Source: Chthoniobacterales bacterium (lineage in GTDB: Bacteria > Verrucomicrobiota > Verrucomicrobiia > Chthoniobacterales > UBA10450). From it: 44,168 nucleotides of DNA. This document shows, in pieces, positions 1-44,168 of this stretch (positions are counted from its first letter, which is position 1; each line of letters starts with the position of its first letter). Location of the stretch: assembly GCA_046262275.1 (NCBI GenBank), contig JBHENA010000001.1, positions 1-44,168 of the forward strand, written 5' to 3'. The notes below the pieces were generated by a model that searched no databases, was not told where the DNA came from, and saw only the letters and a program-made list of their open reading frames with translations. Both the position numbers and the translations under genes were made by a program.

Positions 1-1346
1 GAAAACCCGGTCAGCACGAAAAACGCCGCCCCGAACCCGAGCCACGGCGGACCTGTCCTCAACGCGAGGTAAGAGAAGGCGCCAGCGACGACAACCGCGC
101 CAACGCCAGCGAGCCACCACAGCGGCGAGAGATTCGTCGCTTCTTCGATCATCGCTCCGCCTTGCAACGCGCGGACCGGATGCATCTTCGCGGCGGCGCC
201 CGCTGGCAACCATGCAGCCACGAGCACCGAGAGTAGTCCCAGCACCGTAGCGGATGCGAACATTAAAGGCGTCACCGCGACCTCGCGGATGCTGAGCAGA
301 ACATACAGCGACGAAATCGTCTCGGACACGGTGCCGACCAGCAATCGCGCCAACAGCAAGCCGCCGGCGATTCCGACCAGCACTCCGATCGTCCCGAGCG
401 CGATCGCTTCGCCTAGAAACAGTGCCCGCACCTCCGCGCGCGTCGCGCCTAACGAGCGCAGAATCCCGATCTCGTGCCGCCGTCGGACCACAGACGCCGA
501 GACCGTGTTGTAGATGAGAAACATCCCCACTAGCAGCGACACGAGACTCATCGCAGTAAGGTTCAGCTGAAATCCGCCGAGCATGTTCGTCACCTGCTGC
601 CCGCGTTGGGCAGGCGACACGACGATCGCGTCGCGCGGCACGACCGTGCGAAGACGCGCGATGACGTCTTCCCGTTTCGTCGAGTCCGTCAGCTGCAGTT
701 GGATCTGGCTCAAAGTCCCGCGCCGCGCGAAAAGCTCCTGCGCCCAGCCGATATCCATCGCCGCGAAATGCGGGTCGACATTCGTGCTGCCGCCGCCGCG
801 CAGAATGAAACCGACGTGCAGCTCATGGTCAGCTCCATTCACCTGCGCGCGAATCGGGTCACCGGCCTTCAGCTGGTGGAGCCGCGCGAACTCTTCCGAG
901 ACCGCGATCCCCTTCCCGTCCCCAAGCCAACTCTGCGGGTCGAACTCACCCGCCTTGAAGCTATTCAGTTCGAAGGTGCGGAACGGCGCGTCGTTGAAGA
1001 TGTCGATCCCGAGGACCTGCAGGTATTCCCCCGGGTAATCCGGCAGCGTGACGAACCCGCTTACGACCGGTGTAGCAGCAGCGACTCCGGCTGTGTGAGC
1101 CACAGCTGGAAATGTCGTCTCGGGTAACTCCCCACCAGGCGCGCTGATCTGCAGCTCTGCCTTCCCTGCAACGACGTCGATCGTGGCTGCGAACGCACGG
1201 TTCGCGCTGTGATTCGCGATCTGAATCGCGAGGTACACGGACACGCCGAGCGCGACGCTCAGCACGTTCAACCCAGCGAGCAGTGGATGCTGCGCAAGGT
1301 AACGCAGCACATGCCAGCGGAAGAGACGCGCGTACGATGAGGCCAA
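1..1346 (-). CDS. ABC transporter permease, FtsX/MacB type (partial; C-terminal part runs off the left edge)
   Basis: Absent from the ORF track because it is open at the window edge. Hand translation of the minus strand gives LRYLAQHPLLAGLNVLSVALGVSVYLAIQIANHSANRAF near 1200-1330. Around 400-520 it gives SLLVGMFLIYNTVSASVVRRRHEIGILRSLGATRAEVRAL, an FtsX-domain hallmark. The + ORFs at 289-1127 are antisense shadows. Start is TTG 1346 or GTG 1310 (unresolved). Confidence 0.75.
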   Translation of the reverse strand, partial: MASSYARLFRWHVLRYLAQHPLLAGLNVLSVALGVSVYLAIQIANHSANRAFAATIDVVAGKAELQISAPGGELPETTFPAVAHTAGVAAATPVVSGFVTLPDYPGEYLQVLGIDIFNDAPFRTFELNSFKAGEFDPQSWLGDGKGIAVSEEFARLHQLKAGDPIRAQVNGADHELHVGFILRGGGSTNVDPHFAAMDIGWAQELFARRGTLSQIQLQLTDSTKREDVIARLRTVVPRDAIVVSPAQRGQQVTNMLGGFQLNLTAMSLVSLLVGMFLIYNTVSASVVRRRHEIGILRSLGATRAEVRALFLGEAIALGTIGVLVGIAGGLLLARLLVGTVSETISSLYVLLSIREVAVTPLMFASATVLGLLSVLVAAWLPAGAAAKMHPVRALQGGAMIEEATNLSPLWWLAGVGAVVVAGAFSYLALRTGPPWLGFGAAFFVLTGF

Positions 1347-1452
1347 AGCAGAGAATGGGTCAGCCGCTCACAGGACGCGATCCATGCTCAGCATTCAAGT
1401 CAACGCGAAGCGACGCAAAAGGAATCTGCACGCGAGCTCGCGAGCGTCACGG

Positions 1453-1735
1453 TCACGCCCGCTTCACGAGGAACAGGTGCGCATCACCACCGCCCATGCG
1501 CACATACAATCCGTTGTCTAACGCCTCGCGTTTCCAATGATAACTCTGGCCAGAGAGCTGGTCGCGGAAATCAAATGCTTCACCGTCCCGTAGTGCTCCC
1601 AGCCGGAGGTTCCCTTCCGCCGGAGATGCGCTCAGATTACCGCGATCACGGCCAGTTCGTCGCCTAACCGCCACGCCTGCGCGATGATGTTCTCGGTCGT
1701 TGAATCGCCGGCAGATCCCGCCGCTGCGCTCCCGA
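1453..1735 (-). pseudogene. C-terminal remnant of a GH13 alpha-amylase-family gene (frameshifted)
   Basis: ORF 1453..1674 ends ...NLSASPAEGNLRLGALRDGEAFDFRDQLSGQSYHWKREALDNGLYVRMGGGDAHLFLVKRA. The upstream continuation ENIIAQAWRLGDELAVIAV is in another frame, with a 1-nt shift near 1636-1641. Both pieces fit the C-terminal beta-domain of the amylase family whose N-terminal part lies at 2365-3059. Confidence 0.65.
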
Positions 1736-1988
1736 TCGCGTACGTATTTTTACGTGTGAATAAGTTTCTCAGATACTTCTGATAATTTTAGTTGACGCTA
1801 CCCGTACGGGGATGATCACATTCCCCTGCTCAAGCCGTCTGGAGTAAAATTCTTTATATGAAGCGCTTCTCATACCAACTCGTCGCCGCATTCTCGGCAG
1901 CAGTGATTTTCTCGGTCAGCTCCGCGACCGCTTCGCCGGTGTCGCAGAATGAGGACAACCGATATCGCTCGTTCGACGAGATCTTCTC
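1711..1988 (+). repeat. Copy A of a duplicated promoter / 5'UTR / signal-peptide module of PEP-CTERM genes
   Basis: Aligns base for base with 3238..3520, roughly 85-90 percent identical by eye with a few short indels. The alignment runs from gcagatccc...tcgcgtacgta through ttgacg, the ATG and the first ~43 codons, to gacgagatcttctc. Confidence 0.85.
1741..1756 (+). promoter_or_regulatory. Candidate operator: TACGTA-N4-TACGTG, a 10-bp-phased direct repeat (copy A)
   Basis: tacgtatttttacgtg is conserved as tacgtatacttacgtg in copy B (3268..3283). A TTGACG -35-like hexamer follows at 1792-1797. Function is inferred only from conservation and position. Confidence 0.25.
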
Positions 1989-2376
1989 AGCTACGGCGGC
2001 CCCGGGCGCTCTGACCATGGAAGCGTTCCCGAGTTTCGACTTTCGCACTGCCGGTGTGGGATCATGGGTGTTTGTGCGGTCATCCCGCCGTTCTCCCTTG
2101 CTTGCGGCTCCGCAGTGGGAAGCGCGCGAAGAATACGGCACGAGCTACAATGATTCTTCGTATGCGTCCCTCGGCTCGTTTGACCTGCCGAAGTTCAGCA
2201 ACACCAGCGCCGCCACGTCGATCCTGAGCCCGCTCGACGATTCTGGCCTCGGATTGAACGGCGATATCACGACCGCGCCGGAGCCGACCACCTGGGCAAC
2301 AGGAGCGCTCGCTCTGCTGGCCATCGGCTATACACAGCGACGCCGGCTCCGTTGGTGCGCTGTGGTCGAAGCGTAG
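1858..2376 (+). CDS. Small PEP-CTERM sorting-domain protein (172 aa), chimeric 3' end
   Basis: Signal peptide MKRFSYQLVAAFSAAVIFSVSSATA. C-terminal APEPTTWATGALALLAIGYTQRRR supplies the PEP motif, a TM helix and a basic cluster. The last codons (LRWCAVVEA) read into antisense amylase-pseudogene sequence. Confidence 0.6.
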   Translation: MKRFSYQLVAAFSAAVIFSVSSATASPVSQNEDNRYRSFDEIFSATAAPGALTMEAFPSFDFRTAGVGSWVFVRSSRRSPLLAAPQWEAREEYGTSYNDSSYASLGSFDLPKFSNTSAATSILSPLDDSGLGLNGDITTAPEPTTWATGALALLAIGYTQRRRLRWCAVVEA

Positions 2377-3059
2377 CGTTGCGCTGGCGCGTTCAGCACC
2401 AGCATCGCCATGTCGCAGCGGACGCCGTCGCGATGCAGCGCGATCGTCTGGAGTTCGTTCGTTATCACTTCGCGGGTCGCGGGATTGAAGTAGTTCAGCT
2501 GCGCCACATCCCGCCACGGCGGGAAGAACGGGTCCCGTCCACAGGCGAAGAAGCGCACGTCGCCGCCGCCTGGCCCCTCGATTGCGCGGTAAAGACCTGG
2601 CTCGGCCCGATAACTCACCAGCGTATCTTGCACGTACAGTTCCGGCGCTGCGCGGATCCACTCGTGATCGAACCCCGTGTGGTTAGGCACAAAATCGAGC
2701 ACCAGATCGATGCCACGTTGCGCGAGCGCGCCGCGGCAAGAACCCAGTCCGCGCCAGCCGCCCATGCGGTCATCGGGTTCGTACGCTTGGATCGAGAACG
2801 GAGAGCCGGGCACATCGTTCGTCTTCCAGCCCCGCAGCGCCCGATCGTAGTCGCGAAGATGCGCCTCGTCCGTGCGGGCGATGAGCCGGCCGATCGCGCT
2901 CCGCCGCCAGACCCCATCAGTTAAACGCAGTCGAACCCAGCTTCAGCTACCGCGTCCCGTGTCCCCGGCGCGACATCGCCGAGGGTGACGTAGCGATCCT
3001 CGTGCCGAGACAGGCGCTCCAGCCACGGCCACGCACTTTAGCTGAGGATGTGTGCGCAT
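2365..3059 (-). pseudogene. N-terminal part of a GH13 alpha-amylase-family gene, carrying nonsense codons and frameshifts
   Basis: ORF 2328..2813 contains GIDLVLDFVPNHTGFDHEWI and DGVRCDMAMLVLN, GH13 conserved regions I and II. Upstream homology continues as DRYVTLGDVAPGTRDAVAEAGFDCV*LMG. It is broken by TAA at 2921-2923, a 1-nt shift near 2910-2915, and a second TAA at 3038-3040. Homology stops after LVLN near 2365-2390, where the PEP-CTERM gene abuts. Confidence 0.7.
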
Positions 3060-3237
3060 CGAGGGAGCGACGCCGAGCCGGTTGGCGGGGTGAGGATGAC
3101 GGCTCGACGAGAGAAATGCGATGGCATTGTCGCTCTTTCGCAGCGGTTTCAGCTTCCGCATGGTGCCGTGCAGGCTCCAAAGGGGTCGGGTGCTGGACCC
3201 GGACATTACCCCGTGGCTCTCGGTGACGATCAAAGAA

Positions 3238-3520
3238 GCAGATCCCCCGGTGCAACTCCCGGTCGCGTACGTATACTTACGTGCGAATAAACAACTTTCC
3301 TCAGATTACTTCTGATAATTTTCGTTGACCCTGTCCGTACGGAATGATCACATGCCCCTGCTCAAGCGGTCTCGAGCAGAATTCTTTTTATGAAGGGCTT
3401 CTCGTACCAACTCGTCGCCCCATTTTCGGCAGCAGTGATTTTCTCGGTTAGCTCCGCGACCGCTTCGCCGTTGTCGCTGAATGACGACAATCGGTATCGC
3501 TCATTCGACGAGATCTTCTC
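3238..3520 (+). repeat. Copy B of the duplicated promoter / 5'UTR / signal-peptide module
   Basis: See 1711..1988. Same orientation, ~1.5 kb apart. Confidence 0.85.
3268..3283 (+). promoter_or_regulatory. Candidate operator: TACGTA-N4-TACGTG (copy B)
   Basis: tacgtatacttacgtg. A TTGACC -35-like hexamer lies at 3325-3330. Conserved with copy A. Confidence 0.25.
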
Positions 3521-5492
3521 CGAGTCAGCTTTCGGAGGATCGGATTTCTTCATGCACGGCTTCGCCGAGCGCGTGCTCGGGCGGCATAGCAGCTTCGGCT
3601 TGTTGAAGCCGAATAGCCGGTCAACCGTTCGGAATTACGTAATTGATCAGCAAGCTGACGAAGATAGCATGTCGAACAGTACGGTGACTCAATCTTACGT
3701 TCCGTTCGATCTCGGGTTGTTTGGTAGCAGCGGCGTTGCTTCATCCCCGTCAGGGTCAAAGGTTTCTCTGACGTCGTTGGCTAGCGCAGTAGGCCCGACT
3801 GATCTTTTTTGGAGCACGAACGGCACTTCAGCGACTTGGACCGCGGCTAATTGGGGTACGATTACGACTGGCCCATTTTCGACAGCTTACACAGCAAACA
3901 AGAACGCTGAATTCACAGCAAACTCCCTCGTCACATTCGCAACGGTTTCGATCGGAGACGTGAAAGTTGACGCTGGTGTGACGGTGACTGTGACCGCCGC
4001 CGGCACTTTGAGCACGAATGGTTCCGTGCGGACGTTCGACATCGGCACCGGGGGATTTCTCACTTGGACTGGTCAGACCGTTTCAAACAATAGCAGTTCC
4101 GGCTTCATCAAGGATGGTGCGGGGACGTGGAATATCGGCAGCCAGGCGAACGCTTACACCGGCGGTTTCACTTTGAACGCTGGCACCGTCATTGTGACCG
4201 GCGCAAAATCTTTCGGCACTGCCGCAATGACGATCAATGGCGGGACCGTTCAGAGTTCGACAAGTATCACCTTTGCTCTGACATCTCTTACTATCGGTGG
4301 AAACTTCAGTTTCAGCGGGAGCGGTACCGATGTTTGGGGCATGACAACGGGCATTGGTTCGAGCACGCGACAAATTACTAACGCGACCACGACTAGCGGC
4401 GCGATCCGAACGTTGTCTGGAAATATCTCTGGCAGCGCTGGCGCTGGGCTAACTTTTCTTGGGAGTGGCGCCGCGAACAGCAACATCGTTCTTAGCGGAA
4501 CAAATGACTATACTGGCGCAACTACGGTGAGCGCCGGAACGATCACGGCAGCTAGTAACTCCGCCTTTGGCAGCAGTACTGCGAGCACGGCGGGACTCGT
4601 TATGAATCCAAGCAGCGGCACAGCAACCGTAAACTTTACAAGTGCGGCACCCGCGATTGCATCGCTGTCGAGCAGCGGCGCAGGGACGAGCAATGTCGTG
4701 TTGGGTAACTCAGGAGGAACCCCGTCCGCGACGACGCTGACAGTAGGGGGCAACAATGCGTCGACAACTTTTGCCGGCGTGATAAGCGACAAGACCGGAA
4801 CCGCCGCCGCGGCGACTGGAGCCCTGGCAAAAACTGGTACTGGCGTACTTACTCTGGGAGGCCCGAACAGTTATACCGGCGCAACCAACGTTAACGCGGG
4901 CACCTTGCTGGTGAACAATACAAGTGGGTCTGGAACAGGAACCGGTAGCGTGTCGGTCAACAATACCGGAACCCTGGGTGGTAGTGGAAAGATTAGCGGT
5001 GCCGTGAACGTCGCCAGCGGAGGTACTCTCTCACCCGGCAACAGTCCCGGGACTCTTTACACCGGCGCGCTTACTCTGGCTACAGGATCGACTTATCTCG
5101 CCGATGTAAACGGTGGCTCCGGTCCGACCGGGACGGGAGCGGGAACGCTCTATGATCAAACGGTTGTCACCGGTCCCCTGACTATTAACGGTGCGTTGTC
5201 ATTGGCAATGGGGGCAACACCGCTAGCCCTTGGCGATAAGTTTTTCATCTTTACCTATACAGGGCCAGAAACCGGAGCATTCTCGAACGCGACCGGAACC
5301 GGTGGAACCACCTATACGCAGGGCGCTGACACTTTCCTGGTCAACTACGCGGACACGTTCAGCGGAACGCCCGCGGTTTCGTTAACGCTGACCGAAGTTC
5401 CCGAGCCAAGCACATGGGCAGCGGGCATTCTCGCCGTTTGCGCAGTCGGATACACGCAGCGCAAACGCTTCGCTAAGCGTTCTGCGCGTTAG
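3390..5492 (+). CDS. PEP-CTERM-anchored autotransporter-associated beta-strand repeat (PATR) surface protein
   Basis: 700 aa. Signal peptide MKGFSYQLVAPFSAAVIFSVSSATA. It has repeated G-T/S-rich units such as GTWNIGSQANAYTGGFTLNAGTVIV and GTGVLTLGGPNSYTGATNVNAGTLLVNN. The C-terminus VPEPSTWAAGILAVCAVGYTQRKR is a PEP-CTERM domain. Confidence 0.9.
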   Translation: MKGFSYQLVAPFSAAVIFSVSSATASPLSLNDDNRYRSFDEIFSESAFGGSDFFMHGFAERVLGRHSSFGLLKPNSRSTVRNYVIDQQADEDSMSNSTVTQSYVPFDLGLFGSSGVASSPSGSKVSLTSLASAVGPTDLFWSTNGTSATWTAANWGTITTGPFSTAYTANKNAEFTANSLVTFATVSIGDVKVDAGVTVTVTAAGTLSTNGSVRTFDIGTGGFLTWTGQTVSNNSSSGFIKDGAGTWNIGSQANAYTGGFTLNAGTVIVTGAKSFGTAAMTINGGTVQSSTSITFALTSLTIGGNFSFSGSGTDVWGMTTGIGSSTRQITNATTTSGAIRTLSGNISGSAGAGLTFLGSGAANSNIVLSGTNDYTGATTVSAGTITAASNSAFGSSTASTAGLVMNPSSGTATVNFTSAAPAIASLSSSGAGTSNVVLGNSGGTPSATTLTVGGNNASTTFAGVISDKTGTAAAATGALAKTGTGVLTLGGPNSYTGATNVNAGTLLVNNTSGSGTGTGSVSVNNTGTLGGSGKISGAVNVASGGTLSPGNSPGTLYTGALTLATGSTYLADVNGGSGPTGTGAGTLYDQTVVTGPLTINGALSLAMGATPLALGDKFFIFTYTGPETGAFSNATGTGGTTYTQGADTFLVNYADTFSGTPAVSLTLTEVPEPSTWAAGILAVCAVGYTQRKRFAKRSAR

Positions 5493-5662
5493 CGGTTAGT
5501 CGTTAGCAGTTAGGAGGGCCCGGGCATCCTCGTCGGAGCCTGCGGCTCGAATAGTCGGAGCCGCCACAAGACGATTCGACGGCCAGAGCCCCACGCGGCG
5601 AAACCCGAACCGAGCGCTATTCGAGGTGGTTTACGCGCGGACGAAAATCGGTACCTTCGGCC

Positions 5663-5875
5663 ATGGCATCGAGCGACCTGATCACGGTTGACCCGGACAT
5701 TCTTGGAGGCACGCCGGTCTTCAAGGGCTCTCGCGTCCCCGTTAAGACGCTGTTCGAGTACTTAGAGAATGATTATAGTCTCGATGAATTTCTCGATTGT
5801 TTTCCATCGGTGACGCGTGAGATGGCGCGGGCGGTCCTGGAGCGGTCGGAGTCGGCGCTGCTCGCGCCGGTATGA
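5663..5875 (+). CDS. DUF433-family protein (antitoxin-like partner of DUF5615)
   Basis: DPDILGGTPVFKGSRVPVKTLFEYLENDYSLDEFLDCFPSVTREMARAVLE matches the DUF433 pattern. It has a 4-nt ATGA overlap with the next reading frame. Confidence 0.85.
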   Translation: MASSDLITVDPDILGGTPVFKGSRVPVKTLFEYLENDYSLDEFLDCFPSVTREMARAVLERSESALLAPV

Positions 5876-6188
5876 CAATTCTCCTGGACGAATGCATCCC
5901 CTGCCCTTTGCAAAAGTTGCTCGCAGGAAACGAGTGCGTAAGCGTCCAGGGGCGAGGTTGGACAGGTATCAAGAACGGCGAGCTGTTGCGCTTGGCGACA
6001 AAAGAATCGATCTGTTTATTACTTCTGACCAGGGCATTCGTTATCAGCAAAATCTGGAGGAGTTTCCAATCGCCATCCTCCAACTCTCAACCAACGATCT
6101 TCGAAGGATTCGTGCCGCTGCGCCGACTATTCGTTCCGCGGTTGCCGCCGTGCGAGCTAATGAATTTCAGGAACTTCCAATTCCGTAA
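5872..6188 (+). pseudogene. DUF5615 (PIN-like, Mut7-C-type) putative toxin, frameshifted
   Basis: The N-terminal part MTILLDECIPCPLQKLLAGNECVSVQGRGWTGIKNGELLRLATKE is in one frame (ORF 5872..). The expected continuation RIDLFITSDQGIRYQQNLEEFPIAILQLSTNDLRRIRAAAPTIRSAVAAVRANEFQELPIP is in the frame of ORF 5817..6188. The switch falls at the A-run near 6000-6003. Confidence 0.75.
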
Positions 6189-6339
6189 TCCCGCCTAAAG
6201 CATTCGCCACAGCCGGCAGACACAAGGATCGGCAGCTCGCTGACGCCGGCGAGAGTGGAAAGTGTCGAAGGGCGGGTATTCCTGCCATGATATCGAAGGT
6301 CGAGTTAGGCAGACGGCGATAAACGCCTCCATCGCACTC

Positions 6340-6370
6340 TCTTCTGTAGCGGCGCTTTGTAAGCGCCGAC
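6340..6370 (-). repeat. REP-like hairpin, family member 1 (inverted orientation)
   Basis: tcttctgtagCGGCGCtttgtaaGCGCCGac has a 6-bp stem and a 7-nt loop. It is the reverse complement of the consensus seen at 10547 and 10630 (gtCGGCGG-N7-CCGCCGctacagaaga). Confidence 0.5.
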
Positions 6371-6437
6371 GGCTCAGCTGGGAATAGCGATCCTCGTGAG
6401 CATCGACAACCGGTCTCGCGTCTGCGCAGGCTGCGTG

Positions 6438-7250
6438 ATGCCAAGGACCACGAAGCGGAACTCACCTGCCAGCTCTCCTGTTCACCCGCGGCGGACGAAC
6501 GCCCGCTTCGGTTGGCTGCCGGATTTCCCTGATCAACGCGACTTCCTTTACGCGGCGCCGCCGGTCTTCCTGCGGCAGATGCCGCCGAAGGTGGACCTGC
6601 GCGCGCAATGCCCGCCGGTGTATGACCAGGGACAGCTCGGGAGTTGCACCGCGAATGCGATCGGCGGCGCGATCGAGTTCGACCAGATGAAGGAGAAGCT
6701 GCCGCAGGTGTTCGTCCCGTCGCGGCTCTTCATCTACTACAACGAGCGCGTGCTCGAAGGGAGCGTGAACTCCGATAGCGGCGCGATGCTGCGCGACGGG
6801 ATCAAAACGGTGGCGAAACAAGGCGCCTGCCCGGAGCCGCTCTGGCCTTACCAGATCGAGAAGTTCCGGGCGAAGCCGCCGCAGAGTTGCTACACGGAGG
6901 CGGCGAAGCATACGGCGGTCAGCTATCAGCGGCTGGTGCAGACGCTCCCGCAGATGAAAGGCTGTCTCGCGAGTGGTTACCCGTTCGTCTTCGGGTTCAC
7001 GGTCTATGAGAGCTTCGAGACCGAGGCGGTCGCGCGCACCGGACGGGTGCCGATGCCGGCGAGCAGCGAGAAGGTGCTCGGCGGACACGCGGTGGCGGCG
7101 GTCGGCTACGATGACGCGAAGCGGAGTTTCATCTGCCGGAACTCGTGGGGAACCGGCTGGGGAACGAAAGGCTATTTCACGATGCCGTATGCTTACCTGA
7201 CCGACACTGACCTGGCGGCGGATTTCTGGACGATCAGGGTGGTGGCGTAA
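6438..7250 (+). CDS. Papain-like cysteine peptidase (family C1)
   Basis: Catalytic blocks YDQGQLGSCTANA (Gln and Cys), GGHAVAAVGYD (His) and RNSWGTGWGTKGYF (Asn). No obvious signal peptide. I prefer ATG 6438 (MPRTTKRN...) to the alternative start at 6396. Confidence 0.85.
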   Translation: MPRTTKRNSPASSPVHPRRTNARFGWLPDFPDQRDFLYAAPPVFLRQMPPKVDLRAQCPPVYDQGQLGSCTANAIGGAIEFDQMKEKLPQVFVPSRLFIYYNERVLEGSVNSDSGAMLRDGIKTVAKQGACPEPLWPYQIEKFRAKPPQSCYTEAAKHTAVSYQRLVQTLPQMKGCLASGYPFVFGFTVYESFETEAVARTGRVPMPASSEKVLGGHAVAAVGYDDAKRSFICRNSWGTGWGTKGYFTMPYAYLTDTDLAADFWTIRVVA

Positions 7251-7314
7251 TGGGGAAAGCTGGAATTCTGAAAGCTGGAATCACTCGATGTGGCGGAATT
7301 GCACTGACGGATGA

Positions 7315-7748
7315 TCAAACGCCAAACAGTCGCCGTAACCAGGCGGCGAACTCACGCTCTCTTATCGCACATCCGCTCAGAAACTTTGAAAATTCCTTCC
7401 GATTTGCGCGCCCTTCCAAGAGGCTAATCATCGCCTCGTAGAGATCCTCTTCAGACGCTTCGACCGAGCGTATCCGTTGATCTTTAGAAATCCGAGAGCT
7501 GACTGCAGCCCCGTGCGCTTGTCCCCGTCGTCGAACGCCTGGTTTTGCGAGATGTGATACGCCTACGCAGTGGCGAGATCAAAAAGCCCCGCATCGTCGT
7601 CGTAGTGATACAGATTCTGCGGGGCCGCGAGTGCAGATTCGAGCAAGGCCGGAACTCTCAGGCCCTCTAATCCGCCGAACAGTTTGATCTGTTCGGAATG
7701 GTATTCGACAACTGTCTCCTCGGTGAGGAAAAGCGGGGCGTCCTTCAC
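7315..7748 (-). pseudogene. doc: Fic/Doc-family death-on-curing toxin, inactivated by a stop codon and a frameshift
   Basis: The N-terminal 61 aa (LTEETVVEYHSEQIKLFGGLEGLRVPALLESALAAPQ) end at an in-frame TAG (7563-7565). Homology continues as AYHISQNQAFDDGDKRTGLQSALGFLKINGY, the Fic-motif region. It then shifts frame near 7460-7475 to ASEEDLYEAMISLLEGRANRKEFSKFL. Confidence 0.75.
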
Positions 7749-7757
7749 CCCGGCACA

Positions 7758-7931
7758 TTAGCCCGCAAGCTTCTTGAAGACTCCGGCGTATTTCTTGATC
7801 GCCCACTTGCCCGCCTTTCGGGCGTCACCATTGGATGCGAACCGAATTTCACGAACGCCCGTAGACTTGCCGCTGCGGTTCACCTTAGGCGTGCCGCTGA
7901 CGTTGCGAGCGAGCTTAGCGATGGCGTTCAT
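7758..7931 (-). CDS. Small putative antitoxin upstream of doc (possibly a degenerate AbrB/SpoVT-like fold)
   Basis: 57 aa from ATG 7931. It stops 10 nt before the doc GTG start. RSGKSTGVREIRF weakly recalls the SGNSxAVRxPKxxRF swapped-hairpin motif, and the C-terminus is KKYAGVFKKLAG. The call rests mostly on position. Confidence 0.45.
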   Translation of the reverse strand: MNAIAKLARNVSGTPKVNRSGKSTGVREIRFASNGDARKAGKWAIKKYAGVFKKLAG

Positions 7932-8145
7932 ATTAGGTTTGCTCTGGGATCGTCGCTGAATTCGAAGCAGGCTGCGCACCAAGCGCATCTCCCGTAGTCA
8001 GACAGTCTCACCCTGCGCTTGACCGTGTCCACTTCTCTTTCGGGGCTGATGCCACAAACACAGATTTTCACAGATGAACCCGAAGCGCTCGTCTCTTATC
8101 TGGTGTTTGATCCGTGGCGAAATCAGTTCTCCACGGCTGGAACAC

Positions 8146-8952
8146 CTAAAACCGCAGATGTTTCACAGTGTGACCGCGATTGATCAACTCGCTCAATGAA
8201 TCGATCCCGATCCGCAGGTGCGTATCGAGGAACTTCGTGGTTACGACGTCGTCGCTCGCGCCGGTCTTCACGCCTTCCGGCACCATCGGTTGATCCGAGA
8301 CGAGCAGGAGCGCGCCGGTCGGGATCTCATTATGGAAGCCGGTGATGAAGACGGTGGCGGTCTCCATGTCGATCCCCATGCAGCGGATGCGGGCGAGATA
8401 TTTCTTGAAGACGTCGTCGTGCTCCCAGACGCGGCGGTTCGTCGTGTAGACGGTGCCGGTCCAGTAATCGAGGTCGTGGTTCCGGATGGTGGTGGAGATC
8501 GCTTTCTGGAGCGAGAAGGCCGGGAGCGCGGGAACTTCGGCCGGGTAATAATCAGTCGAGGTCCCCTCGCCCCGGATCGCGGCGATCGGCAGGATGAGGT
8601 CGCCGAGTTTATTCTTCCGCTTCAAGCCGCCGCATTTGCCGAGGAAGAGCACCGCCTTCGGCTTCACCGCGCTGAGCAGGTCCATGACGGTGGCGGCGCT
8701 GGCGCTGCCCATCCCGAAGTTCAGGATGGTGATGCCGTTGGCCGTGGCGTTCGGCATCGGGCGATTGAGGCCGCGCACTTCGACGCCGTGCCATTCGGCG
8801 AAGAGGTGGACGTACTGGGTGAAGTTCACCAGCAGCACATACTTCGAGAACTCTTTCGCGGGCGTGCCGGTGTAACGCGGCAGCCAGTTCGCAACGATCT
8901 CGGCCTTGGACTTCACGACATCGATTGGTCCGCTCGGCGGGCGCGATGGCAA
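8146..8952 (-). CDS. amn: AMP nucleosidase (short form, PNP_UDP_1 fold)
   Basis: 268 aa. IVANWLPRYTGTPAKEFSKYVLLVNF, GITILNFGMGSASAATVMDLL, LFLGKCGGLKRKNKLGDLILPIAAIRGEGTS, GIDMETATVF and TVKHLRF all match my recollection of short-form AMP nucleosidases. Confidence 0.9.
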   Translation of the reverse strand: MPSRPPSGPIDVVKSKAEIVANWLPRYTGTPAKEFSKYVLLVNFTQYVHLFAEWHGVEVRGLNRPMPNATANGITILNFGMGSASAATVMDLLSAVKPKAVLFLGKCGGLKRKNKLGDLILPIAAIRGEGTSTDYYPAEVPALPAFSLQKAISTTIRNHDLDYWTGTVYTTNRRVWEHDDVFKKYLARIRCMGIDMETATVFITGFHNEIPTGALLLVSDQPMVPEGVKTGASDDVVTTKFLDTHLRIGIDSLSELINRGHTVKHLRF

Positions 8953-9082
8953 GCGAATTCATGCTCCTCGCGGCGGGAGCTTTCTCACGATTTGCCGCGT
9001 CGATCTTCGCCGCACCTCCAGCGCTCGGAATTTCGGCTTTCTCGCTTTCCGATCTCCGATTTCGGCCGTTCAGTCGACTCGC

Positions 9083-10462
9083 ATGTCTCGCACCCAGCCA
9101 TCCCTTTGCCGTGCTTGGGCCGTGCGAGGCGGCTGGATCTTGCTCGCGCTGGTGCTGCTGCTCGCCGTAGTCGGATATTTTGCCGCGGGCCGGCTCTTCG
9201 TCAGGTTTGCTGAGGGCTCCGGCCTTCGAAAACATATCGGCGCTAAGACGGCCCAACAGCTCCAGGGAGAGGCCGGCTACCTGCCGCTGACGGCGAACGG
9301 TCTCTCGTTTTTCTCGCGCGGTTTTGTCGGAACCGCAGCGCCGCCGCGCGCTGTGACTGAGATCCGCGCGTCGAATCTCTCCGCGCGATGCAGCCTCCTG
9401 GAACTCTGGCGCGGCAAGTGGCGCATCGACGGCCTGCACGCCGAACATCTGCAAGTCGCTTTCGGGCGCATCGCCGCGGAGGCGATCCGGAAGGATGAAT
9501 TCCCGATGCCGGAGCTCGAGCCGGCTTCGTCGACGCTCTCTTCCTTCAAGGTGGACATCCGTAAGACGACGGTGGATCGGGCCGATCTCGCGTGGGGCGA
9601 CCCGAAGAGCGACGGCGGCGAGCTTCGCGGTGTTCACGCTGATTTCACGACCGAGGGAAAGAACCTGATCGCGCAAGGCGCGGGCGGCACTTTCCAGAAA
9701 GGCAAGTTCCCGCAGATGAAGGTCGAGCGGTTTAAAGCATTCTACGGGAAACCGGAGCTTCGGATCGACGAAGGGCTTCTCTCGGTCGGCGCGAAAAGCA
9801 GCGTCGCTGTGAACGGCTGGATGCGGTTCGAGCAAGAGCCATCAATGGACCTCCGGCTGAAGTTCGAGGCGTGTCCGGTCGCGCCGTTCCTGAACGAAGC
9901 GCAGCGGGACAGGGTGCAGGGGAGCTTCGAGGGCACGAGTACGATCGAGAAGAAAGCCGAGCCGAACGCAGCCGTGAGCGCACGAGGCTCGGTCGCGGTG
10001 TTGCACGTGGTGCTGGAGCACTTCGCCGCGCTCGAGCAAGCAGCGTTGTTTACCGGAAAATCCGAGTTGAACCCGCTGCGTCTCGATAAGGCATCCGCAG
10101 ATTACGATTGGACCCCTGAGCGTCTCCAGCTGAAGGACGTGATGCTCGAGCGAAACAAAGTGATCGCCGTGCGGGGACGCGCGACGATTCGCGGCGAGAG
10201 CCTGGACGCGACGCTGGAACTCGGAGTTGCACCCGAGATTGTGGAGAGATTCCCGGGCGCGAGAGAGGAAGTTTTCGTGCGCTCGGAGGGGGGATACCTC
10301 TGGACTCCAGTGCACCTGACCGGCACGATGTCGCATCCGCAGGCGGACGTGAAGCCGCGGCTAATCGCAGCCGTCGAGCGCCACTTCGCGAAGATGTTGT
10401 TGGCGCCCGTGCTGAAGCCCGCCAAAGCGATACTAGACGTGATCGAGGCGCTCTTTCAGTAG
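9083..10462 (+). CDS. Membrane-anchored protein of unknown function (N-terminal TM helix, large extracytoplasmic domain)
   Basis: I trimmed ORF 8906..10462 to ATG 9083 so that it does not overlap amn. MSRTQPSLCRAWAVRGGWILLALVLLLAVVGYFAAG is a signal anchor. I recognise no family motif. Confidence 0.65.
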   Translation: MSRTQPSLCRAWAVRGGWILLALVLLLAVVGYFAAGRLFVRFAEGSGLRKHIGAKTAQQLQGEAGYLPLTANGLSFFSRGFVGTAAPPRAVTEIRASNLSARCSLLELWRGKWRIDGLHAEHLQVAFGRIAAEAIRKDEFPMPELEPASSTLSSFKVDIRKTTVDRADLAWGDPKSDGGELRGVHADFTTEGKNLIAQGAGGTFQKGKFPQMKVERFKAFYGKPELRIDEGLLSVGAKSSVAVNGWMRFEQEPSMDLRLKFEACPVAPFLNEAQRDRVQGSFEGTSTIEKKAEPNAAVSARGSVAVLHVVLEHFAALEQAALFTGKSELNPLRLDKASADYDWTPERLQLKDVMLERNKVIAVRGRATIRGESLDATLELGVAPEIVERFPGAREEVFVRSEGGYLWTPVHLTGTMSHPQADVKPRLIAAVERHFAKMLLAPVLKPAKAILDVIEALFQ

Positions 10463-10546
10463 CTCGTCGCCTTAGCGCGTGGCAGCGCGAGTCTTCTGGG
10501 GTGCGCTTTGCGAGCACGAAGCTCTCGGCTGACCACGACATGCGGG

Positions 10547-10577
10547 TCGGCGGGGACACACCGCCGCTACAGAAGAC
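10547..10577 (+). repeat. REP-like hairpin, family member 2
   Basis: gtCGGCGGggacacaCCGCCGctacagaaga, in the convergent intergenic region 10463-10671. Confidence 0.5.
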
Positions 10578-10629
10578 GCTCACCACGAATTGTAAACGCG
10601 CCGACGGCTCTTTTGTCAGCTACGCGTGC

Positions 10630-10660
10630 ATCGGCGGCGACAGACCGCCGCTATAGAAGA
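10630..10660 (+). repeat. REP-like hairpin, family member 3
   Basis: atCGGCGGcgacagaCCGCCGctatagaaga. Confidence 0.5.
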
Positions 10661-10671
10661 GAATTCGCCAG

Positions 10672-10866
10672 CTATTTCTTGCCCTTGGGCGGCGTCGACG
10701 GGGCATTTGTCCACGTGGCGCAGCATGGCTCCTTCTCGATCTTGCCGCTCGCTTTGCATTTGTAGGTCCCGTCTTTTTGCTTCACGCACATCCTGTAAGG
10801 CGCGGCGCCGGCTGCAGCGGCGGCGGTAAGCGCAACGGCAAGAATCAAGGAAAGCAGAGGTTTCAT
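10672..10866 (-). CDS. Small secreted Cys-containing protein (64 aa)
   Basis: Signal peptide MKPLLSLILAVALTAAAAAGAA, followed by a Lys-rich mature part with 4 Cys. No family recognised. Confidence 0.5.
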   Translation of the reverse strand: MKPLLSLILAVALTAAAAAGAAPYRMCVKQKDGTYKCKASGKIEKEPCCATWTNAPSTPPKGKK

Positions 10867-10942
10867 CCCCGAAGCCTAGGCGCAGTTCCGGTCAGCGGAA
10901 AGCTGCCACTATCAAGACGGATCTTGGGCACTGCATAGGCTT

Positions 10943-11128
10943 GGCGCGAACGATGATTGGAAGACGAACGCGAACGCGGCGAACATCGTCGCGAGCGGTC
11001 TTGGGCCGACGAATGATCTCGAATCCGCGCTACTGGTGCGGCTCGACCCAGGCGCCTACACGACCATGGTGAGCGGCACTGCGAACAGCCCGACGGGCGT
11101 GGGCCTGGTGGAAGTGTACGAAGTCCAG
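10943..11128 (+). pseudogene. Orphan C-terminal fragment of a larger secreted protein
   Basis: In frame with ORF 11036..11353: GANDDWKTNANAANIVASGLGPTNDLESALLVRLDPGAYTTMVSGTANSPTGVGLVEVYEVQ. This is a recurrent C-terminal domain pattern (NDxW...GLxPxNxxESAxxxxLxPGxYTAxVxG...G..LVEVY). There is no upstream body, no start and no proper stop. Confidence 0.55.
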
Positions 11129-11423
11129 ACCCTCCTCCATCACGTCAGGATCGAAGACCTCGCGCTGCTTCGGCGGCGCGAGGTTTCTTTTTTGCCGCAG
11201 GTTCGATGGCCGACCCAGCGGCGCTTCGTGAGTGCTAGCGGTTTAGCTTTCAACCACGCAACAAATAGCTGCGACCTACCGCCTATCCGGAAGAAAAGGC
11301 ACGTTCTACCCAAGCTCCGGGCAGCCGAAAGTGCTTACGACCTCGGCGGTTAAAAAATGTTCAAATTTTTCAAAAAGATGTCTGGCCAGCGCATACGCCG
11401 AATCCCTATAAACGCTGACCTTC

Positions 11424-14400
11424 ATGAAATCGAAACCGCGCGTCGCCCTGTTGTGCCTCTTTCTCTTCCTCAACCTGCTCGCCTTCACACAGATGCGCGG
11501 CCAGGGTGTGACCACTTCGTCGCTCGGCGGCTTGGTTACAGACGCTTCCGGCGCACCGGTCGCCGGTGCTCAGATCATCGCCGTCGATACCTCTTCTGGA
11601 ACCACCTACAACTCAGTCACCCGGGCGGGCGGGCGTTACGATATCTCGAACGTCCGCACCGGCGGGCCGTACAAGATCACGGCGCGGGCGAACGGAACGT
11701 CGAAGAGCAAGTCAGGCGTGTTCACAACTCTTTCGCAAACCGCAGAGGCTGACTTGCAGCTCAGCGCTGCAGGCGGCGCGGAACAGCCGGGCAGTGAAGC
11801 AGTCGAAGCGAACACAGGCGGCGGCGCGACCACGGAGCGCGTGGTCGTGCAGGGCAGCGCGGTCGAGGATCTCTACAGCTCGGATCGTAACGGCACGAGC
11901 ACATACGTCACTCGCGAAGACATCAGCGCCCTGCCGACGATTACCCGCAGCTTGAACGATTACATCCGCCTGACTCCGCAGATCAGCACGCTGGGACGGG
12001 CTGGCGCTTCGGCCGCAGGCCAGAACAACCGCGGCAACAACATCCAGATCGACGGTGCGACGACGAGTGACGCTTTCGGTCTCGCGACCGCCGGTGGCGG
12101 AACGGGCTCGCCGACGGAAAGTGCGGAGCCGATCAGTCTCGATACGATCGACCAATTCCGCGTGAACATCGCGCCGTATGATGTGCGCGAGAGCAATTTT
12201 CAGGGCGCCTCGATCAACGCGATCACGCGCAGCGGTGATAACCAATTCCACGGATCGATTTACGCTCTCGGACGTGACGAGCGACTCGTCGGCGAGGGTT
12301 CACGCAACCAGCCGGTGGGTGATTTTTACGAGTATACCTATGGCATTCGCCTGGGTGGCCCGATCATCCAAAACAAGCTTTTCTTCTTCGCCAGCTACGA
12401 ACGGAAGCGCGCTCTTTTTCCGATTAATGGCGACACATCGAAGATCAATCTCGCGAGCGTCCAAAACATCATCGACATCACAAAGGGTAAATATGGCTTT
12501 GAGCCGGGCGAAATCGGCGACGAATCGCAGAAGGTCGAGGACGAAAAATATTTCGTAAAGCTCGACTGGAACTTCCTTCAGGGGCATCGCTTGTCGGCCC
12601 GCTATAACCATGTCGACGGCTTTAACCAATTCGGCCTAAGCCGCGGCAGCACCTATGACTTAAACAGCCGCCAGTACGACAAGCCGATTAAGACCGACTC
12701 GATTGTCGCTGAATTGTTCGATACGTGGACACCAAGTTTCTCCACGGAAGCACGTGTTGGTTACAACTTCTTCCAGGCCGAGCGCGTCTCGCATGGGTTC
12801 TTCCCGGCCGTCAATGTCCATGAAACATTCGGCGATGTGCGGTTCGGTTCAGAGCAGTTCAGCCAGCAAAACTCGCTGAAACAAGAAATCATCGAAGCCA
12901 CTGTGAATGCAGATTACTTCATCGGTAATCACCAGATCACGCTCGGCACGAATAACGAGCTGATTGAGTTCAAGAATAAGTTCCTGCGCGACTTCTACGG
13001 AGCTTATGATTTCCGCGCCGCCTTCGGTAAGACTGCGACCGAGAACTATCGCCTCGGCCAACCGAGCAATTATTCCCTGACCATCCCAACTACCCCGGGG
13101 ACGACGCCGGTCACGGAGGTTCGGCAGTTCGATTTCAGCGGCTACCTTCAGGACAAGTGGAAGATTATGCCGAACATGACCCTGACCGCCGGTCTCCGTG
13201 TCGATACCCATATCTTCCCCGACGACCCATTCTTTAACCCAAAATTTGCGGCAGCGTTTCCAGGGCGAAGCACGAGCGAGATTCCTGATGACGTGGTGAT
13301 CTCGCCGCGCATCGGCTTCAACTGGGATGTCTTCGGTGATAAGAAAACACAGATGCGCGGCGGTGCCGGCATCTTCGGTGGCCGCACACTCGGCGTGTTA
13401 TACGCAAACCAGTACGGCGGCACTGGCGTTGACTTCAAGCGCACCACGACAAACTTCACCACTGCGCGTCCAGGTTTCTTCAGCCCCGATCCTCTCAATC
13501 AGCCGCCGGCCTCGCGAACTGCCTCGCCGGAAATCGATATCACCGACCCCAACTTTGAGTCGCCGCAGCTCGCCCGGACAAGCTTTGCGATCGATCAGAA
13601 GCTGCCATTTAACCTGATCGCCACCGTCGAAGGCCTATACGCGAACAATCTGCAGGCCTATACCTACCGCAATCTCAACCTCGGTCCGCGGACGGGGACT
13701 CGTCCGGAAGATGGGCGGCCGATCTTCGGCGGCTTTAACGCGAACAAAGATTTTGACCGCGTAATTCTCCTTACCAATACGAGCCAGGGCCAGTCGTATA
13801 ACATCACAGCGCAGCTCGAGCGCCCGAACCCTGGCGATGGCTGGAGTGGCAAGCTCGCTTACACCTACGGCCGCTCGTTTGATGTGAATAGCACGAATTC
13901 CAGCCAGGCGGCATCCAACTTCGGATTTAATCCTACAGCTGGTGATCCGAACCAGGACGTCCTCAGTGTCTCTGCCTACGAACTGCGCCACCGCGTGTTA
14001 GGTGTCCTATCGTACACCTACGCATTCCGCAAAGGTTGGGACAGCACCATAGGCCTGGTCTACCAGGGAGAGGCCGGCAAACCCTACAGCGTCCTCTACA
14101 ATGGAGATCTCAACGGGGATGGTCAGTTCGGCAACGACCTGATCTATGTGCCAACCGGAATCAACGATCCGATCGGTGCTAAATTCGTGGGCCGAACCGG
14201 TGAGACAGGCGCCGCAAACTTCGCCGCTTACAATAACTACATCGCGAATAACGATTTCCTGAAAAACTATCGCGGTCGCATCGCACCGCGCAACGGTGGC
14301 CGTGATCCGTGGATTAACCACCTAGACCTGCACTTCTCGCAGAAGATTCCCGTTAAGTTCATCGACGCTGAGCTCACCGTTGACGTGCTGAACCTGACGA

Positions 14401-14591
14401 ACCTCGTCGACAGCAGCAAAGGGCAGTTGAAGCGCTACAGCGCCTTCGGCACTCCGCAGCCTGTTGTATTCAACAGCACCTCGCAGAAGTACACCTTCCA
14501 ACCGGCCAATGGGGCCGAGCCAACGGTTCAATCGCTCGATGACCTCGAGTCGCGTTGGAGGGTGCAGCTCGGAATGCGCTTGTCGTTCTAA
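11424..14591 (+). CDS. TonB-dependent outer-membrane receptor, Oar-like, with N-terminal carboxypeptidase-regulatory-like domain
   Basis: 1055 aa. Signal peptide MKSKPRVALLCLFLFLNLLAFTQMRGQ. GLVTDASGAPVAGAQIIAVDTSSGTTYNSVTRAGGRYDISNVRTGGPYKITA is a CarboxypepD_reg-like domain. A plug and barrel follow, and the protein ends in the aromatic terminal residue (...QLGMRLSF) typical of beta-barrels. Confidence 0.9.
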   Translation: MKSKPRVALLCLFLFLNLLAFTQMRGQGVTTSSLGGLVTDASGAPVAGAQIIAVDTSSGTTYNSVTRAGGRYDISNVRTGGPYKITARANGTSKSKSGVFTTLSQTAEADLQLSAAGGAEQPGSEAVEANTGGGATTERVVVQGSAVEDLYSSDRNGTSTYVTREDISALPTITRSLNDYIRLTPQISTLGRAGASAAGQNNRGNNIQIDGATTSDAFGLATAGGGTGSPTESAEPISLDTIDQFRVNIAPYDVRESNFQGASINAITRSGDNQFHGSIYALGRDERLVGEGSRNQPVGDFYEYTYGIRLGGPIIQNKLFFFASYERKRALFPINGDTSKINLASVQNIIDITKGKYGFEPGEIGDESQKVEDEKYFVKLDWNFLQGHRLSARYNHVDGFNQFGLSRGSTYDLNSRQYDKPIKTDSIVAELFDTWTPSFSTEARVGYNFFQAERVSHGFFPAVNVHETFGDVRFGSEQFSQQNSLKQEIIEATVNADYFIGNHQITLGTNNELIEFKNKFLRDFYGAYDFRAAFGKTATENYRLGQPSNYSLTIPTTPGTTPVTEVRQFDFSGYLQDKWKIMPNMTLTAGLRVDTHIFPDDPFFNPKFAAAFPGRSTSEIPDDVVISPRIGFNWDVFGDKKTQMRGGAGIFGGRTLGVLYANQYGGTGVDFKRTTTNFTTARPGFFSPDPLNQPPASRTASPEIDITDPNFESPQLARTSFAIDQKLPFNLIATVEGLYANNLQAYTYRNLNLGPRTGTRPEDGRPIFGGFNANKDFDRVILLTNTSQGQSYNITAQLERPNPGDGWSGKLAYTYGRSFDVNSTNSSQAASNFGFNPTAGDPNQDVLSVSAYELRHRVLGVLSYTYAFRKGWDSTIGLVYQGEAGKPYSVLYNGDLNGDGQFGNDLIYVPTGINDPIGAKFVGRTGETGAANFAAYNNYIANNDFLKNYRGRIAPRNGGRDPWINHLDLHFSQKIPVKFIDAELTVDVLNLTNLVDSSKGQLKRYSAFGTPQPVVFNSTSQKYTFQPANGAEPTVQSLDDLESRWRVQLGMRLSF

Positions 14592-14618
14592 CAGTCAGTC
14601 CCAAAGGAACTGATCGAA

Positions 14619-14658
14619 CAAAGGCGTGGCGTGCTGTGAGAACGGCCGCCACGCCTTT
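14619..14658 (+). terminator. Stem-loop downstream of the TonB-dependent receptor gene
   Basis: aaaggcgtggcg / cgccacgccttt form a perfect 12-bp stem with a ~15-nt loop, followed by a weak T tract (tttcg). Confidence 0.5.
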
Positions 14659-14711
14659 CGCGTGTCGGTCCTGTTCCCCACTTCTTCTGACGCCGACGAT
14701 GTGGCGCTCGC

Positions 14712-14742
14712 CTTCTGTAACGGCACCTTGTAAGCGCCGAAC
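14712..14742 (-). repeat. REP-like hairpin, family member 4 (degenerate, inverted orientation)
   Basis: cttctgtaaCGGCACcttgtaaGCGCCGaac closely parallels 6340..6370. Confidence 0.4.
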
Positions 14743-14764
14743 CTTAGCCTGCGACATTACCCGA

Positions 14765-14795
14765 ATCGGCGGTGACAGACCGCCGCCACGTGAAA
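14765..14795 (+). repeat. REP-like hairpin, family member 5
   Basis: atCGGCGGtgacagaCCGCCGccacgtgaaagga. Confidence 0.45.
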
Positions 14796-14937
14796 GGAGA
14801 CGCCTCCGCGATCACGCGGCACCTTCAGAACAGACAGTAACCGCCCAAGACGAAGTTAACCCGCAACTCTGCTGGCCCTCCGTTCAGCACTTCGATAGAA
14901 CAGCGAGCCAGGCCGCACGACCACCCGGCGAAGTCTT

Positions 14938-15498
14938 ATGACAAACTCTCCTCTCATAGAAGCGCAACTACGCTCCTTGCCGCTCTTGGCTGACAGCGAC
15001 GAAGCATCGGTGCGGAATCGCATGCTCGACCTACTCGCTGAGACGGCTGACTGTTTTCTCCGCTCCTGCTTCCCTGCTCACTTCACGGGTAGTGCTCTCG
15101 TCCTCAGCGCTGATCGCCGCAGAACCCTTCTTCATCATCACCGCAAGCTCGATCGATGGTTGCAGTTCGGCGGACATTGCGACGGCGACGCAGACGTGCT
15201 CGCCGTCGCGCGCCGTGAAGCTCAGGAAGAGTCGGGCATCGATTCACTCGCGGTGCTAACGCCGGACCCATTCGATCTCGACATTCACAAGATCCCGGCG
15301 CGAGGTGAAGAGCCGGAGCACTGGCACTACGACGTCCGCTACATCCTCGCCGCTCCTCCCGATGCGATGTTTCGACAGAGTGCTGAGAGCCGTGAGTTGC
15401 GCTGGTTCACGCCGGAAGAAATGGGAGCTCTCGACCTCGACGCCGCGCTCCGTCGGCTTGTGGCGAAGTCGCGACGGGTTCTCGCCAAAGGAAGCTAA
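14938..15498 (+). CDS. NUDIX hydrolase
   Basis: Nudix box GGHCDGDADVLAVARREAQEESGI (GX5EX7REUXEEXGU). Confidence 0.85.
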   Translation: MTNSPLIEAQLRSLPLLADSDEASVRNRMLDLLAETADCFLRSCFPAHFTGSALVLSADRRRTLLHHHRKLDRWLQFGGHCDGDADVLAVARREAQEESGIDSLAVLTPDPFDLDIHKIPARGEEPEHWHYDVRYILAAPPDAMFRQSAESRELRWFTPEEMGALDLDAALRRLVAKSRRVLAKGS

Positions 15499-18044
15499 TC
15501 GGCCACGCTCGCCTTCGATTGTGCTGCCCTGCGACGTCGCACCAGGTGATAGCCTGCCGAAAGGGCAGCAAGCACCGCAGCCGCATAGGTGCTCGGCTCG
15601 GGCGCGGCAGTCGGCGTAATCTCGTAGTAGCCGTTGCCCAAATCGAACTGCGTGGCCCCAGGCAAGAAACCGGTAAAGCTAAAGTTGCCGAGGTTCGACG
15701 ATTGTGACGTATCGAATATGAGTCGGTCACTAGCCCCGCCACCCGGCATATTCGCCGTCCCACTCCAGTTATCGATCATGAGCGTGAACGAGCCAGGCGT
15801 AAAGCTGGCGAAGTTAAGAACACCAACGCTTCCCGTGCCGAAATCGATGTGCGAGCCGGTAGCTGTCAACGTCAAGGCACCCATGCCAGGGGTCGTTGCC
15901 GTGCCTTCGCTGAAGTTTCCCTTTGCGATCGTGCCGCCGGCGAGAGTAACCGTCGCCGTATCGTTGATCTGATTGCTGCCCCCGAGGAGAAGTGTGCCAC
16001 CACTATTGACGGTGACAGAAGCAGTCGATCCTAACGCACTCCCAGCACTGGCGAGAATAAGAGTCCCGCCATTGACTGTGGTGCTACCGGTATAGGTGTT
16101 TGCACCTGATAGCGTCAATGTCCCGCTGCCCGATTTCGTTAGGGCAAGAAGGCGGGTCGATCCATTCTGGAGAACGCCGCCATAGCTATCGGAGTTTGCC
16201 GTGTTCACGGTCAGGGTGTCAGTGCCCGCCGTCGCGGAACCACTCTCGATGACGGGCGTGCCAACCAGCGCGTTCGTGTTCAAACCAACGATTGTAGTGT
16301 TGTTGCCATTCAGCTGCAGCCGCCCAGTGCTGCTCGCGCCGAAGACGACCGCTGCACTCGCACTCGGCCCCAGGGCAGTGGCGTTCCCCAAGGTCAGTGT
16401 GCCAGCATTGATCGTGGTGGAGCCGGTGAAGGTATTGGCGGTGCCCAGCACCAGCGTGCCTGCGCCGCTTTTCTCGAACGATCCGCTACCGCTGATGGAC
16501 GCGCCAGAAGACAGCGTCAGAGTGCTCGCAGCCGAACTGACATCGATGATTCCGGCACCGCCGGTAGCTAGAGTTAAAGGTCGGGTGCTTGAAGTCGTAG
16601 CGCCGGTATATTGCAGCGTTCCAGTCGTGCCGCTCGCGCCCAAGCCAACCGCGCTAGTGCCCGTGCCCAAACCGGAGCCGACAACGCTGATCGTGCCGTT
16701 CTGAATCGCCACCGCTCCGGAGAACGTATTCGAGTTCGACAGCGTGAGAGTGCCGGCGCCGACCTTCGTCAGACTGAACGCGCCGCTGACCACTCCACTG
16801 AGCGTGAGATTACCGGCGTCAGCACCAACCGTCGTATTGGCGCCCAGCGTAACCGCGCCGCTCACCGTGTTATTTCCGCTGATATTGCGCAGCGCGCCGT
16901 CATTGGAAATCCCGGTTCCTCGAAGCGTCAACGCGTCGGCGATCGCGAGGTTAGCGCCTTGGATCTGGAGCGCGGCGCCACTTGCGACCGTGGTCCCACC
17001 CGTCCCCAACCCGAGCGCGGCGTTGCTTTGGAGGTTCAAGACGCCGCCGTTCACTGTCGTCGTGCCGCTGTAAGTGTTTGTGCCCGACAGCGTCCACGTG
17101 CCGGTCCCGTTTTTCACCAAAGCGGTCGTGTTTTTCGCAGAATTGTCCACGATCGCCCCGGCGAAGGTGTTGGCCGCTGTGCTTGAACCCGTTAACGTCA
17201 GTGTTTTCACGCCCGCGCCTGTTGCAGTCAGCGCACTCGTGAAGGTGAGCGCCCCGGATCCGGATGCGTCAATCGTCGCGCCACCGGTCGTGCCTGCGAG
17301 ATCGATGACACGATTCGTCGTGGTGGTGCCGCCGGTATAGATCAGCGTGCCGCCTGTGGTGGTAGCGCCGATTTTGATGGTTCCTAAAGCTGACGTCATT
17401 GGGGCGCCTAACGCCGAAGGGCTTGCGAGGTTCGCCAGCGAATTAACCGAAACACTTCCGGCGTTGATCGAACTCTGGCCGGTGTAGGTGTTGGCGCCCG
17501 CGAGAGCGAGAATTCCTGTCCCGGTCTTGGTGAAAGTCCCGCTGCCGCTTACGATATTGTTGATCGTGGTGTTGAAGTTTCCGCCGATCGAAAGCGCGGT
17601 GGTGCCCATATCGATGTTTCCACCGAAAACTAGGCTACCCGAGGTCGCGCTCCAAGTCTGCGATGCGCCGCTAAGAGTGATCGCGTTGTTAATTGTTTGG
17701 GTTGCCGCGCTGCTGTTCGTCACACCCGCGCTGAGTGTGTAGGTATTTCCACCGAGAACGAAGGCCCCTGCTCCGGTGTTGAACGTCAGCGAAGCGATCG
17801 AGAGAGCCGCTACCTGATTAGGAGTAAGGCGTAAAGTGCCGCCGAACTGGAGCGCATCGCCCGCTATAGGCGCGCCGGTGGTTCCCCAGTTCGCGGCTAA
17901 GGAGGTGTCGTCGCTGGCGCCGCCGCCATTCCACGTCCGTATGGCCGCGCGCGCGACCTCGAGCCGCAAACCGAGAACGCAGCAAAAAACCGCTACACTG
18001 AAAAGTGTAGAAGATAGAGCTCGGGCCTGGCGGAGACGTTCCAC
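15495..18044 (-). CDS. PEP-CTERM-anchored autotransporter-associated beta-strand repeat (PATR) surface protein
   Basis: 849 aa. Signal peptide, then many units such as GTGILALAGANTYTGQSSINAGSV and GSGTLTLSGANTYTGSTTVNGGTLIL. The C-terminus APEPSTYAAAVLAALSAGYHLVRRRR is a PEP-CTERM domain. Its stop codon overlaps the Nudix stop (CTAA). Confidence 0.9.
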   Translation of the reverse strand: MERLRQARALSSTLFSVAVFCCVLGLRLEVARAAIRTWNGGGASDDTSLAANWGTTGAPIAGDALQFGGTLRLTPNQVAALSIASLTFNTGAGAFVLGGNTYTLSAGVTNSSAATQTINNAITLSGASQTWSATSGSLVFGGNIDMGTTALSIGGNFNTTINNIVSGSGTFTKTGTGILALAGANTYTGQSSINAGSVSVNSLANLASPSALGAPMTSALGTIKIGATTTGGTLIYTGGTTTTNRVIDLAGTTGGATIDASGSGALTFTSALTATGAGVKTLTLTGSSTAANTFAGAIVDNSAKNTTALVKNGTGTWTLSGTNTYSGTTTVNGGVLNLQSNAALGLGTGGTTVASGAALQIQGANLAIADALTLRGTGISNDGALRNISGNNTVSGAVTLGANTTVGADAGNLTLSGVVSGAFSLTKVGAGTLTLSNSNTFSGAVAIQNGTISVVGSGLGTGTSAVGLGASGTTGTLQYTGATTSSTRPLTLATGGAGIIDVSSAASTLTLSSGASISGSGSFEKSGAGTLVLGTANTFTGSTTINAGTLTLGNATALGPSASAAVVFGASSTGRLQLNGNNTTIVGLNTNALVGTPVIESGSATAGTDTLTVNTANSDSYGGVLQNGSTRLLALTKSGSGTLTLSGANTYTGSTTVNGGTLILASAGSALGSTASVTVNSGGTLLLGGSNQINDTATVTLAGGTIAKGNFSEGTATTPGMGALTLTATGSHIDFGTGSVGVLNFASFTPGSFTLMIDNWSGTANMPGGGASDRLIFDTSQSSNLGNFSFTGFLPGATQFDLGNGYYEITPTAAPEPSTYAAAVLAALSAGYHLVRRRRAAQSKASVAD

Positions 18045-18189
18045 TGGCCAAAGTATTTAGCCGGTTACATGCCATTTTCGCGGTTTCTACCGAGTTTATG
18101 GCGGCTACAACTACTTACGAAAATACCAAACTTTCCGCTCGTCTGCGGATCTTACCTAATTCGCTTCTGCGTAGCAGTTTACAAGACGG

Positions 18190-19170
18190 CTACGAAATTC
18201 CCGCAACTGCGCGTGGAATGTAATTTTCTTGCAGCGAAGCGAGCTCAGATTCAGTCAAATTGACCGTCAGCGCCGCAATCGCGTCGTCGATGTGTCGTTC
18301 TTTCGACGCGCCAACGATTGGCGAGGTGACGCCAGGTGTTTGCATCAGCCAAGCTAAAGCAATTTGCGCCGGCGGAAGCCCTCGACCCTGAGCCACGGCC
18401 TCCAGTGCATCGATCACCCGCTCGTCCGCCGCCGCGATCTGCGCGCCGTAGAGCGTTTGACCATACGTATCGGTACGCGCTCGCACCGTTTGCGTGCGGC
18501 CCTTCCCCGCCAAGAGCCCGCGCGCCAGCGGGCTCCACGGGATCACACCGATTCCCTCTTCGATGCAGAGAGGCATCATCTCTCGCTCCTCCTCGCGGTA
18601 GAGCAAATTGTAATGATTCTGCATCGTCTCGAAGCGCGTCCAGCCGTTCGCTTTGGCAGTCGCGAGCATCTTCGCGAATTGCCACGAGAACATCGACGAC
18701 GCGCCGAGATAACGCGCTTTCCCAGCCTTCACGACATCGTGCAGCGCCTCGAGGGTTTCCTCGATCGGCGTCTCATTGTCGAAGCGATGAATCTGATAGA
18801 GATCGACGTAGTCGGTGCCCAGACGCCGCAAGCTGTTGTCGATCGCGTGCATGATGTGCTTCCGCGAGAGGCCGCGCTGATTCGGATCCTCACCGACTGG
18901 ATAGAAAACCTTCGTCGCGATGACAACTCGCTCGCGACCGGGGCCGAAGTCGCGCAGCGCGCGGCCAAGCACTTCCTCGCTCGCGCCGACGGAGTACATA
19001 TCGGCGGTGTCGAAGAAGTTGATGCCGCCTTCGAGCGCGTGGCGAATCAAGGGGCGGCTCCCTTCTTCATCCAAAACCCACTCGCGCCACTTGCTCGAGC
19101 CGTAAGTCATCGTGCCGAGGCAAATCGGTGAAACTTTGAGGCCGGTCGAGCCGAGTCTTACATAATCCAT
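18190..19170 (-). CDS. Aldo/keto reductase
   Basis: [47 protein letters not shown] and [11 protein letters not shown] are classic AKR blocks. Confidence 0.9.
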
Positions 19171-19184
19171 CGGGCAACCTCGCG

Positions 19185-19263
19185 GTCATCCGAGCGAAGT
19201 CGAGGGACCCCGTGGCATTACGCGCGGTTCGTCCGCGGGTTCCTCGACTTCGCTCGGAATGAC
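19185..19263. repeat. Large near-perfect inverted repeat in the divergent AKR / icd intergenic region
   Basis: The left arm is gtcatccgagcgaagtcgaggga. The right arm is ttcctcgacttcgctcggaatgac, whose reverse complement is gtcattccgagcgaagtcgaggaa. That is one bulge and one mismatch over 23-24 nt. The 32-nt loop contains a nested CGCGG-ttcgt-CCGCG hairpin. Confidence 0.7.
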
Positions 19264-19327
19264 AAAGGGGCCGCGCGCCTCGCGCGAATCGTTGCAGGTG
19301 CGGAGTGCCTCGTTACAGTCCGGTTCT

Positions 19328-20644
19328 ATGCCGTATAAAGACATCACCCCGCCGGCTGGCGACAAAATCTCGATCTCCCAAGGTAAACTGACCGTCCCAG
19401 ATCGGCCCGTGATTCCATTTATTCGCGGAGACGGAACGGGGCCCGACATCTGGGCGTCGAGCCAGCGCGTCCTCGACGCAGCGGTGGAGAAGGCTTACGG
19501 CGGCCGGAAGAAAATTGCGTGGTTTGAAGTCTTCGCCGGACAGGCTGCTAAGGACCGCTTCGACAGCTGGCTGCCGGACGAAACCGTGGAAGGCTTCCGC
19601 GAGTACCTCATAGGCATCAAAGGCCCCCTCACCACCCCAGTCGGCGGCGGCATCCGTTCACTCAACGTAGCGCTCCGGCAGATGCTCGATCTCTACGTCT
19701 GCCTGCGCCCGGTGCAGTATTTCAAAGGCGTGCCCTCACCTGTGAAACATCCGGAGAAGGTCGACATGATCATCTTCCGCGAGAACACCGAAGACATCTA
19801 TGCCGGTATCGAATACGCCGCCGGCACGCCGGAAGCGAAGCGCGTCCTCGACTTTCTGCAGAAGGAAGATCCGAAGAATTTCGAGAAGATTCGTTTCGGC
19901 ACGGAGGCCAAATCAACGGAGTTCTGGAACGCAGTCGGCGCACAGAATTTCCCGAGCGAGGTTCGCGTGGGCGTCGGCATCAAGCCGGTTAGCTACTCCG
20001 GTAGTGTGCGCCTGATCCACAGCGCGATCAGCTACGCGATTAAGTTCGGCCGCAAGAGCGTCACGCTCGTCCACAAGGGGAACATCATGAAGTTCACCGA
20101 AGGCGCGTTCCGCGATTGGGGCTACGAAACGGCGAAACAGTTCTTCGGCGCCGAAGAGATCGATGGCGGGCCGTGGTGTCAAATCCCGGAGGGCAAACCT
20201 GGCGCCGGCATCGTGATTAAAGATGCGATCGCTGACATCACCTTGCAGCAGGTGCTGACGCGCCCGGAAGATTTCGATGTCCTCGCGACCTTGAACTTGA
20301 ACGGCGATTACCTCAGCGATGCGCTGGCCGCACAGGTCGGCGGTATCGGCATCGCTCCCGGCGGAAATATTAACTACATCACCGGGCACGCGGTTTTCGA
20401 AGCGACGCACGGCACCGCTCCGAAGTACGCAGGCAAAGACATGGTCAATCCTGGCTCTGTCATTTTGTCAGGCGAAATGATGTTCCGCTACATGGGCTGG
20501 ACGGAAGCGGCCGACTTGATCGTAAAGGGGCTGAATGGCGCGATCGCGAGCAAGCGCGTGACCTACGATTTCGCGCGCTTGATGGAAGGCGCGACGAAGA
20601 TCAAATGCTCCGAGTTCGGACAGAATGTGATCGACCACATGTAA
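19328..20644 (+). CDS. icd: NADP-dependent isocitrate dehydrogenase
   Basis: [42 protein letters not shown] and [23 protein letters not shown] are typical of prokaryotic Icd. I trimmed the start to ATG 19328. Confidence 0.92.
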
Positions 20645-20660
20645 TCGCAGTAGCCGCCGC

Positions 20661-21245
20661 ATGACGAAATCGCGACTCGAGCCGCAGACCGGCACCGCCT
20701 TCGAATTGAAGGCGGGTCAGACGCTCCGCGTCATCGACGCGGAGGGCGAGCAGGTTGCCGACCTAACGGCGTTCTCGCGTGCTGACTCGACCGAGTGGCT
20801 TTCGTCCGGGCGCAGTATCGACTACGCGAACACGATCTACCTAACGAAAGGTCACACACTTTATTCGAATCGCAGCCGGCCGATGTTTGTCATCACAGCC
20901 GACGACGTTGGCCGGCACGATTTCCTGCTCACACCGTGCAGCCGAGAGACGTTCGAGATCATCTACAAGAACACTGATCCGCACCCGAGTTGCTTCGAAA
21001 ATCTGTGGCGCAACCTGGCCGAGTTTGGCATCGCGCCGGACAGCATCCCGACGACATTGAACATCTTCATGAACGTCGAAGTCGGAGCCGACGGCGTCTT
21101 GAACATTCTCCGGCCGCGTTCGCGCGCAGGCGACGCGCTCACGCTCCGCGCTGAGATGGATCTGATCGTCGGGCTGACAGCCTGCTCCGCGGAACTGTCG
21201 AACAACGGCACCTTTAAACCAATCGCGTACGAGATCCGCGACTAA
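20661..21245 (+). CDS. DUF1989 / urea-carboxylase-associated family protein
   Basis: GTAFELKAGQTLRVIDAEGEQVADL..., HDFLLTPCSRETFE and LNIFMNVEV...LTLRAEMDLIVGLTACS match the DUF1989 pattern. Confidence 0.8.
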   Translation: MTKSRLEPQTGTAFELKAGQTLRVIDAEGEQVADLTAFSRADSTEWLSSGRSIDYANTIYLTKGHTLYSNRSRPMFVITADDVGRHDFLLTPCSRETFEIIYKNTDPHPSCFENLWRNLAEFGIAPDSIPTTLNIFMNVEVGADGVLNILRPRSRAGDALTLRAEMDLIVGLTACSAELSNNGTFKPIAYEIRD

Positions 21246-21628
21246 GACTGAGCACAACAAGTTGCAGTCAGGCGCAACCGGGCACTGATTTGCAGCTTTC
21301 GGTTGCCCGCCGTCCACTCCACGGCCACGAAGGCTACTGGTCAGCGTGACGGGCGGCGATTCCCGTCCTAAGCTGAGCCCGACATGATTAAGACTGCCGA
21401 GTCTCCGACCCGGAGAATTGCAAAACGCATGCAGGCGAAGACGGCCAAAATGCGTCGGCGTGAGAACGCACGATGGACTGGTAACGTGCTCCCCGGCTCC
21501 GCAGTCCTTCCGCAGCGCGGCCAACGTGGAACACCGCCGTTTAGCGCGCGCAACCACGGAACCAAGATGCTGAACGCTCTGCTCGTTAGCCTGCAGGACT
21601 TCGCCGTCCGCTGTAAGCCGGCTGCGCG

Positions 21629-23971
21629 ATGAAGATTGCGATCGTTATCCCTTGGTTCGGCCGTGACCTCAAAGGCGGCGCGGAGCAGCAAGCCTGGCAA
21701 ATTGCAACGCGGCTAGCTGCGCGCGGCCACGAGATAGAGGTCCTTACTACCTGTTGTCGGTCGCATCAGGACGACTGGGAATCGAACCATTTACGAGCTG
21801 GATTGGAACAGCAGCCGGAGGGTTTTTCAATCCGCCGATTCGCGGTCGTCGCGCGCGACCGCGCCGCCTTTGACCAAGTTTGCAGCGGCTTGATGAACCT
21901 GAGCGGTGCGGAGCTGACACCGGGGGTGTCGCCGGTCAGCGGGGAAGCCTCTGCAGTGTTTGTGAACGAGCTGATCAAGTCTCCAGAGCTTCTCGGATAT
22001 CTGGAAGCTAACGAGCAGACCTTCGATTGGTTCCTGTTCCTGCCTTACCTCTACGGCCTGGTGTTACATGGTGTCTTGAGCGTGGCGGATCGCGCCCTGC
22101 TGCAACCGTGCCTGCACGATGAGAGTTACGCCTATCTGCCGGAAGTCGCGGACGCGTTCCATCTCGCCAGCAAGCTCCTGTTTAACAGCGAAGGCGAGAT
22201 GGAGTTAGCCCTGCGGCTGTTCGGTCCGGGCATCTGGAATAAGTCCACCGTCGTCGGCGAAGGCGTCGAAGACAGCGACGCACTAGTTACAAACGGTCAG
22301 CTGCGGTCCAATGCAGCTAACATCGGCGGTCCATACGTTCTTTGTCTCGGTCGAAAGGAAGAAGGCAAGAATACTCCTATGCTGCTGCGCGCATTCCGTC
22401 GCTTTCGCGCCGTGCGGCCGAATAGCGATATGCAACTTGTGCTCGCCGGACACGGTGACGCCAAGTTAAGCGCTGACGACAAACAGGTGCACGACCTCGG
22501 CGTCGTCAGCGACGCTGACCGCGACTCTTTGCTGAATGGCTGCATCGCGTTGTTTCAGCCTAGCGAGAAGGAAAGCTTCTCACGCGTAATGATGGAAGCC
22601 TGGCTGCGCGGCAAACCGGTCGCAGCCCACTCCTCGTGCCTCGCTACAGCAGTCGCGGTCAATCGGGCGCGCGGCGGGTGGGTCGCTGGCGGTGAAGCTG
22701 AATGGGCGGCGCTGTTCGCAGAAGTTGCGCGCACCCATCCGCGGCAACTCGCCGGCCTCGGCGAACGGGGGCGCAGTTACGCGCGCGTGATGGCGGAATG
22801 GGAAAAGGTAATCGACAGATACGAGGAGGTGCTGGCGCCAGAAATTGCGAAGGCGAGCCCCATAGCACTCGAGGGCAACGGCCCCGGCGGCATACACCAA
22901 TTTCTGCCGAACCTTTCCTATGGTGACGCCATTTCTAACTACGCCATCTGGATTCGCGACCAAATTCGCCAGCTAGGTCTTCCCTCTGAAATCTACGTCC
23001 GCTACATCGATCCACGCGTGGAGCATGAGTGCCGGGTCTTCTCGCCCGAAGCGCTGGTCGCATCCGACGCAGCTATCTACCACCACAGCGTCGGCAGCGA
23101 GATCACCCCCCATGTCGCCAACTTCCCAAAGCAGAAATGCCTGATCTATCACAACATCACTCCCGCGGAGTTTTTTGAGCCGTTCTGGCCTGAGTACGCC
23201 CCAACGCTGCGTCGTGGGCGCGATGATCTCCGGCTGCTCGCGCCGCAGTTCCCGTTGTCCTTCGGAGTCTCTCAGTATAACGCGGACGAACTGCGAGAAC
23301 ATGGTTTTCGTAACCCAGGTATTTGTCCGATCGGAGTTGATCCCACAAAGTGGAATTTCCCGGCTGATCCGGCGATGATGGCACGGCTTCAGGATGGTCG
23401 GACAAACATTCTTTTCGTTGGGCGCATCGCGCCGAATAAGAAACAGGAGGACTTGGTAACAGCTTTCTACGAATACCTCTCCTTTGATCCTACAGCGCGT
23501 CTGATCATCGTCGGAAAAGCAGAAGAGAACGATCGCTACGCCGCACATCTGTTGAACGTCATCCGCGACTTAGGCGTCGAAGACTCCGTCTACATGCCCG
23601 GCAGTATCACCGACGCCGAGCTCGCCGCCTGCTATCGAAACGCAGATCTTTTCTGGTCGATGTCGGAGCACGAAGGTTTCTGTGTGCCGCTGATTGAGGC
23701 GATGTGGTTCGACGTCCCGATCCTCGCGTTTCGCAGCTCAGCAATCCCCGAAACTCTCGGTCCGGCAGGTCTCCTGTTCACGGACAAAAACCAGCTCGTT
23801 GAGCTGGCGGCGTTAGCTCACATCCTGATTCAAGACGTGGAATTGCGGGACCGAATGTTACGCGCTCAGCGCCAACAGCGTCGCGCGTTCCTGCCGCGCG
23901 AGATCGCTCCGCAGATAACCGACCTGGCCCGGAAGCTCCTCCCCGCGGACACCGCGTTCCAGGAAAAGTAG
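21629..23971 (+). CDS. Fused double GT-B glycosyltransferase (two GT4-like modules, 780 aa)
   Basis: The N-terminal module MKIAIVIPWFGRDLKGGAEQQAWQIATRLAARGHEIEVLTT is paralogous to the GT4 at 37563. The C-terminal module carries NILFVGRIAPNKKQEDL and SEHEGFCVPLIEAMWFDVPILAFRSSAIPETLG, the EX7E motif. Confidence 0.85.
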   Translation: MKIAIVIPWFGRDLKGGAEQQAWQIATRLAARGHEIEVLTTCCRSHQDDWESNHLRAGLEQQPEGFSIRRFAVVARDRAAFDQVCSGLMNLSGAELTPGVSPVSGEASAVFVNELIKSPELLGYLEANEQTFDWFLFLPYLYGLVLHGVLSVADRALLQPCLHDESYAYLPEVADAFHLASKLLFNSEGEMELALRLFGPGIWNKSTVVGEGVEDSDALVTNGQLRSNAANIGGPYVLCLGRKEEGKNTPMLLRAFRRFRAVRPNSDMQLVLAGHGDAKLSADDKQVHDLGVVSDADRDSLLNGCIALFQPSEKESFSRVMMEAWLRGKPVAAHSSCLATAVAVNRARGGWVAGGEAEWAALFAEVARTHPRQLAGLGERGRSYARVMAEWEKVIDRYEEVLAPEIAKASPIALEGNGPGGIHQFLPNLSYGDAISNYAIWIRDQIRQLGLPSEIYVRYIDPRVEHECRVFSPEALVASDAAIYHHSVGSEITPHVANFPKQKCLIYHNITPAEFFEPFWPEYAPTLRRGRDDLRLLAPQFPLSFGVSQYNADELREHGFRNPGICPIGVDPTKWNFPADPAMMARLQDGRTNILFVGRIAPNKKQEDLVTAFYEYLSFDPTARLIIVGKAEENDRYAAHLLNVIRDLGVEDSVYMPGSITDAELAACYRNADLFWSMSEHEGFCVPLIEAMWFDVPILAFRSSAIPETLGPAGLLFTDKNQLVELAALAHILIQDVELRDRMLRAQRQQRRAFLPREIAPQITDLARKLLPADTAFQEK

Positions 23972-23974
23972 TCC

Positions 23975-24032
23975 GGCGACGGCCATTACACATCGCGAGC
24001 GGCCGCGGGGAGGAGCCCACGACGGCCGTCGC
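23975..24032. terminator. Possible bidirectional stem-loop between convergent genes
   Basis: ggcgacggcc ... ggccgtcgc(t) are 9-10-bp arms with a ~39-nt loop. Weak call; there is no U-tract. Confidence 0.25.
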
Positions 24033-24073
24033 TGCTCGTCAATGACCGTCGGCTCTGCGCGCGGCTTCGCGAA

Positions 24074-25054
24074 TCAAACGCTGATAGCCTGCGCGCGGGT
24101 GATCTGATCATAGATCCATGCGTAGGTGCGCTCGATGCCATCCCGCAATCGGATCGATGGTTCCCAGCCGAGGTATCTTTTGATCAAAGTGTTGTCGCTA
24201 TTACGGCCGTTCACGCCTTTCGGCGCGCCAAGGTTGTAGCTCCGCTTCACTTTAATCCCGGCAAGTTCTTCCGCGAGATCCACCAGCTGATTGATGCTGA
24301 CGAGTTCGCTACTCCCGAGGTTGATCGGCTCAATGATATCGCTTTCCATGATCAGCTGCGTGCCCTTCACGCAATCGTCGATATACATGAAGCTCCTCGT
24401 CTGGTTCCCGTCGCCCCAGATTTCGATTTGGTTGCTTCCCGATAATTTCGCCTCGATCACCTTCCGGCAAATCGCTGCCGGCGCCTTCTCGCGGCCACCG
24501 GTGTAGGTCCCTTCAGGCCCGTACACATTGTGATACCGCGCGACGCGCGTAGTTAGTCCATAGTCCTCGCGAAAGTGGCGGCACATCCGTTCGCTGAACA
24601 ACTTCTCCCACCCGTACCCATCTTCGGCTAGGGCGGGGTAAGCATCCTCCTCTTTCAACGCGACGACATTCCGGTCCTTCTGCTTCTCCGCATTGTAAAC
24701 GCACGCGGAGGACGCGAAGAAGTAGCGGTCGATCCCGGCTTCCTGCGAGGACATGCACATGTGCGTGTTGATGAGAACCGAGAGCATGCAGAGAGCCTTG
24801 TTGTGTTCGATGAAGCCCATTCCGCCCATATTCGCCGCGAGGTTGTAGACGACATCCATGCCCGCGGCCGCATCCATGCAGGCCTCACGTAGATTGAGAT
24901 CAAGCTCCAGGTTCTCCACGTCTTCGAACCGCTGATACCATTCCTCCCTAGGCTTGATATCGACGGCACGGACAGTATTCCCCTGGCGTCGAAGATCCGC
25001 CACCAAATGGCCGCCGATGAAGCCGCCCGCTCCACAAACTAGGATCTGTTTCAT
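24074..25054 (-). CDS. GDP-mannose 3,5-epimerase-like extended SDR
   Basis: MKQILVCGAGGFIGGHL, NMGGMGFI, ASSACVY, YGWEKL, GGREKAPAAICRK, WGDGNQTRSF and VNGRNSDNTLIKRYLGWEP match my recollection of the conserved blocks of GME enzymes. I trimmed the start to ATG 25054. Confidence 0.8.
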   Translation of the reverse strand: MKQILVCGAGGFIGGHLVADLRRQGNTVRAVDIKPREEWYQRFEDVENLELDLNLREACMDAAAGMDVVYNLAANMGGMGFIEHNKALCMLSVLINTHMCMSSQEAGIDRYFFASSACVYNAEKQKDRNVVALKEEDAYPALAEDGYGWEKLFSERMCRHFREDYGLTTRVARYHNVYGPEGTYTGGREKAPAAICRKVIEAKLSGSNQIEIWGDGNQTRSFMYIDDCVKGTQLIMESDIIEPINLGSSELVSINQLVDLAEELAGIKVKRSYNLGAPKGVNGRNSDNTLIKRYLGWEPSIRLRDGIERTYAWIYDQITRAQAISV

Positions 25055-25210
25055 ACGATGTGCGACCGCCGGATGCTGAAAGCGTCCCAAAGCTCGGACG
25101 CAACCGATGCGCTGCGCCGATCATAGCACGCACAAATTCGTGCTGCCACCATGACTGGTGTAATTTGTTCCGGCCGCGTATGAATCTGCCGGCGCACGAC
25201 ATCAGCCTCC

Positions 25211-26857
25211 ATGATCGCCCTCCTCGAATTTTTTGCCGCGCGTCCGTCTCTGTTCTACCTCGTCGGGCTCGTGCCGCTTTTCGCCTCTGTTGCACTCGCT
25301 GCCGTGGGAGGATCGCTTTCGCGGGCAACACATCGGTTTGAATGTACGTTCCTGGCTGTCGCATCGGCCACCGTCGTGATCTGGCGCTGGCCGATGCTGC
25401 TGTGGCCGAATCCGTTGAATATTGACGAAGGCTACTTTACGGCTGGGGCCCTCAAAGCCACAGTTGATTTCGCGCCGTGGCGCGGATTCGACACTGCTAC
25501 GAGCGGACCGCTGAATGCGTATATTCTCGCGCTGCCGGCGTTGTTTGGCGCTCGAATCAGCTTGTTCTCCAGCCGCGTCATCGCGCTGTCCCTTGTGCTT
25601 GGGACGCTCGCGGCGTTTTACTACGCGGCGAAGTGGTCGTTCGGCGCGCGTACAGCACGACTCGCGCTCTTGCCGCCGCTGCTGTTTTTCGCGATTACCA
25701 CAGACCCGGAATTTGTCCACGCTTCCACCGAGCACCTCTCGATTTTCTTGAGCACAGTCGCTCTCGCGGCGGTCGCGTATCTCACTCACGCTGAAGCGAA
25801 CACGCGACGCATTGCGGCGTGCGTCGTCGGCGGACTGTGCCTTGGAAGCGCGGTCTTCGCCAAGCTTCAGGTAGCGCCAATCATACCCGCGATCTTTGCT
25901 GGTGCTGCCGTCGCTCTGTTCCTGGCGCGGAAAGCTCCCGGGGCGAAGCCGATTCGTGAAACCGGCGCTCTGCTGCTGTCGGCGAGCCTCGTCCCTGCGC
26001 TCATCGCGATCTCGCTCGCGGTGACCGGCGCATGGAACGATGCCGTGATCTCTTATCTCGGCTCGTCCTTGGCATTCATCGACCAAGGCAGGCCGGTCGG
26101 CTGGAGCTTCTTCTTCGACAACTCGCCATGGTACACCGCATTTCTCGTCGGTTCGCTCCTGGTCATAGTGGCAGGCGCTATGGCACTGATCGCCTACAGA
26201 CGTTTACCCGCCCGTTCTGTCGCGCTTGCATCAGGATCAGCCCTGCTCTTGCTCGCCGCCTTCGTGGCGATCTACCAACCTCACCGGCCCTGGCGGCATT
26301 ACTTGTTATTCTCGATCGTGCCAATCAGTTACTGCGTCGCGGCTGCCATCCGGCTGACGCGCGATGCGGGTTGGTGGAGCGGTCGCGAGCTGCGGCTGAC
26401 GCTGTTATCGATTGCGCTGTTCCTCGTTCCGACACTCATGATTGCGGGTGCGATCCCGCATCCCTTCTTACGCGCGCATCCGGTCGACGTTGCCCGGGCG
26501 CAGATAAAAGCCATTGCTCGTTACGCCTCTCCCGGCAGTCGCGTCGCGGTTTGGGGCTGGATGCCACATTACTACGTCGAGACAGAGACGATTCCGGCCA
26601 CACGAGAAGCGGAAACAATCCGTCAGATCGAGCCGGGGCCATACCGGGAATTCTTCCGGAGTCGCTTTTTGTCAGATCTGAAGGCGTCCATGCCGATCGT
26701 CTTCGTCGATGCCGTCGCGCCGGGCACATGGTATTTCAACAATCGGGCTACCCAGGGGCTCGAGACATTTCCCGAGCTTCACGCCTTCATCACAGCACAC
26801 TATGCCCTGAAGGAGGAGAGCGCTGGTGTCCGTATCTTCGTCCGCAACGCGCCGTGA
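25211..26857 (+). CDS. GT-C glycosyltransferase, ArnT/PMT-like (GT39/GT83-type), multi-pass membrane protein
   Basis: 548 aa with about 11 or more hydrophobic helices. The first-loop acidic motif is NIDEGYF, followed by TSGPLNAYILALPALFG. A soluble C-terminal domain is present. Confidence 0.7.
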   Translation: MIALLEFFAARPSLFYLVGLVPLFASVALAAVGGSLSRATHRFECTFLAVASATVVIWRWPMLLWPNPLNIDEGYFTAGALKATVDFAPWRGFDTATSGPLNAYILALPALFGARISLFSSRVIALSLVLGTLAAFYYAAKWSFGARTARLALLPPLLFFAITTDPEFVHASTEHLSIFLSTVALAAVAYLTHAEANTRRIAACVVGGLCLGSAVFAKLQVAPIIPAIFAGAAVALFLARKAPGAKPIRETGALLLSASLVPALIAISLAVTGAWNDAVISYLGSSLAFIDQGRPVGWSFFFDNSPWYTAFLVGSLLVIVAGAMALIAYRRLPARSVALASGSALLLLAAFVAIYQPHRPWRHYLLFSIVPISYCVAAAIRLTRDAGWWSGRELRLTLLSIALFLVPTLMIAGAIPHPFLRAHPVDVARAQIKAIARYASPGSRVAVWGWMPHYYVETETIPATREAETIRQIEPGPYREFFRSRFLSDLKASMPIVFVDAVAPGTWYFNNRATQGLETFPELHAFITAHYALKEESAGVRIFVRNAP

Positions 26858-26922
26858 TCTGTCGGCAGGTCGAGACCGCGCCGGCTTCGCTATTCAGTAT
26901 TGCTGGGGATGCGAGCAATCGT

Positions 26923-28083
26923 ATGATTGCGCGCAGCATGCCACCACAAGCGGCTACACCCGCGTCGGGCCCGAGTTCGTTCTGGAAGGAATCGCGCACC
27001 GACATCTGGCCGGTGCTTGTCGCGTTCGTCGCGTCGCGTGTGGTCATCGTGGGAGTGATGTTGCTGTCGCAGATGGTGATTCTGCGCGGCCGATTCTGGC
27101 GACCCGGCGGTCTGCTCGAAGTTCTGAGTAACTGGGACGGGGTCTACTATCTGCACATCGCCCGGCACGGTTACTTCTACATCCCCGAGATGTCGTCTAC
27201 GATCGTCTTCTTCCCGGTCTATCCGCTCGCCGTCCGCCTTTTCTCGTTTATCTTTCACGACTTCCGTGTCGCTGCCGTCGTGGTGGCGAACGTAGCGCTG
27301 CTGCTGGCGGCGCTGCTGCTCGAACGGCTGGTCAGGCAGGACTACGGCCGGCGGGTCAGCACGGCGGCGGTCGTGTTCCTCATGTTTAGCCCGGTGAGCT
27401 TTTTCTTCTCGAGCATGTACACCGAGTCGACCTTTCTCCTCTTTGCGGTAGCCGCTTTTTTTGCTGCAGTGAAGCGCCGGTGGCTGCTCGCATGCATCTG
27501 CGGATTGATCCTGTCGGCGACACGGAACATCGGATTTCTCATCGCCCTGCCGTTGTTCATCGAGCATCTGCGGCAAACGTGGAACCGCACGGCACCGATC
27601 TCGAGCCTGCTCCATCCACGCGTGTTGTTCATCGCGCTCGTTCCCGGCGGTCTCGGCTTGTATATGTTGTATGCGTACATCCGAGTGAATGACGCGCTAG
27701 CGTTCACGCGCTATCAGGCGCACTGGAATCGCAATCTCGTCTCGCCGCTGCATACGCTCACCCACTCCGGATGGCTGGAGCCGTTCTACTGGTGGCTCTT
27801 CAACGGAATTTTGGCGGTAGCTGCGATCCTGTGGGTGGCGGGCATCTTCTTCAGGGTGCGCGCGAGCTATCTGGTTTGGACAGCAATGCTGACGCTGAGC
27901 TACTTGTCCACGAACACGCTCGAAGCGCTGCCGCGATATCTCAGTATAGCGTTCCCATTGTTCATCGTTCTTGGGCTGATCAGCACGCGGTTATCAGCGG
28001 CTTACGAGTCTCTTCTGGCTGGATCGGTGGCGCTACTCACCATGTGCACAATCCTGTTCACGATGGGCTACTGGATGACCTGA
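26923..28083 (+). CDS. PIG-V/Gpi18-like GT-C mannosyltransferase-family membrane protein, paralogue A
   Basis: Motifs NWDGVYYLHIARHGY, FFPVYP, YTESTF and LEALPRYLSIAFPLF, in a multi-pass protein. The start is uncertain: ATG 26923 or 26938, or GTG 26854, which overlaps the previous stop. The upstream part of ORF 26032.. overlaps the preceding gene and I discard it. Confidence 0.8.
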   Translation: MIARSMPPQAATPASGPSSFWKESRTDIWPVLVAFVASRVVIVGVMLLSQMVILRGRFWRPGGLLEVLSNWDGVYYLHIARHGYFYIPEMSSTIVFFPVYPLAVRLFSFIFHDFRVAAVVVANVALLLAALLLERLVRQDYGRRVSTAAVVFLMFSPVSFFFSSMYTESTFLLFAVAAFFAAVKRRWLLACICGLILSATRNIGFLIALPLFIEHLRQTWNRTAPISSLLHPRVLFIALVPGGLGLYMLYAYIRVNDALAFTRYQAHWNRNLVSPLHTLTHSGWLEPFYWWLFNGILAVAAILWVAGIFFRVRASYLVWTAMLTLSYLSTNTLEALPRYLSIAFPLFIVLGLISTRLSAAYESLLAGSVALLTMCTILFTMGYWMT

Positions 28084-28685
28084 TGGTGTTGCATCCTGTA
28101 GACCACAAAGCTAAGCCATGCCACCGCAAGAGGTGCGCGGTCGCCGCCGCCTTTCTGTGCATGGCCGCGTGCCTCTCTGGCTGCGGCGAGGACCCTCCCG
28201 GCGATCCCCGGTCTTCTCTCACGCACGTGTACGTGTACGGCGAGACTGTGCGCTTCGGCCTGGGTGGCGATTCACATCGCTTTTGCACGACAGGCTGGAG
28301 TTTTAGCGAGCGCGGTTTCGTCTGGAACGACGGCCCGGCCGCTTCGCTGACGTTTTCGATCGCTCCCCCGCAGCCGCCGACAGATCTACTCCTCACGATA
28401 AAGCTGGGGCCGATGCTCGCGCCGCCGGATCTCGCTGTGCAGCCAGTTGATGTGTATGCGCATGGCGAGAAGGTGGCAAGTTGGCAAGTGACTGAAGAAG
28501 GCGTTTACACTGCCGAGATCCCGCAACACCTGACGATACGCGGCTATTTGAACATCGACCTGCACATGCCGAAAGCCATCGCGCCAGCGGAAGTGGGGCT
28601 CGGTTCAGATGCCCGACGACTTGCCATTCGTTGCTTCGAGTTGAAGCTCGATCTGGAGTCGAACGCGACCGCTCCCGCACCATAA
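28083..28685 (+). CDS. Lipoprotein, uncharacterised family, paralogue A
   Basis: The start ATG overlaps the PIG-V-A stop (TGATG). The signal peptide carries lipobox CLSGC. Shared domain blocks are GWSFSERGFVWNDG, QPVDVYAHGEKVASWQV and PKAIAPAEVGLGSDARRLAI. Confidence 0.7.
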   Translation: MVLHPVDHKAKPCHRKRCAVAAAFLCMAACLSGCGEDPPGDPRSSLTHVYVYGETVRFGLGGDSHRFCTTGWSFSERGFVWNDGPAASLTFSIAPPQPPTDLLLTIKLGPMLAPPDLAVQPVDVYAHGEKVASWQVTEEGVYTAEIPQHLTIRGYLNIDLHMPKAIAPAEVGLGSDARRLAIRCFELKLDLESNATAPAP

Positions 28686-28788
28686 GGCGAGCTGAGCCGC
28701 GCGGCGGCCGGACCGGAGGAGTCCGCAGCGTTTCGCTTGCGGGCGCCACTCGGTGTCCATTGCGGCGGTAGACGAGCTTCAGGTATCG

Positions 28789-29964
28789 CTACGGCTCCCC
28801 CATGTTCCCGAGAAACAGCTCCATCTCCACAAAGCAGGATGCGGCGGCGATGGATGCTACGACAACGCAGGCTAGCCTTGGCCTGTTCTTCAGCACATCG
28901 GCCATCATGATGTAGATGGGTAGGAGCACCGAGACATACCGTGTCCAGCCAAACGGACGATGCAGATAGACGATCAGTGAGAAATTGAACAAGGCGATAT
29001 AGAACATCTCCATGTAGCGCTTCTTGACCGCGCAATAGACGATCGCGATGATCGACAACCAGAAGGCGATCGTCTCAATGCGCCAGGAGAACGCCAGGTA
29101 TGTGAAGACCCACACCTTCGGGTTCGTTCCCGCCGCGACGTGCGTCTCAATAAGCTCCCGCACCCATCCAGCCCCGGCGGCGGACTGGCTCGTGCCCATC
29201 ACTGCCAGCGCGACGTGCCAGCTCGCAGCAACGAGAAGACCGCTCGAGGTAGCGAGCAATGGCCGCCAGTGAATTCGGCGGTCGCGGAGACAGTAGAACA
29301 CCTGCTCGACGAACAGTGCCGCGACCAGGAATGTTCCCATCATCCGCACCAACGCAGAGACTCCGGCAATAACGCTCCCCCACCCGATCCGCTCTTTCTG
29401 ACGCAGAACGAACGCAACCGCAGTTAGTGCTACGTAATAAGACTCTGAGTAGGCGGCGAAAAAGACGTTGTGCCCGGGATAAAAGAAGAGGAGGAACACT
29501 ACGAGCCATGGGGCTACTCCTTTCAGGCGGGCGTCATTCTTAACGTAGACAGTGAGCGCCCACGCTATCACCAAGTGGCTAATCAGGTTTAACACGACCG
29601 CGCTCTTTTCGAACGCATCTGGCGGACCGAACCGGAAGATCCCGGTCACTAGCCGCAGCGTGTATGGGTAAAGTGGCGGCCAGACGAAGAGGTCGAAGTG
29701 TTCGTAGAGCCGCCGGTAGATTGTGCCGTCCCAGCCTTGGTAGAGATAGGCAGGGAACCAGCGGAAGGGGCGCAGCAGTTCCGGAATCTTGCCTGCGCCA
29801 AACAGCGCGCAGAAAACGTATTGAATCGTATAGACGGCGGTGACCGTGACGACCCAGTCGGGCACCCGAAAAGGTGGTAGCCGCTCGCGCGTCTGATCTA
29901 ACAAAGCTTGTGCTTTCACATCGAAACGTCTGACCGCGTTCGCTTCACGCAGTCGACGCGCCAC
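28789..29964 (-). CDS. Divergent PIG-V-like GT-C membrane protein, paralogue E
   Basis: Motifs YQGWDGTIYRRLYEHF, WPPLYPY, AAYSESYY and GWTRYVSVLLPIY, in a multi-pass protein. It is the last gene of the minus-strand GT2 / STELLO-like / SDR operon. Confidence 0.7.
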   Translation of the reverse strand: MARRLREANAVRRFDVKAQALLDQTRERLPPFRVPDWVVTVTAVYTIQYVFCALFGAGKIPELLRPFRWFPAYLYQGWDGTIYRRLYEHFDLFVWPPLYPYTLRLVTGIFRFGPPDAFEKSAVVLNLISHLVIAWALTVYVKNDARLKGVAPWLVVFLLFFYPGHNVFFAAYSESYYVALTAVAFVLRQKERIGWGSVIAGVSALVRMMGTFLVAALFVEQVFYCLRDRRIHWRPLLATSSGLLVAASWHVALAVMGTSQSAAGAGWVRELIETHVAAGTNPKVWVFTYLAFSWRIETIAFWLSIIAIVYCAVKKRYMEMFYIALFNFSLIVYLHRPFGWTRYVSVLLPIYIMMADVLKNRPRLACVVVASIAAASCFVEMELFLGNMGEP

Positions 29965-30039
29965 TCATCGTCACCGATGTTCGGTGGTGCAAGCGCAAAC
30001 CGCACAAGCGTGCCTGCGCGGCGCTTTCCCCGACCGTTG

Positions 30040-31032
30040 CTACGCGCCGGCTACTCGGCTGCGGTAGTACTCGATCGCCCGTTCGATGCCCTCGCGGAAA
30101 TCGACCTTGTAGGTGAACCCGAGGCTCTTCTGCTTCGTCATATCGCCACCGCGCGCGAACACGCCTTCGGGTTTGTTTGACGTACCCACGACTTCCGGCG
30201 AGTAGCCGCACGCTTCAGCGGCCATTTTGGCGAATTGTTTGAAGCTGGTGAAGATGCCGGTCGACAAGTTGATGGCTTTCGCGTCGTCGATCTTTTCCAT
30301 CGTCTGCAACACGCCATCGATGCAGTCCTCGATATGGATGAAGTCGCGCATCTGATCGCCGGTGCCCCAGACGGTTAAGAGAGACTTGTCTTGGTTGCTT
30401 AAAGCCCGCTTACAAATGCTCGGGAAAGGATAAGTGTCGTCCTGGTCCTCGCCATAACCAGAGAACGGCCGATACACCACTGACTTCAACCCGTGCTTCT
30501 CGTATGCGAGCTGCGCGAGATATTCGTGCGTCAGCTTCGCCCAGCCGTAAGACATGTCCGGCATACCGATGTCATCGGTAAACTCAATCATCTCTTCTTT
30601 CAGCAGGATGTAGTCATCCTTCCGCTGATACCGGATCGGGTAAGCAGCGCTCGAACTGAAACAGATCGTTCGCTTCGGCTCCGCCCGGACCGCCCAAGCC
30701 CAGAATTCAGAGTCGATCGACAGATCCTCGGCGACCGCCAGCGGATTCTGTTCGATGACGAGACGGCCACCGACGACTGCCGCCAAATGGAAGGCAATAT
30801 CGAAATCCTTGTCGGCAACACGTTTGAAATAGTGCCGGCAATCTTCGCCGTGGAAGTGAAAGTTTTTGTAATCGCGCGGCTCGTAGAGCGGCCACTTGCT
30901 ATCCGGAGAAATCCCACCGGTGAGCGGCTCGATATTGTCCACGCAATGGACCTCGTCGCGCGCGTCGAGCAGACGCTTCACAAGGTGTCGGCCAACGAAA
31001 CCGGCGCCTCCCGTGACGAGTACTTTACGCAT
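30040..31032 (-). CDS. NAD-dependent sugar-nucleotide epimerase/dehydratase (extended SDR)
   Basis: MRKVLVTGGAGFVGRHL (the GxxGxxG motif), SSSAAY and the catalytic YGWAKL (YxxxK). It has an 8-nt overlap with the upstream gene. Confidence 0.85.
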   Translation of the reverse strand: MRKVLVTGGAGFVGRHLVKRLLDARDEVHCVDNIEPLTGGISPDSKWPLYEPRDYKNFHFHGEDCRHYFKRVADKDFDIAFHLAAVVGGRLVIEQNPLAVAEDLSIDSEFWAWAVRAEPKRTICFSSSAAYPIRYQRKDDYILLKEEMIEFTDDIGMPDMSYGWAKLTHEYLAQLAYEKHGLKSVVYRPFSGYGEDQDDTYPFPSICKRALSNQDKSLLTVWGTGDQMRDFIHIEDCIDGVLQTMEKIDDAKAINLSTGIFTSFKQFAKMAAEACGYSPEVVGTSNKPEGVFARGGDMTKQKSLGFTYKVDFREGIERAIEYYRSRVAGA

Positions 31033-31945
31033 TTGTGAAATGTTTCTGATAGAGCCGGAAGGCCTCTACTGAGCGCTCCGGCAGGTAGTTCAGAATCTTG
31101 TCGGGATCTTCGACGAGTTCCGCCACGATCTTGTGGTTGTGTTCATACCCGAGGTACTCGGCCTTCATGTCCTTGGTAAGATCATGCACGTTGCGCTGCT
31201 GATACACTGATGCTTTTCCGAACACGACCTTGCGGCCTTTCGCCTGCACGTAGAATGCTGCCCAGATGTCATCCATCCGGCCGACGTGCGGATAAAGGAA
31301 GTAATCTTTCAAGACGCTTCCGGCCAAAAAGGTATTCTGCGAGTTGAAGGGCGACATCTTGTTCGCCGCAATCGGGAAACAACTCTCGTCGAACTTGCAT
31401 TCGGGTGCGTGCTCCATCCGGCAGAACGCGTCGATGTCCGGATCGCCATCCCAGAAATCCGCCTGAACGTCAGGACGAATGGTCTTCTTGCTCTTCCGCG
31501 AGTAGTCGCGTTTCGACAGCATCGTGAGCGGAAACCCACGGTGCCACAGTTTCCCGTGGTTCGTCGCGCCGACAGGATCGAACACGGGAAGATCGGTCTC
31601 GTAATAGTTGGTCTCTACGTCTTTTCCGATCACGAGATCTTTTCCCCAGCCTTCGTAAGGAATGTTGTCGTCATCCACTGCGGCGACGATGTCCGCCCCC
31701 ATGTCATGCGCCCAGAGCAGGCCGAAGTTCCGCCGCTGGATGCAATTCCAGCCAATCGCATCGGAAAGCTCCTTGTCGTAATCCTCCTGCATTTCCGGGG
31801 TAACGTAGATTCCGCGGTCGAGCTGATAATCCGGGGGCGTCTTCTTATCGCCGATCACGACGAGATCCCAGTCCTCGAAGGTCTGGAAGCGCGCCATCGC
31901 GTCGGTGATGGGATTGATAGTGGTAGTGACGATGACTTTTTTCAT
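31025..31945 (-). CDS. STELLO/DUF288-like glycosyltransferase
   Basis: KKVIVTTTINPITDAMARF...DWDLVVIGDKKTPPDY...RRNFGLLWAHDMGADIVAAVDDDNIP follows the layout I recall for the DUF288 (STELLO) family. That layout is IV.S...PT, a K.W..VV.GD.KTP block, then a DDD acidic motif. The coding call is strong; the family call is moderate. Confidence 0.6.
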   Translation of the reverse strand: MKKVIVTTTINPITDAMARFQTFEDWDLVVIGDKKTPPDYQLDRGIYVTPEMQEDYDKELSDAIGWNCIQRRNFGLLWAHDMGADIVAAVDDDNIPYEGWGKDLVIGKDVETNYYETDLPVFDPVGATNHGKLWHRGFPLTMLSKRDYSRKSKKTIRPDVQADFWDGDPDIDAFCRMEHAPECKFDESCFPIAANKMSPFNSQNTFLAGSVLKDYFLYPHVGRMDDIWAAFYVQAKGRKVVFGKASVYQQRNVHDLTKDMKAEYLGYEHNHKIVAELVEDPDKILNYLPERSVEAFRLYQKHFTNA

Positions 31946-32664
31946 TTTAGGAGTTTTTCTTTCTGAGCGAATCGGGTTTTAAATCCGGGCGCGAAGTAGG
32001 CGAAGTTTCTGAGGAACGTATTTTGGGATTCGCCTTCGACTCGTGCTTTCCACGGCGTCGCAATCTCTCTAACGGGGACGCCGAGGCGAAGCGGTTTGAT
32101 CAACGTTTCGAAAAAGAATGGGTGTCGCAGCTCCTCCCAACGAATCGACTTCACAACGTGCGCGGGGAAGATCCGGAAGCCATACGTCATGTCGGTTAGT
32201 TTCACGCCGTAGAGCACTGAAAAAATCTTCTGGAACACGTAGTTCGAGACCAGCTTCACTTTGTTGTAGCCTTCGAAGCCTCCACCCTTAATCCACCGCG
32301 ACGCGGTGATGATGGCGTCCGGGGTTTTCTTTGCCTCTGCGATGAGTTCCTTGACCGTCGCGGGCTCGGTCTCTAGGTCGCTCGCCATCATCAGGACATG
32401 GCTGCCGCGCGCGAGATCGAAGGCTTCGCGCAGAGCACCGCCCACGAACGGCAGCTTCTGGAAGTGAAGCACGAACTTTTCCGGAGCGGAGTCCACATAC
32501 GACCGGCAGATCGCAACGCTTTCTGGAGTGGTGCGGTCGCAGACGCTGAGAATGTATTCGCACACGTCCGGGGCACACTCCTCTTCCACGATCCGGACGC
32601 TCTTGCGGAGCGACTCCGTCTCGTCCATCACGGGCAACAAAATGGTAGCTGAGGTAAAGGGCAA
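31942..32664 (-). CDS. GT2 polyprenyl-phosphate glycosyltransferase (Dpm1/Ppm1-like)
   Basis: ILLPVMDETESL, the acidic motif MMASDLE, and ASRWIKGGGFEGY...TDMTYGFRIF are typical of dolichol/polyprenol-phosphate sugar synthases. It has an ATGA overlap with the next gene. Confidence 0.8.
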   Translation of the reverse strand: MPFTSATILLPVMDETESLRKSVRIVEEECAPDVCEYILSVCDRTTPESVAICRSYVDSAPEKFVLHFQKLPFVGGALREAFDLARGSHVLMMASDLETEPATVKELIAEAKKTPDAIITASRWIKGGGFEGYNKVKLVSNYVFQKIFSVLYGVKLTDMTYGFRIFPAHVVKSIRWEELRHPFFFETLIKPLRLGVPVREIATPWKARVEGESQNTFLRNFAYFAPGFKTRFAQKEKLLK

Positions 32665-32808
32665 GCGCCTATGATTCCACGGTTGAGCAGATTCACCACG
32701 AATTTTTTCGGCCCGCTGCGAGCCGCCGGCCGTCGCATTTATTCCACCGCTTTTTCTTAGGACAAGATCTTCTGCTCGCCTCGAATCGCCTCCGGTGGTG
32801 GAGTCTGG

Positions 32809-34146
32809 ATGTGCGAAAGTGAACCAATGCGCCGCAATCCGAAGCGTCGCAAACGCGCCGCCTGCGTCTTGGCAGCCGGCTCTGAGCGATTTGAGGACGC
32901 TTTCAGCTGCAGCGAGCCGTTCATCCGATCCCGGCGGGAAGCGCGGTGCTTGCGTCGAAGCATTCCTCGGAATAATTGCAAAGCAGTGAGCGGCGAGACG
33001 CCTACCATTGCCCCGTCACCGCCCGATCCTCGTCCACTGCGCGAGCTATTCCGCGGCTGGCAGTGGGTCGTCGTCGCGTTCGTTTCCTCGCGCCTGCTGA
33101 TCTGCGCAATCATGGTGCTCTCGCGGATGGTGTTCAAGCCGTCGCAGTACTGGCAGTCAGGCCGCCTGCTTAGCGTCTTCATTCAGTGGGACGCGTCGCT
33201 CTGGTATCTCGATATCGTGCGCAAAGGTTATACCTACAGCCTTGTGGAACGCACGCCGATGCCGTTCTTTCCATTTTACCCACTCCTGGTGAAGGGGGTC
33301 TCGTTCATCTTTCACGATGTGCGAATCGCTGGGGTGCTGGTTGCGAATGCCTGTTTCATCGGCGCCGGCCTGTTATTCAACGCGCTGCTGAACCTTGATT
33401 ACGCCGATGCGCGGGTAAACCGCACGGCTGCGGTGTTCCTGATGTTCAGCCCGTATAGCTTCTTCTTCTCCTGCGCCTACACCGAATCTACGTTTCTCGT
33501 CCTCGCGATCGGTTCCCTGCTGGCGGCGCGACGCGGCCACTGGGTCCTAGCGTGTGTGCTTGGAATGTTTTTGTCGGGCACGCGGCAAGTCGGCCTTCTC
33601 ATCGGGCTCCCGCTCTTTATCGAGTACGTGCTCCAGCATTGGAGGCGTGGCGGCAGCATCTGGGGAGTGTTCCACCCGCGGCTGCTGCTTTTTGGATTGG
33701 TGCCGCTCGGGCTGGGAGGCTACATGCTCTTCAGCTACATTAAATTTGGAGACGCACTCGCGTTCGCGAACGTCTCGAAGCACGCATTTGAGCGCGGGTT
33801 TGCTTCCCCGCTGGTGACACTCGCGACCGTCGAACTCTACAGCGCATTTTACGACTGGCTGTTCATCGGCGTTCTCGTAACGAGCGTATTGCTCCTGATC
33901 GGCGGCATCTTCCTAAAAGTGCGCGTGAGCTATCTGGCGTACGCCGGCTTACTAACGACGACATATCTCTGCTCCAGTTCGTTGGAAGCGCTTCCCCGCT
34001 ATCTCAGCGTGGAGTTTGTTTTATTCCTCGTCCTCGGAGTGGTAAGCACGCGTTTTAAGTGGACTTACGAGCCGCTGCTCGTAGCGACGATCGGGCTACT
34101 CACCCTCTGTACCATTCTCTTTGCGACTGGCTTCTGGATCACATGA
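32809..34146 (+). CDS. PIG-V/Gpi18-like GT-C membrane protein, paralogue B
   Basis: Motifs QWDASLWYLDIVRKGY, FFPFYP, YTESTF and LEALPRYLSVEF. It aligns with paralogue A along its whole length. The start (32809 or 32827) is uncertain. Confidence 0.8.
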   Translation: MCESEPMRRNPKRRKRAACVLAAGSERFEDAFSCSEPFIRSRREARCLRRSIPRNNCKAVSGETPTIAPSPPDPRPLRELFRGWQWVVVAFVSSRLLICAIMVLSRMVFKPSQYWQSGRLLSVFIQWDASLWYLDIVRKGYTYSLVERTPMPFFPFYPLLVKGVSFIFHDVRIAGVLVANACFIGAGLLFNALLNLDYADARVNRTAAVFLMFSPYSFFFSCAYTESTFLVLAIGSLLAARRGHWVLACVLGMFLSGTRQVGLLIGLPLFIEYVLQHWRRGGSIWGVFHPRLLLFGLVPLGLGGYMLFSYIKFGDALAFANVSKHAFERGFASPLVTLATVELYSAFYDWLFIGVLVTSVLLLIGGIFLKVRVSYLAYAGLLTTTYLCSSSLEALPRYLSVEFVLFLVLGVVSTRFKWTYEPLLVATIGLLTLCTILFATGFWIT

Positions 34147-34264
34147 GTAACCGCATTGCTCGCCTTGCGGTTTCGCTAAACGATCGTGGTGAGTGCTGTA
34201 ATTTCCGGCTGCCATGATTGAGCTTGCGTCGGCTGCGCCTGTGCATTCTCGTCGCCTCTAACGT

Positions 34265-34837
34265 ATGTCACCAATTCGGGAGCGACTCCTTATGGTATGT
34301 GCGATTCCCCTGCTAGGTACAGCATTGCTTGTTGCGGGATGTGGGCAGGACGATCCGGCAGCGATCGAGGCTGCAAGGCCTCCGAGCAGCGTGTATGAAT
34401 ATAACGAGAAAATCAGCTTCGCACGCCACGGCAAGGCGCTGCGCCATCTCCTGACGGGATGGTCGTGGACGGAAGATCAATGGACATGGACGGAAGGTCT
34501 TGTAGCCGCTCTGGCCTTGCGCGTCGGCCCTGCTTCCGGTGGCCTGACACTGAACGTCAGAATGAGTGGCTTATTGCATCCGCCCGAGCTGACGGTTCAG
34601 CCAGTGCAAGTGCTCCTAAACGGCACGAAGATTACGGACTGGGAAGTAACGGATTTGAAGACCTACTCGGTCGCTATCCCATCTGAATTGCTTCCGACAG
34701 AGCCGACTGACTGGGTCATCGACTTCCTCGTGCCGAAGGCGACTTCTCCGGCGCACTTCATCCCCGGCGCTGACTCTCGCCGGCTTGCACTTCAGGTGTG
34801 GGATCTCACGATCTCCACCGCGCCGACGCCGCGATGA
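34265..34837 (+). CDS. Lipoprotein, uncharacterised family, paralogue B
   Basis: Lipobox LVAGC. Blocks GWSWTEDQWTWTEG, QPVQVLLNGTKITDWEV and PKATSPAHFIPGADSRRLAL. Its stop overlaps the next start (ATGA). Confidence 0.75.
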   Translation: MSPIRERLLMVCAIPLLGTALLVAGCGQDDPAAIEAARPPSSVYEYNEKISFARHGKALRHLLTGWSWTEDQWTWTEGLVAALALRVGPASGGLTLNVRMSGLLHPPELTVQPVQVLLNGTKITDWEVTDLKTYSVAIPSELLPTEPTDWVIDFLVPKATSPAHFIPGADSRRLALQVWDLTISTAPTPR

Positions 34838-36033
34838 CGAAATCGCAAATCAGCGTGCCCGTAAGCACCGTTTCGATCCCGTTGATCAACTCGGAAGGCG
34901 TGGAGCCGCCGGTTCGAAGCGGCGGCACCGCCCGGCTCTTCGTGCGTGAGAGCATCCCGGTCGTCCTTGCCTTTTTGGCGTCGCGACTGCTCATCTACGG
35001 CCTTATTCTACTCTCGCGGCTCATCGTCCTTCCAAGCTCACGCAGTTTTGACGGCGGCTTTCTAACCGTTCTCGTGCAACGTGAGGGAGTATCCTACTTC
35101 GACATCGCGAGGACCGGCTATGGCGCAGCCGCGCACGCTGCCCCGACGCTTGATTTTTTTCCCCTTTACCCGCTGCTCGTCCGCGGTGTCTCGCTCGTGT
35201 TCCGAAACTTCGCTGTTGCGAGTGTGGTCACAGCGAACCTCGCGCTCTTCGTCGCAGGACTTTTGCTGCACCGACTTCTGCGCAAAGAATACACAAACCC
35301 AAAAATCGCGCGGGCGGGGGTGTGGTTCCTGATGTTCACCCCCGGTTGTCTGTTCTTCTCTGTTGGGTACTCCGAGTCGACCTTCCTCGCACTGGCGCTT
35401 GGCAGTTTGCTGGCGGCAATGAACAGGCAGTGGCTGCTCGCGTCTGTTTGTGGCATGGCTTTGGCCGCAACGCGCAGTTTCGGAGTGCTGATCCTGTTTC
35501 CGCTCGCAATCGAATTTCTGTGGTCGGATCGGCAAGCGCATCGTGCGATCGATGCGCTGCTCCGGCCGCGGAATCTGCTGCTTGCGCTCATCCCGACCGG
35601 CCTCGCCGCGGTGGTGGCATTCGGGTATGCGAAGTACCACAACCTGCTGGCTGCTTCTGAGGCGCTCAAGATTTGGGGACCCGGGTTCCGTTCCCCAGTG
35701 GCGGCTTTTGCGGATGGCCATCGCGGTGCACCGACGTTTGCCTGGCTTTTTGGTGGCGTCGTCGTCACCAGCACGCTTATGCTAGCTGCAGGATGTTGGC
35801 TGAAGATGCGAGCCAGCCATATCGCCTACGCTCTTATTTTGCTGGCAGTCTCATTATTCTTCAGCGGTTTCGAAGCGATTCCGCGGACGATCTGTTTGAT
35901 TTTTCCGCTTTACGCCGCCGCTGGTATGCTGTCCGTCCGGAGCAGGTGGTTGTATGAGCCGCTGCTGGCGGCGAGCGTGGTGGTGCTCAGCATGTTGACG
36001 GTGCTCTGGGCGAATGGGTATTGGATTCCTTAG
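34834..36033 (+). CDS. PIG-V/Gpi18-like GT-C membrane protein, paralogue C
   Basis: Motifs FFPLYP, YSESTF and FEAIPRT. The first-loop motif reads QREGVSYFDIARTGY, so the WD of the other paralogues is RE here. I trimmed the start to ATG 34834. Confidence 0.8.
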   Translation: MTKSQISVPVSTVSIPLINSEGVEPPVRSGGTARLFVRESIPVVLAFLASRLLIYGLILLSRLIVLPSSRSFDGGFLTVLVQREGVSYFDIARTGYGAAAHAAPTLDFFPLYPLLVRGVSLVFRNFAVASVVTANLALFVAGLLLHRLLRKEYTNPKIARAGVWFLMFTPGCLFFSVGYSESTFLALALGSLLAAMNRQWLLASVCGMALAATRSFGVLILFPLAIEFLWSDRQAHRAIDALLRPRNLLLALIPTGLAAVVAFGYAKYHNLLAASEALKIWGPGFRSPVAAFADGHRGAPTFAWLFGGVVVTSTLMLAAGCWLKMRASHIAYALILLAVSLFFSGFEAIPRTICLIFPLYAAAGMLSVRSRWLYEPLLAASVVVLSMLTVLWANGYWIP

Positions 36034-36107
36034 GAGTTGCGCAGTCATTGTTGCCGCAGCTTTGGAGAACCTTGACTGGCGACGCTCGCACAGCGATTGA
36101 GTTCGCT

Positions 36108-36803
36108 ATGGCAGATTTTGTCGAGGCCGATCTCCGGAAGCTGAGCGTCACGGCAGGGTTAGCCGTTACTGTTTGCGCAGTTGCAATCCCGCTCATGCTC
36201 AGCGGATGTGGCAAAGGGAATAGCAACACCGCCCAACGTGCGGAGCCGACGCCGGACTCGCCCGTCTCACGCCAATCTGCGGCCTCTGCGCAGACTCCCG
36301 CTGGTGCTTCGCCCTCGGCTGCACAGCAGCCGCAAGGCGGTCCGCAAACACGTGCAACAAGCGGTCAGCGGGTTGAATACGACACTTTGATCGAGTTCAC
36401 CGAGGGGGGGAACTCTGACGCGCTGAAGGTCTCCGGCTGGAGCATTGCGGAAGCGGGATTTACGTGGACGGAAGGAACAGCGGCGATGCTGTCGCTGCGC
36501 GTGCCGCCCGCCGACAGCCCAGTGACCTTAAAAATGAAAGCTGCGGGAAGCATCAAGGAACCCGAAGTGCCGTTTCAGCCAGTTGAGATTGACATCAACG
36601 ACGAGAAGATCGCGGACCTGCAGGTAGGAAACACTGCGGAGTTCAGTGTCCCCGTTCCCGAGCACCTAACGAAAAGCGGCGGCGTCCTGACGATCGCTCT
36701 CCGGACACCGAAAGCGGCTTCGCCGAAGGATCTCGGGCTGAACGAAGATGCGCGCGTGCTGGGGATTCGGGTGTTCAACATCGCACTCTCGACGGTTCAG
36801 TAG
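36108..36803 (+). CDS. Lipoprotein, uncharacterised family, paralogue C (with a long low-complexity linker)
   Basis: Lipobox MLSGC. A ~50-aa Pro/Ser/Ala/Gln/Thr-rich linker follows, then GWSIAEAGFTWTEG, QPVEIDINDEKIADLQV and PKAASPKDLGLNEDARVLGI. I trimmed the start to ATG 36108. Confidence 0.7.
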   Translation: MADFVEADLRKLSVTAGLAVTVCAVAIPLMLSGCGKGNSNTAQRAEPTPDSPVSRQSAASAQTPAGASPSAAQQPQGGPQTRATSGQRVEYDTLIEFTEGGNSDALKVSGWSIAEAGFTWTEGTAAMLSLRVPPADSPVTLKMKAAGSIKEPEVPFQPVEIDINDEKIADLQVGNTAEFSVPVPEHLTKSGGVLTIALRTPKAASPKDLGLNEDARVLGIRVFNIALSTVQ

Positions 36804-36957
36804 CCGATAACTTACGGCACATTTCGCGCTGCCCGTTGTCGCTCCTGCAGCCAAGCGCGTCTACTCCATCGTCGGCCGCCCGGTTCGTCGCGAGCGAGCC
36901 GTTCTAACGTCTCGCGGATATTGACTTCCGACTGCCTCCGGCTCTTGTGCTTGCCTC

Positions 36958-37530
36958 ATGGATCGGAGCCGGAAAAAGACTGGCGATGAACCTCGACTGA
37001 CTACGGCGGGCGCGCGGTTGTTCGCCGCCACAAGCGTCGTGTTGGTTCTTTCGGCCTGCGATCGCACGACCTTCGCCACGCGGCCGGAAAGCTCCCGAGG
37101 CGCAGATTACGTCTACGGCACCGTCATCGGTTTTGGTACAGCGGACGGGTTCAAGGTCTCGGGCTGGAGCCGACCCGAACAGCAATCCACTTGGAGTGAG
37201 GGCAACAAGGCCGTGCTGGCGTTAAACTTGCCGCCGAGCGAAAACGGACGGGTCGATCTCGTCGCGACCATGTCCGCCTACACTCACCCGCCTGCGCTGA
37301 CGTCGCAGCCGGTGGAAGTCTACGCGAACGAACAGAAAATTGCTGACTGGGTGGTGAGCGATCTTGCAGAATTTAGCGTCGGCCTCCCGGACACTGTCGC
37401 AAGAAAAGGCGGGACTGTGCTTCTCTCACTTCAGCTTCCAAAGGCAGCTTCCCCAAAAAGCTTTGGTGACGGCGAAGACTCGCGCATCCTTGGGATCTGC
37501 ATGCGCAATTTCCGGCTGGTGCGTCGCTAG
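36958..37530 (+). CDS. Lipoprotein, uncharacterised family, paralogue C2 (no GT-C immediately upstream)
   Basis: Lipobox VLSAC. Blocks GWSRPEQQSTWSEG, QPVEVYANEQKIADWVV and PKAASPKSFGDGEDSRILGI. Confidence 0.75.
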   Translation: MDRSRKKTGDEPRLTTAGARLFAATSVVLVLSACDRTTFATRPESSRGADYVYGTVIGFGTADGFKVSGWSRPEQQSTWSEGNKAVLALNLPPSENGRVDLVATMSAYTHPPALTSQPVEVYANEQKIADWVVSDLAEFSVGLPDTVARKGGTVLLSLQLPKAASPKSFGDGEDSRILGICMRNFRLVRR

Positions 37531-37562
37531 CGGCCGGGCAGGCGGACACGGCACAGCACGCA

Positions 37563-38765
37563 ATGAAGAAGCCTCGGGTCGCGTTCATCGTGCAGCGTTG
37601 CGGCGTCGAAGTTAATGGCGGCGCTGAGGCGCACTGTCTGCAGATCGCGCAGCGGATGGCGCGCCACTGGGACACTGAAGTCCTGACCACCTGCGCATTG
37701 GATTACATGACGTGGGAGAACTCGTATCCCGCCGGCCTCGAAGAAATCGGAGGGACGATAGTGCGGCGGTTTCCGGTGGATCAACCGCGGGACGTCACGC
37801 ACTTCGACGAGCTTTCCGCCAGGCTCCGCGGACGGGGGGTAGCGGCAACACAGTCCGAGCAGGAAGAATGGATGCAGGCGCAAGGGCCAATCAGCTCGGG
37901 TTTGCTGGACTATTTAGGCGCACATCGCGGTGAATACGACGCCTTCATTTTCTTCGGCTATCTTTACGCGACGACGTATTTCGGTTTGCCCCTCGTTCAG
38001 GAGAAGGCATTCCTTGCGCCGCTCGCGCACGACGAATGGACGATTTACCTCAGCATGTGGGACAGCTTCTTCGCTCGTCCGCGCGCGCTGATTTTCAACA
38101 CTTCCTTCGAGAAGGAATTCCTCCGGCGTCGCCTCCCCTCGCTCTCTCTCGAAGGGCCAGTGGTCGCCGTTGGAATCGAGCCGCCCGCTGACTTTGCGCC
38201 GGAACTATTTCGAGCGCGCTACGGACTTGATGATCCGTTTCTGCTCTACGTCGGGCGAATCGACGAATCGAAAGGCTGCCGTTGGCTGATCGAAAACTTT
38301 GTTCGCGCGCGGAACGCCGGGCGGATTCAGCACAAGCTGGTGCTTGCTGGGACTGAAGTGATGCCGATTCCGTTCCACGACGACGTCATTCACCTCGGGT
38401 TCATCGATGAGGCGCAGAAATGGAGTGCGATGGCCGCATGTGATTGGCTCGTAATGCCTTCGCCGCACGAGAGCTTGTCGATGGTTCTGCTGGAAGCTTG
38501 GGGCGCCGGGCGACCGGCATTAGTGACTGGCGATGCAGAGGTTCTCGTCGGGCAGTGTCGGCGTGCGAACGCGGGGCTTTGGTATCGAAACTCGGAGGAA
38601 TTTGAGGCTATTCTGCGTACGATTGACGGCTCGACCAAGCAGCGGCTCGGCGCGCGGGGGCGGCAGTTTGTCGCGACGCATTATTCGTGGGAGCGCGTCG
38701 TGAACAACTACGCGGATCTATTCGAGGAGCAGGAAGCTATCCCCGTCTATAATCGCCGCGGCTGA
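37563..38765 (+). CDS. GT4-family glycosyltransferase
   Basis: PRVAFIVQRCGVEVNGGAEAHCLQIAQRMARHWDTEVLTT is paralogous to the N-terminal module of the 21629 gene. Also LLYVGRIDESKG and the EX7E-type block SPHESLSMVLLEAWGAGRPALV. Confidence 0.85.
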   Translation: MKKPRVAFIVQRCGVEVNGGAEAHCLQIAQRMARHWDTEVLTTCALDYMTWENSYPAGLEEIGGTIVRRFPVDQPRDVTHFDELSARLRGRGVAATQSEQEEWMQAQGPISSGLLDYLGAHRGEYDAFIFFGYLYATTYFGLPLVQEKAFLAPLAHDEWTIYLSMWDSFFARPRALIFNTSFEKEFLRRRLPSLSLEGPVVAVGIEPPADFAPELFRARYGLDDPFLLYVGRIDESKGCRWLIENFVRARNAGRIQHKLVLAGTEVMPIPFHDDVIHLGFIDEAQKWSAMAACDWLVMPSPHESLSMVLLEAWGAGRPALVTGDAEVLVGQCRRANAGLWYRNSEEFEAILRTIDGSTKQRLGARGRQFVATHYSWERVVNNYADLFEEQEAIPVYNRRG

Positions 38766-39504
38766 GGTGTTTCTCCAGCCAGATGTAGAGGCAGATAAAC
38801 AGGTAGCGGCTGCCCATTTCCTTGATCTTCAGTTTCGGCGCACCGGTCACTCGATTGCGGTAGGTATTCGGCATGCTGGTCCAGCGATAGCCACGGACGA
38901 TCGCCTTCAGCGGTAGCTCGACGGTGAGATTGAAATGCGGCGAGATGAGCGGTCGGCAGCCGTCGATGGTGGTGCGACGATAGGCTTTAAACGCGTTCGT
39001 TAGATCGTTATGGCGAATGCCGAACAACAGTTGGAGGAACAGGTTTGCCATGCGATTCAGCAGGAGCTTGAAGCGAGGGTAATCGATGACACCGCCCCCT
39101 TTCATGAAGCGGCTGCCGAAGACGCAATCGTAGCCTTCGTTCAGGATTCGCCAGAAACGCACGACGTCGCGCGGATCGTCCGACTCGTCAGCCATCATGA
39201 TGACGACGGCATCGCCAGTCATGTGGTTCAGACCCCAAATGATTGCGCGCCCGAAACCGTGCGCATCGGTGTTTTGCGTCGGAGCAAGTGTCGGAACGCG
39301 GTCACGAAGCTCTTCTATGATGGCCCAGGTGCGATCGCTGCTTCCGTCATCCACAACGACAATCTCATGCGGCACTTTCTGCAGCCGCAGTTCGGTGTGG
39401 AGATGTTCTACCGTTGACGCGATGCAGCCTTCTTCATCGCGTGCCGGTATCACGATGGACAACAGCGAAAGCGGCGGAGCGCTCCGATCGGGCCGCTGCT
39501 TCAT
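38737..39504 (-). CDS. GT2 polyprenyl-phosphate glycosyltransferase (Dpm1/ArnC/GtrB-like) with a C-terminal TM segment
   Basis: LSIVIPARDEE, IVVVDDGSSD, MMADESDDP, CVFGSRF and the C-terminal hydrophobic stretch YLFICLYIWL. I trimmed the start to ATG 39504, which overlaps the upstream stop (ATGA). The 3' end overlaps the convergent GT4 gene by 29 nt. Confidence 0.85.
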   Translation of the reverse strand: MKQRPDRSAPPLSLLSIVIPARDEEGCIASTVEHLHTELRLQKVPHEIVVVDDGSSDRTWAIIEELRDRVPTLAPTQNTDAHGFGRAIIWGLNHMTGDAVVIMMADESDDPRDVVRFWRILNEGYDCVFGSRFMKGGGVIDYPRFKLLLNRMANLFLQLLFGIRHNDLTNAFKAYRRTTIDGCRPLISPHFNLTVELPLKAIVRGYRWTSMPNTYRNRVTGAPKLKIKEMGSRYLFICLYIWLEKHLSRGDYRRG

Positions 39505-40571
39505 AGCGGAGAGGAAAGATCGAGCCACTCCGGATGCTGCTCCGCATGCACAGCGATCTCGTCGAGGATAGCGTCAAGCGACATCGTCGGCCGCCAATCC
39601 CACTCTGCTTCGGCGCGTCGCGAATCCATCACGACCCACGGGAGATCGAAAGGTCTTGGCGCCGGATCAGCGCCGATGCTGTGCGCTCCGAAACGCGCCG
39701 CGCACCAGTCGCTCAGCTGCGCGAGTGACATCGCGTTTGTAGCGCGGCCGCCGAAGTTCAAAATCCGTGGCTTTGCCGCGAACGGCTCCCGCATTTGCCT
39801 TAGCAACAGCGGAACGAGGTCCCGCGGATGCAGCGCGTCGCGCACCTGGAATCCTCGGCCGCCGAAGCCGATGTATTTCAACGGGCGTCGACGCAGGTAA
39901 GCGTTGATCCAGAAGGCGAAAATACCCTGGTCAGCGCGACCAAACTGACCCGCGCCGGCCAGCACCCCGCAGCGGTTAACCCAAACTGGAAAATCGAAGG
40001 TTTCGCCGTACTCGAGCGCGAGAGCCTCAGACGCGAGTTTGGTGCTGCCGTAGAGCGAAACCGGCGCTGCGGTGGAGAATTCTTCCCGGATGCCGTGAGA
40101 TGAAATGCCCGGAGGCAGACTGCTGTTAGTTACCGGCTGAAAAGCGCCGTGCAGTTCTTCAACATGCAATGTCGCAAGGGGCGCAATGGCGTAAACGCGG
40201 CTCGTACTGAGCAGAATGCAACCGGCACGATCACGCTTTGCGAGCTCGAGAATATTGACGGTCCCATAGAGATTGTGCTCGATGAGCTGCCTACTACTCG
40301 TGAGGCCGTCGACGCCCGCGAGCACGCTCGGATTCGCCGCGGCATCAACGATCCAATCGACGTGCGGTAGCGTTTCCATGTCACTCGCCGCTCGGATGTC
40401 GGCGTGGAAAAGCTTCACGCCGCGTTTCCGCAGCGGCTCCCGCGTGAGTTCGCTACCGGGCCGGATAAAGTTGTCGAACCCTACAATCTCGATGGTCGAA
40501 TCAGCGTCCAGAAGCGCGTGTGCGACCGTGCTTCCGACAAAACCGCAAATACCCGAAACAAGCAGCTTCAC
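39501..40571 (-). CDS. NAD-dependent sugar-nucleotide epimerase (extended SDR, CDP-paratose/tyvelose 2-epimerase-like)
   Basis: KLLVSGICGFVGS, STSRVY and YGSTKL (YxxxK). The block ADQGIFAFWINAYLRRRPLKYIGFGGRGFQVRDALHPRDL resembles the RfbE-type epimerase block as I recall it. Start is GTG 40571 (MKLLVSG) or TTG 40580. Confidence 0.8.
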   Translation of the reverse strand: MKLLVSGICGFVGSTVAHALLDADSTIEIVGFDNFIRPGSELTREPLRKRGVKLFHADIRAASDMETLPHVDWIVDAAANPSVLAGVDGLTSSRQLIEHNLYGTVNILELAKRDRAGCILLSTSRVYAIAPLATLHVEELHGAFQPVTNSSLPPGISSHGIREEFSTAAPVSLYGSTKLASEALALEYGETFDFPVWVNRCGVLAGAGQFGRADQGIFAFWINAYLRRRPLKYIGFGGRGFQVRDALHPRDLVPLLLRQMREPFAAKPRILNFGGRATNAMSLAQLSDWCAARFGAHSIGADPAPRPFDLPWVVMDSRRAEAEWDWRPTMSLDAILDEIAVHAEQHPEWLDLSSPL

Positions 40572-40774
40572 GCGAAACAAAGAGCAGGGATAGAAGAAGG
40601 GAGGTTCTGCACCGCTCCGATCTATATGACCACGCTAAACTTTCCACCCATTTCGCTGCTGCCCGTCGCCTTGACAGAATTCGCCAGCGCCAGCAGCGTC
40701 ACCGCTGATCCAAATGGCCGGGGTCAACGTGCTCGCGCATCGGCTAGCGATCGGACGGCACACCTGCCACGATT

Positions 40775-42019
40775 ATGGAGATCCAATATCTATCTCAACC
40801 TGACGCCGAACAACGGCCGCAGCCGGGCAGCACTCGGGCTCGTTTCGACGCGTTTCTTCGCTCCTGGATGTTTCGCGACGTGCTGATCCCGTTCATCACC
40901 GCCCGCGCGGTGCTTACATTGATCGGTTGGCTTGCGCTGCAGTATTTTCATAATCTTCCCGCCAATCCCGGCAGCTGGGAGCTGAACCCCGCCGGCCAAA
41001 TCACGACCGTCTCTCACCTCTCGATGACGAGCCATCCATTGCTGAACATGTATTCGCGGTGGGATGCAGGCTGGTATCATTCCATCGCGAAGCAGGGATA
41101 CAGCTTCAAGCCGGGTCGCCAATCGAATACGGCTTTCTTCCCGCTCTACCCAGCGCTGATGCGGGCCGTCCACGTGTTCATTCCATCGGATACCGATTCG
41201 TCTTGGTTCCTCGCCGGAGTTATCGCGTCTAACTGCGCCTTCCTCGTCGCGCTCTGCTATCTCCTGCTGCTTTTGCGGATGGACTTCGATCAGGAAACGT
41301 CAGCCCGGGCCGTACTCTATCTGCTGGTCTTCCCGACCGCATTTTACTTCTTCGCGGTGTATGGCGAATCGGTCTCGCTCGCCACCACGGTCGCGGCATT
41401 TTATTACGCGCGGAAAAACAACTGGTGGCTCGCTGGCGCGTTTGCCGGAGCTGCGACACTTACGCGTTCGCCCGGGGTTCTCCTCGGCGCGCCCCTTTTG
41501 GCCGAATACCTTGGGCAACGCGAGTTCCGGTGGCGCAGCATCCGCGCTGATATTCTTTCTCTCGGGCTTATCCCCGCGTGTCTCATCGCGCACATGCTTT
41601 TCCTGCGCTGGAGCGTGGGCAACGTGACCGCCATCCAAGACGCGCAGGCTGCGTGGGGCAGTCAATGGGGCAGGTTCTCCGCGCCTTGGGCCCCGCTGTT
41701 CCGCTTGCGTCCTCATCCGTTTACGTATTTCGATTTCATAAACGTCGGGTTCGCTGGCGTGATGTTAGTGCTGGTCGTCCTCGCCGCCGCGCGACTTCGA
41801 CTGAGCTACGGCGTGTATGCGGTCACCGGTTTCTGGTTCATCACTTCATGGGGCACGTATGAATCAATGCCGCGATACGTGATCGTGCTATTCCCGGCGT
41901 TCCTCATCCTCGCGAAATGGGGCCACAATCGCGCATTCGATCGCGCGTACGTCGCCGTCGCCAGCGCGTTGGCCGCGTTGTTCATGACGCGTTTCACACT
42001 TTGGCTTTGGGTCGCGTGA
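40775..42019 (+). CDS. PIG-V/Gpi18-like GT-C membrane protein, paralogue D
   Basis: Motifs RWDAGWYHSIAKQGY, FFPLYP, YGESVS and YESMPRYVIVLFPAF, in a multi-pass protein. Confidence 0.8.
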   Translation: MEIQYLSQPDAEQRPQPGSTRARFDAFLRSWMFRDVLIPFITARAVLTLIGWLALQYFHNLPANPGSWELNPAGQITTVSHLSMTSHPLLNMYSRWDAGWYHSIAKQGYSFKPGRQSNTAFFPLYPALMRAVHVFIPSDTDSSWFLAGVIASNCAFLVALCYLLLLLRMDFDQETSARAVLYLLVFPTAFYFFAVYGESVSLATTVAAFYYARKNNWWLAGAFAGAATLTRSPGVLLGAPLLAEYLGQREFRWRSIRADILSLGLIPACLIAHMLFLRWSVGNVTAIQDAQAAWGSQWGRFSAPWAPLFRLRPHPFTYFDFINVGFAGVMLVLVVLAAARLRLSYGVYAVTGFWFITSWGTYESMPRYVIVLFPAFLILAKWGHNRAFDRAYVAVASALAALFMTRFTLWLWVA

Positions 42020-42034
42020 TTCGTCCGTAAACGC

Positions 42035-42601
42035 GTGATCGTTAAATTGCGAAAACCAATCTGGTGCAGCGCTGCTGCATATTGTGCTGCGTTCATGTTG
42101 ATCGGCTGTGACGGGCCGCACAACGCTGACGACTATGCGCTGGACACTGTCGTGAACTTCGGCGCGCAAGGCGACGCAGAGCGCTTTCGTGGGGAGGGGT
42201 GGAGTCACGCCGAGCCGGCATTCACCTGGGCTCTCGGGCCGCGCGCTAGATTGCATATGAACGTCCGCTGGAACAGCCGTCCGCTCGGGCTGCGCATGCG
42301 GCTGGCAGGTATGCATCACTTACCGGACCTGCCGTTCCAAACGGTCGAGGTCGCAGCGAATGACATTGTTGTTGCGACATGGCAGGTCGCGAAAACCGGC
42401 GATTTTACCGCCGTCATTCCGCCGGATGTGCTGGCAAAAAGACGCGTCCTTTACCTGGAGCTCAGGTTGGCAAACGCGACTTCGCCGAAAGCTCTCGGCT
42501 TGACCGCGGATTCGCGGCCCCTCGGCGTCTCTTGTTTCGAAATGCAGCTCACTAAAGCGGTCGCGCCGCAGGATATGTGGCCGCAGCTCGCCGCGCGCTG
42601 A
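42035..42601 (+). CDS. Lipoprotein, uncharacterised family, paralogue D
   Basis: GTG start 15 nt after the PIG-V-D stop. Lipobox MLIGC. Blocks GWSHAEPAFTWALG, QTVEVAANDIVVATWQV and ATSPKALGLTADSRPLGV. Confidence 0.75.
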   Translation: MIVKLRKPIWCSAAAYCAAFMLIGCDGPHNADDYALDTVVNFGAQGDAERFRGEGWSHAEPAFTWALGPRARLHMNVRWNSRPLGLRMRLAGMHHLPDLPFQTVEVAANDIVVATWQVAKTGDFTAVIPPDVLAKRRVLYLELRLANATSPKALGLTADSRPLGVSCFEMQLTKAVAPQDMWPQLAAR

Positions 42602-42612
42602 TTGCGCCGAGA

Positions 42613-44168
42613 TTAGTCTGCGTAGCGCTGCGCGATGGGCATCCGACGGCCAACGCCGAACGCCCGGCTCGTCACGCGAATTCCGGGCGCAGCCTGTTCG
42701 CGCTTGTATTCGTTCAAGTCTACGCGTCGTTGCACCCAGCGCACCGTCTTCTCGTCGAACCCGCGGGCCGCAATGTCACCGGGGCTCAGGTTCTCCTCCA
42801 CGTAAAGCCGCAAAATCTCATCGAGAATTTCGTAAGGCGGCAACGTGTCTTGATCGACCTGGTCCGGCTTCAGCTCGGCGCTCGGCGGCTTCTCAATCGT
42901 CGACCACGGAATCAGTTCGCGTTCGCGGTTCATCCAACGGGCGAGGTCGTAAACCATCGTCTTCGGCACATCGCTGATCACCGCGAGCCCGCCAGCCATG
43001 TCGCCGTAGATCGTGCAGTAACCGACCGCGAGCTCGCTCTTGTTCCCCGTGGTCAGCAGCAGGTGTCCGAACTTGTTCGAGAGCGACATCAGAATCATGC
43101 CGCGGAGGCGCGACTGCATATTCTCCTCGGTGGTGTCTTCGGCCAGACCAGCGAAGACTTCGGTGAACTGCGCTTTAAAACACCCAAACGCATCACCGAT
43201 CGGAATCTGCAGGCACTTGATTCCGAGATTGCGCGCGAGCGCCAGCGCGTCATCGATGCTGCCACGCGAAGAATATGGGCTGGGCATCGAAACGCCGACG
43301 ACGTTTTCTGGCCCGAGCGCCTCGACTGCGACCGCGGCAACCACTGCCGAATCGATCCCGCCGCTGAGCCCGAGAACGGCCGAGCGAAAATTGCATTTCC
43401 GCATGTAATCACGCAGACCGAGCACGAGCGCGTCGTTCAATGCGGCTGAAGATTCGCGCGGCCGCACCTCGATCGCCGCTTCGGATGCTGTGTCGACTAC
43501 TGCTTCCGCTTCGCGAAACGATGGCAGCTGCGCGATTAATTCACCGTTCCGATTTACCGCAATCGAATCGCCGTCGAAAACGAGCTGGTCGTTGCCGCCG
43601 ACGCAATTGCAGTAGCAGATCGGCACCTCGAATTCCCGCGCCAGCGCGCTCAACATTTCGAAACGCACCAGCGGCTTTCCAAGATTGAACGGCGACGCGC
43701 TGAGATTCAGGATCAGCTCCGCGCCTTGCTGCACGAGAGCGCGGCACGGTTCGACATCGTAGAACGGCCGCGGCAGGTACCGCTCAGTCCAGATGTCCTC
43801 ACAAATCGTGACGCCGATGGTGCGACCGAGCACCCGAAACGGCCGCACTGCGCGCGCGGGCTCGAAGTAGCGATCCTCATCGAAGACATCGTAGGTCGGC
43901 AGCAGCGACTTGTGCGTCTTTTGAATCAACACGCCTTTTTCGAGCAGCGCCGCGGCGTTGTGAAACGGCTTTCCGCGGCCGTCGTTTCGATCGACGAAGC
44001 CGACCAGAAGCGGCACGTTGCCGATCCGCGCGTGGAGTTCATCCACGATCGCGAGATTCTGCGGGACGAACTGGGATTTGAAGACGAGGTCCTGCGGCGG
44101 ATACCCGGTGATCGCGAGCTCCGGTGTCAGGACCAGGTCCGCGCCGGCCGTGGCCAGGCGCTCATACG
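42613..44168 (-). CDS. nadE: Glutamine-dependent NAD+ synthetase (partial; N-terminus beyond the right edge)
   Basis: A CN-hydrolase domain (ICEDIW, LILNLSASPF) is followed by the NAD-synthase domain, with the SGGIDS P-loop in VLGLSGGIDSAVVAAVAVEALG. The frame stays open upstream of the listed start at 44046, reading YERLATAGADLVLTPELAITGYPPQDL. Confidence 0.9.
   Translation of the reverse strand, partial: YERLATAGADLVLTPELAITGYPPQDLVFKSQFVPQNLAIVDELHARIGNVPLLVGFVDRNDGRGKPFHNAAALLEKGVLIQKTHKSLLPTYDVFDEDRYFEPARAVRPFRVLGRTIGVTICEDIWTERYLPRPFYDVEPCRALVQQGAELILNLSASPFNLGKPLVRFEMLSALAREFEVPICYCNCVGGNDQLVFDGDSIAVNRNGELIAQLPSFREAEAVVDTASEAAIEVRPRESSAALNDALVLGLRDYMRKCNFRSAVLGLSGGIDSAVVAAVAVEALGPENVVGVSMPSPYSSRGSIDDALALARNLGIKCLQIPIGDAFGCFKAQFTEVFAGLAEDTTEENMQSRLRGMILMSLSNKFGHLLLTTGNKSELAVGYCTIYGDMAGGLAVISDVPKTMVYDLARWMNRERELIPWSTIEKPPSAELKPDQVDQDTLPPYEILDEILRLYVEENLSPGDIAARGFDEKTVRWVQRRVDLNEYKREQAAPGIRVTSRAFGVGRRMPIAQRYAD

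Follow-up and report, generated by a model that had tools for sequence, protein, structure and literature searches.

A putative envelope-glycosylation cluster of a Chthoniobacterales bacterium with two conserved modules predicted to supply lipid-linked sugars, one of them probably furanosidic

Gene content of the locus

The window, i.e. the whole stretch of 44,168 nucleotides that was analysed, carries a group of glycosylation-related genes between 21.6 and 42.6 kb (Table 1). The double-domain GT4 gene at the left edge is preceded by housekeeping genes (DUF1989 and isocitrate dehydrogenase), and the lipoprotein gene at the right edge is followed by NAD synthase. An earlier note on this DNA had described genes and start/stop overlaps in this region, and every open reading frame, coordinate and overlap that it claimed was recovered. 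SDR1, SDR2 and SDR3 matched Pfam Epimerase/GDP_Man_Dehyd, and GT2a and GT2b exceeded the threshold of Glycos_transf_2; none of the cluster enzymes reached a curated NCBIfam cutoff. Among the window ORFs examined, we found no flippase (including the GtrA type), no priming phosphoglycosyl transferase and no GDP-mannose supply gene.

Table 1. Features of the 21.6–42.6 kb interval (positions in the window)
Feature	Coordinates	Strand	Basis or remark
Double-domain GT4 (GT-B) glycosyltransferase, 780 aa	21629..23971	+	Pfam Glycos_transf_1 123.8 bits, two stretches; left cluster edge
SDR1, GDP-mannose 3,5-epimerase (GME) family member	24074..25054	-	PDB GME entries 8sg0, 2c59: E about 1e-91, 310 bits
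GTC_A, polytopic, 548 aa, candidate GT-C	25211..26857	+	~11 predicted TM segments
GTC_B, PIG-V-like GT-C, 10 TM segments	26923..28083	+	Pfam Mannosyl_trans2 (PIG-V) 46.4 bits, cutoff 22.4
Lipoprotein paralogue 1	28083..28685	+	Lipobox LSGC; start overlaps GTC_B stop (TGATG)
GTC_C, polytopic, last gene downstream of GT2a operon	28789..29964	-	BLAST-linked to PIG-V-like paralogues
SDR2, extended SDR, GME paralogue without GME acid/base pair	30040..31032	-	29% identity to window GME
GT75-related protein, 306 aa, putative NDP-pyranose/furanose mutase	31025..31945	-	MtdL homology; middle of trio
GT2a, small GT2, putative polyprenyl-phosphate glycosyltransferase	31942..32664	-	Pfam GT2 47.9 bits; first of trio
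GTC_D, PIG-V-like GT-C	32809..34146	+	Pfam PIG-V 19.8 bits, just under cutoff; family link
Lipoprotein paralogue 2	34265..34837	+	Lipobox VAGC
GTC_E, PIG-V-like GT-C	34834..36033	+	Pfam PIG-V 22.3 bits, cutoff 22.4
Lipoprotein paralogue 3, Pro/Ser/Ala-rich linker	36021..36803	+	Lipobox LSGC; start uncertain, TTG 36021 or ATG 36108
Lipoprotein paralogue 4	36958..37530	+	Lipobox LSAC
GT4b, GT-B glycosyltransferase, 400 aa	37563..38765	+	Pfam Glyco_trans_1_4 55 bits
GT2b, Dpm1/DPMS-like GT2	38737..39504	-	Pfam GT2 80 bits; second of conserved pair
SDR3, CDP-tyvelose 2-epimerase-like extended SDR	39501..40571	-	PDB TyvE 1orr, 9rl0: E about 2.6e-19, full length
GTC_F, GT-C	40775..42019	+	Pfam PMT_2 30.2 bits (cutoff 26.1), PIG-V 27.8 bits (cutoff 22.4)
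Lipoprotein paralogue 5	42035..42601	+	Lipobox LIGC; right cluster edge

The count of six GT-C enzymes given previously holds in the following sense. Six polytopic proteins with 6–11 predicted TM segments each are present; GTC_B and GTC_F exceed Pfam cutoffs and GTC_D and GTC_E are borderline, whereas GTC_C (6 TM segments on a crude scale) has no Pfam PIG-V or PMT_2 match and only a faint GT87 match, and GTC_A has no family match at all, with nothing in Pfam even at E 10. GTC_B, C, D, E and F form a single BLAST-linked family. Homologues of GTC_A (25–32% identity) adjoin SDR3–GT2b pairs at two other loci (L155 and L185) and lie upstream of the pair at a third (L167); at L169 the homologue adjoins SDR3, and no GT2b match was detected there. 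As for gene starts, that of GTC_B is probably ATG 26923, that of GTC_E (ATG 34834) shares an ATGA with the lipoprotein 2 stop, and that of GTC_D probably lies after 32809, the first ~80 residues being unlike coding sequence.

SDR1 belongs to the GDP-mannose 3,5-epimerase family

The identification of SDR1 as a GME, proposed in the earlier note, was borne out by its match to solved GMEs, with the next-best family in the PDB sequence search reaching 94 bits against 310, and by the presence of the catalytic Cys and Lys residues. SDR1 shares ~55% identity with plant GMEs, and its full-length alignment retains SSAC (Cys145), YGWEK and GGREKAPAA (Lys217), so that the GME residues Cys145, Tyr174, Lys178 and Lys217 are all kept. 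SDR1 is thus a genuine member of the family, with the predicted reaction GDP-D-mannose to and from GDP-L-galactose as well as GDP-L-gulose. An active verrucomicrobial GME has been demonstrated (PMC6678494). MfGM35E from Methylacidiphilum fumariolicum (Verrucomicrobia) is a bacterial GME with the same catalytic residues; its physiological role is not known (PMC6678494) and no pathway context has been described for it, whereas SDR1 has a candidate pathway context in the window.

Two gene modules are conserved across phyla

On the minus strand, stop and start codons overlap between GT2a and the GT75-like gene (ATGA, 31945-31942), between the GT75-like gene and SDR2 (ATGCGTAA, 31032-31025), and between SDR3 and GT2b (ATGA, 39504-39501), the last amounting to translational coupling. 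Such overlaps alone are common in bacterial operons and statistically unremarkable, but the conserved gene order exceeds chance. The SDR3>GT2b pair was kept in 59 of 77 evaluable loci and in at least five phyla. In 27 of 36 loci the gene immediately upstream of the GT75-like one was GT2a, and in 32 of 40 the gene following the GT75-like one was SDR2 or GME. Conservation of the trio GT2a > GT75-like > SDR2, an uncharacterised module, extends to at least ten phyla. Membrane proteins of the GT-C type are frequent neighbours: polytopic proteins flank the trio in most phyla, including clear PMT_2 GT-Cs at L091 and a DUF2142 membrane protein at L103. These neighbourhoods support the broad view that two or more distinct donor modules adjoin GT-C enzymes, and the reading given in the earlier note is, overall, partly supported.

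A true GME adjoins the GT75-like gene, at the position of SDR2, in six loci (L005, a syntenic relative with 85% identity, and L103, L104, L109, L102 and L132), so that the proposed path from GME to a lipid-linked donor, purely an inference in the earlier note, now has comparative support; elsewhere the adjoining gene is SDR2. No GME was seen within 10 kb of most trio loci, so the link to GDP-L-galactose may be limited to certain lineages.

The middle gene of the trio is homologous to NDP-pyranose mutases

The homology of the middle gene to NDP-pyranose mutases had been missed. Its closest solved relative in the PDB is MtdL (single-sequence E 9e-14), and the family profile aligned with MtdL at E 7e-37 over residues 4-283, nearly the full length. 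In Foldseek, the AF2 model (pLDDT 95.4) matched MtdL with a TM of 0.85, followed by rice UAM2 (0.65), with other GT-A folds at or below 0.5. The equivalents of MtdL T13, D40, R90, R159, D195, Q229, R257, D260 and R289 are invariant or nearly so in the family, as are two Asp residues of the DxD motif, the first and the third, judged on a sampling down to 34% identity; residue roles in MtdL include R159 as the Arg essential for mutase activity (PMC9937993). The Asp87 position is never Asp in the family (Ile in the window protein), and the Mn2+ ligand His287 is replaced by Gln in the window protein. Thr13 is retained and the Ser86 position is never Asp; MtdL differs from active plant RGPs at these two positions, which have been linked to base selectivity (PMC9937993). 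By these published criteria a GDP pocket is favoured over a UDP pocket. We give the mutase assignment an even chance; with a mutase homologue in the middle of the trio, the predicted module-1 sugar would be a furanose and not simply L-Galp or L-Gulp. Asp87 is also missing from active plant UAMs.

The earlier label of this protein, 'STELLO-like', is weakly supported by direct comparison, the Pfam STELLO match (E 0.014) lying under the cutoff. It can nonetheless be defended, since a strong STELLO domain occurs in a relative of 30% identity and STELLO proteins are GT75-related (PMC4906169). As this relative illustrates, STELLO-domain proteins are at least equally close to the family, which counts against the mutase reading. 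Plant STELLO1/2 (DUF288) belong to the same superfamily and are Golgi proteins without a known biochemical activity, whereas the GT75-like protein is soluble, without any TM segment.

In a version along the lines of the earlier note, GT2a or GT2b would load pyranosidic L-Gal or L-Gul directly from GME products, and the middle gene would be an accessory unrelated to ring form. The secure GME assignment fits such a route, as do the DPMS-like GT2 proteins, a GDP-sugar being the substrate of DPMS. We nevertheless consider it improbable, because it gives no account of a homologue of GT75/MtdL whose catalytic constellation is intact, locked between GT2a and an SDR in those 27 loci across phyla and overlapped at both ends in the window.

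SDR2 is a GME paralogue that lacks the acid/base pair

The closest relative found for SDR2 is the window GME (E 2e-32, 110 bits). The GME-type motifs YGWxKL and PxGVxxRxxD are present, and the family carries FSSSAAYP (Cys to Ala) and DxxYPFPSIC (Lys to Tyr); orthologues with 51–74% identity occur in multiple phyla. The proposal that both GT2 genes are operonically coupled to extended SDRs stands with respect to the overlaps and the conserved order. SDR2, a GME paralogue without the Cys/Lys pair, is no more than a putative epimerase. NCBIfam and PDB matches identified none of the three SDRs as an ordinary GalE or RmlB.

The best solved-structure matches of SDR2 are UDP-hexose/uronate 4-epimerases (T. 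maritima GalE, 77 bits; MoeE5, 73 bits), along with UDP-GlcA decarboxylase (54 bits), and would suit a plant-like route in which SDR2 acts as UDP-xylose 4-epimerase and the GT75-like protein as UDP-L-arabinopyranose mutase of the plant RGP/UAM kind, GT2a forms polyprenyl-P-L-Araf, and GME serves another glycosyltransferase of the cluster. This route is in keeping with rice UAM2 as the second-best fold match and with the scarcity of GME near trio loci. However, SDR2 is nearer to the window GME than to any 4-epimerase and bears GME-type motifs, the GT75-like family has Thr13 and never Asp at position 86, unlike active plant RGPs (PMC9937993), GME takes the place of SDR2 in the six loci above, and the window showed neither a UDP-glucose dehydrogenase gene nor a UXS gene. 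We regard the arabinofuranose route as quite unlikely.

Both GT2 proteins resemble polyprenyl-phosphate glycosyltransferases

The best PDB sequence match of GT2a was DPMS (1.4e-5), and the 19 best Foldseek matches of its model (pLDDT 82) were all ArnC, DPMS or GtrB, with a modest margin over the soluble-acceptor enzyme GpgS (TM 0.75 vs 0.66; E 3e-12 vs 8e-9). Its family shares the motifs TDMTYGFR and PxxWxxRxEGES, and the C-terminal helices read as amphipathic. GT2b matched DPMS (2.5e-21) and ArnC (about 1e-12) in the PDB, and its top NCBIfam matches were PgfS, AglJ, Dol-P-hexose transferase and ArnC, all under their cutoffs. DPMS, ArnC and GtrB are therefore the nearest resemblance of both proteins, clearly for GT2b and at the fold level only for GT2a. 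No TM segments were predicted in either, and TM prediction and Foldseek revealed no processive-synthase architecture. Sequence and Foldseek neighbours thus support the earlier view of two Dpm1-like enzymes that are most likely polyprenyl-phosphate sugar synthases, a function that we moderately favour for both.

A different reading does without lipid-linked monosaccharide donors. The GT75-like protein would then be a true glycosyltransferase of the STELLO type, and GT2a and GT2b would be cytoplasmic transferases of the ordinary kind, elongating a lipid-linked oligosaccharide or some other acceptor, with the SDRs supplying NDP-sugars to the GT2s and GT4s. STELLO proteins are thought to be glycosyltransferases (PMC4906169), and the STELLO-domain relative and the loss of the MtdL Asp87 and His287 residues point the same way. 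So do the resemblance of the GT2a fold to GpgS and other soluble-acceptor GT2s and the missing TM anchors. Human-type DPM1, however, likewise has no TM segment, and polyprenyl-phosphate glycosyltransferases alone make up the top structural and sequence matches of both GT2s. Moreover, six GT-C-type proteins need a lipid-phosphate sugar donor, for which no other candidate synthase was found in the window, the trio lies beside GT-C proteins in distant phyla, and the mutase catalytic Arg is invariant in the GT75-like family. We consider this reading unlikely.

SDR3 is a TyvE-like protein coupled to GT2b

SDR3 aligned over its full length with TyvE/RfbE (about 73 bits), including TaTyvE (PDB 9RL0), with the catalytic Thr/Tyr/Lys triad and the Gly197-Trp207 loop. 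It retains Q199, F200, D204, Q205 and G206 of the Q205 loop, and the residues that hold the nucleotide pyrophosphate, R237, R299 and K126, the last as R (TaTyvE numbering, PMC13098431). It differs from TyvE in that the TNK segment with the essential Asn125-Lys126 is TSR (Ser-Arg) in 118 of 120 family members, in that no 3,6-dideoxyhexose genes lie nearby, and in its coupling to a DPMS-like GT2. SDR3 is thus TyvE-like and hence of the C2-epimerase type. Nothing ties it to L-sugars.

SDR3 might instead act after GT2b and epimerise C2 of the polyprenyl-phosphate-linked sugar, which would make it a single-enzyme counterpart of the DprE1/DprE2 step in mycobacteria; the conversion of DPR to DPA is the same chemistry as C2 inversion of the TyvE type. 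TyvE-type enzymes invert C2 via a 2-keto intermediate (PMC13098431), and both the tight coupling to GT2b and the change of the substrate segment TNK to TSR throughout the family would be compatible with a lipid-linked substrate. The retained nucleotide-pyrophosphate and Q205-loop residues (PMC13098431) argue against it, as do the gene order, with the SDR first and the GT2 second, and the lack of any membrane-binding feature beyond the Rossmann beta1 strand. Action on the lipid is highly improbable.

Proposed pathway

We propose that GME (SDR1) makes GDP-L-galactose from GDP-mannose, and that the GT75-related protein, acting like MtdL, converts this product to a GDP-L-hexofuranose by ring contraction, as homology, catalytic residues and GME linkage suggest. 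GT2a, peripheral at the membrane, would move this sugar to polyprenyl phosphate, consistent with its fold and GT-C neighbourhood, and SDR2, as an oxidoreductase derived from GME that lacks the C3/C5 acid/base pair, may alter a single centre of the GDP-sugar, either ahead of ring contraction or following it. In the second module, SDR3, of the TyvE-like NDP-hexose C2-epimerase type, would make a second NDP-sugar, and GT2b would transfer this sugar to polyprenyl phosphate. Once flipped, both lipid-linked sugars could serve GTC_A and the five PIG-V-like GT-C paralogues in the periplasm.

On sequence grounds, the GT-C enzymes probably receive their sugars from two lipid-linked donor modules, of which one is probably furanosidic and derived from L-galactose. 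It is a tentative suggestion, somewhat doubtful as it stands, that module 1 yields a lipid-linked sugar of the L-galactofuranose type in particular; if true, this donor would be previously undescribed and present in many bacterial phyla. As a whole, the interval is best explained as a single envelope-glycosylation cluster of a soil-type verrucomicrobium of the Chthoniobacterales/Spartobacteria type, with two separately conserved cytoplasmic donor-supply modules, an explanation for which the balance is about level.

Relation to known systems

Three-component periplasmic glycosylation systems combine a GT2 polyprenyl-P-sugar synthase, a flippase and a GT-C enzyme (Dpm1/PMT/PIG-V, GtrB/GtrA/GtrX, ArnC/ArnT, CsbB/YfhO and S. 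mutans PgfS/PgfE/PgfM1/PgfM2). The window resembles them in its small GT2s nearest to DPMS, ArnC, GtrB and PgfS and in the multiple GT-C proteins adjoining these; an SDR in the GT2 operon is likewise known from PgfE and ArnA. It differs in the absence of TM helices from the GT2s and of a GtrA-type flippase among the window ORFs, in the GT75-type enzyme between GT2 and SDR, and in the six GT-C proteins with five paired lipoproteins.

If the hypothesis holds, the cluster would also parallel the supply of decaprenyl-phosphoryl-D-arabinofuranose (DPA) to the Emb/Aft GT-C enzymes of Corynebacteriales, as a lipid-phosphate-linked furanose donor for GT-C; in terms of stereochemistry, D-Araf has L-Galf as its hexose homologue. 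DPA synthesis starts from pRpp with a UbiA-type transferase, and epimerisation on the lipid by DprE1/E2 follows. The route proposed here is wholly different, and homologues of the UbiA-type transferase and DprE1/E2 are not present.

The A201A pathway of Marinactinospora thermotolerans, in which GME activity and MtdL convert GDP-D-Man to GDP-L-Galp and then GDP-L-Galf (PMC6678494, PMC9937993), shares with the window the genomic linkage of a GME-family SDR to a GT75-fold protein, together with the DxD motif, the catalytic residues and the GDP-type base-pocket features described above (PMC9937993). The window protein has about 23% identity to MtdL, has Asp87 and the Mn ligand replaced, and is smaller by ~70 residues, its C-terminal region being shorter as well. 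SDR2 is an additional partner that the A201A system does not have. MtdL belongs to an antibiotic cluster and occurs in a few actinomycetes, whereas the GT75-like family extends over at least ten phyla and lies here in a primary envelope-glycan cluster with DPMS-like GT2 and GT-C proteins.

Organization of the glycosylation gene cluster

All open reading frames that the earlier note had described were found in their places, within a cluster that opens with a double GT4 gene (21629) and closes with the last of the lipoprotein genes (42601). Housekeeping genes border it, those for isocitrate dehydrogenase and DUF1989 at its left side and that for NAD synthase at its right. The isocitrate dehydrogenase places the organism among Verrucomicrobiota of the Spartobacteria/Chthoniobacterales/Udaeobacter type, where its relatives reach 86% identity. 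Two groups of adjoining minus-strand genes are central to the analysis: a trio comprising a GT2 enzyme, a GT75-like protein and an SDR (GT2a > GT75-like > SDR2), and a pair comprising an SDR and a second GT2 enzyme (SDR3 > GT2b). The stop/start overlaps read earlier at these junctions were confirmed on the minus strand, as ATGA at 31945-31942 (GT2a/GT75-like), ATGCGTAA at 31032-31025 (GT75-like/SDR2) and ATGA at 39504-39501 (SDR3/GT2b). Such overlaps are an everyday operon feature and are evidence for co-transcription, no more. The coordinates of the features are listed in the table.

Features of the cluster and of the region adjoining it
Feature	Coordinates	Strand	Remark
Large repeat protein	3390-5492	+	autotransporter-type repeats; PATR repeats detected
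Outer-membrane barrel gene	11424-14591		CarboxypepD_reg/TonB type
Large repeat protein	15495-18044	-	Gly/Thr/Ser repeats; PEP-CTERM-like C-terminal signal
SDR1	24074-25054	-	GDP-mannose 3,5-epimerase (predicted)
GTC_A	25211-26857		candidate GT-C; 11 predicted TM segments
Lipoprotein 1	28083-28685	+	lipobox
SDR2	30040-31032	-	trio
GT75-like	31025-31945	-	trio
GT2a	31942-32664	-	trio
Lipoprotein 2	34265-34837	+	lipobox
Lipoprotein 3	36021-36803	+	lipobox
Lipoprotein 4	36958-37530	+	lipobox
GT4b	37563-38765	+	GT-B glycosyltransferase
GT2b	38737-39504	-	pair
SDR3	39501-40571	-	pair
Lipoprotein 5	42035-42601	+	lipobox

A GtrA-type flippase was sought in the divergent region at 32.6-33.3 kb and none was found, the ORFs there looking non-coding; this also applied to all ORFs in the approximately 450 bp (32665-33110) between the GT2a operon and the gene for GTC_D, one of six polytopic candidate GT-C proteins (GTC_A to GTC_F). 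The annotated start of GTC_D (32809) is probably too early, the TM core starting only around residue 87. To the left of the cluster, the second of two large repeat proteins carries Gly/Thr/Ser repeats like those of the first, together with a sorting signal of the form PEPSTY...RRRR, and the outer-membrane barrel gene lies between their genes. These repeat proteins and the barrel gene are typical verrucomicrobial surface machinery adjoining the glycosylation cluster.

A GDP-mannose 3,5-epimerase and its paralogue

The SDRs were assigned to families by score gaps against solved structures. SDR1 matched the solved plant GDP-mannose 3,5-epimerases (GMEs) with an E-value of about 1e-91 and 310 bits, the next family reaching 94 bits. 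It has the extended-SDR fold (GAGGFIG for GxxGxxG, SSAC and YGWEK; Pfam Epimerase, 140 bits), and in a full-length alignment with AtGME (2c59) it retained Cys145, Tyr174, Lys178 and Lys217. Cys145 and Lys217 form the acid/base pair with which GMEs epimerise C3 and C5. The proposal that SDR1 resembles GME was thus borne out by the gap of 310 versus 94 bits and by the conservation of the four residues, and its predicted reaction is the conversion of GDP-Man to GDP-L-Gal and GDP-L-Gul. A verrucomicrobial GME has been found active in vitro, its physiological role being not known (PMC6678494).

The closest relative found for SDR2 was the window's own GME (29% identity, E 2e-32), with which it shares the motifs YGWxKL and PxGVxxRxxD. 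SDR2 scored below every curated family cutoff, and its best solved relatives were assorted 4-epimerases at no more than 77 bits. The acid/base pair was absent from all 11 SDR2-family sequences aligned, Ala standing at Cys145 and Tyr at Lys217. Without equivalents of these residues, SDR2 would therefore be a GME-derived oxidoreductase unable to epimerise C3 and C5 in the manner of GME, that is, judged by its sequence, a GME paralogue and not a GME. We also weighed whether SDR2 and GME could be interchangeable isoenzymes and set this idea aside as unproven, given the missing Cys/Lys pair of SDR2 and the presence of both genes in the window.

The GT75-like protein is related to NDP-pyranose mutases

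The GT75-like gene encodes a product of 306 aa that matched no Pfam or NCBIfam model at normal thresholds and gave no RGP match; in a search at E<=10, its lone, sub-threshold match was Pfam STELLO (E 0.014; 14.6 bits, with the cutoff at 27.8). Among solved structures the sole match was MtdL (E 9e-14), and a family profile built from 24 members, sampled down to 34% identity, matched MtdL with E 7e-37 over residues 4-283. When the AlphaFold model (pLDDT 95.4) was compared by Foldseek, the TM score was 0.85 for MtdL, 0.65 for rice UAM2 (OsUAM2) and at most 0.5 for other GT-A folds. In A201A biosynthesis, the GT75 enzyme MtdL turns GDP-L-galactopyranose into GDP-L-galactofuranose, and its mutase activity requires the conserved R159, a residue that becomes glycosylated (PMC9937993).

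The equivalent of R159 is R136, which was invariant in the alignment of the 24 sequences. D91, D93, D170/D172, Q203, R223, D226 and R251 were invariant or at least 90% conserved, and the equivalents of the MtdL DxD (first and third Asp), D195, Q229, R257, D260 and R289 were kept in the family. Those of T13, D40 and R90 were also invariant or nearly so across it, and S228 aligned with a Ser of the window protein. The MtdL Mn2+ ligand His287 corresponds to Gln249 in the window protein and Asp87 to Ile69, with Asp at the latter position in none of the 24 members; in active plant UAMs, position 87 is Ser (PMC9937993). These similarities point to a homologue of NDP-pyranose mutases with a putative pyranose/furanose interconversion. 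The family retains Thr13 and has no Asp at the position of Ser86, which by the criteria of PMC9937993 would be features of a GDP-binder rather than a UDP-binder. Viewed against these features on the one side and the fold match to rice UAM2 on the other, a plant-like route to UDP-L-Araf appears unlikely.

The gene had previously been labelled STELLO-like. A relative of 1162 aa, 30% identical to the GT75-like protein, carries a strong STELLO domain, and STELLO proteins are GT75-related (PMC4906169). For these reasons the label was not wrong, but it obscured the mechanistic lead, which is the mutase homology. The STELLO-domain relative could be taken to favour a reading in which no lipid donor is made and the protein acts as a STELLO-type transferase; we consider that reading doubtful.

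Distribution and conservation of the trio

Over 7,500 relatives of the GT75-like protein were found, and 2,360 representatives matched it at 50% clustering. A look-up of its exact window sequence gave no record. The best 120 of these relatives (P0001-P0120) were all at least 70% identical and all labelled hypothetical, and came from Gammaproteobacteria, cyanobacteria, Omnitrophota, Pirellulales and Chloroherpetonaceae. Such high identity across phyla is unusual for a protein without annotation and suggests strong constraint, frequent horizontal transfer of the trio, or both.

We surveyed the trio in 45 loci from species-representative genomes and in five metagenome or MAG contexts. The order GT2a > GT75-like > SDR2 was found in Bacteroidota, Planctomycetota, Margulisiibacteriota, Saganbacteria, Lentisphaerota, Verrucomicrobiota, Gammaproteobacteria, Actinomycetota and SAR11. 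GT2a lay immediately upstream of the GT75-like gene in 27 of 36 evaluable loci, and the next gene downstream was SDR2 in 27 of 40 and GME in 5 of 40. The GMEs neighbouring GT75-like genes kept the Cys and Lys and are true GMEs. In a syntenic verrucomicrobial relative (L005), whose GT75-like protein is 85% identical to that of the window, the order is GT2a > GT75-like > GME, and PIG-V-like genes, lipoprotein genes and NAD synthase are also present. For the A201A pathway, two reports describe GM35E activity (PMC6678494) and the conversion of GDP-L-Galp into GDP-L-Galf by MtdL (PMC9937993). Judged by homology, the adjacency of GT75-like and GME genes represents the same enzyme pairing that yields L-Galf in A201A.

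Polytopic proteins flank the trio in most phyla and fall into many unrelated families by all-against-all clustering, among them clear PMT_2 GT-Cs (L091) and a DUF2142 membrane protein (L103). Since the flanking proteins vary in this way, the conserved unit is the trio and not its transferase. A constant trio with varied polytopic neighbours is the pattern expected of a shared donor module serving varied GT-Cs. For the large membrane proteins that other phyla carry downstream of the trio, a test of homology to GTC_C or GTC_A was negative.

A Hyphomicrobiales/Nitratireductor subgroup of GT75-like proteins (L113-L116, L127 and L131; 46-58% identity) had no GT2a, SDR2 or GME near the gene; the trio context is not common to all family members. 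In a Chloroherpetonaceae MAG (L001, 5806-8004), the gene call joins the GT2a orthologue with a Wzy_C-like polytopic domain in one 732-aa protein, and a sister MAG (L002, 2715-4912) has them as two genes, 474 and 255 aa long. The fusion is either real or a frameshift.

GT2a and GT2b resemble polyprenyl-phosphate glycosyltransferases

GT2a and GT2b scored 47.9 and 80.1 bits against Pfam GT2, and their DxD-type metal motifs are SDLE in the GT2a family (D96 and E98 invariant) and MADESDDP in GT2b. Neither reached the score of a curated equivalog (NCBIfam ArnC, AglJ, Dol-P-hexose transferase, PgfS or PpgS), the best being 63.6 bits for GT2b and 34.8 bits for GT2a against cutoffs of 325-529; the best names for GT2b, all far below cutoff, were PgfS, AglJ, Dol-P-hexose transferase and ArnC. 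Among solved structures, GT2b matched P. furiosus Dol-P-Man synthase (DPMS; 2.5e-21), ArnC (about 1e-12) and GtrB (about 1e-7). GT2a was weaker by sequence (DPMS, 1.4e-5), and Foldseek ranks 1-19 of its model (pLDDT 82) were held only by ArnC, DPMS or GtrB, followed at a modest margin by the soluble-acceptor enzyme GpgS. The GT2a family also has the motifs TDMTYGFR and PxxWxxRxEGES, which we take to resemble those of DPMS, GtrB and ArnC. No TM segment was predicted in either protein, and the C-terminal TM helices of PfDPMS, GtrB and ArnC are absent; we read the C-terminal helices of both as amphipathic. This would be compatible with polyprenyl-phosphate activity, because human-type DPM1 also lacks TM helices. 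By these comparisons, the closest solved relatives of both enzymes are polyprenyl-phosphate glycosyltransferases rather than other GT2s.

A candidate pathway for a lipid-linked L-hexofuranose

What was observed is how the genes are built and ordered, to which families they belong and which residues are conserved. From this we propose two modules, in which the activity of each enzyme, the lipid acceptor, and the sugar with its ring form are inferred. In the first module, GME would turn GDP-Man into GDP-L-Gal, the GT75-like protein would turn this into GDP-L-hexofuranose, and GT2a would load the sugar onto polyprenyl phosphate, with SDR2 making a redox or epimerisation change at one centre somewhere along the route. 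We tentatively propose that the trio may be a widespread, unrecognised pathway making polyprenyl-phosphate-linked L-hexofuranose (L-Galf) for periplasmic GT-Cs. L-Galf is the hexose homologue of the sugar in the mycobacterial D-Araf donor (DPA). A pyranose-only version, as put forward in the earlier note, would draw on the same GME and GT2 enzymes and leave aside the mutase homology of the GT75-like protein; we regard it as improbable.

The logic of a GT2 lipid-sugar synthase serving a GT-C is well known (Dpm1/PMT, GtrB, ArnC/ArnT, CsbB/YfhO, Pgf), and periplasmic GT-Cs depend on lipid-phosphate sugar donors. To our knowledge, those of bacteria carry only Man, Glc, GlcNAc/GalNAc, L-Ara4N or D-Araf; characterised bacterial GT75 mutases are likewise known to us only from two antibiotic pathways, and the pairing of GME with a GT75 mutase only from that of an actinomycete, and we know of no role for the sole characterised bacterial GME. 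Our literature search found no description of a bacterial GT2/GT75/GT-C pathway or of lipid-linked L-Galf, nor any work that characterised the GT2a, GT75-like or SDR2 families. The window and its relatives join GT-C donors, GT75 and GME in one testable pathway, with a lipid-linked donor of the L-galactofuranose type as its concrete, as yet unproven, prediction. The trio is very highly conserved, at over 70% identity across phyla, and has metagenomic copies in the thousands, all of them labelled hypothetical; it occurs in abundant environmental lineages including SAR11 and soil Verrucomicrobia. If the proposal is correct, it would provide the first physiological role for bacterial GT75 and bacterial GME outside antibiotic synthesis, explain the purpose of bacterial GMEs, assign a function to a large family of orphan proteins, and extend the bacterial envelope repertoire by a new sugar and a new ring form.

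SDR3 and its pairing with GT2b

SDR3 matched the CDP-tyvelose 2-epimerases (E about 2.6e-19; SDR3 residues 2-331 on TyvE 3-324). It keeps the Thr124/Tyr164/Lys168 triad (STSRVY, YGSTK), the TyvE architecture including the beta-hairpin insertion, the Gln205 loop (GAGQFGRADQG) and the Arg237/Arg299 phosphate contacts (QVRD, R-x-x-D). The TNK segment of TyvE was not kept, being TSR in 118 of 120 family members (Asn125-Lys126 to Ser-Arg); in TaTyvE, Asn125 is essential, N125A being inactive, and Lys126 binds pyrophosphate (PMC13098431). With the triad, the Gln205 loop and Arg237/Arg299 kept and TNK changed, SDR3 would thus belong to a family that is sister to TyvE and has probably kept the ability to bind an NDP-sugar. 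A DprE-like action of this GT2b-paired enzyme on a lipid-linked sugar was also considered and is very unlikely, because pyrophosphate-binding residues are retained.

The order SDR3 > GT2b was conserved in 59 of 77 evaluable loci, in Verrucomicrobiota, Geobacterales, Nitrospirota, Acidobacteriota and Planctomycetota, some of the pairs being without a nearby GT-C. In the second module, an NDP-hexose would undergo C2-type epimerisation by SDR3, and GT2b would then form the polyprenyl-phosphate sugar.

In many genomes (L135, L137, L145, L151, L159, L160, L164, L168 and others), a second extended SDR of 380-390 aa, 27-31% identical to SDR3, lies directly upstream of it. In an Opitutaceae isolate (L157, 9926-13193) the pair is followed by rmlD-, rmlB- and rmlA-looking genes, at L207 (10172-12110) two similar SDR genes come after the pair, and in Oryzomonas (L145) a YfhO-like GT-C is located upstream. 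These arrangements are hints on the nucleotide-sugar substrate of SDR3. In L005 (12168-17500), SDR3, GT2b, GT4b and another SDR gene are broken into short ORFs, probably by assembly frameshifts rather than as pseudogenes.

Candidate GT-C proteins and associated lipoproteins

The users of both lipid-linked products would be GTC_A and the five PIG-V-like GT-C paralogues (GTC_B to GTC_F). GTC_B and GTC_F scored above Pfam thresholds for GT-C family models and GTC_D and GTC_E were borderline, while GTC_C had no Pfam match and was linked to the other GT-Cs by BLAST only. GTC_A matched no Pfam model even at E 10. Distant homologues of it were found close to SDR3-GT2b pairs in other Verrucomicrobia (e.g., L155 and L185), and in Geobacter sp. 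OR-1 (L169) a GTC_A-like protein adjoins SDR3, with no GT2b detected there. The transferase that uses the GT2b product may be GTC_A, which may also stand for a GT-C family not yet described.

The five lipoproteins are paralogues of about 190-260 aa, 31-38% identical to the first, with no Pfam match and with the invariant motifs GWS..E..W..G..A.L and D.R.L. Four of their genes lie directly 3' of a PIG-V-like GT-C gene, and the fourth lipoprotein gene follows the third. These lipoproteins could serve the GT-Cs either as acceptor substrates or as partner subunits in the periplasm. Coupled GT-C/lipoprotein junctions were seen as TGATG at 28081-28085 and ATGA at 34834-37, and the same GT-C/lipoprotein pairing is present in L005.

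Follow-up and report, generated by a model that had tools for sequence, protein, structure and literature searches.

Five PIG-V-like glycosyltransferases alternating with small lipoproteins in a surface-sugar gene cluster of a soil Verrucomicrobium

Gene content and the GT-C proteins

The window, a stretch of 44,168 nucleotides from a soil Verrucomicrobium of the Chthoniobacterales, contains a surface-sugar gene cluster where genes for five membrane sugar-transferases and five small lipoproteins alternate. Its open reading frames (ORFs) comprised five paralogous PIG-V-like GT-C proteins (A to E), one more probable GT-C and a paralogous set of five lipoproteins; among them lie genes for two Dpm1/GtrB-like GT2s, three SDRs and two GT4s. 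The coordinates and strands of the initial annotation matched for every ORF, and its five PIG-V-like GT-Cs, four of them followed by a lipoprotein gene, were borne out by the ORFs and by BLASTP homology. The glycan cluster begins upstream of the region described there (25211 to 42601), with a double GT4 gene (21629 to 23971, plus strand; 780 amino acids, matching Pfam Glycos_transf_1 twice) and a GDP-mannose 3,5-epimerase (GME) gene (24074 to 25090, minus strand), whose product matched GME structures in a phmmer search of the PDB (E=4e-92). The ORFs scanned in the window included neither a flippase, Wzx, Wzy or Wzz nor an exporter or initiating phosphoglycosyltransferase, in agreement with the earlier view that this is not a Wzx/Wzy, ABC-transporter or synthase locus. 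Scanning of the cluster ORFs gave no further multi-TM ORF.

GT-Cs A (26923 to 28083), B (32809 to 34146), C (34834 to 36033) and D (40775 to 42019) are encoded on the plus strand, and E (28789 to 29964) on the minus strand. Searches with the Pfam model PF04188 (Mannosyl_trans2; gathering score, 22.4) gave 42.6 bits for A, 27.8 for D and 22.8 for C, and B, with 19.8 bits, fell just under the threshold; D matched PMT_2 as well (30.2 bits). E gave no PF04188 match, its one Pfam match being to GT87 at E=0.51, and it matched NCBIfam AZOBR_p60025 weakly (37.8 bits). In BLASTP comparisons all five proved homologous, with identities of 47% for A/B (5e-117), 41% for A/C, 32% for A/D (4e-30), and 27% for both D/E (9e-9) and A/E (3e-7). 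The motifs WDxxxY..IAxxGY, FFPxYP, Y(T/S/G)ES and (A/M)xPRY, which had been ascribed to all five proteins, are present in A to D, C having Glu at the acidic position of its WD motif, whereas E keeps them only in part (WPPLYP, YSES and WTRY). The AF2 model of A (pLDDT, 93.2) matched STT3, AglB, ArnT, PglB, ALG9, Emb and PimE in Foldseek, so that, together with the Pfam scores, the assignment of these membrane proteins to PIG-V-like GT-C enzymes was upheld. All five are minimal proteins that have no soluble periplasmic domain.

The 548-amino-acid protein encoded at 25211 to 26857 (plus strand) had been called ArnT/PMT-like. It gave no match in Pfam, NCBIfam or PDB sequences and so belongs to an unannotated family, but it is a probable GT-C, given its roughly 10 predicted TM segments followed by a C-terminal soluble part, the D72-E73 pair, which follows TM1 and is invariant, and its alignment by hhalign with the PIG-V-like profile (86%, E=5e-6). 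It has no lipoprotein partner.

Predicted donor-sugar enzymes and the conserved core

On the minus strand, E closes a GT2–GT75–SDR–GT-C operon, likewise with no lipoprotein partner, and it is 58% identical to its orthologue in a related locus (L006). The first SDR of the window, an epimerase/dehydratase (30040 to 31032, minus strand; Pfam Epimerase, 4e-32), gave only generic NDP-sugar epimerase matches in the PDB. The gene at 31025 to 31945 (minus strand) was initially labelled a STELLO-like glycosyltransferase, a label that we replaced, since its product fits better as a GT75-like NDP-pyranose/furanose mutase homologue (MtdL, PDB 7XPR; E=9e-14). It keeps 10 of the 12 key residues whose roles are described for MtdL (PMC9937993), namely DDD, R159, D195, S228, Q229, R257, D260, R289 and H292, with I in place of D87 and Q in place of H287. 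In syntenic loci, a close MtdL orthologue (E=2e-99) lies in an SDR–RGP–GT2 cassette that faces the GT-C/lipoprotein genes. The presence of this homologue, with the GME gene just upstream of the GT-C genes, suggests a furanose donor, which the loss of D87 and H287 makes uncertain. GME makes GDP-L-galactose and GDP-L-gulose.

Both Dpm1-like GT2s were confirmed as polyprenyl-phosphate-sugar synthase-like. The first (31942 to 32664, minus strand; Pfam GT2) had DPMS 5MLZ as its best PDB match (1.4e-5), with weak NCBIfam matches to AglJ, dolichyl-P-hexose transferase, PgfS and ArnC. The second (38737 to 39528, minus strand; Pfam GT2, 2.5e-22) matched DPMS 5MLZ (2.7e-21), ArnC and GtrB in the PDB, and is adjacent to the second SDR (39501 to 40580, minus strand), which is CDP-tyvelose-2-epimerase-like by sequence matches.

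The double GT4 is 57 to 59% identical to the double GT4 encoded directly 5' of a lipoprotein gene in four other loci (L109, L111, L127 and L129), and it is the enzyme conserved at the core of the locus, where it is likely to make the backbone glycan. The single GT4 (37563 to 38765, plus strand; identified by Pfam), also a core enzyme, shares 57 to 74% identity with its orthologues from L006 and metagenome loci. The order lipoprotein, then GT4 is kept in L093, L109, L111, L120 and L129, and in the window the core-locus slot just 5' of GT4 is occupied by lipoprotein C2.

The lipoproteins and their association with GT-C genes

The lipoproteins, all encoded on the plus strand, are A (28083 to 28685), B (34265 to 34837), C (36108 to 36803), C2 (36958 to 37530) and D (42035 to 42601). 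Each has a lipobox (LSGC, VAGC, LSGC, LSAC and LIGC, the first in A and the last in D). They are homologous to one another, with 27 to 42% identity and E values of 1e-18 to 1e-33 in BLASTP, by which C and C2 were also recognized; A, C2 and D match the family HMM. No Pfam family was matched by any of them at E<=1. The AF2 model of lipoprotein B (pLDDT, 87.6; core, >95) matched CBM6/35/36/22 and BcsB in Foldseek, and the best 50 of the 73 matches (E <= 0.001) were all CBMs, BcsB or other β-sandwiches. The lipoproteins thus look like an unannotated β-sandwich family with a predicted CBM6/35/36/BcsB-like fold, the conserved part of which carries invariant Trp, Glu, Asp and Arg residues. They are also distantly linked to DUF7024 and CBM60, as residues 882 to 1026 of one homologue (P0094) score to the lipoprotein HMM, DUF7024 and CBM60, the latter two above their gathering scores.

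The domain is widespread (∼9,600 cluster representatives), and in other bacteria it is fused to envelope enzymes in 2 to 8 copies. Periplasmic sulfatase-type transferases carry 2 to 4 copies at the C terminus, and P0094 has the domain fused to a double GT4. P0050 is a PMT_2 GT-C with four copies; its gene lies in a Wzt-type O-antigen cluster, with that of a GtrB-like GT2 next in line, and in the same cluster the two proteins encoded on either side of an MBOAT gene bear two to three copies. No description of a stand-alone lipidated form was found in the literature searched.

In the window, the stop codon of GT-C A overlaps the start of lipoprotein A (TGATG), that of lipoprotein B overlaps the start of GT-C C (ATGA), and GT-C C is followed by two lipoprotein genes (C and C2). 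An array of homologous pairs at these BLASTP E values lies far beyond chance. The adjacency is kept in five related Chthoniobacterales loci with the same alternating arrangement (L006, L009, L088, L089 and L090); when the window is counted with them, a lipoprotein gene lies directly 3' of 15 of the 21 complete PIG-V-like genes. The pairs appear to be inherited as units (Mantel r=0.67 to 0.76, p ∼2e-4; 7 of 7 clear orthologue pairs concordant), although the Mantel signal may merely mirror conserved synteny among orthologous loci. An independent trio in the Firmicute Gorillibacterium consists of a PIG-V-like gene, a TM-anchored domain protein and a GtrB-like GT2.

In a survey of loci of both families, as had been proposed, the pairing was seen in just 2 of the 79 PIG-V-seeded genome loci and in 6 to 8 of the 57 lipoprotein-seeded metagenome loci. 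Most often the lipoprotein gene came directly 3' of the gene for a double GT4, a cytoplasmic enzyme, or had MBOAT/AlgX, AT3 or methyltransferase genes as neighbours; in Verrucomicrobial loci it also lay near LPG_synthase_TM genes. The lipoprotein family is therefore not dedicated to GT-Cs, and since such contexts are its commonest, tight linkage is no proof of a two-subunit enzyme or complex. The two-component GT-C/lipoprotein module proposed in the initial annotation stands insofar as the unit is conserved and co-inherited and the lipoprotein domain is, elsewhere, fused to a GT-C.

A candidate role for the locus

We give an even chance to the explanation that the locus encodes an expanded periplasmic glycosylation system of GtrB/GT-C type with multiple GT-Cs, its acceptor-binding modules being supplied as separate lipoproteins. 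Its closest kin would be three-component periplasmic glycosylation systems: GtrA/GtrB/Gtr-GT-C, CsbB/GtcA/YfhO, ArnC/ArnE-F/ArnT and the pentofuranose systems of Kelly et al. 2024 (GT136, PMC11127046). There, as would be the case here, a Dpm1/GtrB-like GT2 makes a polyprenyl-phosphate sugar that a GT-C adds outside the cytoplasm, a variety of donors arises through auxiliary epimerases or mutases, and a backbone built by Leloir glycosyltransferases is decorated after polymerization. Unlike them, the window has five or six GT-Cs instead of one, of a PIG-V-like family, and no flippase gene. In CAZy, GT76 is not known outside eukaryotes. In contrast to GT136, where the CBM is a C-terminal domain, the CBM-like module is encoded separately as a lipoprotein, and a GDP-sugar, acted on by a GT75 mutase and a GT2, would replace PRPP as the source of the putative furanose donor.

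Mycobacterial arabinan/LAM assembly, in which GT4 enzymes and the Dpm1-like synthase Ppm1 take part, is similar in its multiple GT-Cs, lipid-linked (furanose) donors and acceptor-binding CBMs. The GT136 GT-C has a CBM that binds the unmodified O-polysaccharide, as those of EmbC and AftD bind acceptor (PMC11127046), and mycobacterial GT-Cs that have no CBM pair with lipoproteins (LpqZ with AftA, FecB with AftB) for which a CBM-like function was proposed (PMC12802301). LpqZ and FecB, however, have substrate-binding-protein folds and are genetically unlinked to their GT-Cs, whereas the window lipoproteins are CBM-like, directly downstream and iterated. The GT-C families also differ (GT53/85/89 versus PIG-V-like), and the present organism is a diderm. 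DUF7024, CBM60–CBM36–CBM6/35 modules and BcsB domains have a predicted fold in common with the window lipoproteins, and modules of this kind are found in tandem at the C termini of envelope enzymes; the window lipoproteins differ in standing alone and being lipidated.

Eukaryotic GPI mannosyltransferases (PIG-V/Gpi18 with Pga1, PIG-M/PIG-X) share with the window PF04188, the GT-C fold, a Dpm1-like donor synthase, GT4 enzymes and a small second protein beside the GT-C. Unlike them, the window proteins score only ∼20 to 40 bits to the family model, a GPI acceptor is not indicated, and the donor is probably not mannose alone. One-to-one gene order at four GT-Cs, with translational coupling, and catalytic proteins of the PIG-V family would fit lipoproteins acting as PIG-X/Pbn1- or Pga1-type structural subunits that stabilize the GT-C without binding glycan. 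To this we give the slimmest chance, as neither PIG-X, Pbn1 nor Pga1 was among the best 50 of the 73 Foldseek matches, the domain is widespread with non-GT-C partners, and most PIG-V-like genes in the 79 loci have no such neighbour. The analogy drawn initially thus has no homology behind it. The alternative named in the initial annotation, that the lipoproteins are themselves acceptors, O-glycosylated by the GT-Cs, is highly improbable. PMT mannosylates mycobacterial lipoproteins, D also scores to PMT_2, and lipoprotein C has an S/T/P/A/Q-rich linker of 55 residues, 13 of them Ser/Thr. Streptococcal GtrB/GT-C systems glycosylate Ser/Thr-rich disordered regions, and glycosylation of disordered regions in membrane-associated proteins by a GT-C is reported (PMC12041528). 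However, the other four linkers span only 9 to 18 residues with 0 to 5 Ser/Thr, the conserved part is a folded β-sandwich, many family members reside in loci with no detected GT-C, and tandem copies on the enzymes themselves would be unexpected for a substrate.

It is possible, though unlikely, that the lipoproteins are glycan-binding lectins acting independently of the GT-Cs to anchor, retain, chaperone or hand over the polymer, finished or still growing, at the membrane or the cell surface, a role comparable to that of the lectin Wzi. Each would then have diversified for the product, not the substrate, of its neighbouring GT-C and would not be an enzyme subunit. Such a role would agree with the lipoprotein's presence in the conserved core (double GT4, lipoprotein, methyltransferase/GT4) even without a PIG-V-like GT-C, with tandem lipoprotein copies beside MBOAT/AlgX and AT3 genes, and with the P0094 fusion, which suggests that the backbone polymer itself is recognized; a CBM-like fold suits a stand-alone lectin and an enzyme accessory equally. 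Yet the fused domain is always on enzymes (sulfatase-type transferases, GT-C, MBOAT-flanking proteins and double GT4), as is typical of substrate-targeting modules, while translational coupling and pairwise co-inheritance point to joint function with the GT-Cs, and the Firmicute trio places the domain protein between a GT-C and a GT2.

In the multi-GT-C glycosylation system that we favour, GME, the GT75 mutase-like protein and the SDRs would make activated sugars in the cytoplasm, one of them probably a GDP-L-hexofuranose such as L-Galf, and the two GT2s would charge polyprenyl phosphate with sugars. The lipid-linked donors would cross the membrane by a flippase encoded elsewhere, and the five PIG-V-like GT-Cs and the probable sixth would add the sugars to an envelope glycan whose backbone is probably the product of the conserved double GT4 and GT4. 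The lipoprotein following four of the GT-Cs would be a membrane-tethered CBM-like module that most likely binds the acceptor glycan and presents it to its neighbour GT-C; "acceptor-binding module" is preferred to "stabilizing subunit" because the lipoprotein is a CBM-like β-sandwich. Counting against this scheme, E and the 548-amino-acid protein have no lipoprotein, C has two, and the window has no flippase. On this reading, the lipoproteins would serve in trans the function that EmbC, AftD and GT136 ORF12 obtain in cis from their fused CBMs, a role like that proposed for LpqZ (AftA) and FecB (AftB), and the pairs would most likely be a split form of enzymes that elsewhere bear such a module as a fused domain. 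As part of this same explanation, the region would be the variable portion of a surface-glycan locus of the Chthoniobacterales.

Organization and variability of the glycan cluster

The glycan cluster starts with a gene for a 780-aa double GT4 protein (21629 to 23971, plus strand), which lay outside the coordinates of the initial annotation, followed by a gene for a GDP-mannose 3,5-epimerase (GME; 24074 to 25090, minus strand; E = 4e-92 against solved GMEs). Its other boundary is the NAD synthase gene (42613 to 44046, minus strand), and the gene for LipoD (42035 to 42601, plus strand) is its last member; a 290-aa ORF antisense to the NAD synthase gene (42577 to 43449, plus strand) is in all likelihood spurious. 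Genes in the upstream half of the window code for two PATR-repeat (autotransporter-passenger-like) proteins (3390 to 5492, plus strand, and 15495 to 18044, minus strand), an outer-membrane barrel of the CarboxypepD_reg/TonB-dependent-receptor-like type (11424 to 14591, plus strand), a papain-family peptidase (6396 to 7250, plus strand), and a MacB/FtsX-type permease (3 to 1367, minus strand), the latter 20 kb off and outside the glycan cluster. None of these genes appears to be part of the cluster.

In other loci, the double GT4 was the partner of the lipoprotein family with the highest degree of conservation. In three related loci (L109, L111, and L129), the gene for a double GT4 (57 to 59% identical to that of the window) is followed after some 20 to 55 bp by the start of a lipoprotein gene, and this in turn by a methyltransferase gene and/or an orthologue of the window GT4 (37563 to 38765, plus strand); in a fourth (L127), the double GT4 and lipoprotein genes are divergent. 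From these gene orders, the conserved core consists of double GT4, lipoprotein, and GT4. In the window, approximately 13 kb of GT-C/lipoprotein modules plus a donor cassette lie between the double GT4 and the LipoC2–GT4 gene pair. Within this region, the genes for GT2_1, a GT75-like protein, SDR1 (30040 to 31032, minus strand), and the PIG-V-like protein E form one minus-strand string, and those for the PIG-V-like proteins B, C, and D either adjoin the GT2 genes or diverge from them. Pfam scans agreed with the initial annotation on the SDR and GT4 genes.

The genes for GT2_2 (38737 to 39528, minus strand) and SDR2 (39501 to 40580, minus strand) are present in some relatives (L006 and L111) and absent from L093. 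The latter (positions 1 to 5363), whose NAD synthase is 88% identical to that of the window, runs straight from GT4 to NAD synthase, without GT2_2, SDR2, D, or LipoD. For its part, L006 (1 to 21086) retains GT4, GT2_2, and SDR2 at 71 to 79% identity, together with a donor cassette (an SDR, an orthologue of the mutase MtdL, and a GT2) at 24 to 28% identity and different GT-C/lipoprotein modules. Such gain and loss of modules between close relatives indicates that the region is a hypervariable, modular surface-glycan locus.

Among the window ORFs scanned, no Wzx/Wzy/Wzz, Wzm/Wzt, ABC exporter, processive synthase, or initiating phosphoglycosyltransferase was found, and the absence of flippase, polymerase, exporter, and initiating transferase reported by the initial annotation was borne out. 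Concerning a flippase of the GtrA, MATE, or ArnE/F type, no further multi-TM ORF was present between 21.6 and 42.6 kb and no flippase family appeared in Pfam scans of the window; it may be encoded elsewhere.

PIG-V-like proteins and neighboring lipoproteins

The five PIG-V-like proteins A (26923 to 28083), B (32809 to 34146), C (34834 to 36033), and D (40775 to 42019), all on the plus strand, and E (28789 to 29964, minus strand) are encoded by ORFs located where the initial annotation had placed them, and its family call held for some of them. Thus, A (42.6 bits), D (27.8 bits), and C (22.8 bits) passed the gathering score (22.4) of Pfam family PF04188, Mannosyl_trans2, but B fell slightly below it (19.8 bits), and E gave no PF04188 match, only a GT87 trace (E = 0.51). 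All five were linked by BLASTP (A/B, 47%; A/C, 41%; A/D, 32%; D/E, 27% at 9e-9; A/E, 3e-7). The motif blocks described for them were visible in the PIG-V-like alignment but degenerate in E. Neither the five-member PIG-V alignment nor that of the five lipoproteins contained a conserved stretch of 7 to 10 columns, and narrower alignments were used to seed the searches for related loci.

An AlphaFold2 model of A, built with 44 homologues, was all-helical, with a pLDDT of 93.2 and no soluble domain, and its top Foldseek matches were GT-Cs only (STT3, AglB, ArnT, PglB, ALG9/12, EmbA/B/C, PimE, AftA, and GPI-MT-I). The acidic residue of the WD motif, D72, was almost invariant in the 44 homologues, with Glu in C; A shares this residue and the GT-C fold with PIG-V/Gpi18 (PF04188; CAZy GT76). 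An O-antigen ligase or Wzy identity of the membrane proteins, named by the initial annotation as evidence against its call, was rejected, as no such matches were obtained and the modeled fold is clearly GT-C. PIG-V/Gpi18 transfers α1,6-mannose from dolichyl-P-mannose to the first mannose of GPI; for the window proteins, judging by the locus context (GME and the GT75 mutase-like protein), the donors may be sugars other than mannose. A genome scan retrieved at least 551 bacterial PIG-V-like relatives, from Actinomycetota, Chloroflexota, Acidobacteriota, Cyanobacteria, Eremiobacterota, and others, and a GT2_2-like gene lay within 10 kb in 18 of 79 PIG-V-seeded loci. We know of no bacterial PIG-V-like GT-C that has been characterized.

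The 548-aa membrane protein (25211 to 26857, plus strand), labeled ArnT/PMT-like in the initial annotation, had no match in Pfam, NCBIfam, or PDB sequences, even by profile search, and nothing curated supported that label. A crude Kyte–Doolittle scan, the source of all TM counts here, gave it around 10 hydrophobic segments, and D72-E73, which follows TM1, is invariant. The sole link of the protein to GT-Cs was an hhalign match between its profile and the PIG-V-like profile over the TM3 to TM6 region (86% probability, E = 5e-6), which makes it a probable GT-C.

The five lipoproteins, LipoA (28083 to 28685), LipoB (34265 to 34837), LipoC (36108 to 36803), LipoC2 (36958 to 37530), and LipoD, all on the plus strand, are paralogues (27 to 42% identity; E values of 1e-18 to 1e-33). 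By motif ([LVI][ASTVI][GAS]C), the N-terminal signal peptide of each closes with a lipobox (LSGC, VAGC, LSGC, LSAC, and LIGC) with its Cys at position 25 to 34. None matched a Pfam or NCBIfam family, nor any CBM or DUF7024 model at E ≤ 1. In the LipoB model (41 sequences), the core is a β-sandwich whose pLDDT exceeds 95 and whose best Foldseek matches were CBM6 (CBM6E), CBM35, CBM36, CBM22, and the carbohydrate-binding domains of BcsB, a similarity at the fold level only (E ∼1e-4; TMq, 0.36 to 0.47). In LipoC alone, the lipidated Cys is joined to the β-sandwich by a 55-residue low-complexity linker, rich in Pro, Ala, and Gln and with 13 Ser/Thr, which may serve as a spacer or carry O-glycosylation.

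An exhaustive search with an HMM of the lipoprotein domain retrieved 9,601 cluster representatives at E ≤ 1e-3 (4,174 at E ≤ 1e-10), with one to eight copies per protein, and no Pfam family is dedicated to it. DUF7024 was weakly matched by 4 of 41 family members and by a Gorillibacterium homologue. One of the at least six copies in P0094, a double GT4 fused to the domain, scored above both the DUF7024 and CBM60 thresholds, thus providing a sequence bridge to recognized CBMs. Many proteins of 800 to 1,100 aa combine four to five N-terminal TM segments, a Sulfatase (LtaS/Ept-type) domain, and two to four C-terminal copies. Another fusion, P0050, is a GT-C (PMT_2, 26.3 bits; DDE motif after TM1) with four copies, encoded in a Wzt-type O-antigen cluster immediately before a GtrB-like GT2. 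It was the only one of the best 148 domain proteins to match the window GT-Cs in phmmer/hmmsearch comparisons, weakly (E = 0.001) and alongside PMT_2; no PIG-V fusion was found in that set. In the cluster that encodes P0050 (L091, 8001 to 19231), three different envelope proteins bear two to four C-terminal copies: this PMT_2 GT-C and two Pfam-less proteins (two to three copies) on either side of an MBOAT gene. Since all three carry it, the domain seems to have a general role in targeting enzymes that modify polysaccharides in the periplasm. Together, the fusions to envelope enzymes and the bridge to CBMs identify the lipoproteins as the stand-alone, lipid-anchored form of a widespread glycan-enzyme accessory module, a form of which no description was found in the literature searched.

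Regarding the adjacency of GT-C and lipoprotein genes, the alternation recurs on five other Chthoniobacterales contigs (L006, L009, L088, L089, and L090), often with two-domain lipoproteins. In the window and these five loci, 15 of the 21 complete PIG-V-like genes are directly followed by a lipoprotein gene, in line with the initial annotation. Overlapping stop and start codons occur in A/LipoA (TGATG) and LipoB/C (ATGA). The identity matrices of the GT-Cs and their downstream lipoproteins were correlated (Mantel r = 0.67 to 0.76; p ∼2e-4), a signal that may be partly explained by synteny alone, and for the GT-Cs with a clear orthologue (≥69% identity) the best match of the partner was the orthologue's partner in all seven cases. 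Both results argue that the pair was inherited as a unit. In a Firmicute, Gorillibacterium sp. (L065, 9986 to 12870), a PIG-V-like GT-C, a 197-aa TM-anchored domain protein, and a GtrB-like GT2 are encoded in a row next to dTDP-rhamnose genes; with this trio, the pairing recurs independently beyond the diderm bacteria.

The wider neighborhood survey spoke against an exclusive partnership. The domain was found near a PIG-V-like gene in only 2 of the 79 PIG-V-seeded loci, and the lipoprotein was accordingly rejected as an obligate, universal partner of PIG-V-like enzymes. A PIG-V-like neighbor was present in only 6 to 8 of 57 lipoprotein-seeded metagenome loci, many of them on short contigs. In seven loci (L001 to L005, L007, and L008), lipoproteins, often two or three in tandem, lie beside MBOAT plus AlgX, Acyl_transf_3, LPG_synthase_TM, and methyltransferase genes. 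In L001 to L005 (∼9400 to 11600), the two or three tandem paralogues are located 3' of LPG_synthase_TM, AlgX, and MBOAT, an AlgI/AlgX-like O-acetylation set, and no GT-C was detected in these five loci.

Putative sugar donors

Both Dpm1-like GT2s were, as initially annotated, closest to polyprenyl-phosphate sugar synthases, at the family level only. GT2_2 matched the Pyrococcus DPMS (PDB 5MLZ; 2.7e-21), ArnC, and GtrB, and GT2_1 (31942 to 32664, minus strand) matched DPMS 5MLZ (1.4e-5), with weak NCBIfam matches to AglJ, PgfS, and ArnC.

The protein encoded at 31025 to 31945 (minus strand) had been described as a STELLO-like glycosyltransferase. This label had to be abandoned: its Pfam STELLO score was 14.6 bits, versus E = 9e-14 against MtdL (PDB 7XPR), a GT75 NDP-pyranose mutase like Hyg20 and plant UAM, so a true STELLO identity was rejected. 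It keeps 10 of 12 key MtdL residues (the DDD metal motif, the nucleophile Arg159 in RGFP, Asp195, Ser228/Gln229, Arg257, Asp260, Arg289, and His292), with Ile in place of D87 and Gln in place of the metal ligand H287 (residue roles from PMC9937993). Its counterpart in L006 is a clear MtdL orthologue (2e-99), and in syntenic loci a much closer MtdL orthologue belongs to a conserved SDR–RGP–GT2 cassette divergent from the GT-C/lipoprotein genes.

The GME and this GT75 homologue are thus encoded in one cluster, next to a Dpm1-like GT2 gene. In the A201A antibiotic pathway, GDP-L-galactofuranose is made by this pair of activities, the epimerase and the mutase. MtdL converts GDP-L-galactopyranose to GDP-L-galactofuranose, the mutase step of that pathway (PMC9937993). 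The three window genes hint at a lipid-linked L-furanose donor, and from the adjoining GME and GT75-like genes the simplest inference is a GDP-L-hexofuranose donor chain. As pieced together from sequence similarity, the whole chain would run from GDP-Man through GDP-L-Gal and GDP-L-hexofuranose to a polyprenyl-P-furanose made by GT2_1, followed by periplasmic transfer by a GT-C. SDR1, SDR2, and GT2_2 imply at least one further donor.

Comparison with known systems and possible roles of the lipoproteins

Three-component periplasmic glycosylation systems encode a polyprenyl-P-sugar synthase and a GT-C together, as does the window, whereas their third component, the flippase, has no window gene. 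Such systems add α-pentofuranose side chains after polymerization, and the C-terminal CBM of the GT136 GT-C binds the unmodified O-polysaccharide (Kelly et al., 2024; PMC11127046); the same paper cites EmbC and AftD as enzymes whose CBMs bind the acceptor. In those enzymes the CBM is in the same protein, whereas in the window minimal PIG-V-like GT-Cs are accompanied by lipid-anchored CBM-like modules with genes of their own. The GT-Cs AftA and AftB lack a CBM and bind the lipoproteins LpqZ and FecB, for which a CBM-like role was proposed (PMC12802301, 2025). However, LpqZ and FecB, which bind their GT-C, have a periplasmic substrate-binding-protein fold, whereas a CBM-like β-sandwich is predicted for the window lipoproteins; the likeness, drawn by analogy, is functional, not homologous. 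Unlike Wzx/Wzy, ABC-transporter, and synthase loci, the scanned window ORFs lack the diagnostic genes of those pathways and an initiating transferase. GtrB/GT-C systems, CBMs on GT-Cs, and lipoprotein helpers of GT-Cs are thus already published. Literature searches (AZOBR_p60025, DUF7024, and GT-C plus PIG-V bacteria with lipoprotein) returned nothing, and no description was found of a PIG-V-like family acting in such a system, of an iterated GT-C/CBM-lipoprotein architecture, or of a GME, GT75, and Dpm1-like route to lipid-linked furanose.

By analogy with these systems, the window may encode GtrB/GT-C-type periplasmic glycosylation with the lipoproteins as separate CBM-like acceptor modules, a reading to which we give an even chance. 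A synthase of polyprenyl-P-sugars would act together with a flippase and a GT-C, and a minimal PIG-V-like GT-C would be paired with its lipid-anchored module, the pair having been duplicated and diversified. In the main rival reading, the lipoproteins would serve the locus polymer as glycan lectins, anchors, or chaperones and work independently of the GT-Cs; their occurrence in core loci where no GT-C was detected fits this view, which we consider possible but doubtful, the inheritance of pairs as a unit being what the acceptor-module reading would account for.

A role of the lipoproteins as acceptors glycosylated by the GT-Cs rests mainly on the Ser/Thr/Pro-rich linker of LipoC and is improbable, as the other four linkers are short and Ser/Thr-poor. 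The initial annotation had likened the lipoproteins to PIG-X/Pga1; a role as GT-C stabilizers of that type found no homology support, and we hold it to be improbable as well. The acceptor-module reading can be extended to an envelope glycan or lipoglycan built or decorated in the periplasm by split GT-C holoenzymes, in which each minimal PIG-V-like catalytic subunit would strictly depend for acceptor specificity on a dedicated lipidated CBM subunit, with donors including a polyprenyl-P L-hexofuranose made via GME, the GT75 mutase (GDP-L-Galf), and the Dpm1-like GT2 (lipid-P-L-Galf). In this full form it is rather unlikely; if true, GT-C/CBM-lipoprotein enzymes would form a new class, bacterial PIG-V homologues would gain their first function, and one would be assigned to a domain family of thousands without a Pfam model.

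The combination of GME, GT75, and a Dpm1-like GT2 points to a candidate pathway for L-furanose donors linked to lipid. Should the lipoproteins act in trans as modules that bind the acceptor, the locus would offer a genetically separable model for acceptor choice by GT-Cs without soluble domains, a question newly opened by the mycobacterial LpqZ–AftA and FecB–AftB work, and a working annotation would become available for a large family of "hypothetical lipoproteins" whose domain, with some 9,600 cluster representatives (E ≤ 1e-3) and no Pfam family of its own, is in many cases fused to envelope-modifying enzymes.

What the first reader, a model, noticed from the sequence alone, without database searches (positions are those of the whole stretch)
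28083..42601. A five-member lipoprotein family with a conserved ~140-aa domain I cannot assign to any known family
The members are 28083-28685, 34265-34837, 36108-36803, 36958-37530 and 42035-42601. All begin with a signal peptide and lipobox (LSGC, VAGC, LSGC, LSAC, LIGC). All then share the same ordered blocks. Block 1 is an aromatic residue followed by I/V-x-F-G. Block 2 is GWS-x-x-E-x-x-(F/W/S)-(T/V)-W-x-x-G-x-x-A-x-L. Block 3 is P-(P/E/D)-L/V-x-x-Q-(P/T)-V-(D/Q/E)-V. Block 4 is (K/I)-(I/V)-A-x-W-x-V. Block 5 is an (F/Y)-(S/T)-(V/A)-x-(I/V/L)-P stretch. Block 6 is PKA-x-(S/A)-P-x-x-x-G-x-x-x-D-(A/S)-R-x-L-(G/A)-(I/V/L). The alternating pattern suggests a beta-sandwich, which could bind carbohydrate or an acceptor. 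The paralogues have diverged strongly outside these blocks, as expected if each has co-evolved with its neighbouring GT-C.
Basis: seen in the sequence. Interest (0 to 1): 0.8.

Follow-up and report, generated by a model that had tools for sequence, protein, structure and literature searches.

The report
Lipoprotein partners for membrane glycosyltransferases
Five related small lipoproteins in a sugar-polymer gene cluster each carry one copy of a widespread but unstudied beta-sandwich domain (a distant relative of Pfam DUF7024), which elsewhere is fused to membrane enzymes that decorate cell-envelope glycans, so here it is probably a detachable helper subunit for the neighbouring membrane glycosyltransferases.

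Summary
Five + strand genes encode paralogues with a signal peptide, a lipobox Cys, a linker and one ~143-aa domain. All ten pairwise BLASTP E-values are at most 4e-14, and the window holds no sixth copy.

The claim that the domain fits no known family is only partly right. The five proteins give no Pfam or NCBIfam hit. A profile built from them alone, however, hits segments that pass Pfam's threshold for PF22895 (DUF7024), with E 2e-28 and 1e-17. That domain is catalogued but has no known function, and no indexed paper mentions it.

An exhaustive profile search finds 9,413 cluster representatives. The family is therefore large, in bacteria and at least one archaeal genus. The domain occurs as 1-3-domain lipoproteins. 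It also occurs as 1-6 copies at the C-terminus of GT-C enzymes (PMT_2, DUF6311) and of 5-TM sulfatase-fold (LtaS/OpgB-like) enzymes.

The AlphaFold model is confident (domain pLDDT 88-98). It is a jelly-roll sandwich that resembles CBM36/35/22 and the BcsB carbohydrate-binding domains only at fold level.

Four of the five genes directly follow minimal, all-helical PIG-V-like GT-Cs, and the same pairing recurs in other Verrucomicrobiota and Acidobacteriota.

Best reading: a periplasmic accessory module acting in trans on these GT-Cs, probably binding the acceptor glycan. Co-evolution of each pair was not demonstrated (Mantel p = 0.15).

The parts
28083..28685 (+). Lpp1. A 200-aa lipoprotein with lipobox LSGC (Cys34), a 13-aa linker and a DUF7024-like beta-sandwich domain at about aa 48-192.
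   Evidence: AF2 model with domain pLDDT 88-98. The ATG overlaps the GT-C#1 stop as TGATG.
34265..34837 (+). Lpp2. A 190-aa lipoprotein with lipobox VAGC (Cys26) and one domain copy.
   Evidence: Its stop TGA overlaps the in-frame ATG at 34834 of GT-C#3 as ATGA.
36108..36803 (+). Lpp3. A 231-aa lipoprotein with lipobox LSGC (Cys34), a ~55-aa linker rich in Ser, Pro, Ala and Gln, and one domain copy.
   Evidence: The public gene call has the same 231 aa (P0001).
36958..37530 (+). Lpp4. A 190-aa lipoprotein with lipobox LSAC (Cys34, Asp at +2) and one domain copy. It is the only member with no GT-C directly upstream; it follows Lpp3.
42035..42601 (+). Lpp5. A 188-aa lipoprotein with a GTG start, lipobox LIGC (Cys25, Asp at +2) and one domain copy.
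   Evidence: It begins 15 nt after the GT-C#5 stop.
26938..28083 (+). GT-C#1. A 381-aa all-helical PIG-V/Gpi18-like (PF04188) membrane glycosyltransferase with no extramembrane domain.
   Evidence: Pfam E 7e-11. Public call P0193 of 381 aa, with closest relatives in Chthoniobacterales. AF2 pLDDT 93.8. Every significant Foldseek match (all 20 with E <= 0.001) is a GT-C-fold chain: STT3/AglB, ArnT, PIGU and ALG9; PimE, ALG12, PglB and AftA/B follow at weaker E.
32809..34146 (+). GT-C#2, a PIG-V-like paralogue. The true start is uncertain; the conserved core begins near residue 60 of this ORF.
34834..36033 (+). GT-C#3, a PIG-V-like paralogue.
40775..42019 (+). GT-C#5. It matches PMT_2 and PIG-V and is the most divergent paralogue (28-30% identity to the other three).
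31942..32664 (-). Small GT2 of 240 aa, divergent from GT-C#2. Its best, sub-threshold resemblances are to polyprenyl/dolichyl-phosphate sugar synthases (AglJ, dolichyl-P hexose transferase, PgfS).
38737..39528 (-). Small GT2 of 263 aa. It resembles PgfS, AglJ, ArnC and PpgS below threshold. It lies in the minus-strand unit that diverges from GT-C#5.
39501..40580 (-). SDR-family NDP-sugar epimerase/dehydratase, paired with the GT2 at 38737-39528.
30040..31032 (-). SDR-family NDP-sugar epimerase/reductase in the minus-strand unit with the GT2 at 31942-32664.
28789..29964 (-). Polytopic membrane protein of 391 aa. It gives a weak hit to the AZOBR_p60025 family (cell-surface glycopolymer formation). 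It may be a further GT-C-like enzyme.
25211..26857 (+). Polytopic membrane protein of 548 aa (about 10 predicted TM helices), with no family hit.
37563..38765 (+). GT4 glycosyltransferase directly downstream of Lpp4.

Best explanation
Each of the five genes encodes a periplasmic lipoprotein. It has a lipid anchor on the lipobox Cys, a flexible linker of 12-55 residues, and one ~143-aa jelly-roll beta-sandwich domain. The domain belongs to the DUF7024 superfamily.

In other organisms this domain sits, in 1-6 tandem copies, at the extracytoplasmic C-terminus of membrane transferases that act on envelope glycans on the outer face of the cytoplasmic membrane. These are GT-C enzymes, which use lipid-linked sugar donors, and LtaS/OpgB-type sulfatase-fold enzymes. 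In this locus the catalytic partner is a minimal 380-410-aa PIG-V-like GT-C that has no soluble domain of its own. The domain is instead supplied in trans as a lipoprotein encoded immediately downstream, and is probably co-translated, given the TGATG and ATGA overlaps.

Proposed pathway:
1. SDR epimerases and small GT2 enzymes make polyprenyl-phosphate sugars on the cytoplasmic face.
2. After flipping, each GT-C transfers its sugar to a growing or finished envelope glycan.
3. The tethered beta-sandwich binds that acceptor glycan, or holds and stabilises the GT-C, near the active site.

What is shown: paralogy, signal peptide and lipobox features, fold, superfamily link, the fusion architectures, and gene adjacency. 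What is inferred: lipidation, physical or functional coupling to the GT-C, glycan binding, and the identity of donor and acceptor.
For: - Paralogy and lipobox features.
- Confident beta-sandwich model.
- Best structural matches are carbohydrate-binding modules (CBM36, CBM35, CBM22, CBM51), the carbohydrate-binding domains of BcsB and Cry-toxin domain III.
- The same domain is fused C-terminally to PMT_2 GT-Cs (P0049, P0190, L033), to DUF6311 membrane proteins (L061, L038) and to many 5-TM sulfatase-fold proteins. Profile-profile probability is 100%, E 5e-46.
- A PIG-V-like GT-C lies directly upstream of four of the five window genes. The same is seen in L004, L005, L018 (twice), L022 (twice), L023 and L025.
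- 20 of 37 lipoprotein-type homologues have a polytopic or PIG-V-like neighbour within 400 bp, against 13% for random intervals in the same loci (p = 5e-9).
- The GT-C#1 model is all-helical with no soluble domain, and matches only GT-C folds.
- Start/stop overlaps.
- The small GT2s resemble polyprenyl-P-sugar synthases.
- Precedents from the literature. The C-terminal CBM of GT136 ORF12 binds the unmodified O-polysaccharide, and the EmbC and AftD CBMs bind acceptor (PMC11127046). PIGM needs PIGX, and yeast Gpi18 (the PIG-V homologue) needs Pga1 (PMC7125958).
Against: - No direct evidence of glycan binding or of a complex with the GT-C.
- Structural similarity to CBMs is only fold-level (TM about 0.54 normalised to CBM36, 6-17% identity), and jelly rolls serve many functions.
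- The mirror-tree test for pairwise co-evolution is not significant.
- Lpp4 has no GT-C of its own.
- About half of the lipoprotein-type homologues elsewhere are not immediately next to a polytopic membrane protein.
- No flippase gene was recognised in the cluster.
- The GT2 assignments are all below curated thresholds.
- The binomial test counts paralogues and related genomes as independent observations.
Confidence: 0.55

Rival explanations
1. The lipoproteins are obligate structural or stabilising subunits of the minimal PIG-V-like GT-Cs, analogous to PIGX/Pbn1 for PIGM/Gpi14 and Pga1 for Gpi18. The beta-sandwich packs on the periplasmic face of the enzyme and shapes or stabilises the active site, rather than acting as a lectin.
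For: - The GT-Cs are PIG-V/Gpi18-like.
- Yeast Gpi18 needs the small membrane-anchored partner Pga1, and PIGX stabilises PIGM (PMC7125958).
- Pbn1 contacts Gpi14 through a two-beta-sheet luminal lobe, and the complex resembles PIGU-PIGT (PMC12653191).
- PIGU is among the best structural matches of GT-C#1.
- Tight gene coupling.
Against: - No sequence or profile link to PIG-X, and no hit to any GPI family.
- Pbn1/PIGX is not among the listed (top-50) structural matches.
- The same domain is fused to unrelated catalytic scaffolds (sulfatase fold, WcbI) and occurs in 2-6 tandem copies. That pattern fits a ligand-binding module better than a dedicated structural subunit.
- No co-evolution signal.
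Confidence: 0.2
2. The lipoproteins are the acceptor substrates of the neighbouring GT-Cs, which would glycosylate them in the periplasm as PMT-type enzymes do for actinobacterial lipoproteins.
For: - GT-C#5 also matches PMT_2.
- Lpp3 has a long linker rich in Ser, Thr, Pro and Ala.
- Substrate genes sometimes sit next to their glycosyltransferase (general knowledge).
Against: - Conservation lies in the folded domain, not in the linkers, which are short and poor in Ser/Thr in four of the five.
- The domain is covalently fused to GT-C and sulfatase-fold enzymes in thousands of proteins, which is not expected of a substrate.
- The cluster contains GT4 enzymes and nucleotide-sugar enzymes typical of polysaccharide synthesis.
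Confidence: 0.08
3. The domain is a generic periplasmic spacer or envelope-tethering module, with no specific role in the GT-C reaction. Its adjacency to GT-C genes would only reflect shared membership of envelope-biogenesis islands.
For: - About half of the homologues lack an immediately adjacent polytopic partner.
- Fold matches include non-lectin jelly rolls such as Cry-toxin domain III and phage tail-fibre domains.
Against: - The gene order GT-C then lipoprotein is conserved, with overlapping or near-abutting stop and start codons, across Verrucomicrobiota and Acidobacteriota.
- The domain is repeatedly fused to enzymes that act on envelope glycans.
- Strongly conserved polar and aromatic positions (GW, E, W, D-x-R) suggest a functional site.
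Confidence: 0.12

Closest known systems
Pfam PF22895 (DUF7024), a catalogued domain of unknown function
   Same: It is the same ~145-aa domain. The window-only profile and Pfam's model hit the same segments of P0092 (724-864 vs 728-863) and P0190 (594-738 vs 600-734). Seven of 46 lipoprotein-family members give sub-threshold DUF7024 hits, and it is the only family that recurs in more than three members.
   Different: None of the five window proteins is detected by the Pfam model even at E <= 1. Only 5 of 56 sampled fusion-protein domains are detected at E <= 0.01, so the current model covers a minority of the superfamily. No function is assigned, and no indexed paper mentions it.
C-terminal carbohydrate-binding modules of GT-C enzymes: GT136 ORF12 of Citrobacter youngae, and mycobacterial EmbC and AftD
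   Same: These are extracytoplasmic beta-rich modules of about 150 aa attached to a GT-C that uses a polyprenyl-phosphate sugar. They bind the acceptor polysaccharide (PMC11127046). Natural GT-C fusions of the present domain have the same layout; for example, the 652-aa L007 protein has the domain starting at residue 507.
   Different: In the window the module is a separate lipoprotein, not a fused domain. Homology to the ORF12, EmbC or AftD modules was not established. The ORF12 sequence could not be obtained. EmbC and AftD do not appear among the listed (top-50) structural matches of the domain model.
CAZy carbohydrate-binding modules with the galactose-binding-like jelly roll (CBM36, CBM35, CBM6, CBM22) and the BcsB carbohydrate-binding domains
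   Same: Same overall fold. Foldseek gives E 2.5e-5 to 1e-3 at probability 1.0, and a TM-score of 0.54-0.57 normalised to CBM36. BcsB is also a membrane-anchored periplasmic partner of a membrane glycosyltransferase.
   Different: Sequence identity is 6-17%. There is no Pfam CBM hit and no sequence-level PDB hit. The ligand is unknown.
Auxiliary subunits of eukaryotic GPI mannosyltransferases: PIGX/Pbn1 with PIGM/Gpi14, and Pga1 with Gpi18 (the PIG-V homologue)
   Same: A small, membrane-anchored, beta-rich protein on the non-cytoplasmic face is paired with a minimal GT-C of the PIG-V/PIG-M type (PMC7125958 and PMC12653191).
   Different: No detectable sequence or structural homology was found. 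The anchor is an N-terminal lipid rather than a C-terminal transmembrane helix. The bacterial domain is also fused to non-GT-C enzymes.
Three-component periplasmic glycan-modification systems (GtrA/GtrB/GtrC type; pentofuranose systems of PMC11127046)
   Same: The cluster combines small GT2 enzymes that resemble polyprenyl-P-sugar synthases, nucleotide-sugar epimerases and GT-C enzymes.
   Different: No flippase was recognised in the window. There are four paralogous PIG-V-like GT-Cs, two further polytopic proteins of unassigned family and five lipoproteins, not one of each component. A lipoprotein component is not part of the described systems.

Membership tests
Pfam PF22895 DUF7024 | Match to the Pfam HMM at or above the gathering score (24.4 bits). 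| tested here: not met
   hmmscan of the five proteins gives no DUF7024 hit at E <= 1. Seven of 46 relatives hit only below threshold, best E 1.5e-4.
Pfam PF22895 DUF7024 | Homology, at superfamily level, to segments that do pass the Pfam gathering score. | tested here: met
   An HMM built from the five window proteins alone hits P0092 724-864 (i-E 2.3e-28) and P0190 594-738 (i-E 1.2e-17), with Z = 1e6. Pfam DUF7024 scores 35.0 and 34.3 bits on the same segments. hhalign of A2 against A6 gives probability 100%, E 5e-46.
Bacterial lipoproteins (Lgt/LspA substrates) | N-terminal signal peptide with a positive n-region and a hydrophobic h-region, followed by a lipobox [LVI][ASTVI][GAS]C. | tested here: met
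   All five have 2-6 Lys/Arg, a hydrophobic stretch of about 10 residues, and LSGC, VAGC, LSGC, LSAC or LIGC. The Cys column is at least 90% conserved in 46 relatives. No dedicated predictor (SignalP, LipoP) was available.
Bacterial lipoproteins (Lgt/LspA substrates) | Actual diacylglyceryl modification and signal peptidase II cleavage. | not testable with these tools
   This needs biochemistry, such as globomycin sensitivity, palmitate labelling or mass spectrometry.
Carbohydrate-binding modules (CBM6/35/36-like jelly roll) | Beta-jelly-roll sandwich fold. | tested here: met
   The AF2 model has 10 strands and domain pLDDT 88-98. Top Foldseek matches are CBM36, CBM35, CBM22, CBM51 and BcsB.
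Carbohydrate-binding modules (CBM6/35/36-like jelly roll) | Sequence membership of a CAZy or Pfam CBM family. | tested here: not met
   No CBM family appears. Identity to structural matches is 6-17%.
Carbohydrate-binding modules (CBM6/35/36-like jelly roll) | Demonstrated carbohydrate binding. | not testable with these tools
   This needs binding assays with purified domain.
GT-C accessory subunits (PIGX/Pbn1, Pga1) | Sequence or structural homology to PIG-X/Pbn1. | tested here: not met
   No PIG-X family hit. Not among the listed (top-50) Foldseek matches.
GT-C accessory subunits (PIGX/Pbn1, Pga1) | Stable complex with, and requirement for, the cognate GT-C. | not testable with these tools
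   Only genomic linkage is shown. No multimer prediction was available.
GT136-type C-terminal CBM (C. youngae ORF12, residues 503-652) | Sequence homology to the ORF12 CBM. | not tested
   The ORF12 sequence is not in the text or supplement (an image only). The accessions listed in the supplement are not in the local collections.
Three-component periplasmic glycosylation system | Polyprenyl-phosphate sugar synthase (GT2), plus a flippase, plus a GT-C. | tested here: inconclusive
   GT-C is present. Two small GT2s resemble AglJ, ArnC, PgfS and PpgS only below the curated cut-offs. No flippase was recognised; no dedicated GtrA search was run, and the gaps between the called genes are too short to hold another gene.

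The most novel reading that the evidence does not exclude
Bacteria have a modular 'split GT-C' system. Minimal PIG-V-like glycosyltransferases would obtain acceptor recognition, or stability, from a cognate lipid-anchored DUF7024-type beta-sandwich encoded immediately downstream. Tandem duplication of the enzyme-lipoprotein cassette (four cassettes here) would then diversify the decoration of an envelope glycan. This would be a bacterial counterpart of the two-subunit eukaryotic GPI mannosyltransferases (Gpi18-Pga1, PIGM-PIGX). It would also assign a first function, acceptor-glycan binding for lipid-linked-donor transferases, to a superfamily of more than 9,000 sequence clusters.
Probability: 0.3. 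Interest if true: 0.65.

Novelty: new variant of a known kind. Interest (0 to 1): 0.5.

Why it matters
GT-C enzymes and LtaS-type transferases build or decorate lipopolysaccharide, teichoic acids, arabinans, osmoregulated glucans and glycoproteins. How they recognise their acceptors is poorly understood.

This analysis ties together three things:
- an unstudied domain that is very widespread (9,413 cluster representatives);
- two classes of such enzymes, through natural fusions;
- a free-standing lipoprotein form encoded next to minimal GT-Cs.

That yields a concrete and testable function for DUF7024-like domains: extracytoplasmic acceptor binding or enzyme support. It also offers a simple experimental handle, because the lipoproteins are small, soluble once the anchor is removed, and predicted with high confidence.

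The analysis also shows that the current Pfam model misses most of the family, and that public gene calls cut off the signal peptides of three of the five proteins.

Tried and rejected
- Single-sequence Pfam and NCBIfam scans of the five proteins gave nothing usable.
- Sequence searches of the PDB with the family profiles A2 and A6 gave only chance-level hits.
- The word-indexed homologue search returned only 45 proteins and made the family look tiny. The exhaustive profile search corrected this.
A closer 8-sequence alignment worked.
- The mirror-tree test of GT-C versus lipoprotein distances was not significant. I therefore do not endorse pairwise co-evolution.
- I tried to test homology with the experimentally characterised GT136 ORF12 CBM and failed. 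The alignment figure is an image. The listed accessions BK026208, CP099034 and CP032687 are not in the local collections. A tblastn of one domain against all PLSDB plasmids found nothing.
- Foldseek against viral structures gave only generic lectin and tail-fibre jelly rolls.
- The 'glycosylated substrate' and 'PIG-X homologue' readings were considered and ranked lower, for the reasons given under the rival explanations.
- No paper mentions DUF7024 or 'Gpi18-like mannosyltransferase'.

Full report

The five ORFs are present on the + strand at the stated coordinates. They are 28083-28685, 34265-34837, 36108-36803, 36958-37530 and 42035-42601.

Each starts with Lys/Arg-containing residues and a hydrophobic stretch, followed by a lipobox: LSGC, VAGC, LSGC, LSAC or LIGC. 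The Cys is at residue 34, 26, 34, 34 and 25 respectively.

After a linker of about 12-55 residues, all five share a ~143-aa domain. It has 21 invariant columns and 31-38% identity to member 1. All ten pairwise BLASTP comparisons are significant, with E from 2e-29 to 4e-14 for a nominal database of 1e8 residues. A family HMM finds these five copies and no others in the six-frame ORFs of the window.

Examples are ANA for PKA in member 5, and L for W in block 4 of member 3.

One caveat is that public gene calls for members 1, 2 and 4 start inside or after the signal peptide. The longer starts are supported by the conserved lipobox Cys in 46 relatives. They are also supported by the TGATG overlap between the stop of the upstream GT-C and the ATG of member 1.

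**2. What the domain is**

Single-sequence scans find no family in Pfam or NCBIfam. Profiles find no relative among PDB sequences. The word-indexed search returned only 45 relatives, all labelled hypothetical, from Verrucomicrobiota and Terriglobales metagenome-assembled genomes.

The exhaustive profile search changed the picture. It found 9,413 cluster representatives at E <= 1e-3, 3,904 at E <= 1e-10 and 442 at E <= 1e-30. Mapping the domain on the best 192 proteins, together with Pfam scans, shows five architectures:

- Lipoproteins of about 190 aa with one domain, as in the window.
- Lipoproteins of 330-470 aa with two or three domains.
- Proteins of 840-1,150 aa with five N-terminal TM helices, a Sulfatase (PF00884) domain of the LtaS/OpgB type, and two to four C-terminal copies. 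This is the commonest form among the best hits.
- Polytopic GT-C proteins with one to four C-terminal copies. These include PMT_2 PF13231 in P0049, P0190 and L033, and DUF6311 PF19830 in L061 and L038.
- Soluble fusions, for example with WcbI (L043).

Two of these proteins give Pfam hits to PF22895 (DUF7024) above the gathering score. Both hits fall on exactly the segments found by my profile: P0092 at 728-863 with 35.0 bits, and P0190 at 600-734 with 34.3 bits. A profile built from the five window proteins alone hits those segments with E 2.3e-28 and 1.2e-17. hhalign of the window alignment against 56 fusion-protein domains gives probability 100%, E 5e-46.

So the window family is a divergent branch of the DUF7024 superfamily. 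Pfam's model detects only a minority of that superfamily: 7 of 46 lipoproteins below threshold, and 5 of 56 fusion domains at E <= 0.01. No indexed paper mentions DUF7024.

**3. Fold**

An AlphaFold2 model of member 1, built with the 46-sequence alignment, is confident. Mean pLDDT is 87.5, and block means across the domain are 88-98. It shows a signal helix, a low-confidence linker and a ten-strand beta-sandwich.

Foldseek against the PDB returns carbohydrate-binding modules (CBM36, CBM35, CBM22, CBM51), the carbohydrate-binding domains of the cellulose-synthase subunit BcsB, and Cry-toxin domain III. E-values run from 2.5e-5 to 1e-3. The TM-score is 0.54-0.57 when normalised to the small CBM36 targets, and sequence identity is only 6-17%. 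The viral library gives generic lectin and tail-fibre jelly rolls.

Binding itself is not shown.

**4. Genomic context**

The window from about 21.6 to 42.6 kb is a glycan-biosynthesis cluster. It contains:

- GT4 enzymes.
- Three SDR nucleotide-sugar epimerases or dehydratases.
- Two small GT2 enzymes. Their best, sub-threshold resemblances are to polyprenyl/dolichyl-phosphate sugar synthases (AglJ, dolichyl-P hexose transferase, PgfS, ArnC, PpgS).
- Four paralogous PIG-V/Gpi18-like GT-Cs.
- Two further polytopic membrane proteins.

Members 1, 2, 3 and 5 lie directly downstream of a PIG-V-like GT-C. Member 4 follows member 3.

Start and stop codons overlap twice. The GT-C#1 stop overlaps the Lpp1 start as TGATG. 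The Lpp2 stop overlaps an in-frame ATG of GT-C#3 as ATGA.

GT-C#1 models with pLDDT 93.8 and pTM 0.92 as an all-helical 381-aa protein with no soluble domain. All of its significant structural matches are GT-C-fold chains: STT3/AglB, ArnT, PIGU and ALG9 at E <= 0.001, then ALG12, PglB, AftA/B, PimE and Emb at weaker E. Its closest sequence relatives are from Chthoniobacterales, so the contig is probably verrucomicrobial.

The order GT-C then lipoprotein recurs in L004, L005, L018 (twice), L022 (twice), L023 and L025. These loci come from Chthoniobacterales, another Verrucomicrobia genome, Bryobacterales, and one unassigned metagenome contig (L004).

Across the window and loci L001-L025, 20 of 37 lipoprotein-type genes have a PIG-V-like or other polytopic membrane protein within 400 bp. 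The figure for random intervals in the same loci is 13% (binomial p = 5e-9). The observations are not phylogenetically independent, and the TM predictor is crude.

Other homologues sit in glycan clusters next to different large membrane proteins.

**5. Mechanism**

The natural fusions act as a Rosetta stone. The domain accompanies membrane enzymes whose active sites face the periplasm or cell exterior, and which act on envelope glycans.

In the window the catalytic proteins are minimal GT-Cs, and the domain is supplied separately with a lipid anchor and a flexible tether. The most economical reading is a trans-acting accessory module that binds the acceptor glycan or supports the enzyme.

Precedents support this reading:

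- The C-terminal CBM of GT136 ORF12 binds the unmodified O-polysaccharide, although it is dispensable when the enzyme is over-expressed (PMC11127046).
- The EmbC and AftD CBMs bind arabinan acceptors (same paper).
- Eukaryotic PIG-V-type and PIG-M-type GT-Cs work with small membrane-anchored partners. Gpi18 requires Pga1, PIGX stabilises PIGM, and Pbn1 contacts Gpi14 through a two-beta-sheet lobe (PMC7125958 and PMC12653191).

I put about 0.55 on the accessory-module reading as a whole, with acceptor binding the more likely sub-mechanism. A purely structural PIG-X-like role gets about 0.2, a generic spacer about 0.12, and a glycosylated substrate about 0.08.

The claim that each paralogue co-evolved with its own GT-C is not demonstrated. 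For 11 pairs the Mantel correlation of identity matrices is r = 0.26, p = 0.15. The best partners of w1 and w2 are nevertheless consistent: for GT-C and lipoprotein respectively, w1 matches L018a at 56% and 47%, and w2 matches L025 at 59% and 45%.

**6. Novelty and verdict**

The domain is not absent from the databases. It is a sub-threshold relative of a catalogued DUF, and the family is large.

What appears new is threefold:

- The recognition that DUF7024-like domains are shared C-terminal modules of both GT-C and LtaS-type enzymes.
- The free-standing lipoprotein form.
- Its cassette-like pairing with minimal PIG-V-like GT-Cs, duplicated four times in this locus.

I rate this a new variant of a known kind, namely CBM-like accessory modules of lipid-linked-donor transferases. 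Interest is moderate at 0.5.

The key untested points are the physical coupling to the GT-C, the ligand, the lipidation, and whether the domain is homologous to the characterised GT136 CBM.

Noticed in passing
window 31025-31945 (-): A 306-aa protein with no Pfam or NCBIfam hit. It matches PDB chains deposited as 'Transglycosylse' (7yua, 7xpr, 8hl8, 7xpu) at E about 9e-14 over residues 49-266. It lies between an SDR epimerase and a small GT2, so it may make or remodel the sugar donor.
   Followed up: partly
window 28081-28085 and 34834-34837: Overlapping stop and start codons suggest translational coupling. The GT-C#1 stop and Lpp1 start form TGATG. The Lpp2 stop and an in-frame ATG of GT-C#3 form ATGA.
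   Followed up: yes
window 28083-28685, 34265-34837, 36958-37530: The gene calls stored in the public protein collection are truncated to 150, 148 and 163 aa. They start inside or after the signal peptide, so the lipoprotein nature is hidden in the databases. Member 5 did not appear among the 45 hits at all.
   Followed up: yes
window 26938-28083, 32809-34146, 34834-36033, 40775-42019: The four PIG-V-like GT-Cs are themselves paralogues. #1 to #3 are 40-49% identical, and #5 is only 28-30% identical to the others. In #3 the conserved WD(G/A) motif in the first periplasmic loop reads REG.
   Followed up: partly
window 3390-5492 (+) and 15495-18044 (-): Two large proteins carry PATR (passenger-associated transport) repeats. 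They lie outside the glycan cluster.
   Followed up: no
window 11424-14591 (+): A 1,055-aa outer-membrane barrel protein with an N-terminal CarboxypepD_reg domain, of TonB-dependent-receptor type.
   Followed up: no
L034 3551-5743 and L036 6225-8417 (Methanoculleus): Archaeal 730-aa proteins with five TM helices, a Sulfatase domain and one C-terminal copy of the domain. The superfamily therefore reaches at least one methanogen genus.
   Followed up: partly
L043 9684-11003 (-) and similar ~437-440-aa ORFs in L040, L042, L045, L060, L066 and L076 (Acetobacteraceae/Rhodopila): In L043 a soluble protein has the domain at the N-terminus fused to a WcbI-like capsule-biosynthesis domain. The same loci also encode 370-440-aa proteins with the domain at the C-terminus and no recognised N-terminal family.
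   Followed up: partly
L007 9705-11663 and 12666-14732: A verrucomicrobial locus holds a free lipoprotein copy (7824-8429) and, a few kb away, two polytopic proteins of 652 and 688 aa with one C-terminal copy and no Pfam hit. The 652-aa protein has the same length and domain position as GT136 ORF12 of C. youngae (CBM at 503-652 in PMC11127046), but homology was not tested.
   Followed up: partly
window 28789-29964 (-): A 391-aa polytopic protein with a weak hit to the NCBIfam AZOBR_p60025 family (cell-surface glycopolymer formation) and a WDG...Y motif like that of the PIG-V-like GT-Cs. It may be a fifth GT-C, which could pair with the orphan Lpp4.
   Followed up: no
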